Source: Methanothermococcus sp. Ax23 (GTDB lineage: Archaea > AGJL01 > Methanococci > Methanococcales > Methanococcaceae). From it: a DNA stretch of 64,000 nt. Made by a program: the position numbers and the translations under genes. Location of the stretch: positions 128,001 to 192,000 of the forward strand of contig NZ_CP157522.1 in the NCBI RefSeq assembly GCF_049075655.1. The letters are read 5' to 3'. Under the pieces are notes generated by a model. It ran no database searches and was not told the DNA's origin. It worked only from the letters and a program-made list of their open reading frames with translations. Shown in pieces: positions 1 to 64,000 of this stretch (positions are counted from its first letter, which is position 1; each line of letters opens with the position of its first letter).

Positions 1-462
1 ATTTAATTCATTTAAAACCTTTTCCCCTTCTGCTTTTGTCCATCCATAGTAGTTTATGGGATTTACCTCATCATCTTCAACATAATTGCCCTTTTCCCCA
101 TCAAAAACATAATCTGTGGATATATGGCATAATGGAATATTTAGTTTTTTACATGCTTCACCGATATATCCAACAGCAAGAGCATTTGTTTTATATGCCA
201 ATTCTCTCTCAGTTTCGCATAAATCCACATTGGTAATAGCCGCAGTATTTATAACAAAATCCGGATTTATACCCATAATAGTTTCTTTTATTTTGTTTTC
301 ATTGGCAATATCCACAAAATGTTTAGTTATACCGCTATCACTATCAAAAAGCCCTTTATCGCTCCTTGTAATTACATGAACCTTAAAGCCCAAATCATCA
401 TATTTTTTAACGAGCTCATACCCTATCATACCCAAGCCAATAATTGCTATTTTTTCCCCCAC
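1..462 (-). CDS. rfbD: dTDP-4-dehydrorhamnose reductase (runs off the window start)
   Basis: Manual translation from GTG at 462 (RBS GGTGA): VGEKIAIIGLGMIG...NTAAITNVDLCE...HISTDYVFDGEKG...NYYGWTK, showing RmlD motifs; follows rfbB. Confidence 0.88.
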   Translation of the reverse strand, partial: MGEKIAIIGLGMIGYELVKKYDDLGFKVHVITRSDKGLFDSDSGITKHFVDIANENKIKETIMGINPDFVINTAAITNVDLCETERELAYKTNALAVGYIGEACKKLNIPLCHISTDYVFDGEKGNYVEDDEVNPINYYGWTKAEGEKVLNELN

Positions 463-466
463 ATTA

Positions 467-1462
467 TCACCATTTCAATTTCCAAGGAGTTGGATGGAGA
501 ACCTTATCATTAATCAGCGGTTTCCACCACCATTCATTATTGAGATACCAATTAACAGTTTCTTTTAACCCCTCTTCAAAATCATACTTTGGCTTCCAGC
601 CGAGCTCCTTCAATTTTGAAGAATCTAAACTATATCTAACATCATGACCTGGTCTATCTTCCACAAATTCTATCAAATCTGATGGTTTATGCATGAGCTC
701 CAATATCATTTTAACAATTTCAATGTTCATTTTTTCATGATTTGAAGAGATATTATAAACCTCTCTTTTTTCCCCTTTTTCTAAAACCGTTTCAATCCCA
801 CTACAATGGTCTAACACATACAGCCAATCCCTAATATTGTCTCCTTTTCCATATATTGGGATTTTTAAATCAGAGTTTGCCCTAATTATTGTTTTTGGAA
901 TTAATTTTTCTGGAAATTGATATGGGCCGTAATTATTTGTGCATCTCGTTATCTTTGCATTTAAATTATATGTTCTCGCATACCCTAAAACAAGCATATC
1001 ACCGCCTGCTTTACCTGCTGAATAAGGAGAAGATGGCATTAGCCTATCCTTTTCTGTAAATGAACCCTCTTCAATATCTCCATACACTTCATCTGTACTG
1101 ACACCAATAATATTAACATCTGGATTATACTTCCTAATGGCCTCTAAAATTGTATAAACTCCTATAATATTACTTTCTAAAAATGAATAGGGGTCGGATA
1201 TACTTCTATCCACATGAGTTTCAGCGGCAAAATTAACAACGGCATCCACATCCTTAATCAATCCAGAAACTAATTCAAAATCGTTTATATCTCCCTTAAC
1301 GAATGAATATCTTGAATTATCAATGTCTTTTAAATTTTCTAAGTTTGAACCATAACCAAGTTTATCAAGGTTTATAACCTCCCAATCCTTATGTTTGTTT
1401 AAAATATATCTTATGAAATTACTTCCAATAAATCCTGCTCCGCCTGTAACCAACATTTTCAT
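467..1462 (-). CDS. rfbB: dTDP-glucose 4,6-dehydratase
   Basis: GGAGFIG, AAETHVDRS, STDEVYG, YSAGK and DRPGHD motifs. Confidence 0.96.
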   Translation of the reverse strand: MKMLVTGGAGFIGSNFIRYILNKHKDWEVINLDKLGYGSNLENLKDIDNSRYSFVKGDINDFELVSGLIKDVDAVVNFAAETHVDRSISDPYSFLESNIIGVYTILEAIRKYNPDVNIIGVSTDEVYGDIEEGSFTEKDRLMPSSPYSAGKAGGDMLVLGYARTYNLNAKITRCTNNYGPYQFPEKLIPKTIIRANSDLKIPIYGKGDNIRDWLYVLDHCSGIETVLEKGEKREVYNISSNHEKMNIEIVKMILELMHKPSDLIEFVEDRPGHDVRYSLDSSKLKELGWKPKYDFEEGLKETVNWYLNNEWWWKPLINDKVLHPTPWKLKW

Positions 1463-1561
1463 TATTCCACCAATTTAATATTTATATATCGTTCTTTCTT
1501 CGTTTTTCTTTTTTTCTTTTTTTCTTTCGTTCTATTGGATTAGCTCGGAAAGGAGTGGGAC

Positions 1562-2434
1562 TTATTTAACGAGCTTTTCCAAATATTTTCCATAATCAGT
1601 TTTTAATAATGGCTCGGCAAGTTTTAGGAGCTCATCCTTTGTTATCCATCCATTATGATAGGCAATCTCTTCCAAACATCCAACCATCAATCCCATTCTT
1701 TTTTCCACTGCTGCAATAAAATTACTTGCTTCCAAAAAACTCTCATGGGTTCCAGCATCAAACCATGCCGTCCCCCTTGGTAAAAGTTTTACCTTTAATT
1801 TATTTCTTTTTAAATACTCATTATTTACATCAGTTATTTCCAACTCTCCTCTCCATGAAGGTTTTATATTTTTCGCAATATCAATAACATTATTATCGTA
1901 AAAGTAAAGACCGATTACTGCATAATTTGAAGGCGGATTTTTCGGTTTTTCAATTATTTCCTTTACATTTCCATTTTCATCAAATTCAACAACCCCATAT
2001 CTTTCAGGGTCTTTTACATACTGACCAAACACCACACCCCCTCCATCTTTTAGGAGCTCCTCTTTTGCATCAAGTAAAAATCCTGTCAATCCACTTCCAT
2101 ATACAATATTATCTCCAAGTATGAGACATACGCTGTCATCCCCTATAAACTCTTCCCCAATAATAAATGCCTCTGCAAGCCCTCTCGGTTCCAGCTGTTC
2201 TTTATATTGTATATTTATTCCCAAATGCCCACCATTTCCTAAAAGTTTTTTATATCTCGGCAAATCCTCAGGTGTTGTTATTATCAATATATCCTTAATT
2301 TTAGACAGCATTAAAACAGATAGTGAGTAATATATCATAGGTTTGTTATATATTGGCATCAGATGTTTATTTCCAGCATAGGTAATGGGATATAACCTAG
2401 TTCCAGAACCTCCCGCTAAAATTATACCTTTCAT
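1562..2434 (-). CDS. rfbA: glucose-1-phosphate thymidylyltransferase
   Basis: [29 protein letters not shown] and WFDAGT motifs. Confidence 0.96.
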
Positions 2435-2512
2435 TATTTCACCATTTTAATATATTTAATGTAATTTATATATTACGATAAACCGCCGGGAAAGCCAACG
2501 ACTTCAGTCGTT

Positions 2513-2549
2513 ATACAAAACATAGTTTTGTAAAATCTCTTACGAGATT
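2513..2549. repeat. 37-bp double-hairpin micro-insertion in the IS left-end hairpin
   Basis: Absent from the homologous left end at about 49395-49442; hairpins TACAAAAC-ATA-GTTTTGTA and AATCTC-TTAC-GAGATT; flanked by TT. Confidence 0.8.
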
Positions 2550-2656
2550 GGATGAGAGGCGGACATTCTATATTCCACACAATCAAAAATTATATGTAAT
2601 TAAATAATATGTAATTAAATATATAAACTATATTTATAAGAACTATGGTGAATTCC

Positions 2657-3918
2657 ATGCAAGTAACCAGAGTGCTGACAATAAACCTAACAAGAAAACT
2701 AACCAATGAACAATTAATAATCATAAACCATTTAACCTATTCAGCATCAAAACTCTGGAATACATCCAACTACGAAGTAATACAGCGAAATATTAAACCA
2801 AATAAAATAGATGTTCAAATGAAGAACAACTTCTGGTTTAAAAATCTTCATTCACAGTCAGCACAGGCAGTATGTCAAAAACTTCAAATTAGACGAAAAC
2901 CTTCGGTTTTCGTTGCTCGCTTGCTACGCAAGCGATTGCATGGCAAAACTACTTCAAACAGCACACTAAAAGACCACGATACCAACCAAAAGATGGACAC
3001 TTTCCCGTAAAATGGAAGAAGCAAGGTTTCAAAATCATAGGCAATAAGTTAAGGTTATCATTATCTAAACAAACTAAAAACTATCTCAAAGAGAAGCATG
3101 GTATCAAGTCCAAGTACTTATGGGTAGATTTATCGAAAACTCTACCGCTTGATACCATGCAGGTTAAAGAAGTTGAGATAGTTCCGCAGACCATCTATGG
3201 GATAACCTACTACATACTTCACTTAATCCATAAGAAACCAGTAATTCAAGAACCTATCAAAGAAGGTAATATACTAAGTATTGATTTAGGAATTAAGAAT
3301 TTAGCAACAGTAGTAACCAATACGGGCAGTGCAGTAATCTACGATGGAAGAAGGTTAATTTCTAAATTCCGATGGTTTGCTAAAAGTAAAGGAAAAATCC
3401 AATCTACCCTAACAAAGCAAGAGTTAAAATATAATAAACGATTATCCCGCTTAACAGTAAGGGAAAAGAATTATACTAAGGATTATCTACATAAAATAAG
3501 TAAAATGATTATCGATTTTGCAGTGGATAACAAAGTTTCAAGGATTGTAATCGGCGAGTTAAACAAAGGCATTTCAAGTATTGACATTGGAGATAGGGTT
3601 AATCAGCAATTGCATAGAATACCTTTTGGTAGGTTAGTAAGTATGATAACATATAAGGCAGAGGAAAAGGGATTAACAGTAGAACAGGTTAATGAAGCTT
3701 ATACTTCTCAAACTTGCAGTAATTGTGGTGTAGTTAAAAAGAGTAATAGGAAGTATAGGGGTTTGTATGTGTGTAGTGAGTGTGGCATGGTTTTGAATGC
3801 AGACATTAACGGGGCTTTGAATATTTTAAAAAAAGTATCGCATAAGGTAGCCCTGAATCTCCTAAACGGAGATAGGGGTAGTGGGCTTGGCAACCCATGT
3901 AGGGTTAGACCCTGCTAA
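2657..3918 (+). pseudogene. tnpB: TnpB RNA-guided nuclease, frameshifted by a 47-bp insertion
   Basis: Removing 2891-2937 joins the two ORFs into one 404-aa frame (QKLQI|AWQNYFKQ..KWKKQGFK..); SIDLG, IGEL, CxxC..CxxC and NADING motifs intact. Confidence 0.92.
2891..2937. repeat. 47-bp double-hairpin micro-insertion in tnpB
   Basis: ACGAAAACC-TTC-GGTTTTCGT plus TCGCTTGC-TAC-GCAAGCGA; ATT repeated at the junctions; homologue at 49139-49189. Confidence 0.88.
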
Positions 3919-3953
3919 AGAACCCCACGACTTTAGTCGTGGGAGTAGGTCAG
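3840..3953 (+). ncRNA. putative TnpB omega/reRNA scaffold overlapping the tnpB 3' end and right end
   Basis: Known IS200/IS605 architecture; this segment is retained in the deleted copy at about 49105-49262; 5' boundary approximate. Confidence 0.55.
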
Positions 3954-4030
3954 TTAATGCTAAAATCAAAGGTTTTTTAATCACCTTGAAGGAATTTTTA
4001 ATCCTCCACTACACATAGGATGGTGCCATT

Positions 4031-4774
4031 ATGTTTCTATTCAATGAAAAAATTTCAATAAAGGAAACCAATATAACTTTAAAAACAGAGGCAGAAAAAT
4101 TTATAAAACTTGCAAAAAAAACCATTTTAAGGGAAAGAATAAATCTTGAAAATTATATTTTAAAACATCCTGAATTCCTAACAAGCTATGTCCCAGTAAG
4201 GGTTAGTGTTGATGCACCGAAAATAGTTAAGATAATGGCAAGAGCAGGAGAAAATGCAGATGTTGGACCTATGGCATCTGTTGCAGGAACCATAAGTCAG
4301 ATGGTAGTTGAAAATGCTGTAAAATATGGATGTAAAAATATAATATCGGAGAACGGTGGAGATATAGCACTAAGGGCTGAGAAAGATATTGTGGTTGGGC
4401 TATATGCTGGAACATCTTCATTATCTGGTCAGATTGGATTTAAAATAGAAAAAGAGAAAACTTCAAAAGGATATGGTGTATGCACATCTTCGGGGACTGT
4501 TGGGCATTCTGTAAGCCTTGGAAATGCTGATGCAGTTGTGGTTTTTGCAAAAGAAAGTAGTATAGCAGATGCCGCAGCCACGAGTATAGGAAACTTTGCC
4601 ACCGGAGCTCCTGATGAAGCCATTAATAAATGTTTGGAAAAGGCAGAAGATATTGATTATTTAGACGGCGTTTTTGTCGTTGTTGGAGAATATGCCGGTA
4701 AAATCGGAAAAATACCACAATTGGTTAAAACCGATAAAAAAGTTGCACTTGGAGAGTTTTTTGAGATGATATAA
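4031..4774 (+). CDS. UPF0280 / ApbE-like family protein
   Basis: VGPMASVAG, ENGGDIA, CTSSGTVGHSVSLG and ADAAAT motifs. Confidence 0.85.
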   Translation: MFLFNEKISIKETNITLKTEAEKFIKLAKKTILRERINLENYILKHPEFLTSYVPVRVSVDAPKIVKIMARAGENADVGPMASVAGTISQMVVENAVKYGCKNIISENGGDIALRAEKDIVVGLYAGTSSLSGQIGFKIEKEKTSKGYGVCTSSGTVGHSVSLGNADAVVVFAKESSIADAAATSIGNFATGAPDEAINKCLEKAEDIDYLDGVFVVVGEYAGKIGKIPQLVKTDKKVALGEFFEMI

Positions 4775-4803
4775 CAATTATTAATATAATTACAAAATGT
4801 TTT

Positions 4804-5436
4804 TTAGAATATATTTTTTTCCCGGAGCTCCCCTATTATCTCATCATGCACTTCTTCAATGGTCTTTCCAGTGGTATCTATTTGAATATATCCATATTTT
4901 GGTTCAAACAATCTTCTTTCAATGATTTCATGATATTTTTTTCTTACCTTCTCCAACATTTCCTTATTTTCAAATATTTCTTTACTTCTTCCACCCATTC
5001 TTTTAAATGATTCTTCAATATCCACATCTAAAAATATTAAAACATCGGGTTTTTTGGCAAATTTATTGATATTCATGATAAAATCCAATTCAATCCCCTG
5101 AATAGACTGATAAACCATTGAAGAATAAATATATCTATCGCAAACAATGTGGGATTTTTTTAAATTTTGTTCTATATCCACTACATGCTCCACCCTATCT
5201 GCTGCAAACAGCAGTGCAAGTGTTTCTTTTTCGCATTTCGAGCGTAGCGAGGAATGAGCAAGTCCGCAGGATTTGCGTAATTTTTTACCGCTTAATACCT
5301 TTCGTATAAGTTTTCCAATCTCTCCATTTGTAGGTTCGCAGGTGTATTTTCCCTTTATTTTTTCAGAAAGTAGTTTCGACTGGGTAGTTTTTCCGCTTCC
5401 ATCTATTCCTTCAAACACTATGAATTTATTATTCAT
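4804..5436 (-). CDS. tmk: thymidylate kinase, carrying an in-frame ~15-aa palindromic insert
   Basis: [12 protein letters not shown]-loop, LLFAADR and CDRYIYSS motifs. Confidence 0.93.
5236..5280. repeat. 45-bp in-frame double-hairpin micro-insertion in tmk
   Basis: GC-rich; encodes [15 protein letters not shown]; hairpins GCAAGTCC-GCA-GGATTTGC and stem-GAGC-GTA-GCGA-stem on the + strand. Confidence 0.75.
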
Positions 5437-5569
5437 TTCTTCCACCAAATGCTAAATACTGCTATACACTATACTGTTTATAACTAAAAAGAGAATATAA
5501 TAAAATATATGATATAACAAATCCGCATAATAATATCCATTATAATAATACAGGTTTACAATTATAGAT

Positions 5570-7495
5570 TTATAAATTCTTTAATAATTCAATTTCTTTA
5601 TCCAAATCTGGTTTTCTTATGCTTTTTACTGAAAATTCAAGGTCTTCAAACCTTCTATCTGCTGAACCATGGAATATAAATTCTTCACCAAGTAATGCAT
5701 CCAGGAGCTCCAAATTAGCATCTTTCAATTTATCCATTGGAGTTTCAGTAATTCTTTCCACAGTTCTACCGTATAATCTGCAAGTAATGTTGCCTGTGCC
5801 ATCATCCACGGTTAATGTAGCTACTGCAACTTCCCTAGGTTCAACTTCTCCGCATTCATCACAATTATAACTACCTTCGCTTAAAACTGCTTTTTTACCA
5901 CAATTTGGGCACAAATGCAATATTAAATCCTGTTTTCTGTAATCTACAATTGCCCCTCTAATTTCAGCAGTTTCTCCTTCTTCAAGCTCTTTTATAAACT
6001 TCCTATTTACTTTTATATCTATACCTTCGGGATTGACAACAATTCTTCCAAATCTACCTATGTTTAAATCAACAAATTCCCCGCTATCCTTCACATATCC
6101 ATGAATTATTTTTACAATATCTCCCTCTTTTATGTCGAGCTCCGCATCCTTGTCCCATAACACCAATCTGATTTTTCCAGTTTCATCTTCTATCATCATG
6201 TTTCTTACTTTTCCTGTGGTTCCGTCGCCTCTTTCAAATTCATTAATATCATATATAACTGATACCCTTCCAACTGTTGTAATGTCATTTTTTGATTCTT
6301 CATCTAATTTATAAATATCATTTATTTTAATTATGTTTTCAGCGTATTCAGGAGCTCCGATGGATTCATCCTTTATTACTTTTGAATCAGATTGTGCAGA
6401 TAATGATATTATTTCATTCCCTTCAAAATCGGTGTAGGATTTAACCTTACAGTTTGTGATTTTTACGGCGTCTCCTTCTTTTATATCATTTAACGCATTG
6501 GTATTTCTTCCCCAAAATGATATTCTAACATTTCCGCTGTTGTCCATTAAATTAATTTCCTGAACATCCACCTCCCTATCATCAAATTTAACCGTTCTTG
6601 GATTTGAAATATGGGTAATTCTACCCTTTACAATTACAACATCATCCTTGTAGTTTGGGAGCTCCGATATATCCACCTCTGGAACCTCTGCAACTTCTCC
6701 TTTATTTAATATATTTATGGTATTGACATTTATATCAAGTCCTCTTAATCCTTCCTTCACATAACCTTTTACCTCAACAACGTCCCCCTTATTTACCTCA
6801 ATTTCTGCCAAATCATCCCAGAGAGTGCCCCTTATTGTTCCCGTATCATCTTTTAGTATGAAGGATTTTACCCTTCCAACTGACCCATCTTTTCTTGGGA
6901 ATTCTCTCTTATCATAGGATGCTGTAATTTCTCCCTTTATTGTGGCAGGCATATTTGGGGTGAGCTCTGAAATACTATAATATTCCTTCACTATGGGATA
7001 CTTAGATTCATCGTAATCTTCAAGTTTTTCAATGTTTAAATCAGAACCGCTGTTTAATTCGATTCTATTATTCCATTTTCTTGAAAATGCGTTTGTTATT
7101 TCAATAACATCCCCTTTTTTTAAATTATCAACCAGTTGCACCTTATCATTCCAAAGTGTTAATCTAATGGAACCTGTATTATCTGCAATAATTATGCTCC
7201 TTACTTTTCCCTTTGTTCCATCTTTTCTGCTAAATTCCTTTACGTCAGAAATATCCATAATTTTTCCAGTGACTTCTACATTTCTCTGACCTTCGGCTAT
7301 ATCTTTAATAGAAAAGCCATATTCTTCATCATCGTCATATTCTAAATCTAAGCCTAAATCACTGGCAATTATTGAAATTGCAGCTTTTTCATCCATTAAT
7401 CCAGAGTGTTCATTTATTACTTCATTAATTTTAGTTTCAAGTTCTTTTTCAGACATTTTTGTCAATATTTTTTGTTTTAATTTTTCAATATCCAT
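5570..7495 (-). CDS. rpa: replication protein A (multiple OB folds plus Zn finger)
   Basis: Repeated DxTGxIRxTLW OB-fold motifs; CPNC..CDEC. Confidence 0.93.
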   Translation of the reverse strand: MDIEKLKQKILTKMSEKELETKINEVINEHSGLMDEKAAISIIASDLGLDLEYDDDEEYGFSIKDIAEGQRNVEVTGKIMDISDVKEFSRKDGTKGKVRSIIIADNTGSIRLTLWNDKVQLVDNLKKGDVIEITNAFSRKWNNRIELNSGSDLNIEKLEDYDESKYPIVKEYYSISELTPNMPATIKGEITASYDKREFPRKDGSVGRVKSFILKDDTGTIRGTLWDDLAEIEVNKGDVVEVKGYVKEGLRGLDINVNTINILNKGEVAEVPEVDISELPNYKDDVVIVKGRITHISNPRTVKFDDREVDVQEINLMDNSGNVRISFWGRNTNALNDIKEGDAVKITNCKVKSYTDFEGNEIISLSAQSDSKVIKDESIGAPEYAENIIKINDIYKLDEESKNDITTVGRVSVIYDINEFERGDGTTGKVRNMMIEDETGKIRLVLWDKDAELDIKEGDIVKIIHGYVKDSGEFVDLNIGRFGRIVVNPEGIDIKVNRKFIKELEEGETAEIRGAIVDYRKQDLILHLCPNCGKKAVLSEGSYNCDECGEVEPREVAVATLTVDDGTGNITCRLYGRTVERITETPMDKLKDANLELLDALLGEEFIFHGSADRRFEDLEFSVKSIRKPDLDKEIELLKNL

Positions 7496-7514
7496 AATTT
7501 CACCATATTAAACG

Positions 7515-7632
7515 TAGTGAGAGATTACGAAACCTTGTTTCGTTGTTTTATTTTTTAATGCAATTTAAAATCTCTGATTTTTATTATTCTGAGTATTAGT
7601 GAGAGATTGGACAAAAATCAGAAGATTTTTGT
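7515..7632. repeat. cluster of short hairpins with a 12-bp direct repeat upstream of rpa
   Basis: TAGTGAGAGATT at 7515 and 7597; hairpins ACGAAAC-CTT-GTTTCGT, AAAATC-TCT-GATTTT and ACAAAAATC-AGAA-GATTTTTGT. Confidence 0.6.
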
Positions 7633-7964
7633 AGCACCTTTCGTGATTAAACTCTCTCTTTGAGATTTAGATTATATCGAAGATAATTAGAAAATCCCTA
7701 TTTCTTAAAATCAATATTAATAATCATTAAATAATATATACTATGAAATCATAATAAAACTATTAAATAAATTTATAAATATTGGACCTATGACTATATT
7801 AAGTTAATCATAATATTATAAAATAAAGACTATAAAATATTTTATATATGATAAAATTAATTATTTCTTAGTTTCTTAGCAGCGATAAATATAAGTAAAA
7901 AGAGATATATCATAATCCAAAATATTAATCAACAAAAATAAGTCAAAAAAAGGATAGTGAGAAA

Positions 7965-9179
7965 ATGATTCAAAAATGTATAGTATGTGGAAAAGAATAC
8001 GGCATTGATGATATGATATATACCTGCGAATGTGGAGGATTACTGGAAATTAAATATGACTACGAATCTTTAAAGGAAAATGTATCCAAAGAAAGTCTCA
8101 GAAAAAGAGAAATTGGAGTTTGGAGATATTTAGACTACCTTCCAGTAAAAGACCCAAAAAAGATAATCTCACTTCATGAGGGAGGAACTCCATTATATAA
8201 ATGTGATAACCTTGCCAAGGAGCTCGGTTTGAAGGAGCTCTATGTGAAAAATGAAGGGGCAAATCCAACAGGTAGCTTCAAAGATAGAGGAATGACCATG
8301 GGAGTTACCAGAGCAAATGAATTAGGTGTGGATGTTGTTGGATGTGCTTCTACTGGAAATACCTCTGCATCACTTGCAGCATACTCTGCAAGAGCTAACA
8401 AAAAATGTATTGTATTATTGCCAAGTGGAAATGTTGCACTTGGAAAACTTGCACAGGCAATGTTTTATGGTGCAAAAGTTATCCAAATAGGCGGAAACTT
8501 TGATGATGCTCTTTTAATGGTAAGAAAACTTGCAGAAGAAGGTAGATTATATTTATTAAACTCAGTGAATCCATTTAGATTAGAAGGTCAAAAAACCATA
8601 GGATTTGAGATTTGTGACCAGCTTGATTGGGAAGTTCCTGACAGGGTAATTCTCCCAGTAGGAAACGCAGGAAACATAAGTGCAATATGGAAAGGATTTA
8701 AAGAATTTAAGGAAACTGGTATAACTGACAAACTTCCAAAAATGACGGGTATTCAAGCGGAAGGTGCGAGCCCTATTGTTGAAGCATTTAAAAAAGGATT
8801 AAAAACCATAGTTCCAGAAGAACATCCTGAAACAATAGCAACTGCTATAAGAATAGGAAATCCTGTAAATTATCCAAAAGCACTTGATGCAATATATTCA
8901 TCAGGCGGTCTTGCAGAAAGTGTGAGCGATGAAGAGATAACAGCAGCTCAGAAACTTCTTGCAGGAAAAGAAGGAATATTTGTTGAGCCAGCATCAGCAG
9001 CATCAATAGCAGGACTTATAAAATTAATTGAAATGGATGCTATTGATAGGGATGAAAAAATCGTATGTATTACAACAGGAAATGGATTGAAAGACCCTGA
9101 CGCTGCAATAAGGGCTAGTGAAAGACCTATCGAAATTGAATGCGATATGGATATACTCCACAGCGTAATAACTGAATAA
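7965..9179 (+). CDS. thrC: threonine synthase
   Basis: NPTGSFKDRG PLP-lysine motif, ASTGNT, PVGNAGN. Confidence 0.95.
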   Translation: MIQKCIVCGKEYGIDDMIYTCECGGLLEIKYDYESLKENVSKESLRKREIGVWRYLDYLPVKDPKKIISLHEGGTPLYKCDNLAKELGLKELYVKNEGANPTGSFKDRGMTMGVTRANELGVDVVGCASTGNTSASLAAYSARANKKCIVLLPSGNVALGKLAQAMFYGAKVIQIGGNFDDALLMVRKLAEEGRLYLLNSVNPFRLEGQKTIGFEICDQLDWEVPDRVILPVGNAGNISAIWKGFKEFKETGITDKLPKMTGIQAEGASPIVEAFKKGLKTIVPEEHPETIATAIRIGNPVNYPKALDAIYSSGGLAESVSDEEITAAQKLLAGKEGIFVEPASAASIAGLIKLIEMDAIDRDEKIVCITTGNGLKDPDAAIRASERPIEIECDMDILHSVITE

Positions 9180-9233
9180 ATAATAAGAAATAGAAATTAA
9201 AAATAAATAAAATTTTAAAATGGTGGTGAAATT

Positions 9234-9740
9234 ATGGAAAAAACAATAGAAGGCAAAGCATGGGTTTTTGGGGATAATGTCGATACTGATGCTATACTTC
9301 CTGCAAGATATTTAGTATATACCACAGAAGAAGAACTAGCAAGATACGCTATGACTGGAATAGACCCAGAATTTCCAGAAAAAGCAAATAAAGGAGACAT
9401 TATCGTAGGTGGAAAAAACTTTGGTTCTGGAAGTTCAAGAGAACATGCGCCGATGGGATTAAAAGGATTAGGCATATCTTTGGTAATTGCTGAAAGTTTC
9501 GCAAGAATATTTTACAGAAATTCCATAAATATCGGGCTTCCATTATTGGAATGTAAGGAAATTACAAAACATGTTAAAGAAGGAGATATTTTAAGGGTAG
9601 ATTTAGATAAGGGAACAATAACAAACCTCACAACAGGGGAAGAATTAAAAGGTCAAAAACTTCCAGATTTCATGATGGACATTTTAAATGACGGTGGATT
9701 AATGCCTCATTTAAAAAAGAAATTATCTGCTAATGAATAA
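9234..9740 (+). CDS. leuD: isopropylmalate/citramalate isomerase small subunit
   Basis: DTDAILPARYLVY (YLVY loop of LeuD rather than the YLRT of HacB), NFGSGSSREHA. Confidence 0.85.
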   Translation: MEKTIEGKAWVFGDNVDTDAILPARYLVYTTEEELARYAMTGIDPEFPEKANKGDIIVGGKNFGSGSSREHAPMGLKGLGISLVIAESFARIFYRNSINIGLPLLECKEITKHVKEGDILRVDLDKGTITNLTTGEELKGQKLPDFMMDILNDGGLMPHLKKKLSANE

Positions 9741-9805
9741 AGAGACGTAGAAATTAATATTAGTTTTTCATCATCATTTTTTCATTTTTTTTACATGGTG
9801 ATTAT

Positions 9806-10447
9806 ATGGGCACTAAAAAAATTAAAACCTATCAAAAGCTTTTTGCTGTTGGAATATGTTCAGTTTTGTTATTTACTGTTTATTTTTACAGAGACCCAGA
9901 CCGGACTATACCTAATGGGAATAACTTATGTGTTTCCCCAGCAGATGGAAACATATTATATATAGAAGAATATAATGGACTTCCAGAAGTCTATAAGGAT
10001 GGAAATAACTATATCTTGAAGGGCATCGATAAATACTACAAAAACGGCTCCTATGTTATTGGTATATTTATGTCTCCATTTGATGTCCATGTTAATAGAG
10101 CTCCGGTTGGAGGGGAAGTAGTATATACAAAACATATAGATGGTGGATTTTATCCTGCGTTTATGGGGGATTTGTCCAAAAAAAATGAGCGAAATATAAT
10201 CATTATCAAAAATGGGAGTGATTATATCGGCGTTGTTCAGATTGCAGGCATTGTGGCAAGGAGAACAGTTTGCAATGTTAATGACGGGGATTATGTTGCC
10301 ATGGGTCAGAGAATAGGTCTTATAAAGTTAGGCTCTCAAACTGCGGTTATACTCCCAAAGGACAGATATGTTTTAAAAGTAAAGAAAAATGACAAGGTAT
10401 ATGCCGGAGAAACCATAATCGCAGAGAAAATAAATAGAAATAACTAA
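9806..10447 (+). CDS. psd: phosphatidylserine/archaetidylserine decarboxylase proenzyme
   Basis: FYRDPDR, SPADG, FMSPFDVHVNRAP and LGS cleavage motif. Confidence 0.88.
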   Translation: MGTKKIKTYQKLFAVGICSVLLFTVYFYRDPDRTIPNGNNLCVSPADGNILYIEEYNGLPEVYKDGNNYILKGIDKYYKNGSYVIGIFMSPFDVHVNRAPVGGEVVYTKHIDGGFYPAFMGDLSKKNERNIIIIKNGSDYIGVVQIAGIVARRTVCNVNDGDYVAMGQRIGLIKLGSQTAVILPKDRYVLKVKKNDKVYAGETIIAEKINRNN

Positions 10448-10581
10448 TTCTTTTTTCTTTTTTGTCGAGTGTTTATAAACCTATGTCATTAAAACATAAT
10501 ACTTAACCATTTTAGTTAATAGTTATCTTTATATATTATAATCCATCCAATAATATATTAAAGTTTTTCAAATTGGGTGGC

Positions 10582-13185
10582 ATGATGGTGAAAATAAAAT
10601 CAAATCAAATGTTCGAATCAAAAGTTTTCAGGACGGAAGTAAAATTTTATTTTAATAACACATTTATCAAAATATTTAAAAAATATAGGTTAAATCCTGC
10701 AAAAGGAGGAAAACTTTTTGAGGATAAAATTAGAAAAGGGGAAATAAATGGAGTGGATTTACCTGACATGAGTTATCCTATGCATATATTAAATGGAATA
10801 GTTCCTTCTTTAAAAGTTTTAGAAAATAAATGGTTGGATAGGGGTTTAATAAATAAAAATGATGAAAACAACGATATAAAAATGCTCATAAGGTGTTTAT
10901 GCATTGCATACACATTTCATGATATCAACAAATTGCACAATGAAATTGACCTAAAAAAATCAATTGAAGAATATCTTGAAGATGATTTAAACGATTTGAA
11001 ACTTGAATTAAATGAAGAAGAAAGAGAAATCATAAAATATCTTGTATTGGCAACAGAGGAGAGAACGAGATTCACAATTTCAGATGAAAAGTTACCTTCA
11101 AGATTGGGCATTGATAGATTGATAAAAGATGATTTAATTGAGATTATTCATTTGGCAGATGGCATTTCTATTCCAATAAACGAATATGGGGAGTTGTTGA
11201 GAATTTGGAAAAAATTAAAGGAACATGTAGATGTAAATATAGTTTATTTTGATGAAACACCATATGAGCTCTTAACAAGATTTGTTGTTGAAAGGTTGAG
11301 GGAAGAAGTAAATTGTTGTTATATTATATCACCAAGAGGGTTTATTTATGAGGGGGATTCAAATTTGGATGATATTGGAAACCATACTACTTATTTAAAA
11401 AGAACTTTTGAAGATTTTTTACTTAGAAATGTTGAAAAACTTATTACAGTAGATAGACAAAAAGCTCAGCTTGATGTGTTTAGATTTATTGACATAAATA
11501 TGGAAAACATGCGAAAGTTTATGGATAAAATCCTTAAAAAATACGAGTTTGATTATTTTTATAGGGGAATTACAAAAAACGAGGAAATAAATGAGTTATT
11601 TGTTAAAGAATTCGAAGGATTTAATGATGATGAAAAACGGCAATTTATACTTTTAAAATTTTTACTGCAATTAACACCGACTGAAAGCAATAAAAAGGAT
11701 GTTAAGTTGTTGAAAGATAAATTAAGTAAAAAATATTTTGAAGTTAATAATTCCTTCAATATGAATGAAAAAATTGTTGATGATATTAAAAATAGTAAAG
11801 ATACAGGTTTGAAAAACTATTTGAAATTGTATCTTGCTACAAAAGTTGGATTTAGTGAAGAAGATATATTAAACGATTTAAAATATCTATTAAATGAAAA
11901 TTACAAGGGTTCCGAAAAAGTTGATTTAAACATAGTAATTAACGAGATTATGAATTATATATATTTAAATGGCGTAAAACTAAAAAATATAGATGTAAAG
12001 GACATAGGGTCAAAAAAGAAAATTTGTTCATTATGTGGATGCGAATCCGAGATTGTTGCAAACCAAAATTTATGTTTTGGGTTTAAACCAAGAGGATTTA
12101 CTAACAGAACCGTAGTATCCTTGAATAACACTGCTAAAAATATATGTCCGTTATGTTTAACCGAAGTTATATTCAGAAAAATAGTTTTCGGCAATAAGGA
12201 AAATGTTCAATCAGTATATATCGATGCCTACGATTACTTTGTTCCAATACTCGATGAAGAATTAACAAAATATGTGGAAGAAATGTCTGAAAACTTAGGG
12301 AATTTCTTAAAAAACGATATTGAGGATTATAAAAATTCCATAGTATATGGATTTAGGGTTAAAAGTGGGGAGGAACTAACTCCATTTTTAATGAGTTTTG
12401 TGGATATATCAAATCAGGTTGATTTCATAAGATTTTATAGAAATATATTGAATTTTGTATATAACACAGGTTTTAAAGTTTATCTAACTTATCCGTTTAA
12501 TCCAGACAAAATAAAGAAAGAGACTACATTATTTGATTATTCCCCTAAATCATTTAAAAAATTAAAATGGGAACGGGTGAGGATTGATGAAATTGAAAAT
12601 GTAAAAAAAGAGTTTGATTTATTATGGAAGTTAGGGTATACAATAAAAGGAGGGTCTAAATCCGCAAACATTGTAGTTTCTCTGTTTAACGACTATGCAG
12701 ACAATCCAATGGCATTTTTTTACTATTTATCTAAATTAGATAACCCATCATCTTTTGTGAATAAAGATGAGGTTGAATTAAATCCCATTGTAAAAAGAAT
12801 TGGTGGTGAGAAAATGAATATTTTAGAAAAACTTGCAGATGTGGCTTCTGATATAGAGTGGTCAAGTAAAAGTGCTTCATCCAAAACATCCATGATTAGG
12901 GAAAGTTTGGATGTATTAAAAACTGGGGTTAAAAAGGGGTATGATGAAGAGAATATAAAGGCATTAATGGCAGGTATGCTTTATCGAAAGTATCCTTATC
13001 AAAGTAAAAAAGAACGGATAGAAGAATTTTGTAATATATTATATAATGAATTATTTAAAGGCGTATGGAAGGGGAAGATTCCATCTAAAAAAGAGCAGAG
13101 GTATTGGACATACGGGTTTGGCCTATATTACTCAATAAAATCCGATGAAAAAAGAAAAGAGTATTTTTCTAAAAAAGAAAATTAA
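10582..13185 (+). CDS. cas10d: type I-D large subunit Cas10d (Csc3) with N-terminal HD nuclease
   Basis: HILNG, FHDINK and HLADG HD motifs; CSLC..CPLC Zn finger; first gene of the cas operon. Confidence 0.85.
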   Translation: MMVKIKSNQMFESKVFRTEVKFYFNNTFIKIFKKYRLNPAKGGKLFEDKIRKGEINGVDLPDMSYPMHILNGIVPSLKVLENKWLDRGLINKNDENNDIKMLIRCLCIAYTFHDINKLHNEIDLKKSIEEYLEDDLNDLKLELNEEEREIIKYLVLATEERTRFTISDEKLPSRLGIDRLIKDDLIEIIHLADGISIPINEYGELLRIWKKLKEHVDVNIVYFDETPYELLTRFVVERLREEVNCCYIISPRGFIYEGDSNLDDIGNHTTYLKRTFEDFLLRNVEKLITVDRQKAQLDVFRFIDINMENMRKFMDKILKKYEFDYFYRGITKNEEINELFVKEFEGFNDDEKRQFILLKFLLQLTPTESNKKDVKLLKDKLSKKYFEVNNSFNMNEKIVDDIKNSKDTGLKNYLKLYLATKVGFSEEDILNDLKYLLNENYKGSEKVDLNIVINEIMNYIYLNGVKLKNIDVKDIGSKKKICSLCGCESEIVANQNLCFGFKPRGFTNRTVVSLNNTAKNICPLCLTEVIFRKIVFGNKENVQSVYIDAYDYFVPILDEELTKYVEEMSENLGNFLKNDIEDYKNSIVYGFRVKSGEELTPFLMSFVDISNQVDFIRFYRNILNFVYNTGFKVYLTYPFNPDKIKKETTLFDYSPKSFKKLKWERVRIDEIENVKKEFDLLWKLGYTIKGGSKSANIVVSLFNDYADNPMAFFYYLSKLDNPSSFVNKDEVELNPIVKRIGGEKMNILEKLADVASDIEWSSKSASSKTSMIRESLDVLKTGVKKGYDEENIKALMAGMLYRKYPYQSKKERIEEFCNILYNELFKGVWKGKIPSKKEQRYWTYGFGLYYSIKSDEKRKEYFSKKEN
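12814..13185 (+). CDS. cas11d: Cas11d small subunit from an internal in-frame start in cas10d (123 aa)
   Basis: Strong RBS GGTGGTGA 4 nt upstream of an in-frame ATG (MNILEKLADVA...), at the position known for type I-D. Confidence 0.72.
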   Translation: MNILEKLADVASDIEWSSKSASSKTSMIRESLDVLKTGVKKGYDEENIKALMAGMLYRKYPYQSKKERIEEFCNILYNELFKGVWKGKIPSKKEQRYWTYGFGLYYSIKSDEKRKEYFSKKEN

Positions 13186-13227
13186 TTAACTTATATAAAT
13201 ATAAATAAAGGTAAATGGTGATATAAA

Positions 13228-14256
13228 ATGGCAAAACAAAAAATAGAACCTGTTGAGATACAATATGATAAAGAAGTTGTTAATGAGTTTAGAGAAAAAA
13301 TTTACTCCATAATACCGAGTGAATACTTCCAAGATGAATTTGACAAGAGAACACCAAATGTAATAAAAGTGGCAACTATTAGGGAAACTACAGGATATTT
13401 AATAAACCGTTCAACTGAATCAGACGAAGTGATAAGCACATCAATTGATAACAAAGAACCTGTTGTAATTCCATCAAGAAAATTAAAATCAAAGGAAAAA
13501 TTAACTGGTTTAATATTGTGCAGAAAATACCATGTTGTTCATCCAAAATTGGAGTATAATTTTATAAAAGAATCAAAACAATTGGCAAATCCAAATTCCA
13601 TAATATTCGGTGATTCAGTAACTCAATCCAACGATTCCACAGGTCTCCCAGCAAGGGCGATATATGAATGGGCGTATTCAATAAGAGATAAAGACGAAAT
13701 AACCGAAGAATTTACCCATAACGCACTAAGTGAAGAGGGGACAATGTGGGACAAAGACAAGGGTTCTCAAAGGCAGAGTTTGTATGAAATTCAATATATT
13801 AAACCAGGAGTTTATTTCCCACAGTTTTTAACATTCTATGATATTACACCAGAGGGTTTTCTGCATACAATAATTTCCCATGTAAAAACCATACGGTATG
13901 GAGCTCAGCAAAATGTAATGGATGCAAACATGAAAAACAATATAATTGCCATTGCATTGGATACCTTTGAACCACCTGTATCTTCCTATTCAATATCCAA
14001 AGAATTTACGGGAGAGGTTAATTTTGAGAACATTCGGAAATTTATTACAGATAAATTAAATAACAATTCATCTGTTGTTATTAAAGACAAAGAATTGGAA
14101 GAGTTTAATTCATTAGTAGATGAATATTTGAATGATGATGAAAAACTAAAGCAGTTGTATTTAAAAATGCTCAATGATAGCATAAATTATATGATAAAAT
14201 GTAACATATTAAAAAATAAAGAAGTGGATAATTTATTGAAAGAATTGGGTGTCTAA
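13228..14256 (+). CDS. cas7: type I-D Cas7 (Csc2)
   Basis: RKLKSKE, FGDS, HNALSEEGT, YIKPGVYFP and RYGA motifs; operon position. Confidence 0.85.
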   Translation: MAKQKIEPVEIQYDKEVVNEFREKIYSIIPSEYFQDEFDKRTPNVIKVATIRETTGYLINRSTESDEVISTSIDNKEPVVIPSRKLKSKEKLTGLILCRKYHVVHPKLEYNFIKESKQLANPNSIIFGDSVTQSNDSTGLPARAIYEWAYSIRDKDEITEEFTHNALSEEGTMWDKDKGSQRQSLYEIQYIKPGVYFPQFLTFYDITPEGFLHTIISHVKTIRYGAQQNVMDANMKNNIIAIALDTFEPPVSSYSISKEFTGEVNFENIRKFITDKLNNNSSVVIKDKELEEFNSLVDEYLNDDEKLKQLYLKMLNDSINYMIKCNILKNKEVDNLLKELGV

Positions 14257-14899
14257 TATGCTTAAACATTACAAAATAACCCTTCTTTCTCCATTATTTT
14301 CTTATAACAAAACAGAAGGGGGAGTAGCTTCAACTGAGCCGTTTATTGGAGATATTGCCTTAGACTATGCATTAAATTTTAATTTAGCTAAAAAAAGAGA
14401 ATACACATATCAGGTGAAAAATAAGCCTAATTACGAAGAAATAAAAGAATTTGGTTTCTTCTGGACGGTTGGAAGACCCATTGATGTTGAAAAAACAAGA
14501 ATATATGCAAAAAAAACTTCTGAAATCTCTGATTATATGGTTAGAAAGAATATTATTGAACAGATGGGGAAGGGATTATTTAAAAATTATTTCCACATAC
14601 AGGGAATCAAGGAGGGTTCTACTTTTGAAGCATCCCTATGGATGGATGATAAATCCATTAATCTTCCAGAGCGATTTACATTAAGGGTAGGCACAGGTCG
14701 AGAATGTTTGTTACTGTTGGAGGAAAAAGATACTAATGACAATAACAATTCAGAGCTCTGGTTAAATCTCTATACTATTAAAAAAATATTTGGAAAGGAT
14801 ATAAAATTGAGGGAGAATCAAAATATAAAATTTGTTTTATCTAACTACATATTGATTACCAATTGTAAGGATGATGATGTTTTAAAATTATTTGCTTAA
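14249..14899 (+). CDS. cas5: type I-D Cas5 (Csc1)
   Basis: PLFS..TEPFIGDIALDYAL and LRVGTGR motifs; follows cas7. Confidence 0.8.
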   Translation: MSNMLKHYKITLLSPLFSYNKTEGGVASTEPFIGDIALDYALNFNLAKKREYTYQVKNKPNYEEIKEFGFFWTVGRPIDVEKTRIYAKKTSEISDYMVRKNIIEQMGKGLFKNYFHIQGIKEGSTFEASLWMDDKSINLPERFTLRVGTGRECLLLLEEKDTNDNNNSELWLNLYTIKKIFGKDIKLRENQNIKFVLSNYILITNCKDDDVLKLFA

Positions 14900-14917
14900 T
14901 TTTTTTATTTAATTGAA

Positions 14918-16909
14918 TTGAGGGGTATTATGGAATGCTTAAATATTATTGTTTCTAAAAAATGTCTTCCTTTTGGAAATAAAATAATAGATAAATATAA
15001 TATAACCCTTCACAGGTTTCAAGAGATTTTTTATTCAGATATTGCTGAATTAAATAATATAAATTTTATCGTAGCTCCTACTGGGGCAGGTAAAACTTTT
15101 TCTTTTTCATTTCCAATTATTTATGCGGAGGATAATGGCTTTTTTACAAAACCAAGGGGTTTGATTGTAGTTCCCACAAATGCATTGGTAATGGATATTG
15201 AAAAAACCCTTAAAAATTTGGGAATAAAAACATCAGTATTAACAGGGAGCTCACTTACAGAAAAGGGTAGAAAAAGAGGGGAAGAATTAATTGAAATTAC
15301 AAAAAATAGCGAAATTGTTATAACAAATCCAGATATAATAAATTACTTGTTGCATGGTGGATATCACAGATTTGGGCACGTAAAAAATTTCCCGGATTGG
15401 AGCGAATTTTTTAGTAAATTTGATTACATTATTTTTGATGAATATCATCTATATGATGAGGAACAGCTTGGGACAATCTTAGTTTTATTTTTATCTACAT
15501 GGAACTATTTTAAAAAAATAAGGTGGTTTTTTGTTTCAGCTACCCCTGAAGAAAATTTAATGGAGCTCTTCAAAGAACATGGTATTATGTCAAATATAAT
15601 TACACAGCCATTGGACAACAATGGCAGTGGAAGAACAATCCAGGGGGAGATGGATATTGAATTTATTAAAATCTCAAAAAATATTGAAAGAAGTTTGTTT
15701 GGATATTTAATAACCGATGGAAAGCTAAACTACAATGTAAAAATGGAAATAATGTCATCATTATCAAAAAATGAAAAGGTTTTGATAATATTTAATTCAT
15801 TAAGGGATGCTATGAACTTTAAATATATACTTAAACAGGAATTGAAGGAAGAAGGCGTTAATATATGGATAGATACAGGATTGCAAACAAAAGAAAAAAA
15901 GGAAAATAACGACCTTAACCAAATGGAAAATGCCGATATTATAATTACAACTTCAAAGTCAGAAGTCGGAGTAAATTATCCAGTATCATTGTGCTATATG
16001 GATTCTGGGAGGTATTTAAGAAATTTTATGCAGAGGATTGGAAGGGTTGGAAGAGGCAGGGAAAAATGCAAGATATACTGCACTATCAATCCAAAAATAT
16101 ACAATAGACTAGCAGAAAATATCAATAATCAAATAGATTATTATGATTTTGTGGATTTAATGAAAAACGCCTTTGAAGATAAGGAATTTAAAAAAGATAA
16201 AATTCCTAAATTCTGCGGTGCGATTCTGTGGAGTCTTATAAACTCAATGGAAGAATGCCTATACAAGCAATCATACAATAGAAGAAAAATTTTAATGGAT
16301 TTAGCCGATAAATTTCAATACTATTGGGCATTCCATCACTTAAATAAAAAGATAAAGGCGATTGAAGACGATATTGACGAGGATATTGTTGATGAGGATG
16401 TGAGGCATAATCTATTGAAATGGTGGAAGACTATAAAAAATTCATTTAAGAGATTTAGAAATGACAGCATTATTTGGAAAGTAATATATGAGGATGGAAA
16501 AGAAACAGAATATGATTTAATATGGCTCTTAAATAATGCGTTTGTCAGAGTAGATAGAGAAAATAAAATTATTTTTATTGAAGATTTTAGGGATAAAAGG
16601 GAAAATGTAGTTGTAGGCATTGATACATATTCATTATTGGAGAATATCATGTCTGCCACAACTATCGGTGGAAACAATAAAGCTGAATGGTTTAAATTTA
16701 TATATTCTGACTATATTGGAGATATATTCATAGAAAAATTTGAGCAATGGAAACTTCATGCAAGAAAATATTTTGAAGATAAGGAATTTTTTGAAAATCT
16801 GACAAATGATATTGAAACGCTTTCCCCCATATACTCAAAAAAAAGAATTAAAATTTATGATTTAAAAGTTAATTTGGGGGAGATATTTAATGATGATGAC
16901 ATTCTTTAA
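14918..16909 (+). CDS. cas3: type I-D Cas3' helicase (no HD domain)
   Basis: APTGAGKT, DEYH, SAT and QRIGRVGR SF2 motifs. Confidence 0.9.
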   Translation: MRGIMECLNIIVSKKCLPFGNKIIDKYNITLHRFQEIFYSDIAELNNINFIVAPTGAGKTFSFSFPIIYAEDNGFFTKPRGLIVVPTNALVMDIEKTLKNLGIKTSVLTGSSLTEKGRKRGEELIEITKNSEIVITNPDIINYLLHGGYHRFGHVKNFPDWSEFFSKFDYIIFDEYHLYDEEQLGTILVLFLSTWNYFKKIRWFFVSATPEENLMELFKEHGIMSNIITQPLDNNGSGRTIQGEMDIEFIKISKNIERSLFGYLITDGKLNYNVKMEIMSSLSKNEKVLIIFNSLRDAMNFKYILKQELKEEGVNIWIDTGLQTKEKKENNDLNQMENADIIITTSKSEVGVNYPVSLCYMDSGRYLRNFMQRIGRVGRGREKCKIYCTINPKIYNRLAENINNQIDYYDFVDLMKNAFEDKEFKKDKIPKFCGAILWSLINSMEECLYKQSYNRRKILMDLADKFQYYWAFHHLNKKIKAIEDDIDEDIVDEDVRHNLLKWWKTIKNSFKRFRNDSIIWKVIYEDGKETEYDLIWLLNNAFVRVDRENKIIFIEDFRDKRENVVVGIDTYSLLENIMSATTIGGNNKAEWFKFIYSDYIGDIFIEKFEQWKLHARKYFEDKEFFENLTNDIETLSPIYSKKRIKIYDLKVNLGEIFNDDDIL

Positions 16910-16917
16910 GGGATATT

Positions 16918-17436
16918 ATGGATTTAACAAAGTCATTCAGGGACTTAAAAATCAGAGGAACACAGATAAACTACTACTTCATCTGTAAAACAAAACTTTA
17001 TCTTTTTTCGAAAAATATCCAAATGGAAAAAGAGAGCGATATTGTAGAGCTCGGCAATATAATTCATAGGAGGTCCTACAAAAACGAAAAAAGGGATGTG
17101 ATTATTGACAGTATAGCCATAGATTTTATAAAGAATAATGACGGAGCTCTGGAAATTCACGAGGTCAAAAAATCCGATAAAATGAAAACAGCAGATAGAT
17201 ATCAACTTCTCTATTATTTGTTTTATCTAAAAAAATTAGGCATAGAGGCTATTGGAATTATAAATTATCCTTCAAAACATAAGGTAGAAAAAATAACATT
17301 AACTGAAAAAGGCGAAAAAGAATTGATGAAAATTATTGAAGATATTGAAAACATAATAAATCGTGATGAACCGATAAAACCCGAAAGAAAGAGCTATTGC
17401 AAAAAATGTGCATATTATGAATTTTGCTTTTCATAA
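16918..17436 (+). CDS. cas4: Cas4 nuclease
   Basis: INYYFIC, HEVKKS, QLLYYL and CKKCAYYEFC Fe-S motifs. Confidence 0.95.
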   Translation: MDLTKSFRDLKIRGTQINYYFICKTKLYLFSKNIQMEKESDIVELGNIIHRRSYKNEKRDVIIDSIAIDFIKNNDGALEIHEVKKSDKMKTADRYQLLYYLFYLKKLGIEAIGIINYPSKHKVEKITLTEKGEKELMKIIEDIENIINRDEPIKPERKSYCKKCAYYEFCFS

Positions 17437-17451
17437 TACGCGGGGGAAAAT

Positions 17452-18417
17452 ATGAAATCGAATAAATACATTACAACCGATGGAAAACTTGTAAGAAAAG
17501 AAAATACCATATATTTTATAGATAAAAATGGGAAAAGAACTCCAATTCCAGTTGAAAAAATATATGCAATATATAGCTATGGTAGTTTGTCATATACTTC
17601 AAAGGTCGTTGAATTATTGGCAAAATATAATGTTCCGATTCATTATTTTAATAGAAATGGTTGGTATGTGGGGAGCTTCTATCCAAAGGGGGAGCGATTT
17701 TCTGGAAATGTTGTGGTGCATCAATCCAGTCATTATTTAGATAAATACAAAAGGAACCACCTTGCAAAGAAATTCGTTGAAGGTAGTGCTAAAAATATCC
17801 ATCGGAATCTAAGTAGATATAAGGTTGATTTTCCAATCGACGACATAATGAAGAGGTTGGATAATTCAAGCAACATAACGGATATAATGTCTGTTGAGGC
17901 ATTGATGAGGAATGAATACTACGGAAATTTTGATAAGATAATAAATAACTTTCAATTTGAAAAAAGAAGCAGAAGACCGCCACACAACGAGATAAATGCT
18001 TTAATCAGTTTTGGGAACTCGCTTTTATATGCCACAGTAATTACTGAAATATTCAACACATACCTTCATCCAACAATATCCTACCTGCACGAGCCGTCGG
18101 ATAGAAGATTTTCACTTGCCCTTGATATTGCCGATGTTTTTAAGCCGTTATTGGTGGATAGGGTAATATTTAATCTAATAAATAGGAAAATAATAAGGGA
18201 AGACCATTTTGAGAAGGATTTGAATTTCTGTCTGTTAAATGACGAAGGGAGAAAATTATTTTTAAGTTATTATAAAAAACAGCTTGAAAATACTATAAAA
18301 CATAGAAAATTAGGTAGAAATGTCTCATATCAGAGATTAATAAGATTGGAGTGCTACAAACTCCAAAAACATATTTTAGGGATGGAAAAATACGAACCTT
18401 TTATAATTTGGTGGTGA
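17452..18417 (+). CDS. cas1: Cas1 integrase (type I-B-like sequence)
   Basis: KENTIYF, RSRRPP, NALISFGN, SYLHEP and LDIADVFKP motifs. Confidence 0.95.
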   Translation: MKSNKYITTDGKLVRKENTIYFIDKNGKRTPIPVEKIYAIYSYGSLSYTSKVVELLAKYNVPIHYFNRNGWYVGSFYPKGERFSGNVVVHQSSHYLDKYKRNHLAKKFVEGSAKNIHRNLSRYKVDFPIDDIMKRLDNSSNITDIMSVEALMRNEYYGNFDKIINNFQFEKRSRRPPHNEINALISFGNSLLYATVITEIFNTYLHPTISYLHEPSDRRFSLALDIADVFKPLLVDRVIFNLINRKIIREDHFEKDLNFCLLNDEGRKLFLSYYKKQLENTIKHRKLGRNVSYQRLIRLECYKLQKHILGMEKYEPFIIWW

Positions 18418-18425
18418 TGATTTAT

Positions 18426-18689
18426 ATGTATGTGATAATCGTTTATGACGTAGGGGTTGAGAGAGTAAATAAAATAAAGAAATTTTTAAGAACTTGGTTA
18501 AATTGGGTCCAAAACAGTGTGTTCGAAGGAGAATTAACTGAGTCCGAATTTTTAAAAGTGGAAGATGGGCTTAAAAATATAATTGATAAAGAATTAGATA
18601 GCATAATAATATTCAAATTAAGAGATAGAAAGTATATAGATAGAAAGGTATTAGGTATAGAAAAAAATATTCAATCAGATATATTATAG
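18426..18689 (+). CDS. cas2: Cas2
   Basis: MYVIIVYDV and WVQNSVFEG motifs. Confidence 0.95.
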   Translation: MYVIIVYDVGVERVNKIKKFLRTWLNWVQNSVFEGELTESEFLKVEDGLKNIIDKELDSIIIFKLRDRKYIDRKVLGIEKNIQSDIL

Positions 18690-18702
18690 AGGGGAGGAGA
18701 TT

Positions 18703-19414
18703 ATGAGGGCAAAATTAGAGTTTAAAACTGAAAAAGGAACTTTAATCCCATTTAATCATCAGTATCATCTGGCATCTGCCATATACAATGTGCTTAACAA
18801 TGCCGATGGGGAGTATTCAAAAAAGCTTCATGACTACAAAAAATATAAATTTTTCACTTTTTCTTTGTTGAATATTCCTAAACGAAAAATGGACAAAAAT
18901 GGGATAATTACAAGAGACGGTAAGGTTTATCTATACTTATCTTCGCCAAATAACGAATTTTTAGGCAATTTTGTAAGTGGGATACTGGACTGTTATGGAA
19001 GTATTACAATTAATGGTGTAGAGCTCCTGCCAAATACTCTCACCATTGAAAAAATTCCAGAAGAATTTGATATATTGAAGACGATTTCTCCCGTTTATTT
19101 AAAAACTCTTGTTGATAACGAAAACGGTGCTAAAAAAATATATGATTTGCTTCCAGATGATGCCAAATTTTACGAGAACTTTAAAAATAACTTAAAAAGA
19201 AAGTATGAAGAGTTTTTATGGCAAAAAATGCGATTTGGATTTTAATTTTGAAATCTTAAAGTCAAAACAAAAAAGAATGAAAATAAAAAATACTTTTTGT
19301 AGATGTTCTGAATTGGTCTTTAAGGTTGAAGGAGATTATGATTTAATTAGATTTGGTTATGAGTGTGGATTTGGTGAAAAGAATTCTATGGGTTTTGGAA
19401 TGTGTAGGTTTTAA
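18703..19414 (+). pseudogene. cas6: Cas6 endoribonuclease split by a +1 frameshift (or homopolymer sequencing error)
   Basis: N-terminal part IPFNHQY..FFTFS; C-terminal part GFGEKNSMGFG in another frame; removing one T from the T5 run at 19213-19217 restores the frame. Confidence 0.85.
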
Positions 19415-19787
19415 ATCCTTACTATTAACTATTATTTTTTTATAATATTGGTTATTCTTTTTCTATTTTTGAAAATATCCCCTCTACTTTCGTCGTAAAT
19501 GTCTATTATTTTTGATATAATTAATAAATTTAAATAAATGAAATTATGGGGATTTTTAAAATATCTATACTATATTTAGTTATTTTATGGTTTTCCTTGC
19601 TAATTTTTTAAATTTTTAAAAAATACTTATAAAATATCGTTTATTTCTTTAAATATTTGTAAATTATCTGTCGTAGACGAACCCTAATACTATATATACT
19701 CTAAAAATCAATGTGATTCGAGATTCGAAAGTTTTAAATAGAAGAAATGCAAAGGTATTTAGTGTAAAATAAGGAATATTTTAAACT
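19415..19787 (+). promoter_or_regulatory. CRISPR leader
   Basis: AT-rich ORF-free region between cas6 and the first repeat; BRE/TATA-like AAAGTTTTAAATA at about 19728-19740. Confidence 0.7.
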
Positions 19788-22700
19788 GTTAAAATCAGAC
19801 CATAGTGGGATGGAAATTCAAAGAAGGATGCAATAGGTAGGAAAATAGAAAGGGGTTAAAATCAGACCATAGTGGGATGGAAATCGTGAAAAGGATAATA
19901 TATATATATTAGCTCTATGGCGTTAAAATCAGACCATAGTGGGATGGAAATATATCAGTTGGATTCAGTATCAATTTTGGCGTTTGAAGTTAAAATCAGA
20001 CCATAGTGGGATGGAAATATCCAGCCTTTATCATCATTATATGTAATTCTCGGACGTTAAAATCAGACCATAGTGGGATGGAAATATTTAACATATGTAT
20101 AGGTACGCAATATACCAAATCCGTTAAAATCAGACCATAGTGGGATGGAAATGTTTTTCTTATGCTTTTGTTTTCCCAAAGCTTTGCTTTGTTAAAATCA
20201 GACCATAGTGGGATGGAAATATTCTTTTATATTTACTTCGTATATGTCTTTTTCAATGTTAAAATCAGACCATAGTGGGATGGAAATTTCTCTCTATTGT
20301 ATTACTATGGTAATACTAATATATAGTTAAAATCAGACCATAGTGGGATGGAAATCAAAATGTAAATGATGCCCTTAAATCCGTTTTAAAGGGTTAAAAT
20401 CAGACCATAGTGGGATGGAAATGCGTCATAGTCACACTTACATATAGTGTCTATATTTTGGTTAAAATCAGACCATAGTGGGATGGAAATAATGAAAGTG
20501 CGTCAAAATCAATTATTTCAATTTCGTTAAAATCAGACCATAGTGGGATGGAAATAAAAAGCGTATTAGACGATATTAATCTCAACATGTTAAAATCAGA
20601 CCATAGTGGGATGGAAATTTTTTTTCCAAAGTTAATTATAAATATTGTTTTTTTTAGTTAAAATCAGACCATAGTGGGATGGAAATTCGTCAGTTGGTTC
20701 AAGTGTTCCGTCCTCTATGGTTAAAATCAGACCATAGTGGGATGGAAATCAATAACTGCTTCATTAATTGTAATTGTAACATCTAGTTAAAATCAGACCA
20801 TAGTGGGGTGGAAATTTAAATCAAATACGATTATTGTATTGTTCTTTTGTAAAGTTAAAATCAGACCATAGTGGGATGGAAATTTTATAGGAGAGGGGTT
20901 TGTTTTTTCCCACACTCCCACGTTAAAATCAGACCATAGTGGGGTGGAAATTTAATTCGTCTAAGTTCATAATATCACCTTTCATTCATTCGTTAAAATC
21001 AGACCATAGTGGGATGGAAATTTTGATTCTTGGTTTATTATTCCAACATGTCCAGATTGTTAAAATCAGACCATAGTGGGGTGGAAATTTCATTATCCAA
21101 CAATAGCGTAATTGATGACGATTTAGTTAAAATCAGACCATAGTGGGATGGAAATAATATTGAGATTGTAGGGATGAGTAGTAGCATATCCCCGTTAAAA
21201 TCAGACCATAATGGAAATATAAAAACTGCAGAAGAAATATATAAACACTTGAAAAAGGTTAAAATCAGACCATAGTGGGATGGAAATTTTTATGACTGAA
21301 ACATATTCTTTTATGGTATATTTGTTAAAATCAGACCATAGTGGGATGGAAATAATATATTTTCATACTATTTAAACCTTACTAAAAAATAGTTAAAATC
21401 AGACCATAGTGGGATGGAAATTTTCATGAAGAAGAACTAAAAAATGATGAGGATTTAAGTTAAAATCAGACCATAGTGGGATGGAAATATTTATTGGCTC
21501 GCTTCGCTCGCCAATCAATAGGAACCTGTTAAAATCAGACCATAGTGGGATGGAAATTCTCTTGCGTATTTGTGGGGTGGTGGGGGTTCTCTTCCGTTAA
21601 AATCAGACCATAGTGGGATGGAAATCTATCTTATGGGGGTATTCTGGAATTACGAGAGTTTGTTAAAATCAGACCATAGTGGGATGGAAATTCAAAACAA
21701 GGTTGGGCTTTTGCCCTGACAATATATGAAGTTAAAATCAGACCATAGTGGGATGGAAATTAGGAAGTTTATTCGTTCTATTCTGATCGATAAACTCGTT
21801 AAAATCAGACCATAGTGGGATGGAAATTTTGGATGTTTAATTGAAAGTGGATTTATTAAAGTTAAAATCAGACCATAGTGGGATGGAAATATGGGAATGA
21901 GTTAAAATACTGCGTATTTGTTCTGAACGTTAAAATCAGACCATAGTGGGATGGAAATCATATAAAAAAAGCGGCAGAGATGAGGCTCACAGGTTTGTTA
22001 AAATCAGACCATAGTGGGATGGAAATTCATTAATTCAATAATGATGTTAGACTTTGTTTTTACCGTTAAAATCAGACCATAGTGGGATGGAAATGTTTGG
22101 ATCGTTGCCAGGATGAAAACAACAGTAGGTTAAAATCAGACCATAGTGGGATGGAAATGATGGTCCTGTTGAGTTTATTGGGTGATTGGGTGATTGTTAA
22201 AATCAGACCATAGTGGGATGGAAATACTGCATATCTTCGTCCTTGTTTTGCATTATCAATATAGTTAAAATCAGACCATAGTGGGATGGAAATATCTGTA
22301 ATTACGTAATCGATTAAATAGAAATCGTTAAAATCAGACCATAGTGGGATGGAAATCTAACAACGTTGTTGGTAAAATCATGGGATAATCCAAAGTTAAA
22401 ATCAGACCATAGTGGGATGGAAATTTTCTTTTAAAAATTCATGGTAGAGCCTGTGTGGTTAAAATCAGACCATAGTGGGATGGAAATTTTCTTTTAAAAA
22501 TTCATGGTAGAGCCTGTGTGGTTAAAATCAGACCATAGTGGGATGGAAAGTATTTTCAGATATTGGCGTTATTGTCAAATATTGAGAGGTTAAAATCAGA
22601 CCATAGTGGGATGGAAAGCGATTTGGGTATTGGCGGATTACTTGAGGGGGTGGTAGTTAAAATCAGACCATAGTGGGATGGAAATTCCTGCTGGTGCAAG

Positions 22701-23266
22701 GACAGTCATCAGGGGCTGTTGTGTTAAAATCAGACCATAGTGGGATGGAAATGGTGAAATGATACTAAACGCATTTAATTTTATATGGTTAAAATCAGAC
22801 CATAGTGGGATGGAAATATCGTCTGGCAATCTAGATAATATTTCTGCTGGGCAGTTAAAATCAGACCATAGTGGGATGGAAATTTGTCGTTCTTTATATT
22901 GTTAAAATCAGACCATAGTGGGATGGAAATTGATGTTGAACCAAGTAGCATTGAAGAATTCAAAGAGTTAAAATCAGACCATAGTGGGATGGAAATTATT
23001 TTGTTGAATACATTTTTATTTTTCGAGATAATTGTTAAAATCAGACCAAGTGGGATGGAAATAACTCAATAATTAACTTAACGGATAATGAATATAGAAA
23101 GTTAAAATCAGACCATAGTGGGATGGAAATAGAAATTATAGAGCGTATGGCAGATATACTTTTAGAGGAGTTAAAATCAGACCATAGTGGGATGGAAATA
23201 CGATATTGAATGCACAAGTAAGTTATGGAAGTTGGTGTTAAAATCAGACCATAGTGGGATGGAAAT
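19788..23266 (+). CRISPR. CRISPR array, 53 repeats / 52 spacers, 30-bp repeat GTTAAAATCAGACCATAGTGGGATGGAAAT
   Basis: Counted by eye; spacers mostly 33-40 nt; Methanococcales-type repeat ending GGAAAT. Confidence 0.98.
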
Positions 23267-23586
23267 AAAATCAAAGGATGGCAAGATAAATATTTACATT
23301 ACAGTTATAAATCATCTCTATGGAGTTTATTCAAATGAGCTCAGGACATATGGAAAAATACAAAATGTATAAAAAGGACTATAACAACCTAAGGCATACA
23401 ACAATAGTAGCTCACGGGTTTAAAGGGATAAAAAATTATTAAATAAAATGCTAACAGATAATCCAAATTAATAAAGATATTGATAAGTATTTCAAAACTA
23501 TTAAATCAGAATTCTTCAATATTGCAGACAAAGATGAATCGAATATATTTGACAAACTAAATGATGAGATAATATATAATCTATAA
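23267..23586 (+). pseudogene. 3' remnant of a Csm6/TIGR02710-like (CARF-)HEPN ribonuclease gene
   Basis: Fragments in shifting frames: ..NNLRHTTIVAHGFKGI.. (HEPN R-x-H motif) and ..ESNIFDKLNDEIIYNL*. Confidence 0.6.
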
Positions 23587-23771
23587 TATTTTTTTATTTT
23601 ATAGTTAAATAAACTAAAAAATCCCAATTTAATAAAAACCTTAAATTTTTACCTATTGGAATAGAAATTTTTTTATTGGCTATTCAAAATATTTTATATT
23701 TATGTTGAATATATGGAAAATCATAACCGAACCATCTCTAAGGTATAATTATAGTTTATTCAAGTGATAGC

Positions 23772-24683
23772 ATGCAATTTAAAGAAAAAGAAAAATTATT
23801 GGCAGAAATAATTAAAAAAATAAATAAAATAAGGAAGGATTTAAACCTAAAAAATACGAATTTTGAAATAGTGGATATAGATATAAAAACAAATAAAGAA
23901 AATGAATCTATATTTTTAATAATCTACGCTTTAACCCGTTCTGATAAATCCACAATCATAGGACCCGGAGGGTGGGTCGTTGGAAAATTAAGAGAAGATT
24001 TAAAACACCAATTTGACAAAAATTTAATAATAAGAGTAGAAAACTATATTGATAAAATTATATTAAAAGAAAAAAAGGAAGAAGCAATTTTATTTTTAAA
24101 CAAAATCGGATTAAAAAAAGGTCAAAAAATAATGGTTTTAGTTCAATGCGATTATGATTTATCCATTTTGGATTTCTTGAAAAGATATTTTAATGTATAT
24201 GCCGTATCTTTGGATATTGGAACTGTTGTATTACCCCCAAATAATAAAAAGATAATTGAAGATTATTTCATAAGCAATAACATACCTTATAATTTTATAA
24301 AACCTGTTGAATTAAGTAGAAAAGACATACTGGACGCATTAAATGATTATCCCTGTGATATCATCTGTGGTAATATGAACAAATACCTTATAAAGGAATG
24401 TGTGGATAAAAATATAAAATACATTATAAATAATCACATATCCGAGAATTACAAAAAAGATGAATCCACTGGAACACATATTTTAAATTTTTTAAATTTA
24501 TTTCCATTGAAAAGAAACTCTTTAAGAAACCCTTACCTAAACTGTCCTTTAATGATACAATCCTGCAAAAAAAATAATAATATAAAAATAAAATTGATAA
24601 ACAAAATAGTGTCAAATACATACGATGGATTAATCGAGCCAACAGAAGGTTCTGAAAAAATTATGAAAATAATAAATTCATAA
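23772..24683 (+). CDS. KH-like domain plus degenerate PP-loop ATPase family protein
   Basis: RSDKSTIIGPGGWVVGKLRE KH-like motif; PCxxxC and CPL; canonical SGGxDS missing. Confidence 0.6.
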   Translation: MQFKEKEKLLAEIIKKINKIRKDLNLKNTNFEIVDIDIKTNKENESIFLIIYALTRSDKSTIIGPGGWVVGKLREDLKHQFDKNLIIRVENYIDKIILKEKKEEAILFLNKIGLKKGQKIMVLVQCDYDLSILDFLKRYFNVYAVSLDIGTVVLPPNNKKIIEDYFISNNIPYNFIKPVELSRKDILDALNDYPCDIICGNMNKYLIKECVDKNIKYIINNHISENYKKDESTGTHILNFLNLFPLKRNSLRNPYLNCPLMIQSCKKNNNIKIKLINKIVSNTYDGLIEPTEGSEKIMKIINS

Positions 24684-24772
24684 AATTTAACCATATTATT
24701 TATCATAAAACTAATTATAATTCATATTATAATTATATTTATATAATTTATTCCAAACATACTGGTGATTTC

Positions 24773-25561
24773 ATGATTATTACCATAGCCTCTGGAAAGG
24801 GTGGCGTAGGAAAAACTACAACTTCTGCAAACTTAGGGGTTGCACTATCAAAAATTGGAAAAAAAACCCTTATTGTAGATGGGGACATTTCAATGGCTAA
24901 TTTAGGTTTAATATTTAATTTTGAAAAAAAGAGACCTTCATTACATGATGTTCTTTCGGGAGAATGTGATGTAAAGGATGCAATATATAAACATAAAACC
25001 GGAGCTCACATACTACCTACAAGTTTATCAATAGAAGGATATAAAAAATCTGATTTGGATTTATTTCCCGAAGTTATATCCGATGTTGCCGATGACTACG
25101 ACTATGTAATAATAGATGCACCGGCTGGATTAAACAGGGACATGGCCATCCATTTGGCAATAGCAGATAAGGTTTTAATTGTTCTAACACCTGAGCTCTT
25201 TTCAATAGCCGATGGAATTAAAATAAAACAAAGTAGTGAAATGGCAGGAACTTCAATATTGGGTGCTGTTTTAAATAGAACTGGAAGAGATTTTGGAGAA
25301 ATGGGGATTGATGAAATTGAAATGATTGTTAATGAAAAAGTTATTAGCACCATACCTGAGGATGAGAATATAAGAAATGCCACATTGAAAAGAATGAGTG
25401 TAATTGAGTATTCTCCAAAATCCCCGTCATCAAAGGCATATATGGAGCTAGCACTTAAAATTATTGGCTCTTATGTAGATATGAATAAAATTGAAGAAGT
25501 TTATAATAAAAGTTTTATTGATAAAGTAAAAAGGATTTTTTTAAGATTTAAAAATAAATAA
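24773..25561 (+). CDS. minD: MinD family ATPase
   Basis: SGKGGVGKTT, DGDISMANL and IDAPAG motifs. Confidence 0.9.
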   Translation: MIITIASGKGGVGKTTTSANLGVALSKIGKKTLIVDGDISMANLGLIFNFEKKRPSLHDVLSGECDVKDAIYKHKTGAHILPTSLSIEGYKKSDLDLFPEVISDVADDYDYVIIDAPAGLNRDMAIHLAIADKVLIVLTPELFSIADGIKIKQSSEMAGTSILGAVLNRTGRDFGEMGIDEIEMIVNEKVISTIPEDENIRNATLKRMSVIEYSPKSPSSKAYMELALKIIGSYVDMNKIEEVYNKSFIDKVKRIFLRFKNK

Positions 25562-25601
25562 TAATAATATTTATATATTATTATTTAAAAAAAGGTGTAG
25601 C

Positions 25602-26171
25602 ATGATTAATAATACCCCATATAAAGAAGAATTTAAAATAGTTTTGATAGGTCCAGAAAATTCTGGAAAATCGGCACTCTTGAATGCTATTTTTGGAAGG
25701 TATATCTCAAATGTTTCGGAAGTTGGAGGAACTACGAAGAGACCAGTAAAAAAGTTTTGGGGAAAATTAAAATACGGTAAGTCAAAAAAGGAGCCGAAAA
25801 TTGCAAATATATCCTTCGTAGATTTAGGCGGGCTTTATGCAGGTGAAAAAAAATCTCCAATAATGGTTGGAAAAATTCTCGAAGAGACTTATAAGGAGAT
25901 GGAAAAGGCAGATATAATCATCCATGTTGTCGATGGAGAAAAAGGTCTATCAAAAAGCTTTGAAAAACTTCATCATTTACTTAAATATCGATACCAAAAG
26001 CCCATTATAGTTGTTATCAATAAATGTGATTTACTTGATAACAATAAAAGAGATTATTTAAAAAATCATATTGAAGAAAGACTGGAAAATAAGGTTATTT
26101 TTACATCAACAATAACCTATGAAGGCATTACAAATCTAATTGATACCATTATAAAATTCCTAAAAAAGTGA
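25602..26171 (+). CDS. small Era-like GTP-binding protein
   Basis: GPENSGKS, GTT, DLGG and NKCD G-motifs. Confidence 0.85.
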   Translation: MINNTPYKEEFKIVLIGPENSGKSALLNAIFGRYISNVSEVGGTTKRPVKKFWGKLKYGKSKKEPKIANISFVDLGGLYAGEKKSPIMVGKILEETYKEMEKADIIIHVVDGEKGLSKSFEKLHHLLKYRYQKPIIVVINKCDLLDNNKRDYLKNHIEERLENKVIFTSTITYEGITNLIDTIIKFLKK

Positions 26172-26217
26172 ATTAAATAATTATTATATATGATAAAAGT
26201 AGTTATATGGTGAAAAT

Positions 26218-26646
26218 ATGGTATTTGAATCAATAAAGGAGTTAATTAAAGGAGGAACAAATAATAAACCAAAATTAGAAACTAGCCCAGTAGCAATTGA
26301 GGATTATGTCGAAGTTCCTGTTAAGATTCATGATGACAGCAATATTATAAAAATAAAGGTTTGCGAGCTCGATGATTATAGGGATGCCACAGACATATCT
26401 GTAATGATTGATGCAGGATATATTGTTATTGCAAATACCATAAATTTAGAAAGAGATATGGACGAGGATTACGCAAAATTGCTGGCATATTTGAAGAATA
26501 AAGTTTCAGAATGTGATGGAACAGTAATTAAAGTATGTGAAAGTAAAATAATGGCAGTTCCCAACAATGTGGTAATTGAAAAATTAATTAAAGAACCTGA
26601 GGAAGCATCTGAAATAGAAGGTAGCGAGGAATGGGAGATAAAATAA
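26218..26646 (+). CDS. sepF: cell division protein SepF
   Basis: IKVCELDDY..GYIVIAN..IMAVPNNV resembles archaeal SepF. Confidence 0.75.
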   Translation: MVFESIKELIKGGTNNKPKLETSPVAIEDYVEVPVKIHDDSNIIKIKVCELDDYRDATDISVMIDAGYIVIANTINLERDMDEDYAKLLAYLKNKVSECDGTVIKVCESKIMAVPNNVVIEKLIKEPEEASEIEGSEEWEIK

Positions 26647-26661
26647 AAAAGAGAGGAAAAA

Positions 26662-27525
26662 ATGGAAGATATTCACATAATGGAGGCTCTTGGGAAATCT
26701 AAGGTGGTTGTAAAAAATGGGAAAGTTGTTGAAGTTGGAGAACCTTTGATAAGGTATTGTCCATTGTTTGCAAAACATAGGGGCATGGATGAATTAAATA
26801 AAGAAACCATTAAAAAGAATATAGAATTTAGAATAAAAGATTTTGGATTATTTACAGAAAATAGGGTTGTTGAATCCAGGGAATGCATAGTTGGATTTGG
26901 AACGTCAGAGATATTCATGACTGCATTGAAAAATAAATTGCTTGATGCCGTGGTGATTGTTAGCGACTGTGCTGGAACAGTAATAACAAATAATCCATAT
27001 CTAGTTCAGGGGTTGTGTGGGCGAATATCTGGAATAATAAAAACTACGCCAATTCCAAAAGTTATTGAAAAAATAGAAAATGCTGGCGGCGTTGTGTTAA
27101 ATAAGGATAATGCAGAAATCAACCAATATAAGGGAGTTGAACGGGCATTGGAATTAGGTTATAAAAAAATAGGAGTAAGCATTGCCAATTTGGAAGATGC
27201 TAAAAAAATTAAAGAATTGGAAAAAACATTTGCTGAAAAATCTGTAAAAATTATAACCTTTGGCGTTCATACAACAGGGTATAATAAACCAGATGTTGAA
27301 AAATATTTGAAATACCTTGATTTAACCACGTGCTGTGCTTCAAAAGGTGTTTTGGAAGCAGTAAAAGGACATGTGAAGGTTCAAGTGGGAAAATCTGTTC
27401 CAATATTTGCACTTACTCAGTATGGGAAAGAATTAATATTGGAAAGAATGGAGGAATTGGAAAGACCGATATTGATTACACCTCATGATGAGCTCCCAGA
27501 TGTTAAAGGTAATTTTTATATCTAA
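26662..27525 (+). CDS. methanogenesis marker protein 8 (DUF2099)
   Basis: HIMEALG, YCPLF, FGTSE, DCAGTV, GRISG and GVHTTG motifs. Confidence 0.85.
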   Translation: MEDIHIMEALGKSKVVVKNGKVVEVGEPLIRYCPLFAKHRGMDELNKETIKKNIEFRIKDFGLFTENRVVESRECIVGFGTSEIFMTALKNKLLDAVVIVSDCAGTVITNNPYLVQGLCGRISGIIKTTPIPKVIEKIENAGGVVLNKDNAEINQYKGVERALELGYKKIGVSIANLEDAKKIKELEKTFAEKSVKIITFGVHTTGYNKPDVEKYLKYLDLTTCCASKGVLEAVKGHVKVQVGKSVPIFALTQYGKELILERMEELERPILITPHDELPDVKGNFYI

Positions 27526-27586
27526 GTGAATTACTCTTTTACTTTTATTTTCAATTGTATTAAATTTAATAATTATTTATTTTTCA

Positions 27587-27656
27587 TTATTTTTATCAAA
27601 TATATACTTGAATACAGCTTTTTGAGCGTGTAATATAATTTCCAGCGCAACCTTTA
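27587..27656 (-). repeat. diverged duplicate of the argF 3' end
   Basis: About 65 bp matching about 27720-27779, with mainly synonymous-position differences. Confidence 0.85.
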
Positions 27657-27719
27657 AAAAAGGTTGCATCCAAAGTCCAATACTCACTATCGCTCGTATT
27701 GGAACCTAAAATTGAACAT

Positions 27720-28637
27720 TTACTTTTTATCAAATATATACTTAAACACAGCCTTTTGAGCGTGTAATCTATTTTCAGCTTCATCATAAACAACAGATTG
27801 TTCTCCATCAATTACATCATCAGTTATTTCCATTCCCCTATTTGCAGGAAGGCAGTGCATTACAATAGCATCATTTTTTGCATAACTTAATAGTTTTTCA
27901 TTTATTTGGTAAGGTGGGAATGTTCTTTTGACTTCTTCCAAATCTTTGTTTTTATCACTCATACTTATCCATACATCTGTGTATAATACATCAGCATCTT
28001 CTGCCCCTTCTTTTGGGTCATTTGTTAGTGTTATGCTACCTTCTCCGTATTTATCCACTATTTCCAATGCCTTTTTTACAAACATTGCATTTGGTTCATA
28101 ACCTTCTGGTGTGGCAGCATACACATCCATTCCAAGCAGAGCTCCGCCAATCAATAGGGAATTACACACATTGTTTCCATCACCAAAATAAGATAATTTA
28201 AGACCCTTTAATTTGTTTTTATGTTCCTTTATTGTTAAGAGGTCTGCCAATATCTGACATGGATGTGCCAAATTACTCAATGCATTAATTACAGGAACAT
28301 CGCCGTATTTTGCCAGTTCTTCAAGTGTTTTATGATTCTTAACTCTTGCAACAATTCCATCCACATATCTGCTCATTACCTTTGCAGTGTCTTTTATACT
28401 CTCTTTTTTTCCCAGGTGGGTTTCTCCGGTATTGAGCATTAAAGAATGTCCCCCCAACTCATTTACTGCAATATCAAAACTTATTCTCGTCCTTGTTGAG
28501 GGACTTTCAAATATTAATGCTATATTTTTATCTTTTAATATATCCTCGGTTTTTCTATTCTCTTTAAAATAAATGGCGTCTTTAATAATATTTTCAACAT
28601 CATTTCTCTCTAAATCTCCCAAAGTTAATAAATGCAT
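27720..28637 (-). CDS. argF: ornithine carbamoyltransferase
   Basis: STRTR, HPCQ, DVWISM and HCLP motifs. Confidence 0.96.
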
Positions 28638-28790
28638 AATATCACCCTCATGAACATGAAAAACATAATCTAAACATATTTGAGATTATTTTATTTAACT
28701 ATCATTATATTTAAAACTTGTTAATATAAAAGCATTCGATTTTCAAAACCACGAAGATTTTTAAGACCTCACTTAAAAATAAAATAAATA

Positions 28791-30719
28791 TTAGTTTATT
28801 GGAATAATTATATGGAATATACTTCCATTACCCAAGTTACTTTCTACCCAGATAGTTCCACCATGGGCTTCTATGATACTTTTGCACACTGCCAAACCCA
28901 ATCCAGAACCGCCTTTTATCCGTTTTGCAGGGGAATCCACCTGGTAGAATCTATCAAATATCCTATCTAAATCTCTCTTAGGTATGCCCGGACCGTTGTC
29001 TATAACCTTCATATGGATAGAATTGCCCTCTTTTAATACTTGAATTTCCACTTTTTCATTTATGGGTGAAAATTTTATGGCATTTTCAATTAAATTGGTT
29101 AAAACCTGAGTTATTCGGTCTTTATCACCATTTAGAACCATATCATTTATTTTATATATTATTTTAATATTTTTTTCATCTGCAAGTGGTTTTAAGGTAT
29201 CAACAACATCTTCCACGAGCTCCTTTAAATTTATCTTTTCCATTTGCATTTCTAATTCTCCACGCTCTATTTTGGATAAATCAAGCATGTTATCTATTAA
29301 TCTTTTTAATCTATCGATGTTTTCATTTGCAATTTCAAGGCATTTTCTCTGGGTTTCAGTAATCGCCCCCATTGTTCCATCCAACACGAGCTCTACATAT
29401 CCCTTTATTGAAGTTAATGGTGTTCTCAACTCATGAGATACTATTGCTACGATGTCTGATTTTAATTTATCCAATTCTTTCAATTCATTGTAGGATTTTT
29501 CCAATTCTTCCGCCTGTTTTTTGAGTTTCTCATTGGATTTTCTTATCTCATCAGCCATTTTATTAAATGCTTTGGCAAGTTCTCCAAATTCATCGTTTGT
29601 ATCTACATGAACTCTAAAATCATAGTTTCCGTTACCTATCATCTCTGCTCCTTTTTTTAGCTCTTCAAGAGGTTTTGTAATCTTTCCATTTATTACAAAA
29701 GACACCATTAGAGCTATTAGAAGCCCTAATATTCCAACTCCAAGTATAAGATTTTTTATACTGTTTTGAAGAACTATAAATGGCTTTTTAGGCATTCCCA
29801 CATACAACATCCCTATAATTTCATCATTGCTATTTTTTATTGGCTTATATGCAGTTAAATACCAGTCATTAACAACAAAAGCCATCCCATAATAAGTTTC
29901 TCCATTTTTTATAACTTTATCATACACTTCCTTTGAAACAAAGGTTCCAATAGCTCTTTTATTATCGTCCTGAACATTTGTGGATATTCTAAGACCATCC
30001 AAAAATATCGTTGCAGTATCTTTTGTAGCCTCCTTTATCTTATCTACAAAAGAGTTGTCTTTGTTCAGAATTTTTGATACCATTATTGCTCCAATAATAT
30101 TTCCATCTTCATCTCTAATAGGTTTAATGGATACCAGTGCGAGAGCTCTTGTTTCCACAGATTTATTTATAATTGGGTGTCCTGAAATTGATTCATAATC
30201 CACACCTGTTTTAATAATATCTATTTTTGTTTTATTTTCAATATTCTCCTTTTTTACAGTATTTTCATCTAATATTTCAATAGATGATATACTTTTCCCA
30301 TCAAGTGCTTTTTTTACAAGTGGCAAGAGCTCAGTATCATTTGTTATATCGCTGTTTGACCTTACCACAACATGCCCATTACTGTTGAATATTGTTGCAA
30401 AATCAGCATCTCCTGATTTTTTTGTTAGTATGGCGATTTCTTTTAATTTTGAAATATTATTATTTTTAAGTGCAGTTATTGTATCTTTTGAATTGGCAGA
30501 ATACTGACATACCGTAGATAATTTATCAATCTGGTCTGCCATAAAACCTTCGGCAGTATGTAAATCAGTGTTTATTTTTTCCTGAGCCTGTTCATTCATA
30601 GTTTTTGTTATAATATCTGTTGATACCATCCCCAAAATCAATATGGGTATTAATGCAACAACTATTGAATAAATTGTTAATTTTGTTCCAAATTTTTTTA
30701 TGGCAGGTAATTTGCCCAT
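28791..30719 (-). CDS. membrane sensor histidine kinase (Cache-HAMP-HisKA-HATPase)
   Basis: Two TM segments, HAMP (DEFGELAKAFN), SHELRTPL, NLIENAIKF, GSGLGL. Confidence 0.92.
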   Translation of the reverse strand: MGKLPAIKKFGTKLTIYSIVVALIPILILGMVSTDIITKTMNEQAQEKINTDLHTAEGFMADQIDKLSTVCQYSANSKDTITALKNNNISKLKEIAILTKKSGDADFATIFNSNGHVVVRSNSDITNDTELLPLVKKALDGKSISSIEILDENTVKKENIENKTKIDIIKTGVDYESISGHPIINKSVETRALALVSIKPIRDEDGNIIGAIMVSKILNKDNSFVDKIKEATKDTATIFLDGLRISTNVQDDNKRAIGTFVSKEVYDKVIKNGETYYGMAFVVNDWYLTAYKPIKNSNDEIIGMLYVGMPKKPFIVLQNSIKNLILGVGILGLLIALMVSFVINGKITKPLEELKKGAEMIGNGNYDFRVHVDTNDEFGELAKAFNKMADEIRKSNEKLKKQAEELEKSYNELKELDKLKSDIVAIVSHELRTPLTSIKGYVELVLDGTMGAITETQRKCLEIANENIDRLKRLIDNMLDLSKIERGELEMQMEKINLKELVEDVVDTLKPLADEKNIKIIYKINDMVLNGDKDRITQVLTNLIENAIKFSPINEKVEIQVLKEGNSIHMKVIDNGPGIPKRDLDRIFDRFYQVDSPAKRIKGGSGLGLAVCKSIIEAHGGTIWVESNLGNGSIFHIIIPIN

Positions 30720-30752
30720 ATTTACACCTGATATATATCTATCTTATTTCAG

Positions 30753-31133
30753 TTATTGTTCATTTAATTTATATTCTTCTAAAACACGGTTTATTTTATC
30801 AAGCAATTCCTTTTTTTCAAAGGGTTTTATGATGTAATCATCCACATGTTTTTTAACGCCTATTTCAATATCTTTTTCCTGAGCAAGGGCTGTTAAAGCT
30901 ATTACAGGCGTATTTTTCCACTCTTTTTTTGACCTTATAATATCTAAAACTTCCCAGCCACTCATTCCTGGCATCATTATATCTAGCAATACTAAATCAG
31001 GCATACATTCCATTAATTTTATAGCCTCATACCCATCAGGTGCTGATAAAACCTCGTAATTATTTACTTCAAGTATTATTTTCACAAGATTTAATATATC
31101 CTCGTTATCTTCAACCACAAGAATTTTAGCCAT
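30753..31133 (-). CDS. single-domain response regulator (CheY-like)
   Basis: ILVVED, DLVLLDIMMP, TA and KPF motifs. Confidence 0.92.
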   Translation of the reverse strand: MAKILVVEDNEDILNLVKIILEVNNYEVLSAPDGYEAIKLMECMPDLVLLDIMMPGMSGWEVLDIIRSKKEWKNTPVIALTALAQEKDIEIGVKKHVDDYIIKPFEKKELLDKINRVLEEYKLNEQ

Positions 31134-31495
31134 TTTATCTCCCTTGATTGTATAATTATATAGTAAAAAATTATAGTTGCATTGATGGTAAATAGTCAAT
31201 TATAATTTAATAAAATCATCTGGGAAATATTTGCACCGAATATATAAATAAATTCTTACATATGGATTATTCTCCAAAATTTATAAAATAATATTTTTTT
31301 ATAGTTTATTTACCTTAATATATTATGTTTATGAAAATTTAAATAAATATACATTTATTTGAAAAATTCAGAATTTATAAGTATAACTTAATAGATTGAC
31401 CATATTTAATTAACAATATAGTATTAATTACAGCTATTATAGTTTTATTAAAGTGTTGGTTATTTTATCAAACAAGTATATATGGCGGTGTTAAT

Positions 31496-32911
31496 GTGAG
31501 ATTCATAGAGTTCGGACAGGGATTTTCAGACGACGACAACCCACTAAAAGCAGGAGCTCATGCCACATCAAATGCATTAAAACAATTAAACAAATATTCG
31601 GAACACCCAAACATCGTATTTTTATTTTCCTCTCCTGATTATGACCCAGAGGAGATATTAAACGGGGTAAAACTTATAATGAATACCAAAACACCAGTTG
31701 TGGGGGGAAGTTCCAAATTTCAAATTGTGAATAATAAGCTACTAAAAAAAGGAGTGGGCGTTGGAATCCTGTCTTCAAAGTATATACATATAGGTGTTGG
31801 AGTGGGTTTGGGAGTATCTATAAATCCAAGAGAATCTGGGAAAAAAGCCATTCAAGATGCCGTGGAAAATCTTGGCATGATTCCAAAATTCGTCATGGTA
31901 TTTATGGACTTCTGTAAATTTGAAGAAGAGGTTTTAAAAGGCATAATCGATATCTTAGGTATTACAATCCCCATATTTGGCGGAACTACTACCGACGACT
32001 TTGAATTTAAAAAAACATACCAATACTGCAATGATGTTTATTTCGATAGTGTAGTTTGCGTAGCTTTTGGTGGAGATATTTTGCCAAAAATAGCCTATGG
32101 AAACTACTCGGAAACGGATGAAACATCCAATACAATAAAAAGCAAAAATAAAACAGTCATAACAGAAACAAATAAACGATACATTTACAAGCTAAACAGC
32201 ATAAACGCACTTGATTATTATAAAAATATCTCAAAATTCAAAGGCACCTATGATAAGCTCCAAAAAGATAGGCAATTTTATCTATCCAATGCGTTTGGTT
32301 TGGTAAATCCAAATAATGAAATTTATTTAAAAGGACCCATATCCATAAAAAACGGAGTTTTAATATGTGGTTCGAATATTGTTGAAGGAAATGAATTGAA
32401 AATGGTCAATATAACAGATGCAAAAATTAAACAATTATTCGAGAGCTCCACAGAATTGCTGATTAATACTGCACCAAAGTATGATTCTCCATTAACATTC
32501 TGCTGTTCATCCATATATTTGCCCGAAATATCGGAAGAATCTGTAAAAAATAGTTTGGAATCCGGTCCTTTAAATATTTTTGGATTTACATCCTATGGAG
32601 AAGCGGTTTTAAGGGAATATATGAATTATACAGTATCAATGTGTTCCATAGTTCCTGATTTAGCTTCTATTAGTGCAAAAGATGGAATCCACATGGTTAC
32701 AAAATATCCCGCTACAAAAGAAACCATATTAAAAATAAATGAAATGGGCGGTGTAGTAAAGATAGAGGAGCTCGCAAAAGCACTTGGTATTCATAGGAGA
32801 ACAGCTTATGATAGGATAGAACCTCTCCTTCAATACGGATTTGTTGAAAAGGAACATGCTGTTATAAAAATAACGGATTTTGGAAAATTGCTATTGAAGC
32901 TTTGGATTTAA
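31496..32911 (+). CDS. FIST-domain sensor with C-terminal winged HTH
   Basis: LFSSPDY, GGSS, PIFGGTT.D and GFTSYGE FIST motifs; C-terminal IEELAKALGIHRRTAYDRI..ITDFG. Confidence 0.75.
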   Translation: MRFIEFGQGFSDDDNPLKAGAHATSNALKQLNKYSEHPNIVFLFSSPDYDPEEILNGVKLIMNTKTPVVGGSSKFQIVNNKLLKKGVGVGILSSKYIHIGVGVGLGVSINPRESGKKAIQDAVENLGMIPKFVMVFMDFCKFEEEVLKGIIDILGITIPIFGGTTTDDFEFKKTYQYCNDVYFDSVVCVAFGGDILPKIAYGNYSETDETSNTIKSKNKTVITETNKRYIYKLNSINALDYYKNISKFKGTYDKLQKDRQFYLSNAFGLVNPNNEIYLKGPISIKNGVLICGSNIVEGNELKMVNITDAKIKQLFESSTELLINTAPKYDSPLTFCCSSIYLPEISEESVKNSLESGPLNIFGFTSYGEAVLREYMNYTVSMCSIVPDLASISAKDGIHMVTKYPATKETILKINEMGGVVKIEELAKALGIHRRTAYDRIEPLLQYGFVEKEHAVIKITDFGKLLLKLWI

Positions 32912-32929
32912 TTTTTTATTCTATTTTAT

Positions 32930-33508
32930 TCATTTTTCCATAATAAAAACACCATTGTTGTTTAACAGCTTTATTTCCTCATCTGTAAGTTTTTCTTCCT
33001 TAACTCCATCTCCAATTATGGCACTGTGTCCAAGGGGGTCTTCAATTATAAGTGTTGCAGTTTCTTTTCCATTTTTAATATTTTCAATTCTTTCTGCTAT
33101 TTCTTCTGCTTTTTTCTTCTCCTCGTCAGTTTCTACCCAGTTCATCAATGTTTTCAATGAATCTTCAAGACGGTTCAGTACACCTTCAACATTTGAAATA
33201 TATCCTTGTGAAGCTGGGCCTGGTTTAACTTCGAAACCTAATTCAGGTATTTTTATATAACCTGTGGAACTTTTTATAACCCTTTTATTCAGGTCTCCTT
33301 CTCCACATATTTTTAAAATAAATCTTTTTGGTTCTTTAACTTCTATTGGAAGTACATCGCTCTTTCTATACTTGCATTTATCACATATCATGGTGGTTTC
33401 AATTACCTTCCCAAGATATGGAATATCCAGTTCATTTGTCATGATTTTCAATGCGTTTTTAGCACCACATATTGGACAGTCTATAATATTTACTGATTTA
33501 ACTTCCAT
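32930..33508 (-). CDS. ZPR1 zinc-finger protein
   Basis: CPIC..CDKC, IPELG, NVEGVL and DPLGHS motifs. Confidence 0.9.
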   Translation of the reverse strand: MEVKSVNIIDCPICGAKNALKIMTNELDIPYLGKVIETTMICDKCKYRKSDVLPIEVKEPKRFILKICGEGDLNKRVIKSSTGYIKIPELGFEVKPGPASQGYISNVEGVLNRLEDSLKTLMNWVETDEEKKKAEEIAERIENIKNGKETATLIIEDPLGHSAIIGDGVKEEKLTDEEIKLLNNNGVFIMEK

Positions 33509-33742
33509 GTTCTCACCGATTGTTTTTTTAAATTTAATATATATTATTTCTTTCGTCCTTTTTTTATTTTCTGCCCCATTATTACTTTATTTGGATTTTG
33601 TAATAACATATATAGTTTTTGGTTTAATCATAGGGAAAAATTATATATATATCATCCGTCAAGAATAATATTATTCTCATGAAATAGATAATTATTGAAT
33701 ATGATATATATCGGAAATATACTTCCTATGTGATGGGATACC

Positions 33743-34378
33743 ATGTATAAAAAACTTGATATTATAGAGCATGCCATTTTATTGAATCCCAAATATATAA
33801 AAATATTCCGTAATAAACTAAAAATAACTCAGTCAAAACTTGCTGAGGAAAGCGGAGTTAGTCAATCTCATCTGAGCATGCTTGAAAAGGGAAAGAGAAA
33901 AGCCACGAAATCTCATGCCGCAGCAATAACCCTTGGGTTATTAAAATGCAGTAATATCTGGGATAAAGAAGATCCAATTCTCTATCTTCTCGATATACTC
34001 TCATTAACGAAACTTGAATCCACAATAGTGGAGTTTGTTAAGGAGCTCATTACTAAAAACAGCCTGCATAAAAAATACATTGAGGGATATCCGGTTTTTA
34101 TTGTTGATAAAGATTTTTTTACCGAATACATTAAAAAAAATCTTAAAGTAGTAAATATTGAGAAGATAGTGTTTTTTAGGGGAAGATTAAATGTTAGAGG
34201 AACATATTCAGATAACAGGGATATTGACATATATTTGGATTGTTCAGACATCAGAAGATTAGAAACCAAAATCTCTAACGTCCTTGGGAAAAAGACAGTT
34301 ATTCAAATATTCCCAAAAGAAGAGATGCCTCCAATATATTCCATTAAAAAAGATGGTATTGTGATACATTGTTGGTAA
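33743..34378 (+). CDS. XRE-family HTH regulator upstream of the eha operon
   Basis: TQSKLAEESGVSQSHLSMLEKG HTH. Confidence 0.8.
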   Translation: MYKKLDIIEHAILLNPKYIKIFRNKLKITQSKLAEESGVSQSHLSMLEKGKRKATKSHAAAITLGLLKCSNIWDKEDPILYLLDILSLTKLESTIVEFVKELITKNSLHKKYIEGYPVFIVDKDFFTEYIKKNLKVVNIEKIVFFRGRLNVRGTYSDNRDIDIYLDCSDIRRLETKISNVLGKKTVIQIFPKEEMPPIYSIKKDGIVIHCW

Positions 34379-34394
34379 TGCATTAACTGGTGAT

Positions 34395-34676
34395 ATGATG
34401 GATTCATTATATACATTGATTTATTTCTATGGCATTTCAGTTATTTCTTCGATAGTTATTGGAGCAATGCTAAAACTACCTTTAAAACCAAATATGGATT
34501 CTTTTGAAGGCAATATTTTGTTCCCGACGGTATTTGTTGCTTTGGGATTAACTGCGATTACTGAATTTTTATTTGGTTTAGATATCGTTTTATGTATTAT
34601 TATGGGTATAACTTCTGCTTTATTTTCAAAATACACGAACAGGATATTCCCGGGTGTTGATTATGGAAATCATTGA
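34395..34676 (+). CDS. ehaA: energy-converting hydrogenase A subunit A
   Basis: Small membrane protein with SFE..FPT; first in the eha series. Confidence 0.75.
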
Positions 34677-35154
34677 GTTTGTAAAGTTAATTATGGCATC
34701 TGTAATATGCTGGATAAACTTTGTAATAGTAGATACATACTTTGGATTACCAAAAAAACCCGGAGTATCGGGTGCTGATGTAATTGGAAAGAAGGTGGAG
34801 AAAATTGGAGGAAATATAAATGGAGGATATTTTATGGGAAATATCGTATGCTCCCCCGATGCATCAGCTGGGACATTAATGGCAGCCATATTCTACTACG
34901 TAATGGGTTTTGAAGGCGGCCTTATTGCTGCACTCTTTATATTCATAGGTAATAGGTTGTGTAATGACCCAGGTTATGCGGGAACCATTGGAACCATAAC
35001 TGCAACAATCTTGATATATTTATGCAGTGGATTTATAGAACCTCAGTATTTTATTGCTGGAATGGTAATTGCAATATTCACAATCCAAGGATTCCATCAT
35101 GTGTGTGCCTCTAAAATATTAGGGAGTATAGCAAAAAAGATGGGGAGGATATAA
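34663..35154 (+). CDS. ehaB: Eha subunit B
   Basis: [13 protein letters not shown] and [12 protein letters not shown] motifs; operon order. Confidence 0.8.
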
Positions 35155-35412
35155 ATGGATATCATAACATTGTCAATAGGGATTATAGTGGTCATTGTAG
35201 GATTAAGAATATTTTTAACAAGAAGTAGAGCTCTAAAATTACTATATGTTTGCTGTTTAAACTTTTGTATAGCTGCATTAATTGTACTATATATAAAAAG
35301 CCCGATGGGGGCCATTGCAGCAATAGTATATTTTATATGCTCCACTGTGTCAAGCAACGCTATAGCTCATACCATCGGTGAAATGAAGAAACTTGAAAAA
35401 ATATCAAAATAA
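35155..35412 (+). CDS. ehaC: Eha subunit C
   Basis: Small membrane protein, STVSSNAIAHT; operon order. Confidence 0.75.
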   Translation: MDIITLSIGIIVVIVGLRIFLTRSRALKLLYVCCLNFCIAALIVLYIKSPMGAIAAIVYFICSTVSSNAIAHTIGEMKKLEKISK

Positions 35413-35461
35413 ATATGAGATAACGGAGATGGTCAATTTAAAGATAAAATAAGGTGATTAA

Positions 35462-35740
35462 ATGGATATTTTACCATTAGTGTCTATATTTTGTTGTATT
35501 ATTGGAGGGATAGGAGTAATTTTACATACTGACTACATAAATAAAATTATCATGTTTGCATTCTTGGAAGCTGGATTAATAGGATTGGTATCTTCATTTT
35601 ATTATCTGGATGTGGCAATGATTTCATCCATATTGGAGCCAATAGGCACTATAATATTATTATTAGGTTCTTTAAAATATGCACATCTCAAAAGAACCAA
35701 GAAAAAATATAGTTCAGAAGTTCCAATACTTGTAAGATAA
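35462..35740 (+). CDS. ehaD: Eha subunit D
   Basis: NKIIM..YLDVA..EP; operon order. Confidence 0.75.
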   Translation: MDILPLVSIFCCIIGGIGVILHTDYINKIIMFAFLEAGLIGLVSSFYYLDVAMISSILEPIGTIILLLGSLKYAHLKRTKKKYSSEVPILVR

Positions 35741-35742
35741 AT

Positions 35743-36009
35743 ATGGTGGATAACATGAATTTAGTTATATTAACAATGTACATTGGTTATTTCCTATTAA
35801 TAATAGGAACAATTGGTGCAATATTCGGTCCAATGTCCAATGACCCGCTTAAAAGGCTCTTAAATATAGAGGTGCCGTCAATGGGTGTGGCATTAATTCT
35901 CCTAGCATATAATGAAACACTTGCGCTTATGACGTTTCTTGCAGTAAATGCCGTGCTTATGCTAGTATTTGTTAGGGCGATTATCAAAAATGAGGAATTG
36001 GAGGCATAA
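35743..36009 (+). CDS. ehaE: Eha subunit E
   Basis: [12 protein letters not shown]; operon order. Confidence 0.75.
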
Positions 36010-36010
36010 T

Positions 36011-36481
36011 ATGAGAAAGCTCAGTAAAATGTGGAATTATATATCAAAACCTGAGGTTGTTCCAAGATTGTTCGCAGGATTCCTATGTTTAGCATTATTT
36101 ATTGAGTTTTTCGCCCCCACAACATTTAACGAAAATCAACTATATCCAAAAGATGTTCCGCAAGGTCAAATTTTTAAAACCCCCCTTGCCCCTTATGACA
36201 GAGGAGGAGCTCCTCTTGAAAAAGCCGCAGATATTAAGACACAGTATCCACAGTTTGAACCAATAAGGGGAAAAATAACTGCATACCTATCTCCAATATC
36301 TATTTGGATTAGTGAAAAAACTCCATACTTTGGAACAAGCATTGTATCTACTCCGGGGGGCATATTGGACGAAATATTATATTATACACGAGGATTTGAC
36401 ACAATACTTGAATCTACTACATTATTAATTTCATTTATAATATTTAGCTGGATATACCTCAATAGAGATGAGGTGGAATAA
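36011..36481 (+). CDS. ehaF: Eha subunit F
   Basis: PYDRGG and [17 protein letters not shown] motifs. Confidence 0.78.
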
Positions 36482-37176
36482 TGGATATTGTAAGTTATTT
36501 GTTTAATAAAACTGTTGTTGTAGGATTTATAATTGGAATATTGTCATTATATGCAATATCCCGCCAAAAATCCGACTTACATATGCTTTTGTTAGCTGAC
36601 CTTGTGGAATGTGCCATGTTGGTGGTGATAGCCGCCGTTGGAACAGACCTTGCGGAAGCCCTTATACTTCCAGGATTGGTCGTTGGAATGGCAGAACTTT
36701 TGGCAGTTTCCGAGGTGCTTGTGCTTAGAAATGAAATGAAAAATGATAGAAAATCAAAAGTCAAAAAATCAAAACTTCTTGAAGAATTCATTGCAAAGGA
36801 AAGCCCTCATATCGATGTAAAATTTGGTAAAATGGAAGTATTATATAGTGCCCCAAAATTTATGGCATTTGTATTGGTGGTATATGGTGCATTATTAACC
36901 GGATTTACAGGAGGTGCTGTAATAGCAAGTGGGTTGCTGTTCTATCTTTTATCGCAGGGAGCTACTGGAAAAGGAATTTCACTTAGCAGGTTAAAATATA
37001 CGTGGGAATCAATTTCTGGATTTTCAGGAATTATGTGGGCACTCTGGGTATTATTTGGATTTGTTGGATTCTTTCTGTTTCCTCAAAAATACCTGTATTT
37101 CCTGTTAATAGCGGGCTGTGCATTGGCATTAAAAGTTGGCTCAAAACTTGGATTGATTGGTGATATTCTAAAATAA
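36481..37176 (+). CDS. ehaG: Eha subunit G
   Basis: [15 protein letters not shown] and GFTGG motifs. Confidence 0.78.
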
Positions 37177-37187
37177 AATTATACATT

Positions 37188-37428
37188 GTCAGCTACCAAC
37201 GACTAAAGTCGTTGGCTTGCCCTTCCAACTCCCTCAATAATAAGGGCGGAGGACATTAGGCTGGCTGACGGACAGCCCTGTATTATTTACCAATAAAGCC
37301 CTTCCAACCGTATCCACTCTACCGAGCTTCGTGCCTTAGGGCTTATTACAATTTATAGTTCATACAACATATAAATTTTTCGGCATTCCTCCAACGGCTA
37401 AAACCGTTGGCTTCCTGCCGAAGGAATC
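37188..37428 (-). mobile_element. ORF-less IS200/IS605-derived miniature element inside the eha operon
   Basis: Subterminal hairpins CCAACGGC-TAAA-ACCGTTGG and CCAACGAC-TAAA-GTCGTTGG; on the - strand preceded by TCAC and ending GTAGCTGAC; left end resembles 2477-2560. Confidence 0.8.
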
Positions 37429-37465
37429 GTGAATACAGGTGATAGGAGTAAAATATGGTGATGTT

Positions 37466-38128
37466 ATGTTTATGGACCCAATCACAGGGAATTTTTACGG
37501 ATATATACCTTTCGGAGATATTATATTCTATTTAACGGACTTTTCAATGATAGCATTTCTTGTTGCATTGTTCTTTACATTAGTGGTATATCTTACAAAA
37601 CCTGAACAACAGCTGGAAGCTCAGATAAATGACTTTGGCGATAAGCTCAACATCGTATCATTGAAAGAATTAAAGATAAGGCGGCTAATGGCTATTATTT
37701 GTGGAATAAGCACAGCATTTGCCATGCTCACAGGAGATATATTCGATTATGCACTATTTCTTGCTGTGGTAGGTATTGCCAATATTGGTATAGTTTCAGC
37801 TGTTAAGAAAGAATGGGTGTTAAATGCGGCATACCATTATGGAATAATTGCAATAATTTCATCCCTTCCATTGTTTGGAGCTGCGGCATTAATTTTAGCA
37901 AAAACGGGAACTCTATCAATATTTGAACTATCAAAGACATCTCATGATATATTCTATCAAAAAATAATTTATGCTGTGGGAATGGTTGGTGAAACTGGTA
38001 TAGCTCCATTTTATGCAGCAAAGGCAGAGATGTTCAGAGCTCCGGGGGCACCCTATATTTTGATGATACACCTTTCATCACTGCTTATAATTATTAGAAC
38101 AGCTGAAATCTTACTTACTATCCATTAA
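37466..38128 (+). CDS. ehaH: Eha subunit H
   Basis: GETGIAPFYAAKAEMFRAPGAP; antiporter-like membrane subunit. Confidence 0.8.
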   Translation: MFMDPITGNFYGYIPFGDIIFYLTDFSMIAFLVALFFTLVVYLTKPEQQLEAQINDFGDKLNIVSLKELKIRRLMAIICGISTAFAMLTGDIFDYALFLAVVGIANIGIVSAVKKEWVLNAAYHYGIIAIISSLPLFGAAALILAKTGTLSIFELSKTSHDIFYQKIIYAVGMVGETGIAPFYAAKAEMFRAPGAPYILMIHLSSLLIIIRTAEILLTIH

Positions 38129-38201
38129 ATAATAAACTAAATAAAATATTATATTTATTTATGATTAAAACCATTATAGGTTCTCAAAATAATAAAAGAG
38201 C

Positions 38202-38417
38202 GTGATTCATATGACGCCAGAAAAAAAGAGTGGAATTATTTCCTTAATTATAGGACTAATCGGATTTATATATATTATATTATGTTCAAAAAGTGTATTT
38301 TTAGTTTATATGGGCACTGCATTATTCACTCCATTTATAGTTTATGGATTTGGAATATTGTTAAATCCGGATACTAGAAGAAAAGACGAAGGGCAAATCC
38401 CATTTAGAGGGTGGTAA
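38202..38417 (+). CDS. ehaI: Eha subunit I
   Basis: Small two-TM protein ending PFRGW; operon order. Confidence 0.65.
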   Translation: MIHMTPEKKSGIISLIIGLIGFIYIILCSKSVFLVYMGTALFTPFIVYGFGILLNPDTRRKDEGQIPFRGW

Positions 38418-38418
38418 T

Positions 38419-39306
38419 ATGGATGCAATATTGTCAATAGGACACATAATAGGAGCTCTCTCATATACATTATATGCTTTCTTAATTGGTGGATTATTAT
38501 TGGGATTCCATAGAAAAATAATATCAAGGGTGCAAGGGAGACCAGGACCTCCAATAATTCAGTATTTGATACACACATTTAAATTCTACATCAAAGAAAT
38601 TACGTTTCCAATTACTGCTGGAAATCCGCTGTATTTATTTGTGGCGTTGATGGATATTATGGTGTGGATGTCTGCATTGTTTGTGGGGGTCGTATTTGAA
38701 TCCTCATTGTTAATATTGGTTGGATTATATGTTCTTCAAAAAATTGTTGAGCACGGATGCGGGCTTAGTAGTGGTTCCCCCTATGGAAAACTGGGAGGGG
38801 TTAGAAGTGTATTCTCAGCTGCCGCCGAAGTTCCATTATTTGCAGTAGTTGGAATAATCTATGTATTAACTCATTCATTGATGATAGGAGATATAATAAA
38901 TTATCAAGCGGTAAATGGTCCGATACTATTTAAACTTCCACTTGCAGCATTTGCATTCTTTATATTGCTTGTTTCCAAGGCACCAAACAGTCCATTCGGC
39001 ATAGTTAAGGATAAGTGTATTGTCAGCGGATACATAACAGAACATTTTGGAACCCTTGAATCAATTATATTGATTTCAGATGCAATAGCATGGTTTGTTC
39101 TCCTTTGGCTATTTATAGCATTATTTATCGGTCCAGTATTGATATTGAATCCACTATTGACATTAGTTGGAATGGTTGCCCTAACATTTATAATATCTAT
39201 GATATGTGCCATAACCCCACTATTAACGCCAAATCACTCGGTCATGCTTCAAATATTGATTGCATCCCTGACTATGATAGATTTACTGTATATGGTTGTT
39301 CATTAG
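38419..39306 (+). CDS. ehaJ: Eha subunit J (NuoH/HycD-like)
   Basis: RKIISRVQGRPGPP, SGSPY and AAEVP motifs. Confidence 0.88.
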   Translation: MDAILSIGHIIGALSYTLYAFLIGGLLLGFHRKIISRVQGRPGPPIIQYLIHTFKFYIKEITFPITAGNPLYLFVALMDIMVWMSALFVGVVFESSLLILVGLYVLQKIVEHGCGLSSGSPYGKLGGVRSVFSAAAEVPLFAVVGIIYVLTHSLMIGDIINYQAVNGPILFKLPLAAFAFFILLVSKAPNSPFGIVKDKCIVSGYITEHFGTLESIILISDAIAWFVLLWLFIALFIGPVLILNPLLTLVGMVALTFIISMICAITPLLTPNHSVMLQILIASLTMIDLLYMVVH

Positions 39307-39314
39307 GTGATATC

Positions 39315-39590
39315 ATGAAAAATTACATTTATCTCTTAGCAATATCCTGCTTTACATTATTGGGCGTCTTGGTTTCAATAAATATGTTTCAAACTAACAT
39401 TATGTCAGTAATTGGGCTTTTTATCGCAATATTGTTTGTGATAATTGCCTTTAAATCAAATAAAATTAAAACTATTGCACATACCATGGAAAATTTAGAG
39501 ATATTATTTATGTTCTTGGTATTTATAGGATTGTTGTATTTAAGTTATTCGATGTATTCTGTAAATACCAATTTGCTATTGATAAAATAA
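39315..39590 (+). CDS. ehaK: Eha subunit K
   Basis: Small membrane ORF with GGTGA RBS between ehaJ and ehaL. Confidence 0.6.
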   Translation: MKNYIYLLAISCFTLLGVLVSINMFQTNIMSVIGLFIAILFVIIAFKSNKIKTIAHTMENLEILFMFLVFIGLLYLSYSMYSVNTNLLLIK

Positions 39591-39599
39591 GGTGATTCT

Positions 39600-39911
39600 A
39601 TGAATGAGGTGCCATATAATATACTTTACAGCACAATATGTCTTGTAATTGGAGGGTTTTTAGGACTATCTTATAGTTATAAAAAATATCATATGCCTTA
39701 TGTGGAAAAAGTCAGGGATAAATATGCATTAATTTGTTCTATAATTGGAGGATTGATATTTTTAATAGACTTGCCATATCATTTAAATTATCCTATTGCA
39801 TGCCTTTTAATTGGCGTTCCTTTTGGGATGAGACCAGGATATGGAAATGTAGAGCTGTATATTGGACTTATTATCGCATTTGTAGGATATTTAATTAAGG
39901 CGAACTTATAG
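39600..39911 (+). CDS. ehaL: Eha subunit L
   Basis: [16 protein letters not shown] motif. Confidence 0.75.
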
Positions 39912-39922
39912 GGGGTGATATT

Positions 39923-40336
39923 ATGGAACTTAATTTAAAAAAAATAGATGAAATTCAATGCGAAGGAACTTTGGAGCAAAAATACAATATCATAAAAGAC
40001 AACAGATATCTAATGGAAGAAGTTATTGTTCCAATTTCAAATGCCTTAAAACTTCCATTGGAAGATGTTATTGAAATATTCGTAAAAAAGTATGATGGAG
40101 TTGCACTTTATGAATCTCATGCCTTTGCTGAGCAGGCAAGAATGGCATGTTTAGGAAGAAAAGTAGATATAGATTTAGGACTTTGCTGGATTTCTGATTT
40201 TTTTGGTTTAATTCCAAGAGAAGAGGCTGATTTAATAAGAAAAAAAGTGGTTGAAGATACATTGATGCATCATAAACCCTACAATGAAGCATTGAATATT
40301 GGCAGAGAATTGATTATAAGTCTTTTAAAAGAATAG
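39923..40336 (+). CDS. ehaM: Eha subunit M
   Basis: [17 protein letters not shown] motif; operon order. Confidence 0.75.
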
Positions 40337-40352
40337 CAATTGGAGGAACAGC

Positions 40353-40814
40353 ATGATAAAAGAATTCTTCAGAAAGAGGTCCATATACGTTTGTATTGTA
40401 AATACGGGAGGATGCAATGGATGTGATATAGAACTTGTATCCACGCTTGCTCCAAGATACGATATTGAACAGTATGGGATTTATGTGCATAATAATCCAA
40501 GGGAAGCTGATGTTCTGGTTATCACAGGACCTGTCACGCTTCCGTGGAAAAATCGACTTAAAGAAATATATGAAAAAACACCAGAACCAAAAATTGTTGT
40601 GGCTGTTGGAGCATGTGCTTTGAGTTGCGGCATATTTAGAGAAGGTCATGTTTGCGGTCCAGTGGATAAGATTATCCCAGTAGATGCAAAACTTCCTGGA
40701 TGCCCACCAAGACCTGGTGAAATAATTGAAGCAATATTGAAAATAGCACCTGATGCCATAGCGGCAAAAGAAAAACTTCTTAAAAAACAGGCAAAAGAAG
40801 AAATCAAATCATAG
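40353..40814 (+). CDS. ehaN: Eha small [NiFe]-hydrogenase subunit
   Basis: [12 protein letters not shown] and PGCPPRP motifs. Confidence 0.92.
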
Positions 40815-40893
40815 TTTAGTTTGAATATAGGACATATAAAAAATAAATGAAAATGAAATAAAAGAATAAATAAAAATAAAAAACAGTGATACA

Positions 40894-42024
40894 ATGAATG
40901 TAGTGCCCATAGGACCCATAAATCCAGTGTTAAAAGAACCCATACGGGTAAAACTCATAGTTGAAGGTGAAAGGGTAATAGGCTCGGAAATAGAAATGGG
41001 TTATGTCCATAGAGGTATTGAAAAAATAATGGAAGGAAAGCATTATCTAAAAGGAATACACCTCGCTGAGAGGGTGTGTGGCATATGTTCATACATACAT
41101 ACCCAGACCTTTGCAGAGTGCATTGAGCATATGTCAAAGATTGAAGTTCCAGATAAGGCAAGATATTTAAGGGTAGTTACAACAGAGTTGGAGAGAATAC
41201 ACAGCCATTTGATAGCCGCCGCAGTGTATGATTTATCCATTGAACACGAAACACTTGCAATGTGGTGTTTAAGTGCGAGGGAGCATGTAATGGATTTACT
41301 GGAAATGATGTGTGGAAACAGAGTAAATATGGGGTTTAATGTAGTTGGCGGAGTTAGATTGGACATTAATAAAGAAATAATGGACAAAATTTATAAAAAA
41401 CTAAATGAACTTGAAGAAGATGTAAAAAATATAATGGAAGCGTTTAAAACCGGTCCTTTAATAAATTTAAGAGGTAAAGGCATAGGAGTTATTGGATATA
41501 AAGAAATAATGAAAACAAGAGCAGTTGGACCAGTGGCTAGAGCTTCTGCACTGCCAGAATGTGATTGGAGACTGAGACATCCAACATATAAAGAACTTAA
41601 ATTCAAACCTGTCTGGGCTGACGAAGGGGACAACTCTGCAAGAATGATAGTTAGACATGAGGAAGTTTTGGCAAGTATAAGTCTTATTAGGAAAGCACTG
41701 GAATTATATGAGGAGAGCTCAGGTGGTGTAAGAGTTAAAGCCAATATAAAAGGCGGTTCCGGTGGATGGAAAAATGAAGCTCACAGAGGTGAGGTTTATT
41801 ATAAAATAGCCATTACAGATGGAGGATTGATTAAAAGAATAATGATTAGAACCCCAACAGTCATGAATCTTGAAGCTTATAAATACATGCTAAAAACTTG
41901 TCCAACAGTTTCAGATGCAGTTACCACCTATACTTCAATCGACCCTTGTGTATCATGCACTGAAAGAACAATCGTATTGAAAGATAAAAAAACAGGAAAA
42001 ATTACCCCTTATTCATTCAAATAA
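40894..42024 (+). CDS. ehaO: Eha large [NiFe]-hydrogenase subunit (group 4)
   Basis: ERVCGICS and DPCVSCTER Ni-binding motifs. Confidence 0.93.
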
Positions 42025-42049
42025 GTTTAGTTTAGCAAAAATAACAGGA

Positions 42050-43315
42050 GTGAGTTTTATGTCATCATCAATATGGTATCTCTATGAATTTGTGAGAAAA
42101 AAATGGATTAAAAAATTTTTGGATGCCAAAACAGAAGAAGAAAGTGTTATTGCCCCAAAACGATACCGAAAGATTCCCCCAACTGTGGATTATCCTGAAA
42201 AATGTATAAGTTGTGGGGCATGTGAAGGTTCATGTCCATCATTTGCTATCGAAATGGTAGATAATTCAGAATATAATAAAAAAATTCCTGAAATAGATGC
42301 AGGAGCTTGTATAAGTTGTGGAAATTGTGTAGAATCATGTCCTACAAGAGTTTTAGAGATTGGAACATTAATGGAAGAAACAGATGGTCTTCCCTGGAAT
42401 GTTCCAAAATATACCAATTTAATAATCGATGAAGAGCTCTGTGTAAATTGTGGCTCCTGTAAATTAGTATGTCCTGTTGATGTAATTGGATATAATGAAA
42501 CTACCCATTTTATTGACGAAAATGGATGTATTGGTTGTAAGCGATGTATTGAAGCCTGCCCTGTGATTGATGCGATAAAAACCTATGATGAAAAGATATT
42601 AAAAGAAAAAATCGATAAATGCTATCGCCTAAAATTTGAAAGACTAATAACTAATGTCAAAGACAGCAATGACAAAAACTCTGATGGTAAAAAAGAAGGA
42701 AAAGAATGTGAAAAAGAAGAAGAAAATGATAATAAAAATAATAACTGTGAAAAAATCTCTGAAATTCCAAGAATAGTAAAAAGTCTCTGCATATCTTGCG
42801 AAAACTGTGTAGATGTATGTCCTGGACATATAGATTTAAAAAACTACAAAGTAGTTGAATGTGTAAAATGTGGAAACTGTATAGAAGTATGCCCAACCAC
42901 AGCAATGAGAATTGGAGAGGTTGTAAAAACCACCAAAATAAAGGACAAATGTTATATTATTGATGAGAATTCCTGTATTGGATGTAGAATTTGCTATAAA
43001 TTATGCAATGTCGATAATGCCATATTAATATCTAGCGAAACTCGACTACCTTATATAAATCCAGAATCTTGTGTAAGATGTGGATTATGTTATAGAGAAT
43101 GTCCTGTTGAGGTAATAAGTTTAACCAATACAGAAACAGTTTTCGAAAGATACAAACTGAGAAAAATAAAAGATGAATTTGAATCTGTGATTAGGTCAGA
43201 TTTAGAAGAATTCTCTAAGAATTACTTGATGTCAAAAAACGACATTGTAGAATTTGCAGAAATTAAGGTTAATGAGGCTGTTAATAACCATAAAAATAAA
43301 AAAATAGGCTCCTAA
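42050..43315 (+). CDS. ehaP: Eha-associated polyferredoxin
   Basis: About eight CxxCxxCxxxCP-type motifs; follows ehaO. Confidence 0.75.
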   Translation: MSFMSSSIWYLYEFVRKKWIKKFLDAKTEEESVIAPKRYRKIPPTVDYPEKCISCGACEGSCPSFAIEMVDNSEYNKKIPEIDAGACISCGNCVESCPTRVLEIGTLMEETDGLPWNVPKYTNLIIDEELCVNCGSCKLVCPVDVIGYNETTHFIDENGCIGCKRCIEACPVIDAIKTYDEKILKEKIDKCYRLKFERLITNVKDSNDKNSDGKKEGKECEKEEENDNKNNNCEKISEIPRIVKSLCISCENCVDVCPGHIDLKNYKVVECVKCGNCIEVCPTTAMRIGEVVKTTKIKDKCYIIDENSCIGCRICYKLCNVDNAILISSETRLPYINPESCVRCGLCYRECPVEVISLTNTETVFERYKLRKIKDEFESVIRSDLEEFSKNYLMSKNDIVEFAEIKVNEAVNNHKNKKIGS

Positions 43316-43364
43316 TCTAAAAATAAAAGTAAATAAACCAAATACAAATATAAAAAATAGAAGA

Positions 43365-43880
43365 ATGATTGATATGTCACCAAAAGTCATACCTGCTGAA
43401 GAGGTAATATATAGACATTTCAGAGATTTAGAAGTTGAGTTAAGTTTAGATGACAAAATCGTCAAAAAGCGGATTGATATTGACCATAAAAAATGTTTAT
43501 CCTGTAATATATGTGTTGAAGCATGTCCAATCAATATTATTGAATCAAATATCCCATTTCCGCCAATAATACATGAAAATTGTGTCTATTGCTCAACTTG
43601 TGTAGAGGCTTGCCCAGTGGATGCAATAGAAATCACCCACATTGTGGGTAAAATCTCCAAAGGAAATATAATCATTGAAAGATGGGCTAAAAATGAAAAA
43701 CTAATATATAATCGTATGAAATGCGTTTCCTGTCTTGTATGTATGAAAAACTGCCCATTTTGTGCCATATATGAATCAAAAGGAGCTGTTGGGTTTGATA
43801 TGGAAAAATGTCGCTTGTGCGGGCATTGTGGATATCTTTGTCCATCAGATGCCATAGATTTTGAAGGAGCTCCTGAGTAG
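43365..43880 (+). CDS. Eha-associated polyferredoxin (4 clusters)
   Basis: Four CxxCxxCxxxCP motifs. Confidence 0.85.
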   Translation: MIDMSPKVIPAEEVIYRHFRDLEVELSLDDKIVKKRIDIDHKKCLSCNICVEACPINIIESNIPFPPIIHENCVYCSTCVEACPVDAIEITHIVGKISKGNIIIERWAKNEKLIYNRMKCVSCLVCMKNCPFCAIYESKGAVGFDMEKCRLCGHCGYLCPSDAIDFEGAPE

Positions 43881-43900
43881 CTTAAAACTTAAACGGTGGT

Positions 43901-44674
43901 TTGATGATAACCATAAAAAAACCTATTAAAAAGATAATATCTGACATTTCAGATAATTTATGTTTTGATGAAGAAGAAGTCAATAAAATAATCCAAGAAA
44001 TAACAAATCTTTCTGAAAAATATATTTATGTATTTCCAAAAAAATGCGTAAGATGTGGATTATGTTATGAGGAATGCCCTGTTGATGCAATAACAAAACC
44101 TACTGTAAGAAAACCTGCTGAGATAATACCTGAAAAATGTGTAAAATGTGAAATATGTGCTAAAACTTGTCCTGTTGATGCCATTGAAGTTTTAGATGGT
44201 GAGGCATATCTAAATGGAGACAGCATAATATATAAATTAAAAGAAACCGAAGTCCAACATAGGACTGTTCGATTAAAAAAATACGATATAGATTTGGAAA
44301 ACTGTATAAAATGTGGAATTTGCGATAGATACTGCCCAACAAAAGCAATCCATGTGGAGAGAAGAAAAAGTTTCGATGTAAATTTGGATTTATGCGTTGG
44401 ATGTAAAGCATGTGAAAATGTTTGTCCAAAAAAAGTAATAAAAGTCCAAAATGAACTGGGAGAAATTCCATTTAATAAGGACATTACCGTAGATAACGAT
44501 ACCTGTATAAAATGTCTTGCCTGTATCGATGAATGCCCTGTTAATGCCATAGATGAGATTAATGAAGGGGTGGAAATAAACAAATCGACATGCATATATT
44601 GTGGAAGATGTGAAAAAGTCTGTCCTGTGCATGCTATTGAGATTAAACAATTAAATAATGATATAAAAAATTAA
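43901..44674 (+). CDS. Eha-associated polyferredoxin (6 clusters)
   Basis: Six CxxCxxCxxxCP motifs. Confidence 0.85.
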   Translation: MMITIKKPIKKIISDISDNLCFDEEEVNKIIQEITNLSEKYIYVFPKKCVRCGLCYEECPVDAITKPTVRKPAEIIPEKCVKCEICAKTCPVDAIEVLDGEAYLNGDSIIYKLKETEVQHRTVRLKKYDIDLENCIKCGICDRYCPTKAIHVERRKSFDVNLDLCVGCKACENVCPKKVIKVQNELGEIPFNKDITVDNDTCIKCLACIDECPVNAIDEINEGVEINKSTCIYCGRCEKVCPVHAIEIKQLNNDIKN

Positions 44675-44723
44675 AATAGATAAAAAATTAAATAAAAATA
44701 TTAGTATATATTATTAAAAATAG

Positions 44724-45365
44724 GTGGGGTTAATTATGAAAGTAAAGGAATTAATGGATACTAAATTTTTAAGAATATATCCAGATTATACTGCTAAAAA
44801 AACCATAGAGCTCATGTATAGAAAAAAAAGATACAGCACCGCAGTTCTTGACAATAAGGATAAATTAATTGGATGGGTCATGTCAATAGATTTGGCATTA
44901 ATTGATGATAAAACTAAAAAAATAGAGGAAATAATGCATCCTCTTGAAGATGTAATTACATTGCATGAAAATGACCCTGCAAGGGACGCAGTTGTAAAGA
45001 TTGTGGAATATAAGGTAATGAGCATACCTGTCCTAAATAATGAGGGAAAGGTTGTGGGAATGGTTAGAAACTGCGATATAACAAAAACACTTGCAAAATT
45101 ATATGATATTCCAGTTTATAATCTATTCAAAACCTTTGAAAAAGAGCTGAAAGGTATAACATGGGATGAGCTCATGGAAGCCGCAGCAGTTGTAACAAAA
45201 CATACTACTGGGGAGGATATATCTGCCAAAGAATATGAAAAAAGAATAGAAAACACAACCTTCGGTCAGGCATTGTGGGCGTGCGGAGGTTTGGAAAAAT
45301 TCTTTGCAGGATTGATAAAAATTGGAGAAATTGCCATTGCTAGAAGAGTGGCTAAGGTAAGATAA
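44724..45365 (+). CDS. CBS domain protein
   Basis: VKELM..., IPVLNNEGKVVGMV CBS pair. Confidence 0.8.
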   Translation: MGLIMKVKELMDTKFLRIYPDYTAKKTIELMYRKKRYSTAVLDNKDKLIGWVMSIDLALIDDKTKKIEEIMHPLEDVITLHENDPARDAVVKIVEYKVMSIPVLNNEGKVVGMVRNCDITKTLAKLYDIPVYNLFKTFEKELKGITWDELMEAAAVVTKHTTGEDISAKEYEKRIENTTFGQALWACGGLEKFFAGLIKIGEIAIARRVAKVR

Positions 45366-45403
45366 TGGAATATTATTTAATATATTATTTATGTTTGTAA
45401 ATA

Positions 45404-45853
45404 TTACAATTCTTTATTGCACCATCTTTTAACTATTTCTTTAACTATATCATAAGAGCTATGGAATGGACATTTTGTATAATTCTCAACCTTCACAACC
45501 TCTGTTTTTAAATCATGTTTTTTCAATTCATCCTTTAACTCTTGGATTTTAAATGTGGTCTGGTCAGGACCTAATACTATAAAATCTGGTTTTATTTTTA
45601 ATATTGGTTCTAATTTGTCAGTTAAACTTCCAAGTATTGCTTTATCAACTGGTTTAATTGCTTCAACCATCATCCGTCGCTGTTCTTCTGGAATTATGGG
45701 CTTTCTCCCCTTTATCTTTTTTACAGTCTCATCTCGTGCTATGATAACGATTAATTCATCTCCCAAACTTTTTGCGTAATTTAACGTATTATAATGCCCA
45801 GGATGTAATAAATCAAAAGTCCCGGCTGTCATCACTATCTTCTTTTTTCTCAT
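45404..45853 (-). CDS. ribL: archaeal FAD synthase
   Basis: [15 protein letters not shown] and C-terminal CPFHSS motifs. Confidence 0.88.
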
Positions 45854-45999
45854 GCTATCATCTTTTTAAGTATAATAATACATTCACAATTATTTTATCA
45901 TTATTTTATTTTTATAATATCAAATAGTATTTTAACCTTTTTAACCATTATTTATTTTTCCTTCTTTTTCTGTTTAATCTTATTATATACTCCCTTTAT

Positions 46000-47046
46000 C
46001 TACTTACTTATATTTCCGTATTTTTCCTTTAATTTCACCTTCCATATGGCATCAAATGCCCCAACAATTAAAGGACCTATTGCAAATCCTCCAAGTCCCA
46101 ATGTAAGTGGTCCCACTAAAAAGGCTATTAAAATTAGAGAAGGATGAACATCGCTTTCTTTTTTGACTATTAAAGGCCTTATAATAAAATCCGGCAGAGT
46201 AGATAAGAATATCGCACCAAATAACAACAATTCGATACCCTTTAATACCTCACCTACTATTATGTAATATATTGAAATAGGGATATATACCGCCCATCCC
46301 CCAATTATTGGCAAAAGTGCAAAAACACCAGTTATAACTGCCAAAATAAATGCATTTGGGATTCCAATTATATAATACCCAATGCCTGAAATCACACCAA
46401 TAACAATAGATGTTAGAACATTTCCAATAAATAGGTTCTTATAAGATTCATTTAAATTATTTAGAAACAGTTCTGTTTTTTTATGGTATTTATCAGGCAC
46501 CTGAGCCAATATTGCCTTTTTAACCATATGTCCATCCTTTAAAAAATAATATGTCATGAATAAAACAACCATTGTTTTTACAACCATTTCTGGCAAAATC
46601 ATAATCTGAGATAATGAATTTTTTACATAAGGTTCCAAATATACCCAAGTTTGAGATAGGTATTCAAATAATGTTTTTTCATCTACCTGCCAAGAATATC
46701 CAAAAATACCTGATATTTTATACAAAACTTCATTTAAACTTTTTACTATATCTATGCTTTGTAAATCTATGCTTTGTATATTAATTTGCTGTAAAAATAC
46801 TACCAATTCTTTTAATACTATGTATCCTACAATAACCGTTGGTATGATAAATACCAATAGGCATATCAATGCAGCAATGGAATTTCCCGCATATGGTTTA
46901 ATTTTATCATATATTGGTTTTCCCATATATGCAAATGCACATGAAAGAGCTAGCGTGTCTAAAAAGGGATATACCATATACATAATAGACAAAAACACTA
47001 CTAAAATAAATATTTTCATTAACAATCTATATTCATCGTTGTTCAT
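46000..47046 (-). CDS. AI-2E (UPF0118) family transporter
   Basis: YYFLKDG, LPIIGG, DFIIRP, HP and GP motifs; multiple TM segments. Confidence 0.85.
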   Translation of the reverse strand: MNNDEYRLLMKIFILVVFLSIMYMVYPFLDTLALSCAFAYMGKPIYDKIKPYAGNSIAALICLLVFIIPTVIVGYIVLKELVVFLQQINIQSIDLQSIDIVKSLNEVLYKISGIFGYSWQVDEKTLFEYLSQTWVYLEPYVKNSLSQIMILPEMVVKTMVVLFMTYYFLKDGHMVKKAILAQVPDKYHKKTELFLNNLNESYKNLFIGNVLTSIVIGVISGIGYYIIGIPNAFILAVITGVFALLPIIGGWAVYIPISIYYIIVGEVLKGIELLLFGAIFLSTLPDFIIRPLIVKKESDVHPSLILIAFLVGPLTLGLGGFAIGPLIVGAFDAIWKVKLKEKYGNISK

Positions 47047-47136
47047 ATTTTACCCCCTAAAATATATGGTTAAATATTAGTAATTATATATCATTGGTTA
47101 TACATTATTAAAATATAAAAGTTTATAAAAAAATCG

Positions 47137-49062
47137 GTGAGGGGTATGAATATATTAATAGATGCTTCAAATGAAAAATACGAAATTATAAATAAAGAAT
47201 TTTTTCCGCTAAACTGGGGCATATATCTCCATAATAAATATGAAACATGGAAATATGACGTTTATAATGAAAATAACATATTCTGTTTTGGAAGGGGCGT
47301 TATACCCATAATAGGAGGAAATAGACTTATATTTTCATTTAGGTCTCCCCTTTGGGATGGATTCCACTTCTCCGCAATGGGCGGTGCAGGATATGTATTT
47401 AAGGACACAGGATTAAATAATGTTGCAATAATTGGAAAATGTGAAAAACCGAGTTTGTTAATATTGGACAGGGAAGGTGAAGAATTAAAAATAGATTTTA
47501 TGGAACTTAAAGATTACGATATAAAAAATTATAAAAGTGTATATGATTTAAGTGAATATATATTAGAAAAATTCAATGAAAAGAATTTTAGGGCATTTGT
47601 TGTGGGTCCTGCATCATTAAATACAAACATGGGTGGAATATTTTCCCAAACTGTAAAAAACGGAAAGTTTGTTGAAGGTTCCGAGGACTGGGCTGCACGA
47701 GGTGGAGTAGGTTCTGCATTATACAGGGCTCATAACATTTTAGGAGTGGTATATTACGGTGGAAGTGAAATAATAAATGAAGAACTAAAAAAACAGAAGG
47801 ATTTGGAAAAGAGATTGAGAAAAATTGTGGAGGAACACTATAACAAACCATATACAAAGGTTGTTCTCGAACATACCAAAAAATACCGATACAACGAAGA
47901 AACAGAAACTGGAGGAACTTTTGGAAATAACTATCATTATACCCTTGATATCACACCAATATTTAATTGGAGAATGCCATACATTCCCAAAAATACCAGA
48001 ATAGCACTTCACAAAAAAATAATGGAATATTTTGTGGCAAGATTCAACAAAGAATCCATAGAACCTAAAAAATGGACTAACTGCGGGGAACCCTGCCCAG
48101 TATTGTGCAAAAAATATAGAAATGGTTTAAAGGTAGATTATGAGCCCTATGAAGCAAATGGTCCCTTATTGGGAATATTTGACATATATGCCACAGATAA
48201 GGTCGTGCATACTGTGGATGCCCTTGGTTTTGATGCCATAGAGTTTGGAAATTTAGCATCATGGGTATTTGAACTGCTGGATGTTGGACTTTTAAAACCA
48301 GAAGAAGTTGGAATAGATAAACCAGTATTTGATATAAATGATTTCCAAACTGACGAGGATATATTGAAAAATTCAAGCCATAATGCAGAGCTCGCGGTAA
48401 AACTTGCAAATATTGTGGCATTCAACGAAAATGAAATTGGAAAGATATTGGCACTTGGAAAAAGAAAGGCATCAAATATCTTAAATGAGAAATTTAAAGA
48501 TAGGTTAAATAACAATGATGAATTCCCATATAAAAAATTTAACGACTATGCTGTTTATGTGCCTTTTGGAGATAATGGAGAAATATCTCCAACACTTTAT
48601 TGGGCAATTGGAAACTTTATGCCCTATCTTATTCAAGGAAAGTATTTAACATACTACCAATGCGGAGAATTTTTAGAGCCAGAAGAACTGGCAAAACTGA
48701 GCGTTGAAAGGGTTATTGAGGAAATAACAATAGAGGATTTAGGTATTTGTAGATTCCATAGAAAGTGGATTTATCCTGTGATTGAATTACTTTTAAAGGA
48801 AATAACCGATGTAGATTTAAATTCTACAATTAAAGAGCTAATTAAAGATATTTACGAATACGATAAAAAAATAGGATATCCAAAGTATATAGAAAGCCAT
48901 AGAGTTAAAGATTTAATAGTGGCTGGTGCAGAAGAGTTTGGAAATGATAAATGGGCAGTAGAGTTTGAAAATGAGGGTGAAGCAAAAATTAAAGAATACA
49001 TAAAAAGAGTTCTGGATGAATACAGTAGATTATTGGAAATTGATTGGAGAATAGAGGAATAA
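47137..49062 (+). CDS. gor: glyceraldehyde-3-phosphate:ferredoxin oxidoreductase
   Basis: SPLWDG..SAMGGAG, DWAARGG, CGEPCP..CKK, DYEPY and CRFHR motifs of GAPOR. Confidence 0.9.
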   Translation: MRGMNILIDASNEKYEIINKEFFPLNWGIYLHNKYETWKYDVYNENNIFCFGRGVIPIIGGNRLIFSFRSPLWDGFHFSAMGGAGYVFKDTGLNNVAIIGKCEKPSLLILDREGEELKIDFMELKDYDIKNYKSVYDLSEYILEKFNEKNFRAFVVGPASLNTNMGGIFSQTVKNGKFVEGSEDWAARGGVGSALYRAHNILGVVYYGGSEIINEELKKQKDLEKRLRKIVEEHYNKPYTKVVLEHTKKYRYNEETETGGTFGNNYHYTLDITPIFNWRMPYIPKNTRIALHKKIMEYFVARFNKESIEPKKWTNCGEPCPVLCKKYRNGLKVDYEPYEANGPLLGIFDIYATDKVVHTVDALGFDAIEFGNLASWVFELLDVGLLKPEEVGIDKPVFDINDFQTDEDILKNSSHNAELAVKLANIVAFNENEIGKILALGKRKASNILNEKFKDRLNNNDEFPYKKFNDYAVYVPFGDNGEISPTLYWAIGNFMPYLIQGKYLTYYQCGEFLEPEELAKLSVERVIEEITIEDLGICRFHRKWIYPVIELLLKEITDVDLNSTIKELIKDIYEYDKKIGYPKYIESHRVKDLIVAGAEEFGNDKWAVEFENEGEAKIKEYIKRVLDEYSRLLEIDWRIEE

Positions 49063-49104
49063 AACCTTTCTAAGTAGGCGACAATATATTAATTCACTAA
49101 TAGG

Positions 49105-49442
49105 CTGACCTACTCCAACGAGTGAACTCGTTGGGTTCTCGCTTACGGTAGTAAGCGAGCAACGAAATCACGAAGTGATTTCGTCTAATTTTAGTAGGGT
49201 TTAACCCTACACGGGTGGCCAAACCCACTACCCCTATCCCCGTTTAGGAGATTCAGGGCTACCTTTTGAACTTCCAACCACTACCAGCGGTAGAGTTTTC
49301 ACTAACCCTACCCATAGATACTTGGACTGGTAGCGTTACTTACTATTAATCTTCTCATATTTATATTTTACTACTTACTAGCCGATATAATGTCCGCCTC
49401 TCATCCAACGATTAAAATCGTTGGCTTTCTCGGCGGTTTATC
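49105..49442 (-). mobile_element. internally deleted derivative of the IS1341-type element at 2477-3953
   Basis: On the - strand: TTAC|GATAAACCGCC.. left end, a ~50-bp piece of tnpB (about 3105-3155), the tnpB 3' end and right end ..GTAGGTCAG. Confidence 0.9.
49139..49189. repeat. 51-bp double-hairpin micro-insertion in the right-end/omega-RNA region
   Basis: Absent from the homologous position at about 3919; homologous to 2891-2937 with compensatory stem changes. Confidence 0.88.
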
Positions 49443-49484
49443 GTAAAATATAAAAGAATATAAAAAAATAAAATAATATTAATA

Positions 49485-50897
49485 TTAATTTTTATCCAAT
49501 TTCTTTTTTAGAATCTCTACGACCTTCTTAGGTTCTGCTCTTCCTCTTGTTAATTTCATTACCTGTCCCATTAGGAAGTTTAATGCAACTTTGTTTCCGC
49601 TTAAATAATCTTGCACTGCCTGAGGGTTGTTTTTTATAGCCTCATCGCAGGCATTTTCGAGAACATCATCAGAAGTAATTACAGTTAAACCGAGCTCCTC
49701 TATAATTTCCTTTGGTGATTTTTCACCCCTGTTTTCAACCATTATTTCAATTACTTTTTTACCAATCTTTTGGCTGATGGTTTTACTTGTAATTAATTTT
49801 ATCAATTCCGTTAAATGTTCAGGTTTTAAATTGCTTTCAAAGAAATCTATTTTATTATATGCTAAAACCCTTCTTAATTCATTTCTTATCCAGGTTACTG
49901 CAAGACCTACATTCTCCTCATTTACTCCAAGGTCATTTACAACCTTTTCAAACACATCTGCAAGAGCCAAATCAGAAACAAGCACTTTTGCATCTTCCAT
50001 TTTTATATTATATTGCTCTACAAATCTCTTTTCCTTTTCCATAGGAGTTTCAGGCATCTGAGCTTCCACTTCTTTTACCCAGTTTTCATCTATCACAATA
50101 GGCTGAAGGTCTGGGTCTGGAATATATCTATAATCATCTGCGGTTTCTTTGCTTCTCATTGCCTTTGTAATCATTTGGGATTCCATAAATGCCCTTGTTT
50201 CCCTCTTAATTTCTCCCCCTCTTCTGAGTATGTTTTTCTGTCTTATGAATTCATACTTTAAAACTTTATAAACTCCTTTGATGGAATTGACGTTCTTTAC
50301 CTCAACCCTGTTTCCTTGAATACCGTTGTAATTGACAGATATATTCACATCTGCCCTCATTGTCCCTTCTCCTCTCAGATGACCTATGTATCTGAACAAT
50401 CTCATGAGCTGTTTTAAAAACTCCCTAGCTTCCTCTGGGTTCTTTATATCAGGCTCAGATACTATCTCAATAAGAGGCGTTCCACTTCTGTTGTAATCTA
50501 CGACCCCCAAATCAGGTTTATACTGTCCAGGGTCTTCTTCAAGATGCACCTCTGTAATACCAACGCCTAAAAAGTTTCCATTAACGCCTATTGGAACAGA
50601 GGTTCTTTGGTATCCACTAGGTAAATCAGGATAATTATAGTGTTTTCTCTGGAAGTAAATGTCTTTATCCAAAACTATCTCACATCCGAGCATTTTTGCC
50701 ACCATAATTGCTATATCCACTGCCTTTTTATTTGGTGGCATTGGTCGAGCTCCGGGATGTGCTATACACACAGGGCAAATATTCGTGTTTGGTGGGACAT
50801 CGTTATAATTTGTAGGGCATCTACAAAACAATTTAGATTTTGTATCGACCTGAACATGTATTTCTAATCCACATTTCATAGACACATTTTCATCCAT
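49485..50897 (-). CDS. gatB: Asp-tRNA(Asn)/Glu-tRNA(Gln) amidotransferase subunit B
   Basis: GLEIHVQ, HLEED, DYNRSGTPLIEIV and YRYIPDPDL motifs. Confidence 0.96.
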   Translation of the reverse strand: MDENVSMKCGLEIHVQVDTKSKLFCRCPTNYNDVPPNTNICPVCIAHPGARPMPPNKKAVDIAIMVAKMLGCEIVLDKDIYFQRKHYNYPDLPSGYQRTSVPIGVNGNFLGVGITEVHLEEDPGQYKPDLGVVDYNRSGTPLIEIVSEPDIKNPEEAREFLKQLMRLFRYIGHLRGEGTMRADVNISVNYNGIQGNRVEVKNVNSIKGVYKVLKYEFIRQKNILRRGGEIKRETRAFMESQMITKAMRSKETADDYRYIPDPDLQPIVIDENWVKEVEAQMPETPMEKEKRFVEQYNIKMEDAKVLVSDLALADVFEKVVNDLGVNEENVGLAVTWIRNELRRVLAYNKIDFFESNLKPEHLTELIKLITSKTISQKIGKKVIEIMVENRGEKSPKEIIEELGLTVITSDDVLENACDEAIKNNPQAVQDYLSGNKVALNFLMGQVMKLTRGRAEPKKVVEILKKKLDKN

Positions 50898-51011
50898 GTA
50901 ATCACCGTAAAAATATAATTTTAATTATTTTAAATAATATTACAACCAGTATTTAAAGTTTTTATAAATATGTAAAATAATCAAAAATCCATGTTTATAA
51001 AAAATAAGGAA

Positions 51012-52496
51012 TTAAATTAATAAATTTATACCTTCCATCACAGCTTCAACAGATGCTCTTACAATATCCCCCTGGGCATTTTTAACCTCAACCACTTCAT
51101 GACCTCTTCTCAACTTAACAACCACTTCAACAAGGGCATCTGTTCCACCACCTATGGATTTTACATGGTAATCCTCTAATGTAATATCTGCAACACCACT
51201 TAATGCCTTTCTTATAGCATTTATTGCAGCATCCACAGGACCAACACCAAATGCAGTTTCTATAAGCTGTTCCTTTTTACACTCATCTGCAAAGTCCAGT
51301 CTGATTGAAGCTACTGGTGTTATTTTGTTTCCAGACACAACAGTGAGCTCATCCAATAGTATTTTTTTCTCAACAGATTCTCCTTTTACTTCGTTTATTA
51401 TTGTTTTTAAATCAATATCTGAAATGTATTTTCCTAAATCCCCGAGATTTTTTATTTTATCATATACCTTTTCAAATTCTTCATTTGTAAGTTTTATATC
51501 CATAAGTTCAAGTTTGTATTTTAAAGCCGCCTTTCCGCTGTGTTTTCCAAGTATTATCCTTCTTCTATTCCCAACAGCTTCTGGTGATATTGGTTCATAG
51601 GTCTGAGTGTTTTTAATAAGTCCATCAACGTGTATTCCTGCCTCATGGGCAAAGGCATTGTCTCCCACTATTGCTTTGTTTGGTGGGACTGGTAACTTCA
51701 TCAATCTTGATACAACTCTTGATGTTTCGTAGAGTTTTTCAGTCTTTACATTCGTTTTAATATCATAAAGTGTATGAAGTGCCATTACAACCTCTTCAAG
51801 TGATGAGTTTCCTGCCCTCTCACCTATTCCATTTATTGTTAAGTGGCACTGCTGAGCTCCTCCTCTTATTGCTGAAATTGTATTTGCAGTAGCCATTCCA
51901 AAATCATTATGGCAGTGGGCAGATACAGGAACTGGCACATTTTCGCTTAGGGTTTTAAACAATTCATAAGACCTCTCCGGTGTTAAAACTCCAACAGTAT
52001 CGCATACGCACGCCCTATCTGCCCCCAACTCTGCACCTCTATTGAAAAGTTCTATTAAAAACTCCACATCGCTTCTTGTGGCATCCTCTGCGGAGAGCTC
52101 TACAATCAAACCATGTTCTTTTGCATGTTCAACAGCTTTTAGTGCTGATTCAAGGGTTTCCTCTTTTGTTTTTCTCAGTTTATATTTCATATGTATTTCT
52201 GATGTTGGAACCACAAGATGAACACTATCTACATCACATTCAAGAGCATAATCTATATCAACAGGCAGAGCTCTTACAAAGGAACATATTTCAGCATTCA
52301 AATCCTGTTTGGTTATAAGTTTTATACCTTCTCGCTCTCCCTTGGATGTTATAGCACTTCCTGCTTCTATTATATCTACCCCTAATTCATCCAGTTTTAA
52401 AGCTATTTCAAGTTTTTCATTTGGAGTTAAAGAAACCCCCGGGGTTTGTTCTCCGTCTCTCAATGTAGTATCAAATATCTTTACCATAAAAATCAC
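51012..52496 (-). CDS. cimA: (R)-citramalate synthase
   Basis: DTTLRDGEQ, HCHNDFG and GERAGN motifs; N-terminus closely resembles methanococcal CimA (EICSFVRALPVDID). Confidence 0.85.
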   Translation of the reverse strand: MIFMVKIFDTTLRDGEQTPGVSLTPNEKLEIALKLDELGVDIIEAGSAITSKGEREGIKLITKQDLNAEICSFVRALPVDIDYALECDVDSVHLVVPTSEIHMKYKLRKTKEETLESALKAVEHAKEHGLIVELSAEDATRSDVEFLIELFNRGAELGADRACVCDTVGVLTPERSYELFKTLSENVPVPVSAHCHNDFGMATANTISAIRGGAQQCHLTINGIGERAGNSSLEEVVMALHTLYDIKTNVKTEKLYETSRVVSRLMKLPVPPNKAIVGDNAFAHEAGIHVDGLIKNTQTYEPISPEAVGNRRRIILGKHSGKAALKYKLELMDIKLTNEEFEKVYDKIKNLGDLGKYISDIDLKTIINEVKGESVEKKILLDELTVVSGNKITPVASIRLDFADECKKEQLIETAFGVGPVDAAINAIRKALSGVADITLEDYHVKSIGGGTDALVEVVVKLRRGHEVVEVKNAQGDIVRASVEAVMEGINLLI

Positions 52497-52677
52497 TCAA
52501 TTCTTAATTATGCATTTAAAATATTCCTAATATAAATTTAATATCATGTATTATAGCTCAATACCATTAACAATTAATCATTATAAATTTATAAAAACTT
52601 TTTTATATTCTATTGGATTATACAATAATGATTAATTTATAGCAGTATTATTTAATTCTTATCCATATTTATAATAG

Positions 52678-54111
<1,434 letters not shown>

Positions 54112-54177
54112 ATAATAATAAAATAAAATATAAAAAAACTAAAAATAAAATAATATATAAAAATAAAAAAATTTATT

Positions 54178-55377
54178 TTATTCTACAACTTTTTTGTTGT
54201 TCTTTGGATGTCTTTTTTCCTTATCTATTTCCATCTGTTTTAAAACTGAATCTAAGGCATCCTTTAATACTTCTATGAAATCCCATCTCTGTTTTTCAAC
54301 TACGAGCTGGATATCCTCCCCTTCCATTTCCATTCTTTTTGCGGTGGATAATTTAGGCTTTCCTTCTGCAACATAAAGTTTTCTTGGAGTTTTTACATAT
54401 ACTTTAACTATATAGTATGGAACCCCTCCTTTATCGTGCTCTTTTTTCATTACAATTTTAATCCAGTGGAGTCTTTTAGACTGCTTTGCTATTTTTTTAA
54501 CTTCTGTCATTAAAATTCTTTCTGCGAGCTCTCTCATTTCTTCATCAAATTCACCATGGAGCTCCACTTCAATTACAGATTCTTCTCTTAAATTCTTTAT
54601 ATATTTCATTATATCTATTCTTGTAACAATTCCTCTTAATGTTCCTTTTTTGGTAACCGGAACTCCTCTGATGTCGTGTTTCTCCATCAACTTTGCCACA
54701 TCAGCAATTGATGATTCTACATCCGCAGTGATAAGTGGGGAGTTCATAATCATAGATACTGGCTGAGCCATTCTTGGAACTTTCTCCCCCGCATACTCTC
54801 CAACGGTCATTTTTTTCTTAGGTTTAAATACTTTCCTTAAAATGTCATCCTCGGTAACTATCCCTATTGGGTCTCCTTCTTCATCGAGAACTACCAACCT
54901 TCCGATGTTGTATTTTCTCATTAAGCTCCTAGCTTTACCTATGCTTTCATCTTTATCAATTGTAATTGGACTTCTTGTCATTATCTTAGTTACTTTAACA
55001 TCTTTTAGGAGCTCCGATTTTCCTGCCCTTTTCATTATGTCATAGTCAGTTACAATTCCTACTAATTTTCCGTTTTCATCCACAATAGGTGCGGCTCTTT
55101 GACCACTGCCTATTATTTCACATACTGCATCCATTACTGGCGTGTTTTGGTCGATACAATGTGGTTTAAACATCAAAGCCTCAACATTTTCATTTAATGA
55201 TGATGCTAAAAGTAAATCATGTATTGTTATCATATGTATGTTTTCATTTTCATCCATAACTATTAAGTTGTGGAAGTTGTGGCTTTCCATTACCCCTATC
55301 GCCTTTGATATTGGAGTGTCTGGCGTGATTGTAATCACGTCTTTTGTTGCTATCTCTATTACGGGTTCGTTTAACAT
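54178..55377 (-). CDS. tandem CBS domain protein
   Basis: Four CBS repeats plus a C-terminal domain. Confidence 0.85.
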   Translation of the reverse strand: MLNEPVIEIATKDVITITPDTPISKAIGVMESHNFHNLIVMDENENIHMITIHDLLLASSLNENVEALMFKPHCIDQNTPVMDAVCEIIGSGQRAAPIVDENGKLVGIVTDYDIMKRAGKSELLKDVKVTKIMTRSPITIDKDESIGKARSLMRKYNIGRLVVLDEEGDPIGIVTEDDILRKVFKPKKKMTVGEYAGEKVPRMAQPVSMIMNSPLITADVESSIADVAKLMEKHDIRGVPVTKKGTLRGIVTRIDIMKYIKNLREESVIEVELHGEFDEEMRELAERILMTEVKKIAKQSKRLHWIKIVMKKEHDKGGVPYYIVKVYVKTPRKLYVAEGKPKLSTAKRMEMEGEDIQLVVEKQRWDFIEVLKDALDSVLKQMEIDKEKRHPKNNKKVVE

Positions 55378-55438
55378 ACCCTCACCTCATTGCCGTATTG
55401 TCAATAAATATATGAAAATAATGCTATTTAAACTTTTG

Positions 55439-55476
55439 GAGCGAAGCAGAGAGCTATATAAATCCGAAGGATTTTT
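55439..55476. repeat. probable double-hairpin micro-element upstream of the CBS gene
   Basis: GAGC-GAA-GCAGAG..AAATCC-GAA-GGATTT, same layout as the tmk insert. Confidence 0.55.
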
Positions 55477-55611
55477 ATTCAATATATTGATATATTTCGT
55501 TTTATTTAATATGGAAAATATGGAATGGAATGTCGCCAATAATGGTGAAAATAAAAAAATAAAAAAGAAAATGAAAAAAAGAAGATTGTATATTATTCCA
55601 GTTAATCATCT

Positions 55612-56295
55612 TTATTCGTTCATTAACATTCCTTTAAACATGTTTAACCCATCATCAGAACCCAATACTTTTTCGCTGGCCCTCTCTGGATGAGGCATTA
55701 ATAAAACGCAGTTTCCATTTTCATTGCATACTCCTGCTATGTTATCAACTGAACCGTTTGGATTGGCATCTTCGGTAATTTCTCCGTTTTCATCGCAGTA
55801 TTTAAATACTATCATATTCTTTTTATACATCTCTTGGAGTGTATCATCATCGGTGTAAAATCTACCTTCTGCATGAGCTATTGGTATCTTTAAAACATCT
55901 CCTTTTTTGTAGCATTTTGTAAATGGAGTGTTGTTGTTTTCAACTCTTATATAAACCCATTTACATATGAATCTTGCATTTATGTTATTTGTTAATGTTC
56001 CGTATGAAAAACCTGCTTCCAATCCTATCTGAGCTCCGTTGCAAATACCCAATACTGGTTTTCCATCATCAACCATCTTTTTTAATCCCTGTATTACTGG
56101 TGTTTTTGAGCTTATGGCACCTGCTCTTAAATAATCTCCGTAGGAAAACCCGCCGGGTATTACCGCACCTTTAAATTTGCTCAAATCAGTCTCAGAGAAC
56201 CATACCAATTCTGGTTTTCCTCCTGCTAATTCAATAGCATGACATACATCTTTATCACAATTTGTGCCCAAAAATTTTACAACTGCAATGTCCAT
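55612..56295 (-). CDS. purQ: phosphoribosylformylglycinamidine synthase glutaminase subunit
   Basis: PGGFSYGDYLRAG, GICNG and MPHPER motifs. Confidence 0.96.
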   Translation of the reverse strand: MDIAVVKFLGTNCDKDVCHAIELAGGKPELVWFSETDLSKFKGAVIPGGFSYGDYLRAGAISSKTPVIQGLKKMVDDGKPVLGICNGAQIGLEAGFSYGTLTNNINARFICKWVYIRVENNNTPFTKCYKKGDVLKIPIAHAEGRFYTDDDTLQEMYKKNMIVFKYCDENGEITEDANPNGSVDNIAGVCNENGNCVLLMPHPERASEKVLGSDDGLNMFKGMLMNE

Positions 56296-56385
56296 ATTAT
56301 CACTATAAATAATATATTGAAATTATTGTATCATTTAAATTATGATTATATTATAATTATGTTAGAATATATTAACTATAAATGA

Positions 56386-56685
56386 TTATTCCCTTTTTAA
56401 TTCAGAAGCTAAAACCTTTAAAAATTCTTTTGTTAATATATTAACTTTTTCAGTTCTTTCTGCTATTTCCATAATTTTTACTCTTAATCTCTCTTCATCA
56501 CAGCATTCAATATCCCTTGCTTTGATGGTTTTTCTCTTATCTTTTCTCGCGTTTTCCTCTGCCAATTTTGTTGTGGTTACGATGTATTCTTGTAAAATTT
56601 CCACAAGCTTTTCAACCGATTCAGCAGATATGTTCATATCTGTATTTTCCTTCATCAGCCTCTTAACTGTCCCTTTTGGTATCAT
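56386..56685 (-). CDS. hmvA: MJ1647/HMvA-type archaeal histone with C-terminal extension
   Basis: IPKGTVKRLMK..RKTIKARDI histone fold plus a ~30-aa tail. Confidence 0.82.
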   Translation of the reverse strand: MIPKGTVKRLMKENTDMNISAESVEKLVEILQEYIVTTTKLAEENARKDKRKTIKARDIECCDEERLRVKIMEIAERTEKVNILTKEFLKVLASELKRE

Positions 56686-56842
56686 AATAAAACCTCCTGT
56701 TTTAAATACTAAATAGATATTGTGTTTAAATTTATTTAAAGTTTATGCATATTTTTTAAAATATTTTGATAGATGTTGGTAAAATAAAAAATAAAATATA
56801 ATTGGCAGAAATAACTTAAAAATAAATTATAATAAAGGGGAA

Positions 56843-58495
56843 TTATTTCAACACCGCCCCTTCATCTGCGGAAGATACCAATCTTGAATATCTTGCCAAA
56901 TAGCCTTTTTTAACCTTTGGCTCTGGTTTTTCCCATTTTGAGAGCCTTTCCTTTATTTCTTCATCGCTTAATTTTAACTCAATTTTTTTAGCAATCATGT
57001 CTATGCTGATTATGTCGCCATCTTCGATTATGGCAATAGGTCCACCAGCCATAGCCTCGGGGGATATATGCCCTATACATGGTCCCCTACTTCCACCGCT
57101 GAACCTACCATCTGTAATTAGTGCAACGCTGTCATCCAATCCCATACCACATATAGCAGATGTTGGGGAGAGCATTTCTCTCATTCCAGGTCCTCCTGCT
57201 GGTCCTTCGTATCTTATTACAACAACATCTCCCTCTTTAATGTCTCCGCTGAGTATTGCTTTTATGGATTCCTCCTCTGAATCAAACACTCTCGCAGGTC
57301 CCTGGTGCTTATACATCTTTGGATTTACTGCACCAATCTTAACAACACATCCATTTGGTGCGAGATTTCCCTTTAAAATCCTTAAACCTGCCTCTTTATG
57401 AACTGGTTTATCCATTGGTCTTATAATGCTGTAATCGATATATTTTACGCCGTTTATAATTTCTTTTATGGTTTTTCCACTTACTGTTTTTGCGTCCCTT
57501 ACCTTCTCTTCCAAAACCTTTAATACTGCTGGAATACCCCCTGCCTTGTGTAAATCAATTATAAAGTGCTCTCCACCAGGTCTAAGGGATGCTATGTGTG
57601 GAACTTCATCACTTAATCTGTCAAAGTCATCAAGTGTGATGAATCCCCTTTCTATCTCATTGGCTATTGCAGGTATGTGGAGTGTTGTATTTGTGGAACC
57701 ACCAAGTGCCAAATCAACCAATATGGCATTTTCAAAGGATTCCTTTGTTAATATGTCCGTTGGTTTTATGTTGTTTTTCACTAAATCAACTACTCTCATC
57801 CCGCTTTTTTTCGCAATTCTTACCTTCTGAGCATCGACAGCAGGAGTTGTTGCACACATTGGGAGTGATAAACCGAGTGCCTCTGTTAAACATGCCATAC
57901 TGTTTGCGGTGAATAATCCTGCACAGCTCCCAGCACCTGGGCAGGCACAGTTTTCAATCTCACTTAATGCCTCTTCATCAATTTTTCCAACCTGGTATTC
58001 CCCAACTCCTTCAAATACGCTTATAAGGTCATACTTCTTTCCGTGCATTTCTCCCGGGAGCATAGGACCCCCAGTCACTACAACAAATGGTATGTTTAAC
58101 CTCAGAGCTCCCATTATCATACCGGGAACTATTTTATCACAGGATGGAATAAGCACCAATCCATCAAATCCATGTGCCTTAGCCATGCTTTCTACTGTAT
58201 CTGCGATTATTTCCCTTGAAGGTAGGGAATACCTCATACCCTCATGCCCCATGGCTATACCATCACATACCGCCATGGTGTTGAATTCAAATGCAGTTCC
58301 GCCGTTTGCATATATTCCTTTTTTTACAGCTTCTGCAAGAGTGTTCAAATGAATATGTCCTGGAACCACTTCTGTGAAGCTATTTACAACCCCTATAAAA
58401 GGTCTGTTTATTTCTTCATCAGTGTATCCGCATGCCTTCAATAAACTTCTGTTTGGAGACCTTGTAATGCCTGTTTTCACATTGTCGCTTATCAT
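56843..58495 (-). CDS. ilvD: dihydroxy-acid dehydratase
   Basis: [20 protein letters not shown] and TDGRFSG motifs. Confidence 0.96.
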
Positions 58496-58623
58496 CTCAT
58501 CACCTATTGCATCAATAAAAATCAAAATAAAATAATTATTCAAATAATATAAATATATTTATTTATAAAGTTATATATCAAAACTAATTATTATTTATTT
58601 TTCTTATTTTTCTTATTGTAGTT

Positions 58624-59904
58624 TTAACTTTTTATTTTATCCTTTTTATACTGTATAAACAACAAAATCATCAAGAATATAGATATTGAAGATATTAATG
58701 TTGCATAAGCTCCCCCGATTATCCCAAGTTTGTTTATAAGCGCATAATTTAGAACACCATTTAATACTATGCCAAATAACAGGATATACAACGGTATCTT
58801 AGCATAACCTAAACCTTGAAGTGAAGAACTGCATATTGTATATGAGCTCATAAACCCCGCAGAAATTGATAATATTTTTAAACATATTGATGCTAGATAA
58901 TCATCCACTCCAAAGAAAATCATTAAAAACTCTTTTGAAAATATAAACGCCATTGCAAGGACTGGAAGAATTATTAAAAAGTTCATTAAAAGTGCTTTTT
59001 TAAAGTAGTTGAAATCCTTTGTTTTTGCTATTCTCGGTATCAACGGAATGGATATTGCAGAAGCAAACAAAAAGACTCCTCTGGAAAGTAGGGAAGCATA
59101 ACCATAAATACCGTTATCATAAGCCCCTAATATTGACATTATAAATATGCTGTCCAAATCATTTAAAAGACGATAGGACGCCGTTCCCAAAGCTATTGGA
59201 ATGGCATATAACAATATTTTTTTAACAAGTTCTTTATTTTCATTTAGGGATGATTTAAATGATGATGCACCGATATTAAAAGATTTTCTCAACAAATAAA
59301 AGCCAAAAATCCCGCCAACAATATATGCAAATGATATGGACAGCAGAGCTCCGAAGACTCCAAACAATGATGCAAAAATTATCACAAATAATATCTTAAA
59401 GGTGTGTTCTATTACCCATGTTTTGGAGAGCTCCTTTATCTTTAACATACCCTGCAAAACTCCCCTATTCCAAGATATAAAAGATGAAGATATTATTGCA
59501 AACCCAACTGCAAGGTATAATGTGATGTCTATATTTTTATATCCCCCACCAAGTATGTATTTTAACAAAATTGTAATCAGAGCTCCGACAACTGAAAAAA
59601 TCAGCATAATCTTTAAAACAGATACAATCCATTCATTGTTATTTTTTGTCTGAAATTCGGAAATGTGTTTTGCCATTGACGGCGGGATACCTGAGCAAAA
59701 AAATATTGTCATTACATCCATCAACGGCAAAAGTCCCCTAAGTGTCCCAAATCCTTCTGTTCCAAGGATAAGAGCAGTTAAAAAATAAAATACATAAGCC
59801 ATTCCCTTTGAATAAATGTTTGAAAAAATCATGTAAAAACTGTCCTTTACCAGTCCATCCTTTTTTAAATTCTTAAATTTTTTAAATTTCAACATGTTTA
59901 TCAC
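58624..59904 (-). CDS. polysaccharide flippase (Wzx/MOP family)
   Basis: About 12 TM segments; LGTEGFG and GIIGGAYAT patterns. Confidence 0.8.
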   Translation of the reverse strand: MINMLKFKKFKNLKKDGLVKDSFYMIFSNIYSKGMAYVFYFLTALILGTEGFGTLRGLLPLMDVMTIFFCSGIPPSMAKHISEFQTKNNNEWIVSVLKIMLIFSVVGALITILLKYILGGGYKNIDITLYLAVGFAIISSSFISWNRGVLQGMLKIKELSKTWVIEHTFKILFVIIFASLFGVFGALLSISFAYIVGGIFGFYLLRKSFNIGASSFKSSLNENKELVKKILLYAIPIALGTASYRLLNDLDSIFIMSILGAYDNGIYGYASLLSRGVFLFASAISIPLIPRIAKTKDFNYFKKALLMNFLIILPVLAMAFIFSKEFLMIFFGVDDYLASICLKILSISAGFMSSYTICSSSLQGLGYAKIPLYILLFGIVLNGVLNYALINKLGIIGGAYATLISSISIFLMILLFIQYKKDKIKS

Positions 59905-59928
59905 TAAAAAGAAAAATAGTTTATTTAT

Positions 59929-62427
59929 TCAGTTTGCCTTTGTATAAATTTCATTGTCATAGATATGTTTTTTAATATAATTTAAAAAGTTAGGTATATT
60001 TGACCCAAGTGCATTTTTTAATTTAGTTAGGGCATTTTTTCTCTTCATATCTGGTGTTTTTAAGGCATTTGGTGATAGGTTATCAATACCTCCCTTCTTA
60101 TACTTTTCAAGTAATGAAAAGGCGATTTCTCGTATATCCTCGCCGTATTTGTTTATATGCTGGATATGGGCATTTATAAAGTAATTTACTCTTTCATCCT
60201 TTGTCAATAATGGAGCATCAAAAACCAAGTGAGCAATAATATCAAAGGTATCGTAATCCAATTTATTTTCGAGCTTTTTTATGAGCTCTACATCTATATT
60301 TTTTTCTTTGAGCTTATTTAGAAATTCCTTTCTTAAATTGTCGTTAATCCACATATTTTTTAAATCCTCCGTGGTATGAACTTCTTTTAATATATTCTCC
60401 TTTGTGTATTGTTTATACTCTGCGAAGGATATTTTATTTCCATCAAACTCTATATCTATTTCTTCGGCAATTTCTACATTTATACCTCTTACGGTAATGG
60501 TTTTAGGTTTCTTTTTTATAGGTTTTAATTCAAATATGGGATTTTCTATTTCTTTTAAATCGTTTAGGCTTATTTTCTTTTTTAAGGTTCTATACCCCTC
60601 CTTTGATATTGTAAGTGGTAAAAGTTTGTTTGATGGTAGTTCGTTTAATTCAAAGTGCCCGTTTTTTTCGGATAATACTTCTTTTTTAAATCTTTCAATT
60701 TTTATTATTACTTTTGCATCTGATATCGGTTCTTTTGTGTTTTTATCAATTACAAAACCTTTTAATGATTTATTGTATGGTTTTTCTGGCTTTTCTTCGT
60801 CTGGTGATGTTATTGGGGATGGTATTTCCCATTTATCAATTAATCTTGTTGCGTTGGTAAAATCTATTATTCTAAAAAATCCCTTATTATCTGATAATCT
60901 CGCACCCCTTCCTACGATTTGTTTAAATAATACCCTTGAATTAACTGGTCTCATAAATACAATGTTTTTAAGATGTGGTATGTCAATACCTGTTGATAGT
61001 AAATCCACAGTTGTGGCTATTTGTGGGTAAAGGTTTTCATTATCTCTAAATCGTTCTAAATCATCTTTATCTTCATAAACTATCTTTGTTGCAAATTCCT
61101 CATTGTTCGTGAGCTGGTTTAATATGCCCCTAACATTTTCCGCATGTATTGTATCTACACAAAATATTACCGTTTTTTGGCGGTCGTTTGTTCTTTTAAG
61201 AATCTCCAATAATTTTTCACACATTAGTTTTGTTCTATCTGGAAGATGAATGCTTATCTCAAATTCGGAAGGGTCATAATAATCCTTAATATCTGACTCA
61301 TTTATTTCATCGTCGTAGATTATCTCTTCCGCCTGTGATATATCTACGCCGTTTAAATCAATATTTGTGAAAATTTTATGAATTTTGTAGGGGACTAAAT
61401 AGCCGTCCTCTATTGCCTGTGCCATTGAATAGGTAAAAACTGGCTCTCCAAAGTATTCATAAACATCTATGTTATCTTCCCTCTTTGGTGTTGCCGTCAT
61501 ACCTAATTGATAGGAGTTTTTAAAATATTCTAAAATATTTCTCCATTCCCCATATCCTGAGCGGTGGCACTCATCTATAAGTATTAAATCAAAAAAATCT
61601 TCTGGTATTTTTTTATATAAATCGTTGGAATATAATGTTTGATATGTTGAAAAATAGATTTTTCTGTTTTTGTTAAAATTTCCTGATTTTATTTGATACT
61701 TGGCATCTTTAAAAGGTTCATAGTTGTCATGTGCCTGCTCTCTTAAAAATACTCGGTCTGTTAAAAATAAAACTCTTGATAGGTAGTTGCTTTTTATTAA
61801 TTTCCAAACTATTTGAAAAGATGTAAAGGTTTTCCCTGTTCCTGTTGCCATTGTTAAGAGTATTCTTTTTTGACCTTTTAAAATTGATTCAATTACTTTT
61901 TTTATTGCTGTTTCTTGGTAGCTCCTTACTTTTTTGTTTGTGTTTGAATCTATGTAGTATGGGTATTCTAATGGGGATATATCTTTATATTCCAATCCTT
62001 TCCATTCTTTGTATATGGCGTATAGTTCATTTGGTGGTAAAAATTCATTAACTTCTTTTGTTTCCTTTGTTCTTCTGTCATAAACTATTATTTTTCTTCC
62101 ATTTGTTGCATAGGCAATTGGAACATCCAGCATTTTGGAATATTCCATTGCCTGAGATAGTCCTGCTTCTGCATCTTTTTTGTATTTTTTTGCTTCAATT
62201 ACTCCAACTATTACATTATTTATTTTTAAAACATAATCCGCAAACCTGTTTTTTATTTCGATTTTTTTATATTCGTCCCCTGCTATATAGTATCTGTATT
62301 TATTTTTTATTGGATATTCTCTTATTATGTTATTTTCTCCCCATCCTGCTTTTATTAGTTTTGGTTTTATCAGCTTTTCCTTTGTGTCTGCTTCTGATAA
62401 ATTATTTAAATCCATTCTTTCCCTCAA
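59929..62427 (-). CDS. hsdR: type I restriction enzyme R subunit (EcoAI/EcoEI-like)
   Basis: ADY..IEAK nuclease; MATGTGKT, DECHR, TATP and QIVGRG helicase motifs. Confidence 0.92.
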   Translation of the reverse strand: MRERMDLNNLSEADTKEKLIKPKLIKAGWGENNIIREYPIKNKYRYYIAGDEYKKIEIKNRFADYVLKINNVIVGVIEAKKYKKDAEAGLSQAMEYSKMLDVPIAYATNGRKIIVYDRRTKETKEVNEFLPPNELYAIYKEWKGLEYKDISPLEYPYYIDSNTNKKVRSYQETAIKKVIESILKGQKRILLTMATGTGKTFTSFQIVWKLIKSNYLSRVLFLTDRVFLREQAHDNYEPFKDAKYQIKSGNFNKNRKIYFSTYQTLYSNDLYKKIPEDFFDLILIDECHRSGYGEWRNILEYFKNSYQLGMTATPKREDNIDVYEYFGEPVFTYSMAQAIEDGYLVPYKIHKIFTNIDLNGVDISQAEEIIYDDEINESDIKDYYDPSEFEISIHLPDRTKLMCEKLLEILKRTNDRQKTVIFCVDTIHAENVRGILNQLTNNEEFATKIVYEDKDDLERFRDNENLYPQIATTVDLLSTGIDIPHLKNIVFMRPVNSRVLFKQIVGRGARLSDNKGFFRIIDFTNATRLIDKWEIPSPITSPDEEKPEKPYNKSLKGFVIDKNTKEPISDAKVIIKIERFKKEVLSEKNGHFELNELPSNKLLPLTISKEGYRTLKKKISLNDLKEIENPIFELKPIKKKPKTITVRGINVEIAEEIDIEFDGNKISFAEYKQYTKENILKEVHTTEDLKNMWINDNLRKEFLNKLKEKNIDVELIKKLENKLDYDTFDIIAHLVFDAPLLTKDERVNYFINAHIQHINKYGEDIREIAFSLLEKYKKGGIDNLSPNALKTPDMKRKNALTKLKNALGSNIPNFLNYIKKHIYDNEIYTKAN

Positions 62428-62475
62428 AATTTAGTTAAAATTCATATTTATTTCTTCGGAGCTCCGGTTTATATA

Positions 62476-62820
62476 TTATTTGTCGAGCTCTTTTAAAATT
62501 TTTTAATATCGTTTTTTAAATGTGGCAATTTATTTTCAACAACATCCCATATAATTAAAAGATTTATCTTGAAATATGAATGAATTAAAACATCTCTAAA
62601 TCCTGCTATATTTTTCCAGTTGTTATCTGGATATTTAACTTTTATTCATTGGGAATCTTCTTAACAGCCTCACCAATTATCATTAGTTTTTAATTACCGC
62701 ATCTTGAACCATTTGCTGTTCTGAGAACTCATCATAAGTATTGACATTATAAGTGTAATTTTCTATTCTTTCTATTGCCTCTAAAATATCATTTAAGTAT
62801 AATTTATAATCCCTCGGCAT
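62476..62820 (-). pseudogene. hepT: HEPN toxin (DUF86/HepT) with two -1 frameshifts
   Basis: MPRDYKLYLNDIL..DAVIKN / IIGEAVKKIP / YPDNNWKNIAGFRDVLIHSYF..IWDVV in three frames. Confidence 0.85.
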
Positions 62821-63109
62821 ATTCAACCTCGCTTAGGATGTATTTTTTTAGTTCTGGCTTAATATCATCTTTAATCACTAAATCAACTTTTTTATTAAAT
62901 AAATCTTCTAAATAATATTTTAAGCCCATATAATTGTCAAAATTTATATATCCTTTTTCAAATTCTACTAAAATATCTATATCTGATGTTTCTTTCTGCT
63001 CCCCTCTTGCATAACTTCCAAATATTCCAATAGTTTTAACTTTGTATTTTTCTTTTAGTTCCTTTTTATGTTCTAAAAGTATCTTTTTTATTTCGTTTAA
63101 GGTTTTCAT
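62804..63109 (-). CDS. mntA: minimal nucleotidyltransferase antitoxin (MNT)
   Basis: FGSYARGE..SDIDILV..KVDLV motifs; overlaps the HEPN start. Confidence 0.9.
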   Translation of the reverse strand: MKTLNEIKKILLEHKKELKEKYKVKTIGIFGSYARGEQKETSDIDILVEFEKGYINFDNYMGLKYYLEDLFNKKVDLVIKDDIKPELKKYILSEVEYAEGL

Positions 63110-63274
63110 ATTATCCCCCTTCGGAGCTCCTATATTACTTAATTGTATTTAAGAGCTCACTTATTTATATAGTGTTTCCGAGCTCATTTAAAATTGAAAG
63201 TATAAATCTGTTATTTTATAGTATTTTAAGTAATTTTAAACCAACTCCCATTTAAATGCTTTATTTAATTTATA

Positions 63275-64000
63275 TTACTGGGATTGTTTATATATGAATA
63301 TTATCATTCCTCTATTTTCTGACTCTTTTGGAATGGTTATTATATTTAATAATTCATAGTCCGATATTTTTCCTAAATTCTTTTTTAAATCTCCTATTTT
63401 ATCACTTGGCGGTAAGCTTGCTGAGAATACAGTTTTTGCCTGTTCGTCAAATCCTACAAAAAATATAAATATTGGAACATTTATTCCATCCATTTTTTTG
63501 CTTAATTCATTTTTTAATTTATTATTTAAAAAATCCTTTTTGTTTTTCCACCAGTCCCCTCTTTTAAATTCTATTTTTGCGGATTCATAACTTAAAAATT
63601 TACTATCACAATTTAATGACTCTAAATGTTTTTCTATTAATTTATTAAACCATATTTCAAAATTAGTGTCTGCAAAAATGTGTTTATATATTGTTAAGAT
63701 TGTTAATAAACACAAATTTTGTGCGATAATATCATTTTTATAGTCAATATATTCATTTTCTAAATGTTCTATTAGGTCATTATATTTATTTAAGCTCGAT
63801 ATAGGTAAGGATATGCTTAAATCATTATATATTAGAAAATGCTTAAACTCCAAAGGACATAAAAGATATTTTTCAAGAATATGAAGCATTTTAATTTTAG
63901 ATTTATCATTAATTGATTTTTTCAAACTTTCTAATAATTCTTTTGCAAATCCTTCATCGATTTCAATTTTCCCATTATGTTCATATGCACATAATACAAA
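63275..64000 (-). CDS. hypothetical protein (start lies beyond the window), possible C-terminal Schlafen/AlbA_2-like domain
   Basis: Frame open to the window end; ESAKIEFK..IFFVGFDE resembles AlbA_2 motifs. Confidence 0.5.
   Translation of the reverse strand, partial: FVLCAYEHNGKIEIDEGFAKELLESLKKSINDKSKIKMLHILEKYLLCPLEFKHFLIYNDLSISLPISSLNKYNDLIEHLENEYIDYKNDIIAQNLCLLTILTIYKHIFADTNFEIWFNKLIEKHLESLNCDSKFLSYESAKIEFKRGDWWKNKKDFLNNKLKNELSKKMDGINVPIFIFFVGFDEQAKTVFSASLPPSDKIGDLKKNLGKISDYELLNIITIPKESENRGMIIFIYKQSQ

Follow-up and report, generated by a model that had tools for sequence, protein, structure and literature searches.

The window, which is the whole 64,000-nucleotide stretch of DNA that was analyzed, contains a TnpB-type ORF, a block of cas genes and two CRISPR arrays, and it carries 70 copies of the palindrome GAGCTC, the first at positions 412-417 and the last at 63180-63185. 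The features, in window coordinates, are as follows.

2893..3915, + strand: TnpB-type ORF (Cas12f1-like_TNB, PF07282), without GAGCTC; one of 21 genome copies
10573..18417, + strand: cas block with an 870-aa ORF (no Pfam family), Csc2, a Cas3-like DEAD helicase and Cas1
19788..22890, + strand: CRISPR arrays (19788-20726 and 21258-22860), repeat GTTAAAATCAGACCATAGTGGGATGGAAAT, without GAGCTC
412..63185, no strand: GAGCTC, 70 copies, 1.1 per kb, match count compared with dinucleotide shuffles
GAGCTC starts 412-15563: 412, 602, 695, 1628, 2054, 4605, 4825, 5705, 6137, 6352, 6659, 6962, 8220, 8235, 10098, 11266, 13901, 14753, 15247, 15563
GAGCTC starts 17047-36207: 17047, 17144, 19021, 23337, 25002, 25193, 26365, 27490, 28139, 29217, 29388, 30143, 30327, 31554, 32443, 32768, 34043, 35228, 36207
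GAGCTC starts 38037-54559: 38037, 38453, 41715, 42434, 43867, 44808, 45168, 48388, 49692, 50747, 51345, 51854, 52095, 52268, 53491, 54061, 54526, 54559
GAGCTC starts 55009-63180: 55009, 56031, 58105, 58844, 59346, 59428, 59580, 60283, 62459, 62485, 63124, 63153, 63180
2053..63130, no strand: GGAGCTCC, the extended optimum, in 12 of the 70 sites; starts 2053, 4604, 4824, 5704, 6351, 6658, 36206, 43866, 54558, 55008, 62458, 63123
62459..63185, no strand: five GAGCTC sites in AT-rich noncoding spacers; starts 62459, 62485, 63124, 63153, 63180

Dinucleotide-preserving shuffles of the window yield only 4.08 ± 1.92 GAGCTC words (maximum 9), and none of 100 shuffles reaches 70. The extended palindrome GGAGCTCC, present 12 times, appears 0.22 ± 0.42 times in such shuffles. 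These exact counts agree with the original prediction of about 70 sites, where four to five were expected, and of about 12 extended ones. The five noncoding sites lie in the spacer segments C1:190415-190803 and C1:191109-191274, and three of them have a C at position -2 (two TTCGGAGCTCC and one GTCGAGCTC).

As had been noticed at the outset, the word is absent from the CRISPR arrays, both of which fall in the GAGCTC-free gap from 19021 to 23337, and from the TnpB-type ORF, and the cas block carries it near host density (seven sites in 7.8 kb, or 0.9 per kb, versus 1.25 per kb genome-wide). Across the genome, the 21 TnpB-type ORFs (22,269 bp) contain two GAGCTC sites, where 27.9 would be expected at genome density. 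The full set of CRISPR arrays contains one site in 5,555 bp, versus 7.0 at genome density, a test of low power because roughly half of each array is repeat.

Enrichment and specificity of the word

In the genome that includes the window (G000; completeness 98.9%), GAGCTC is the most over-represented hexamer, with 2089 sites and a 16.75-fold excess over expectation from base composition. Against a maximal-order Markov model the ratio falls to only 1.60, since the constituent 5-mers GAGCT and AGCTC are in excess too. Among palindromic octamers, GGAGCTCC ranks first, both in G000 (333 sites, 105-fold) and in another genome of the order, G010 (1259 sites, 571-fold). A shorter word, which the original prediction had named as a possible full explanation, does not account for the excess, since AGCT is found at 1.03 times expectation in G000 and the 15 other NAGCTN words at 0.32 to 1.28 times.

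Simple ORF-based gene calls place 1074 sites genome-wide in frame 0 (GAG-CTC, encoding Glu-Leu), 610 in frame 1, 218 in frame 2 and 187 in noncoding DNA or at gene edges, in keeping with the predicted occurrence in all frames and outside genes. Synonymous shuffling leaves 183 ± 11 sites, versus 1904 observed, and the word is enriched 8- to 14-fold in each frame. GAG-CTC is the top codon pair (19.7-fold; the runner-up reaches 5.7-fold) and is used for 1074 of 3880 Glu-Leu dipeptides, where 65 are expected. Likewise, the enrichment survives a dicodon (first-order codon Markov) model, the other explanation that had been proposed as potentially sufficient, with 618 sites observed in frame 1 versus 186.6 and 228 in frame 2 versus 59.6. 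Noncoding DNA has 186 sites versus 11.1 expected, and short intergenic DNA (<400 bp, 21.9% G+C) has 93 versus 3.27, giving an intergenic enrichment of 17- to 28-fold. The excess therefore persists against both Markov and codon-shuffled nulls. Although half of the sites are in-frame GAG-CTC and the maximal-order Markov ratio is modest, the idea that base composition, the use of codons or codon pairs, or amino-acid sequence produces the word incidentally is refuted by the shuffling, dicodon and intergenic results and by the orthologues of G005, in which the same residues use GAGCTC in only 4 of 1142 cases; the trait also varies more than 100-fold within the genus, some members being enriched and others avoiding the word, and we give this idea practically no credence.

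The preference for the word is sharp. One-mismatch neighbors of GAGCTC occur at 0.5 to 1.2 times expectation in G000, so that there is no sign of a graded preference. Among them, the deamination neighbors GAGTTC and GAACTC are not depleted (0.88-fold zero-order, 0.93-fold Markov). A logo over all G000 sites has no extended flank conservation, but it reveals weak outer base preferences out to ±5, and in logos built from intergenic sites alone T is also favored at -5 (0.50 and 0.51 versus a background of 0.38-0.39). Spacing is near-exponential, with a per-10-kb variance-to-mean ratio of 1.08 in G000 and 1.00 in G010. One local cluster, C1:124789-126021, holds 10 sites in 1.2 kb, with a unit of approximately 40 bp seen twice. 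Such a cluster is what one would look for if the sites stemmed from copies, or remnants, of a dispersed repeat or a mobile element that carries GAGCTC, but this origin is refuted for the bulk of the sites, and is very improbable overall, given the lack of shared flanks, the 1573 G000 sites that sit within ungapped codon alignments to G010 orthologues, and the near absence of the word from TnpB elements, which are the real mobile elements of this genome.

Conservation, lineage distribution and proteome imprint

In a comparison of G000 with a third genome, G012, that is based on only 60 kb of the latter, the sequences are 83.0% identical over 31.4 kb, and the fraction of GAGCTC sites that is conserved is 40/48 and 40/45 (83-89%), versus 33.6% for hexamers of the same G+C content. 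When the amino acids are conserved, 34 of 37 GAGCTC sites are kept, versus 17 of 37 control Glu-Leu hexamers. Discordant positions (14 cases) usually differ at two to five of the six bases, and just two show single differences, suggesting that a site that loses one base is quick to decay toward AT-rich synonyms. Turnover and independent gain are evident, in that 593 of the 823 G010 octamers that were aligned lack a counterpart site in G000.

The frequency with which Glu-Leu is encoded by GAG-CTC is 33.0% in core genes (631/1912), 28.2% in genes shared with G010 only (286/1014), 14.2% in accessory genes (52/366) and zero in TnpB elements (0/36). This ordering upholds the original suggestion that site density could date the residency of accessory DNA.

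Examination of the order revealed that the trait is lineage-specific. Only 5 of 40 species-level genomes are rich in the word (G000, G003, G010, G012 and G013), with densities of about 1.0-1.25 per kb in G000 and G010. There are two dialects, wherein the hexamer GAGCTC is the unit in G000, G003, G012 and G013, and the octamer GGAGCTCC is the unit in G010. Sorted by G/C flanks, enrichment in G000 is 7- to 11-fold with none, 26- to 33-fold with one and 105-fold with both; the corresponding values for G010 are 1.4- to 2.3-fold, 7- to 14-fold and 571-fold. These flank classes can be read as the output of one candidate recognizer with tunable stringency. Three congeners avoid AGCT words about 10-fold. 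In G005 the core is purged (all NAGCTN words at 0.03-0.31 times expectation), and in G002 and G008 both AAGCTT and GAGCTC are approximately 10-fold low. This avoidance hints that restriction-type enzymes for the AGCT core may circulate in the genus.

The word also leaves its mark on proteins. Orthologous proteins contain 196 Gly-Ala-Pro tripeptides in G010, 74 in G000 and 30 in G005, where about 30 are expected, and the reversed control Pro-Ala-Gly occurs 30, 30 and 21 times, respectively. The pressure for the word is strong enough to alter protein sequences. Intergenic sites of G010 concentrate between convergent genes (2.76 per kb versus 1.09 and 0.96). No such 3′-end bias is present in G000 (convergent, 0.37 per kb).

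We conclude that GAGCTC, whose optimum is GGAGCTCC, truly belongs to the highly iterated palindromes. No other hexamer of the genome is as over-represented, substitution creates the word in all frames and in noncoding DNA, its retention at orthologous positions greatly exceeds the neutral level, it builds up with residence time, it changes proteins, and it occurs in two dialects among 5 of 40 genomes. We found no earlier description of its iteration in these archaea in the literature.

Known systems and possible explanations

According to PMC13756078, the cyanobacterial palindrome HIP1 (GCGATCGC) outranks all other words of its length in enrichment, spreads by substitution in coding and noncoding DNA, is conserved at orthologous positions, and is distributed patchily by lineage, with variants of its sequence; the paper describes the function of HIP1 as unsettled, and the argument now made there is that it acts as an uptake signal. 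GAGCTC shares these traits of a short palindrome that is the top word of its length, spreads by substitution without indels, is conserved at orthologous positions and is patchy, lineage-specific and variable, so the label "HIP1-like" given in the original prediction is apt. Unlike HIP1, it has a GAGCTC/GGAGCTCC core, resides in Archaea, has a hexamer unit in four of five rich genomes, and is spaced near-exponentially rather than quasi-periodically. HIP1 contains DmtC and DmtA sites, whereas no cognate methylase for GAGCTC was found among the families searched, nor was MutS/MutL-type repair found in the GAGCTC genomes.

Uptake signals of the Pasteurellaceae (USS) and Neisseriaceae (DUS) occur about once per kb, have dialects, leave a proteome imprint, are scarce in recently acquired DNA and are asymmetric 9- to 12-mers; the receptor for DUS is the pilin ComP. 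GAGCTC resembles them in its density of about 1 per kb in both orientations and all frames, its lineage dialects and proteome imprint, its scarcity in recently acquired or mobile DNA, and the concentration of G010 sites downstream of convergent genes. It differs in being a perfect 6- to 8-bp palindrome, and no pilin-like protein specific to rich genomes was found. A Chi-like recombination hotspot was rejected, as this needs an asymmetric word with strand or orientation bias, and GAGCTC cannot have an orientation because it equals its own reverse complement.

A binding, uptake or self-recognition signal is possible and is the class of explanation that we prefer. Our leading reading, to which we assign a probability of roughly 0.4, is that GAGCTC marks DNA as self, a watermark propagated by a drive linked to uptake or recombination. 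A putative two-fold-symmetric (dimeric) recognizer would read the word on double-stranded DNA, with a stringency that varies by lineage. DNA bearing the word would be favored for uptake, protection or recombination in these archaea, which are polyploid and recombine, and as a result site-gaining alleles would be over-transmitted and site-losing alleles replaced. The word would thus spread by transmission bias rather than mutation bias, and by a route other than 5-methylcytosine and very-short-patch repair, following the logic of USS and DUS and that now proposed for HIP1.

Several observations sit uneasily with this watermark. Known USS and DUS are asymmetric, and a symmetric 6- to 8-mer is a hallmark of the restriction-modification type, for which the congeners' avoidance of AGCT is a further hint. 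The hexamer discriminates only about 17-fold, spacing is exponential and uneven, one-mismatch neighbors are not enriched, and G000 lacks 3′-end bias. Furthermore, no recognizer emerged from searches of the rich genomes. A phyletic profile returned 375 candidates, of which 13 formed a synteny-filtered subset, and none of the 10 inspected among these 13 is a DNA-related gene. As reported in PMC10133366, archaeal uptake proceeds with TctA-like and OB-fold proteins in place of ComEC, and natural transformation in one member of the order strictly requires an OB-fold and TctA-like gene pair. G000 has this pair, but it does not discriminate because the poor genome G005 has it equally. In its boldest form, which we hold to be conceivable but on the unlikely side, the watermark would be the first archaeal DNA uptake or self-recognition sequence, a palindromic species mark with dialects read by a putative dimeric receptor of the transformation or recombination apparatus, with a molecular drive that rewrites proteins and with core-purging sisters acting as a gene-flow barrier within the genus.

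An unlikely alternative, though one with several points to recommend it, is that the sites belong to an abundant dimeric DNA-binding protein, and are either selected for a role in the chromosome (in its architecture or segregation, or as a mark that protects self DNA from a nuclease) or persist as a passive "mutational trap", in which bound sites, shielded from damage, would be lost by mutation at a lower rate than new ones appear. The two-fold symmetry with weak outer preferences, the Poisson-like scatter expected if sites act singly, and the all-or-none pattern, in which neighbors are not enriched and sites that lose a base seem to decay quickly, would all suit such a protein, and strong conservation with slow accumulation in resident DNA fits a lowered exit rate. 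Nevertheless, the phyletic, pilin and synteny-filtered searches produced no candidate protein, and a passive trap must cut the mutation rate about 17-fold for the hexamer and several hundred-fold for the octamer while also explaining a 6.5-fold Gly-Ala-Pro excess in conserved proteins. PMC13756078 also describes gel-shift assays (EMSA) for HIP1-specific binders in cyanobacteria as unsuccessful.

The original prediction also proposed that sites are created or maintained by AGCT-methylation-coupled repair. In its most general form, this would be a ratchet in which an orphan methylase or base modifier of an unsearched family marks GAGCTC or GGAGCTCC and repair or strand discrimination restores or creates the word, as Elhai is said to have proposed for highly iterated palindromes. 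A symmetric 6- to 8-bp word is a classical Type II-like enzyme target, strong site conservation fits restore-to-motif repair, and the purging of the AGCT core in G005 and its scarcity in G002 and G008 suggest that enzymes reading the core exist in the genus. Such avoidance of a Type II-like palindrome recalls restriction-site avoidance of the type described by Gelfand and Koonin, but the sign is opposite in the five rich genomes. For each cyanobacterial highly iterated palindrome, a matching methylase has been reported (PMC13756078, citing Elhai 2015).

The gene content argues against this ratchet. G000 has neither a C5 methylase (PF00145) nor Vsr (PF03852), and no genuine D12-class methylase; PF00145 is likewise lacking in G003 and G005, and G010 and G012 have only subthreshold tRNA-methylase matches. 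The five DNA methylases of G000 (one Type II beta-class, one Type III, one Type I and two Eco57I-like) have no orthologue in G010, which has a single PF01555 enzyme and lacks any gamma-class DNA methylase, and G012 has only Type I-type methylases. No PF01555 or PF02384 DNA methylase common to the rich genomes was found, and neither the L001 restriction-modification pair nor the L006 methylase follows the trait. MutS was not found in G000 or in any of 22 other f1 genomes, nor was NucS in any rich genome. RE_SacI matched none of 41 genomes, although control genomes gave no match either. In enterobacteria, Dcm/Vsr very-short-patch repair enriches CCWGG well under 2-fold through restore-to-motif repair. 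GAGCTC is likewise an over-represented palindrome of the kind a methylase could target, but its enrichment is 17- to 571-fold and the neighbors expected as T:G products are not depleted. We therefore find the ratchet rather improbable; from the original interpretation, the likeness to HIP1 and the dating of residence stand, and methylation-coupled repair is not supported.

Implications

To our knowledge, the puzzle of highly iterated palindromes, now 30 years old, has so far concerned cyanobacteria only, where they are entangled with two methylases. GAGCTC provides an independent archaeal case with a different word, two dialects, and no detected cognate methylase or mismatch-repair system. The range among congeners, together with the dialects, offers a natural comparative system for separating a methylation ratchet, an uptake signal and a binding site. 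The Gly-Ala-Pro excess indicates that a force acting on DNA can measurably change the makeup of a proteome, and, whatever the mechanism, the degree of site saturation tells how long accessory and mobile DNA has resided in these archaea. Should the word turn out to bias uptake or recombination, archaeal gene transfer would have its first known sequence-specific step, and adding the word to transforming DNA may then be a practical aid for genetic tools.

Abundance of the GAGCTC word in coding and non-coding DNA

The palindrome GAGCTC is present 70 times in the window, wherein 100 dinucleotide-preserving shuffles yield 4.08 ± 1.92 copies (largest value 9), and the octamer GGAGCTCC is present 12 times (0.22 expected). 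Both counts as given in the original prediction were exact. Across the whole Methanothermococcus sp. Ax23 genome (1.67 Mb, 31.9% G+C, plus a second contig of 7.7 kb; the window occupies C1:128001–192000), 2089 copies place GAGCTC at the top of all 4096 hexamers by over-representation, at 16.75-fold relative to base composition, and the runner-up palindromic hexamer, CCATGG, reaches 2.64-fold. A maximal-order Markov model, which has already absorbed the enriched 5-mers, gives a value of 1.60-fold. The shorter word AGCT, which the original prediction had named as an explanation that might replace the hexamer, is ruled out, as AGCT as a whole stands at 1.03-fold (2089 of its 5055 occurrences sit within GAGCTC) and the remaining fifteen NAGCTN words range from 0.32- to 1.28-fold.

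Preference extends outward from the hexamer in a graded manner. Copies with no G/C flank are enriched 7- to 11-fold, those with one such flank 26- to 33-fold, and GGAGCTCC (333 sites) 105-fold, with CGGAGCTCCG occurring 35 times. The scatter of sites is Poisson-like, with a mean of 12.5 and a variance of 13.5 per 10 kb and distances between sites that are close to exponential. Their flanks are without extended conservation, and thus a dispersed repeat is ruled out as the source, which is also indicated by codon-alignment comparison with orthologues.

We assigned sites to reading frames using longest-ATG ORFs of at least 80 aa that were called for this analysis (84% coding). Frames 0, 1, and 2 carry 1074, 610, and 218 sites, and 187 lie outside genes. 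Synonymous codon shuffling within genes predicts 183 ± 11 sites compared with 1904 observed, wherein each frame is enriched 8- to 14-fold. Glu-Leu dipeptides are encoded by GAG-CTC in 1074 of 3880 cases, where codon usage predicts 65. GAG precedes 39% of all CTC codons, and no codon pair of the genome is more biased than GAG-CTC (19.7-fold, with the second at 5.7-fold). In frame 1, [GR]-A-[LPHQR] tripeptides bear the word in 72% of cases. The enrichment also stays under the dicodon-level null proposed in the original prediction (618 versus 186.6 sites in frame 1, 228 versus 59.6 in frame 2). Frame 0 is beyond the reach of a dicodon-preserving model, GAGCTC being itself a dicodon, and is covered by the synonymous test. 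Non-coding DNA, a class that includes RNA genes and short ORFs given the ORF-based gene calls, holds 186 copies versus 11.1 expected, and short intergenic spacers (21.9% G+C) hold 93 versus 3.27. Finally, the positions orthologous to 1142 Ax23 sites in G005, a relative from the order Methanococcales that is poor in GAGCTC (longest-ATG ORFs of 60 aa or more), carry the word in only four instances. An explanation based on codon, dicodon, or amino-acid usage is ruled out by the synonymous shuffle, the dicodon model, and this orthologue comparison.

The word has left an imprint on the proteome. Among three-way orthologues of Ax23, G005, and G010 (a GAGCTC-rich member of the order), Gly-Ala-Pro, as encoded by GGA-GCT-CCx, is found 196 times in G010, 74 times in Ax23, and 30 times in G005, where about 30 are expected in each; the reversed control PAG gives 30, 30, and 21. 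Glu-Leu outnumbers Leu-Glu in Ax23 (1912 versus 1415) and in G010 (1956 versus 1290), and not in G005 (1586 versus 1946).

Dialects, turnover, and residence time

Our survey of 40 species-level genomes of the order identified five that are rich in GAGCTC and 35 that are poor in it.

Counts of GAGCTC and of GGAGCTCC in the rich genomes
Ax23 (G000): GAGCTC 2089; octamer 333
G012: GAGCTC 2070; octamer 335
G003 (90% complete): GAGCTC 1321; octamer 184
G013 (sister genus): GAGCTC 1515; octamer 191
G010: GAGCTC 1645; octamer 1259

Judged from the single protein IlvD, the genomes closest to Ax23 are G003 (93% identity), G012 (93%), and G013 (89%), and by the same protein G010 (86%) is as distant as the poor genomes G002, G007, and G008. 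In G010 the octamer is the unit: it is enriched 571-fold and accounts for 77% of all GAGCTC, and A/T-flanked copies of the hexamer reach only 1.4- to 2.3-fold. Ax23 and G010 thus have a common optimum and differ in stringency, yielding two "dialects", hexamer and octamer.

The range of GAGCTC abundance inside a single genus exceeds 100-fold. G005 has 12 sites in 1.2 Mb (0.10-fold) and avoids every NAGCTN word (0.03- to 0.31-fold). G008 and G002 have 9 and 16 GAGCTC sites and 33 and 29 AAGCTT sites, the latter being about 10-fold fewer than in rich genomes; AAGCTT is not avoided in the poor genome G004. From these word counts, avoidance of the AGCT core in the congeners G005, G002, and G008 is a probable footprint of AluI-like restriction, residing beside GAGCTC amplification in the same genus. 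Ax23 has strong avoidance footprints of the restriction type at other words, including GATC (0.03-fold), GTAC (0.07-fold), ACGT (0.10-fold), CTAG (0.14-fold), CTGCAG (18 sites versus 361 Markov-expected), and GTGCAC, GTTAAC, GTATAC, CTATAG, CTTAAG, GTCGAC, and CTCGAG (0.05–0.16 of the Markov expectation). ACGT is reduced to 41 sites in G010 (0.01-fold). The avoided words vary among congeners, as hexamers containing GATC or GTAC are not avoided in G005.

Conservation of individual sites was evaluated at two distances. Compared with 60 kb of G012 (median protein identity 88.7%, 4-fold-site identity 0.655; 31.4 kb of nucleotide alignments, 83.0% identical), the word persists at 40 of 48 Ax23 sites and, in the reverse direction, at 40 of 45, whereas the baseline is 43.8% for all hexamers and 33.6% for hexamers with four G+C. 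In codon alignments, 34 of 37 sites with conserved amino acids are kept; for control Glu-Leu hexamers the figure is 17 of 37. Of the 14 discordant positions, two show a single difference and most show changes at two to five of the six bases. The pattern resembles rapid decay to AT-rich synonyms once a site has lost its protection, or the arrival of sites in blocks, and these multi-base differences hint that gains may come in recombination tracts. Compared with G010 (protein identity 75.7%, 4-fold identity 0.508), 392 of 1573 aligned Ax23 sites are shared. Where Glu-Leu is conserved, G010 has a site with probability 0.333 when Ax23 has one and 0.085 when Ax23 does not (odds ratio 5.3). Ax23 octamers are also octamers in G010 in 137 of 252 cases, and 593 of 823 aligned G010 octamers have no counterpart in Ax23. 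Thus, sites are maintained over short spans, and over long spans undergo turnover or independent gain according to the stringency of each lineage.

Site density also tracks the age of a gene in the genome, as was suggested in the original prediction for accessory DNA: the use of GAG-CTC falls stepwise from core to accessory to TnpB genes.

Share of Glu-Leu dipeptides encoded by GAG-CTC in Ax23
Core genes (orthologues in G010 and G005): 631/1912, 33.0%
Genes common to G010 only: 286/1014, 28.2%
Genes without a match in G010 or G005: 52/366, 14.2%
21 TnpB-type open frames: 0/36, 0%

The difference between core and accessory genes is supported by a Fisher P of 4e-14. The TnpB-type frames carry 2 sites in 22,269 bp versus 27.9 expected (Poisson P 3e-10, which is optimistic as the copies are paralogues). 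The largest site-free gaps of the genome correspond to accessory islands of low G+C and to the Type III restriction-modification locus. The CRISPR arrays, taken as a sample of foreign DNA, contain 1 site in 5.6 kb, which is in the expected direction for an underpowered test.

The 21 TnpB-type (PF07282) copies comprise the one at window positions 2893–3915 and 20 further loci. Three full-length copies are 88 to 89% identical to a G010 protein, versus a genome median of 76%, which may reflect recent transfer, or a recent proliferation of the element, between lineages. The largest site-free gap (11 kb, C1:113848–124945, 27.3% G+C) adjoins a cluster of 10 GAGCTC in 1.2 kb located 2 kb upstream of the window (C1:124789–126021). 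In this cluster, small ORFs look like minimal nucleotidyltransferase-type (MNT-like) genes, and a unit of about 40 bp starting GAGCTCCC is repeated twice.

Candidate machinery

Loci of Ax23
Window 10573–13185, + strand: 870-aa ORF heading the cas block, with no Pfam family at E ≤ 0.001
Window 59929–62427, − strand: HsdR-like ORF, 832 aa (ResIII, EcoEI_R_C)
C1:194179–195684, just past the window: HsdM
C1:1537329–1542521 (L182:5329–10521), outside the window: DUF6884/YaaA-like protein, 150 aa; UvrD-like helicase, 772 aa; PD-(D/E)XK nuclease, 155 aa; divergent TGT-like protein, 420 aa

Its location beside Csc2 makes the 870-aa ORF a possible divergent version of the effector complex's large subunit. 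The Type I restriction system spans the window end, with small ORFs between its HsdR-like and HsdM genes and GAGCTC sites on the flanks of these small ORFs; the syntenic stretch of G012 carries an HsdM of equal size (506 aa versus 507).

The DNA methylases of Ax23 comprise a beta-class Type II enzyme of 300 aa, a Type III Mod, the Type I HsdM just past the window end, and two Eco57I/MmeI-like proteins. No orthologues of these were found in rich G010, which has one PF01555 enzyme and is without a gamma-class DNA methylase, and the DNA methylases of G012 are of the Type I type only. The Type II pair at locus L001 (the 300-aa SPPY methylase and an adjacent 245-aa orphan ORF) is rejected as the cause, being present in Ax23, in G003 in broken form, and in seven poor genomes of family f2, and not found in G010, G012, or G013. 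The 567-aa Eco57I-like methylase at locus L006 is found in Ax23 and G003 only and is likewise rejected. The island at C1:1537329–1542521, which adjoins a DDE transposase and whose TGT-like protein matches PF01702 at 33 bits only, resembles DpdA-type DNA 7-deazaguanine modification or defense islands. It was found in 4 of 41 genomes (Ax23, G010, G013, and G032) and is rejected as the cause, being found in poor G032 and not in rich G012 or G003. RE_SacI (PF09566) gave no match in 41 genomes, a weak negative given that control genomes also lacked a match.

MutS was found neither in Ax23 nor in the 22 other genomes of its family f1, and NucS is in none of the rich genomes. NucS/EndoMS exceeds the cut-off in only one f1 genome (G017); the sister family has MutS in 7 of 17 genomes and NucS in 8 of 17. 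Most of family f1 is therefore without a recognizable mismatch-repair system.

A phyletic profile of genes present in Ax23 and G010 and not in G005 returned 375 genes, an unduly large number that is due to the coverage of G005 in the comparison (80%). Filtering by synteny left 13 genes. Ten of these, judged by eye, resemble CobD, eIF2-alpha, Fwd subunits, transporters, an OsmC-like protein, and an unannotated 481-aa protein; the other three are short ORFs that are 94 to 99% identical to G010. No pilin-like protein specific to rich genomes was found. The TctA-like/OB-fold gene pair is present in Ax23 and likewise in poor G005. According to one report (PMC10133366), members of this order are naturally transformable by way of type IV-like pili together with a TctA-like transporter and a membrane protein with an OB fold.

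A proposed reader of double-stranded DNA

Collectively, these facts call for a sequence-specific, two-fold-symmetric reader of double-stranded DNA whose stringency evolves, and for a directional force on resident DNA that overrides codon preference and some amino-acid preference. We favor, with a probability of about 0.4, the interpretation that GAGCTC/GGAGCTCC is a self-watermark tied to uptake or recombination, which would spread through uptake- or recombination-linked bias. Three considerations lead to this preference: the pattern is like that of uptake sequences, members of the order are transformable, and a similar argument is made for HIP1, the highly iterated palindrome of cyanobacteria, which is the closest analogue and is now argued to be a methylation-dependent uptake signal (PMC13756078). 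The population-genetic signature agrees with that of bacterial uptake sequences in site density, dialects, proteome imprint, and rarity in recently acquired DNA; G010 adds a 2.5-fold concentration of sites between convergent genes (2.76 per kb, compared with 1.09 and 0.96).

A less likely rival is a model of binding sites or of a "mutational trap". Slightly more doubtful is a modification ratchet that would act via an unrecognized enzyme. The palindromic form of GAGCTC and the avoidance of the same AGCT core by sister species are what chiefly keeps such a restriction-modification-like process under consideration. Repair coupled to AGCT methylation, as put forward in the original prediction, is not supported: every known component is absent (no C5 methylase, Vsr, or genuine Dam-class enzyme was found in Ax23, whose genome is 98.9% complete), and the predicted depletion of neighboring words is lacking (GAGTTC/GAACTC, 0.88-fold).

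No published description of the GAGCTC/GGAGCTCC signal was found among the articles listed by the literature searches, and a term search of Elhai 2015 (PMC4390886) gave no occurrences of archaea, Methano, or GAGCTC. As an iterated word of the HIP/USS type, for which no cognate methylase was found, the signal would be the first of its kind from the Archaea.
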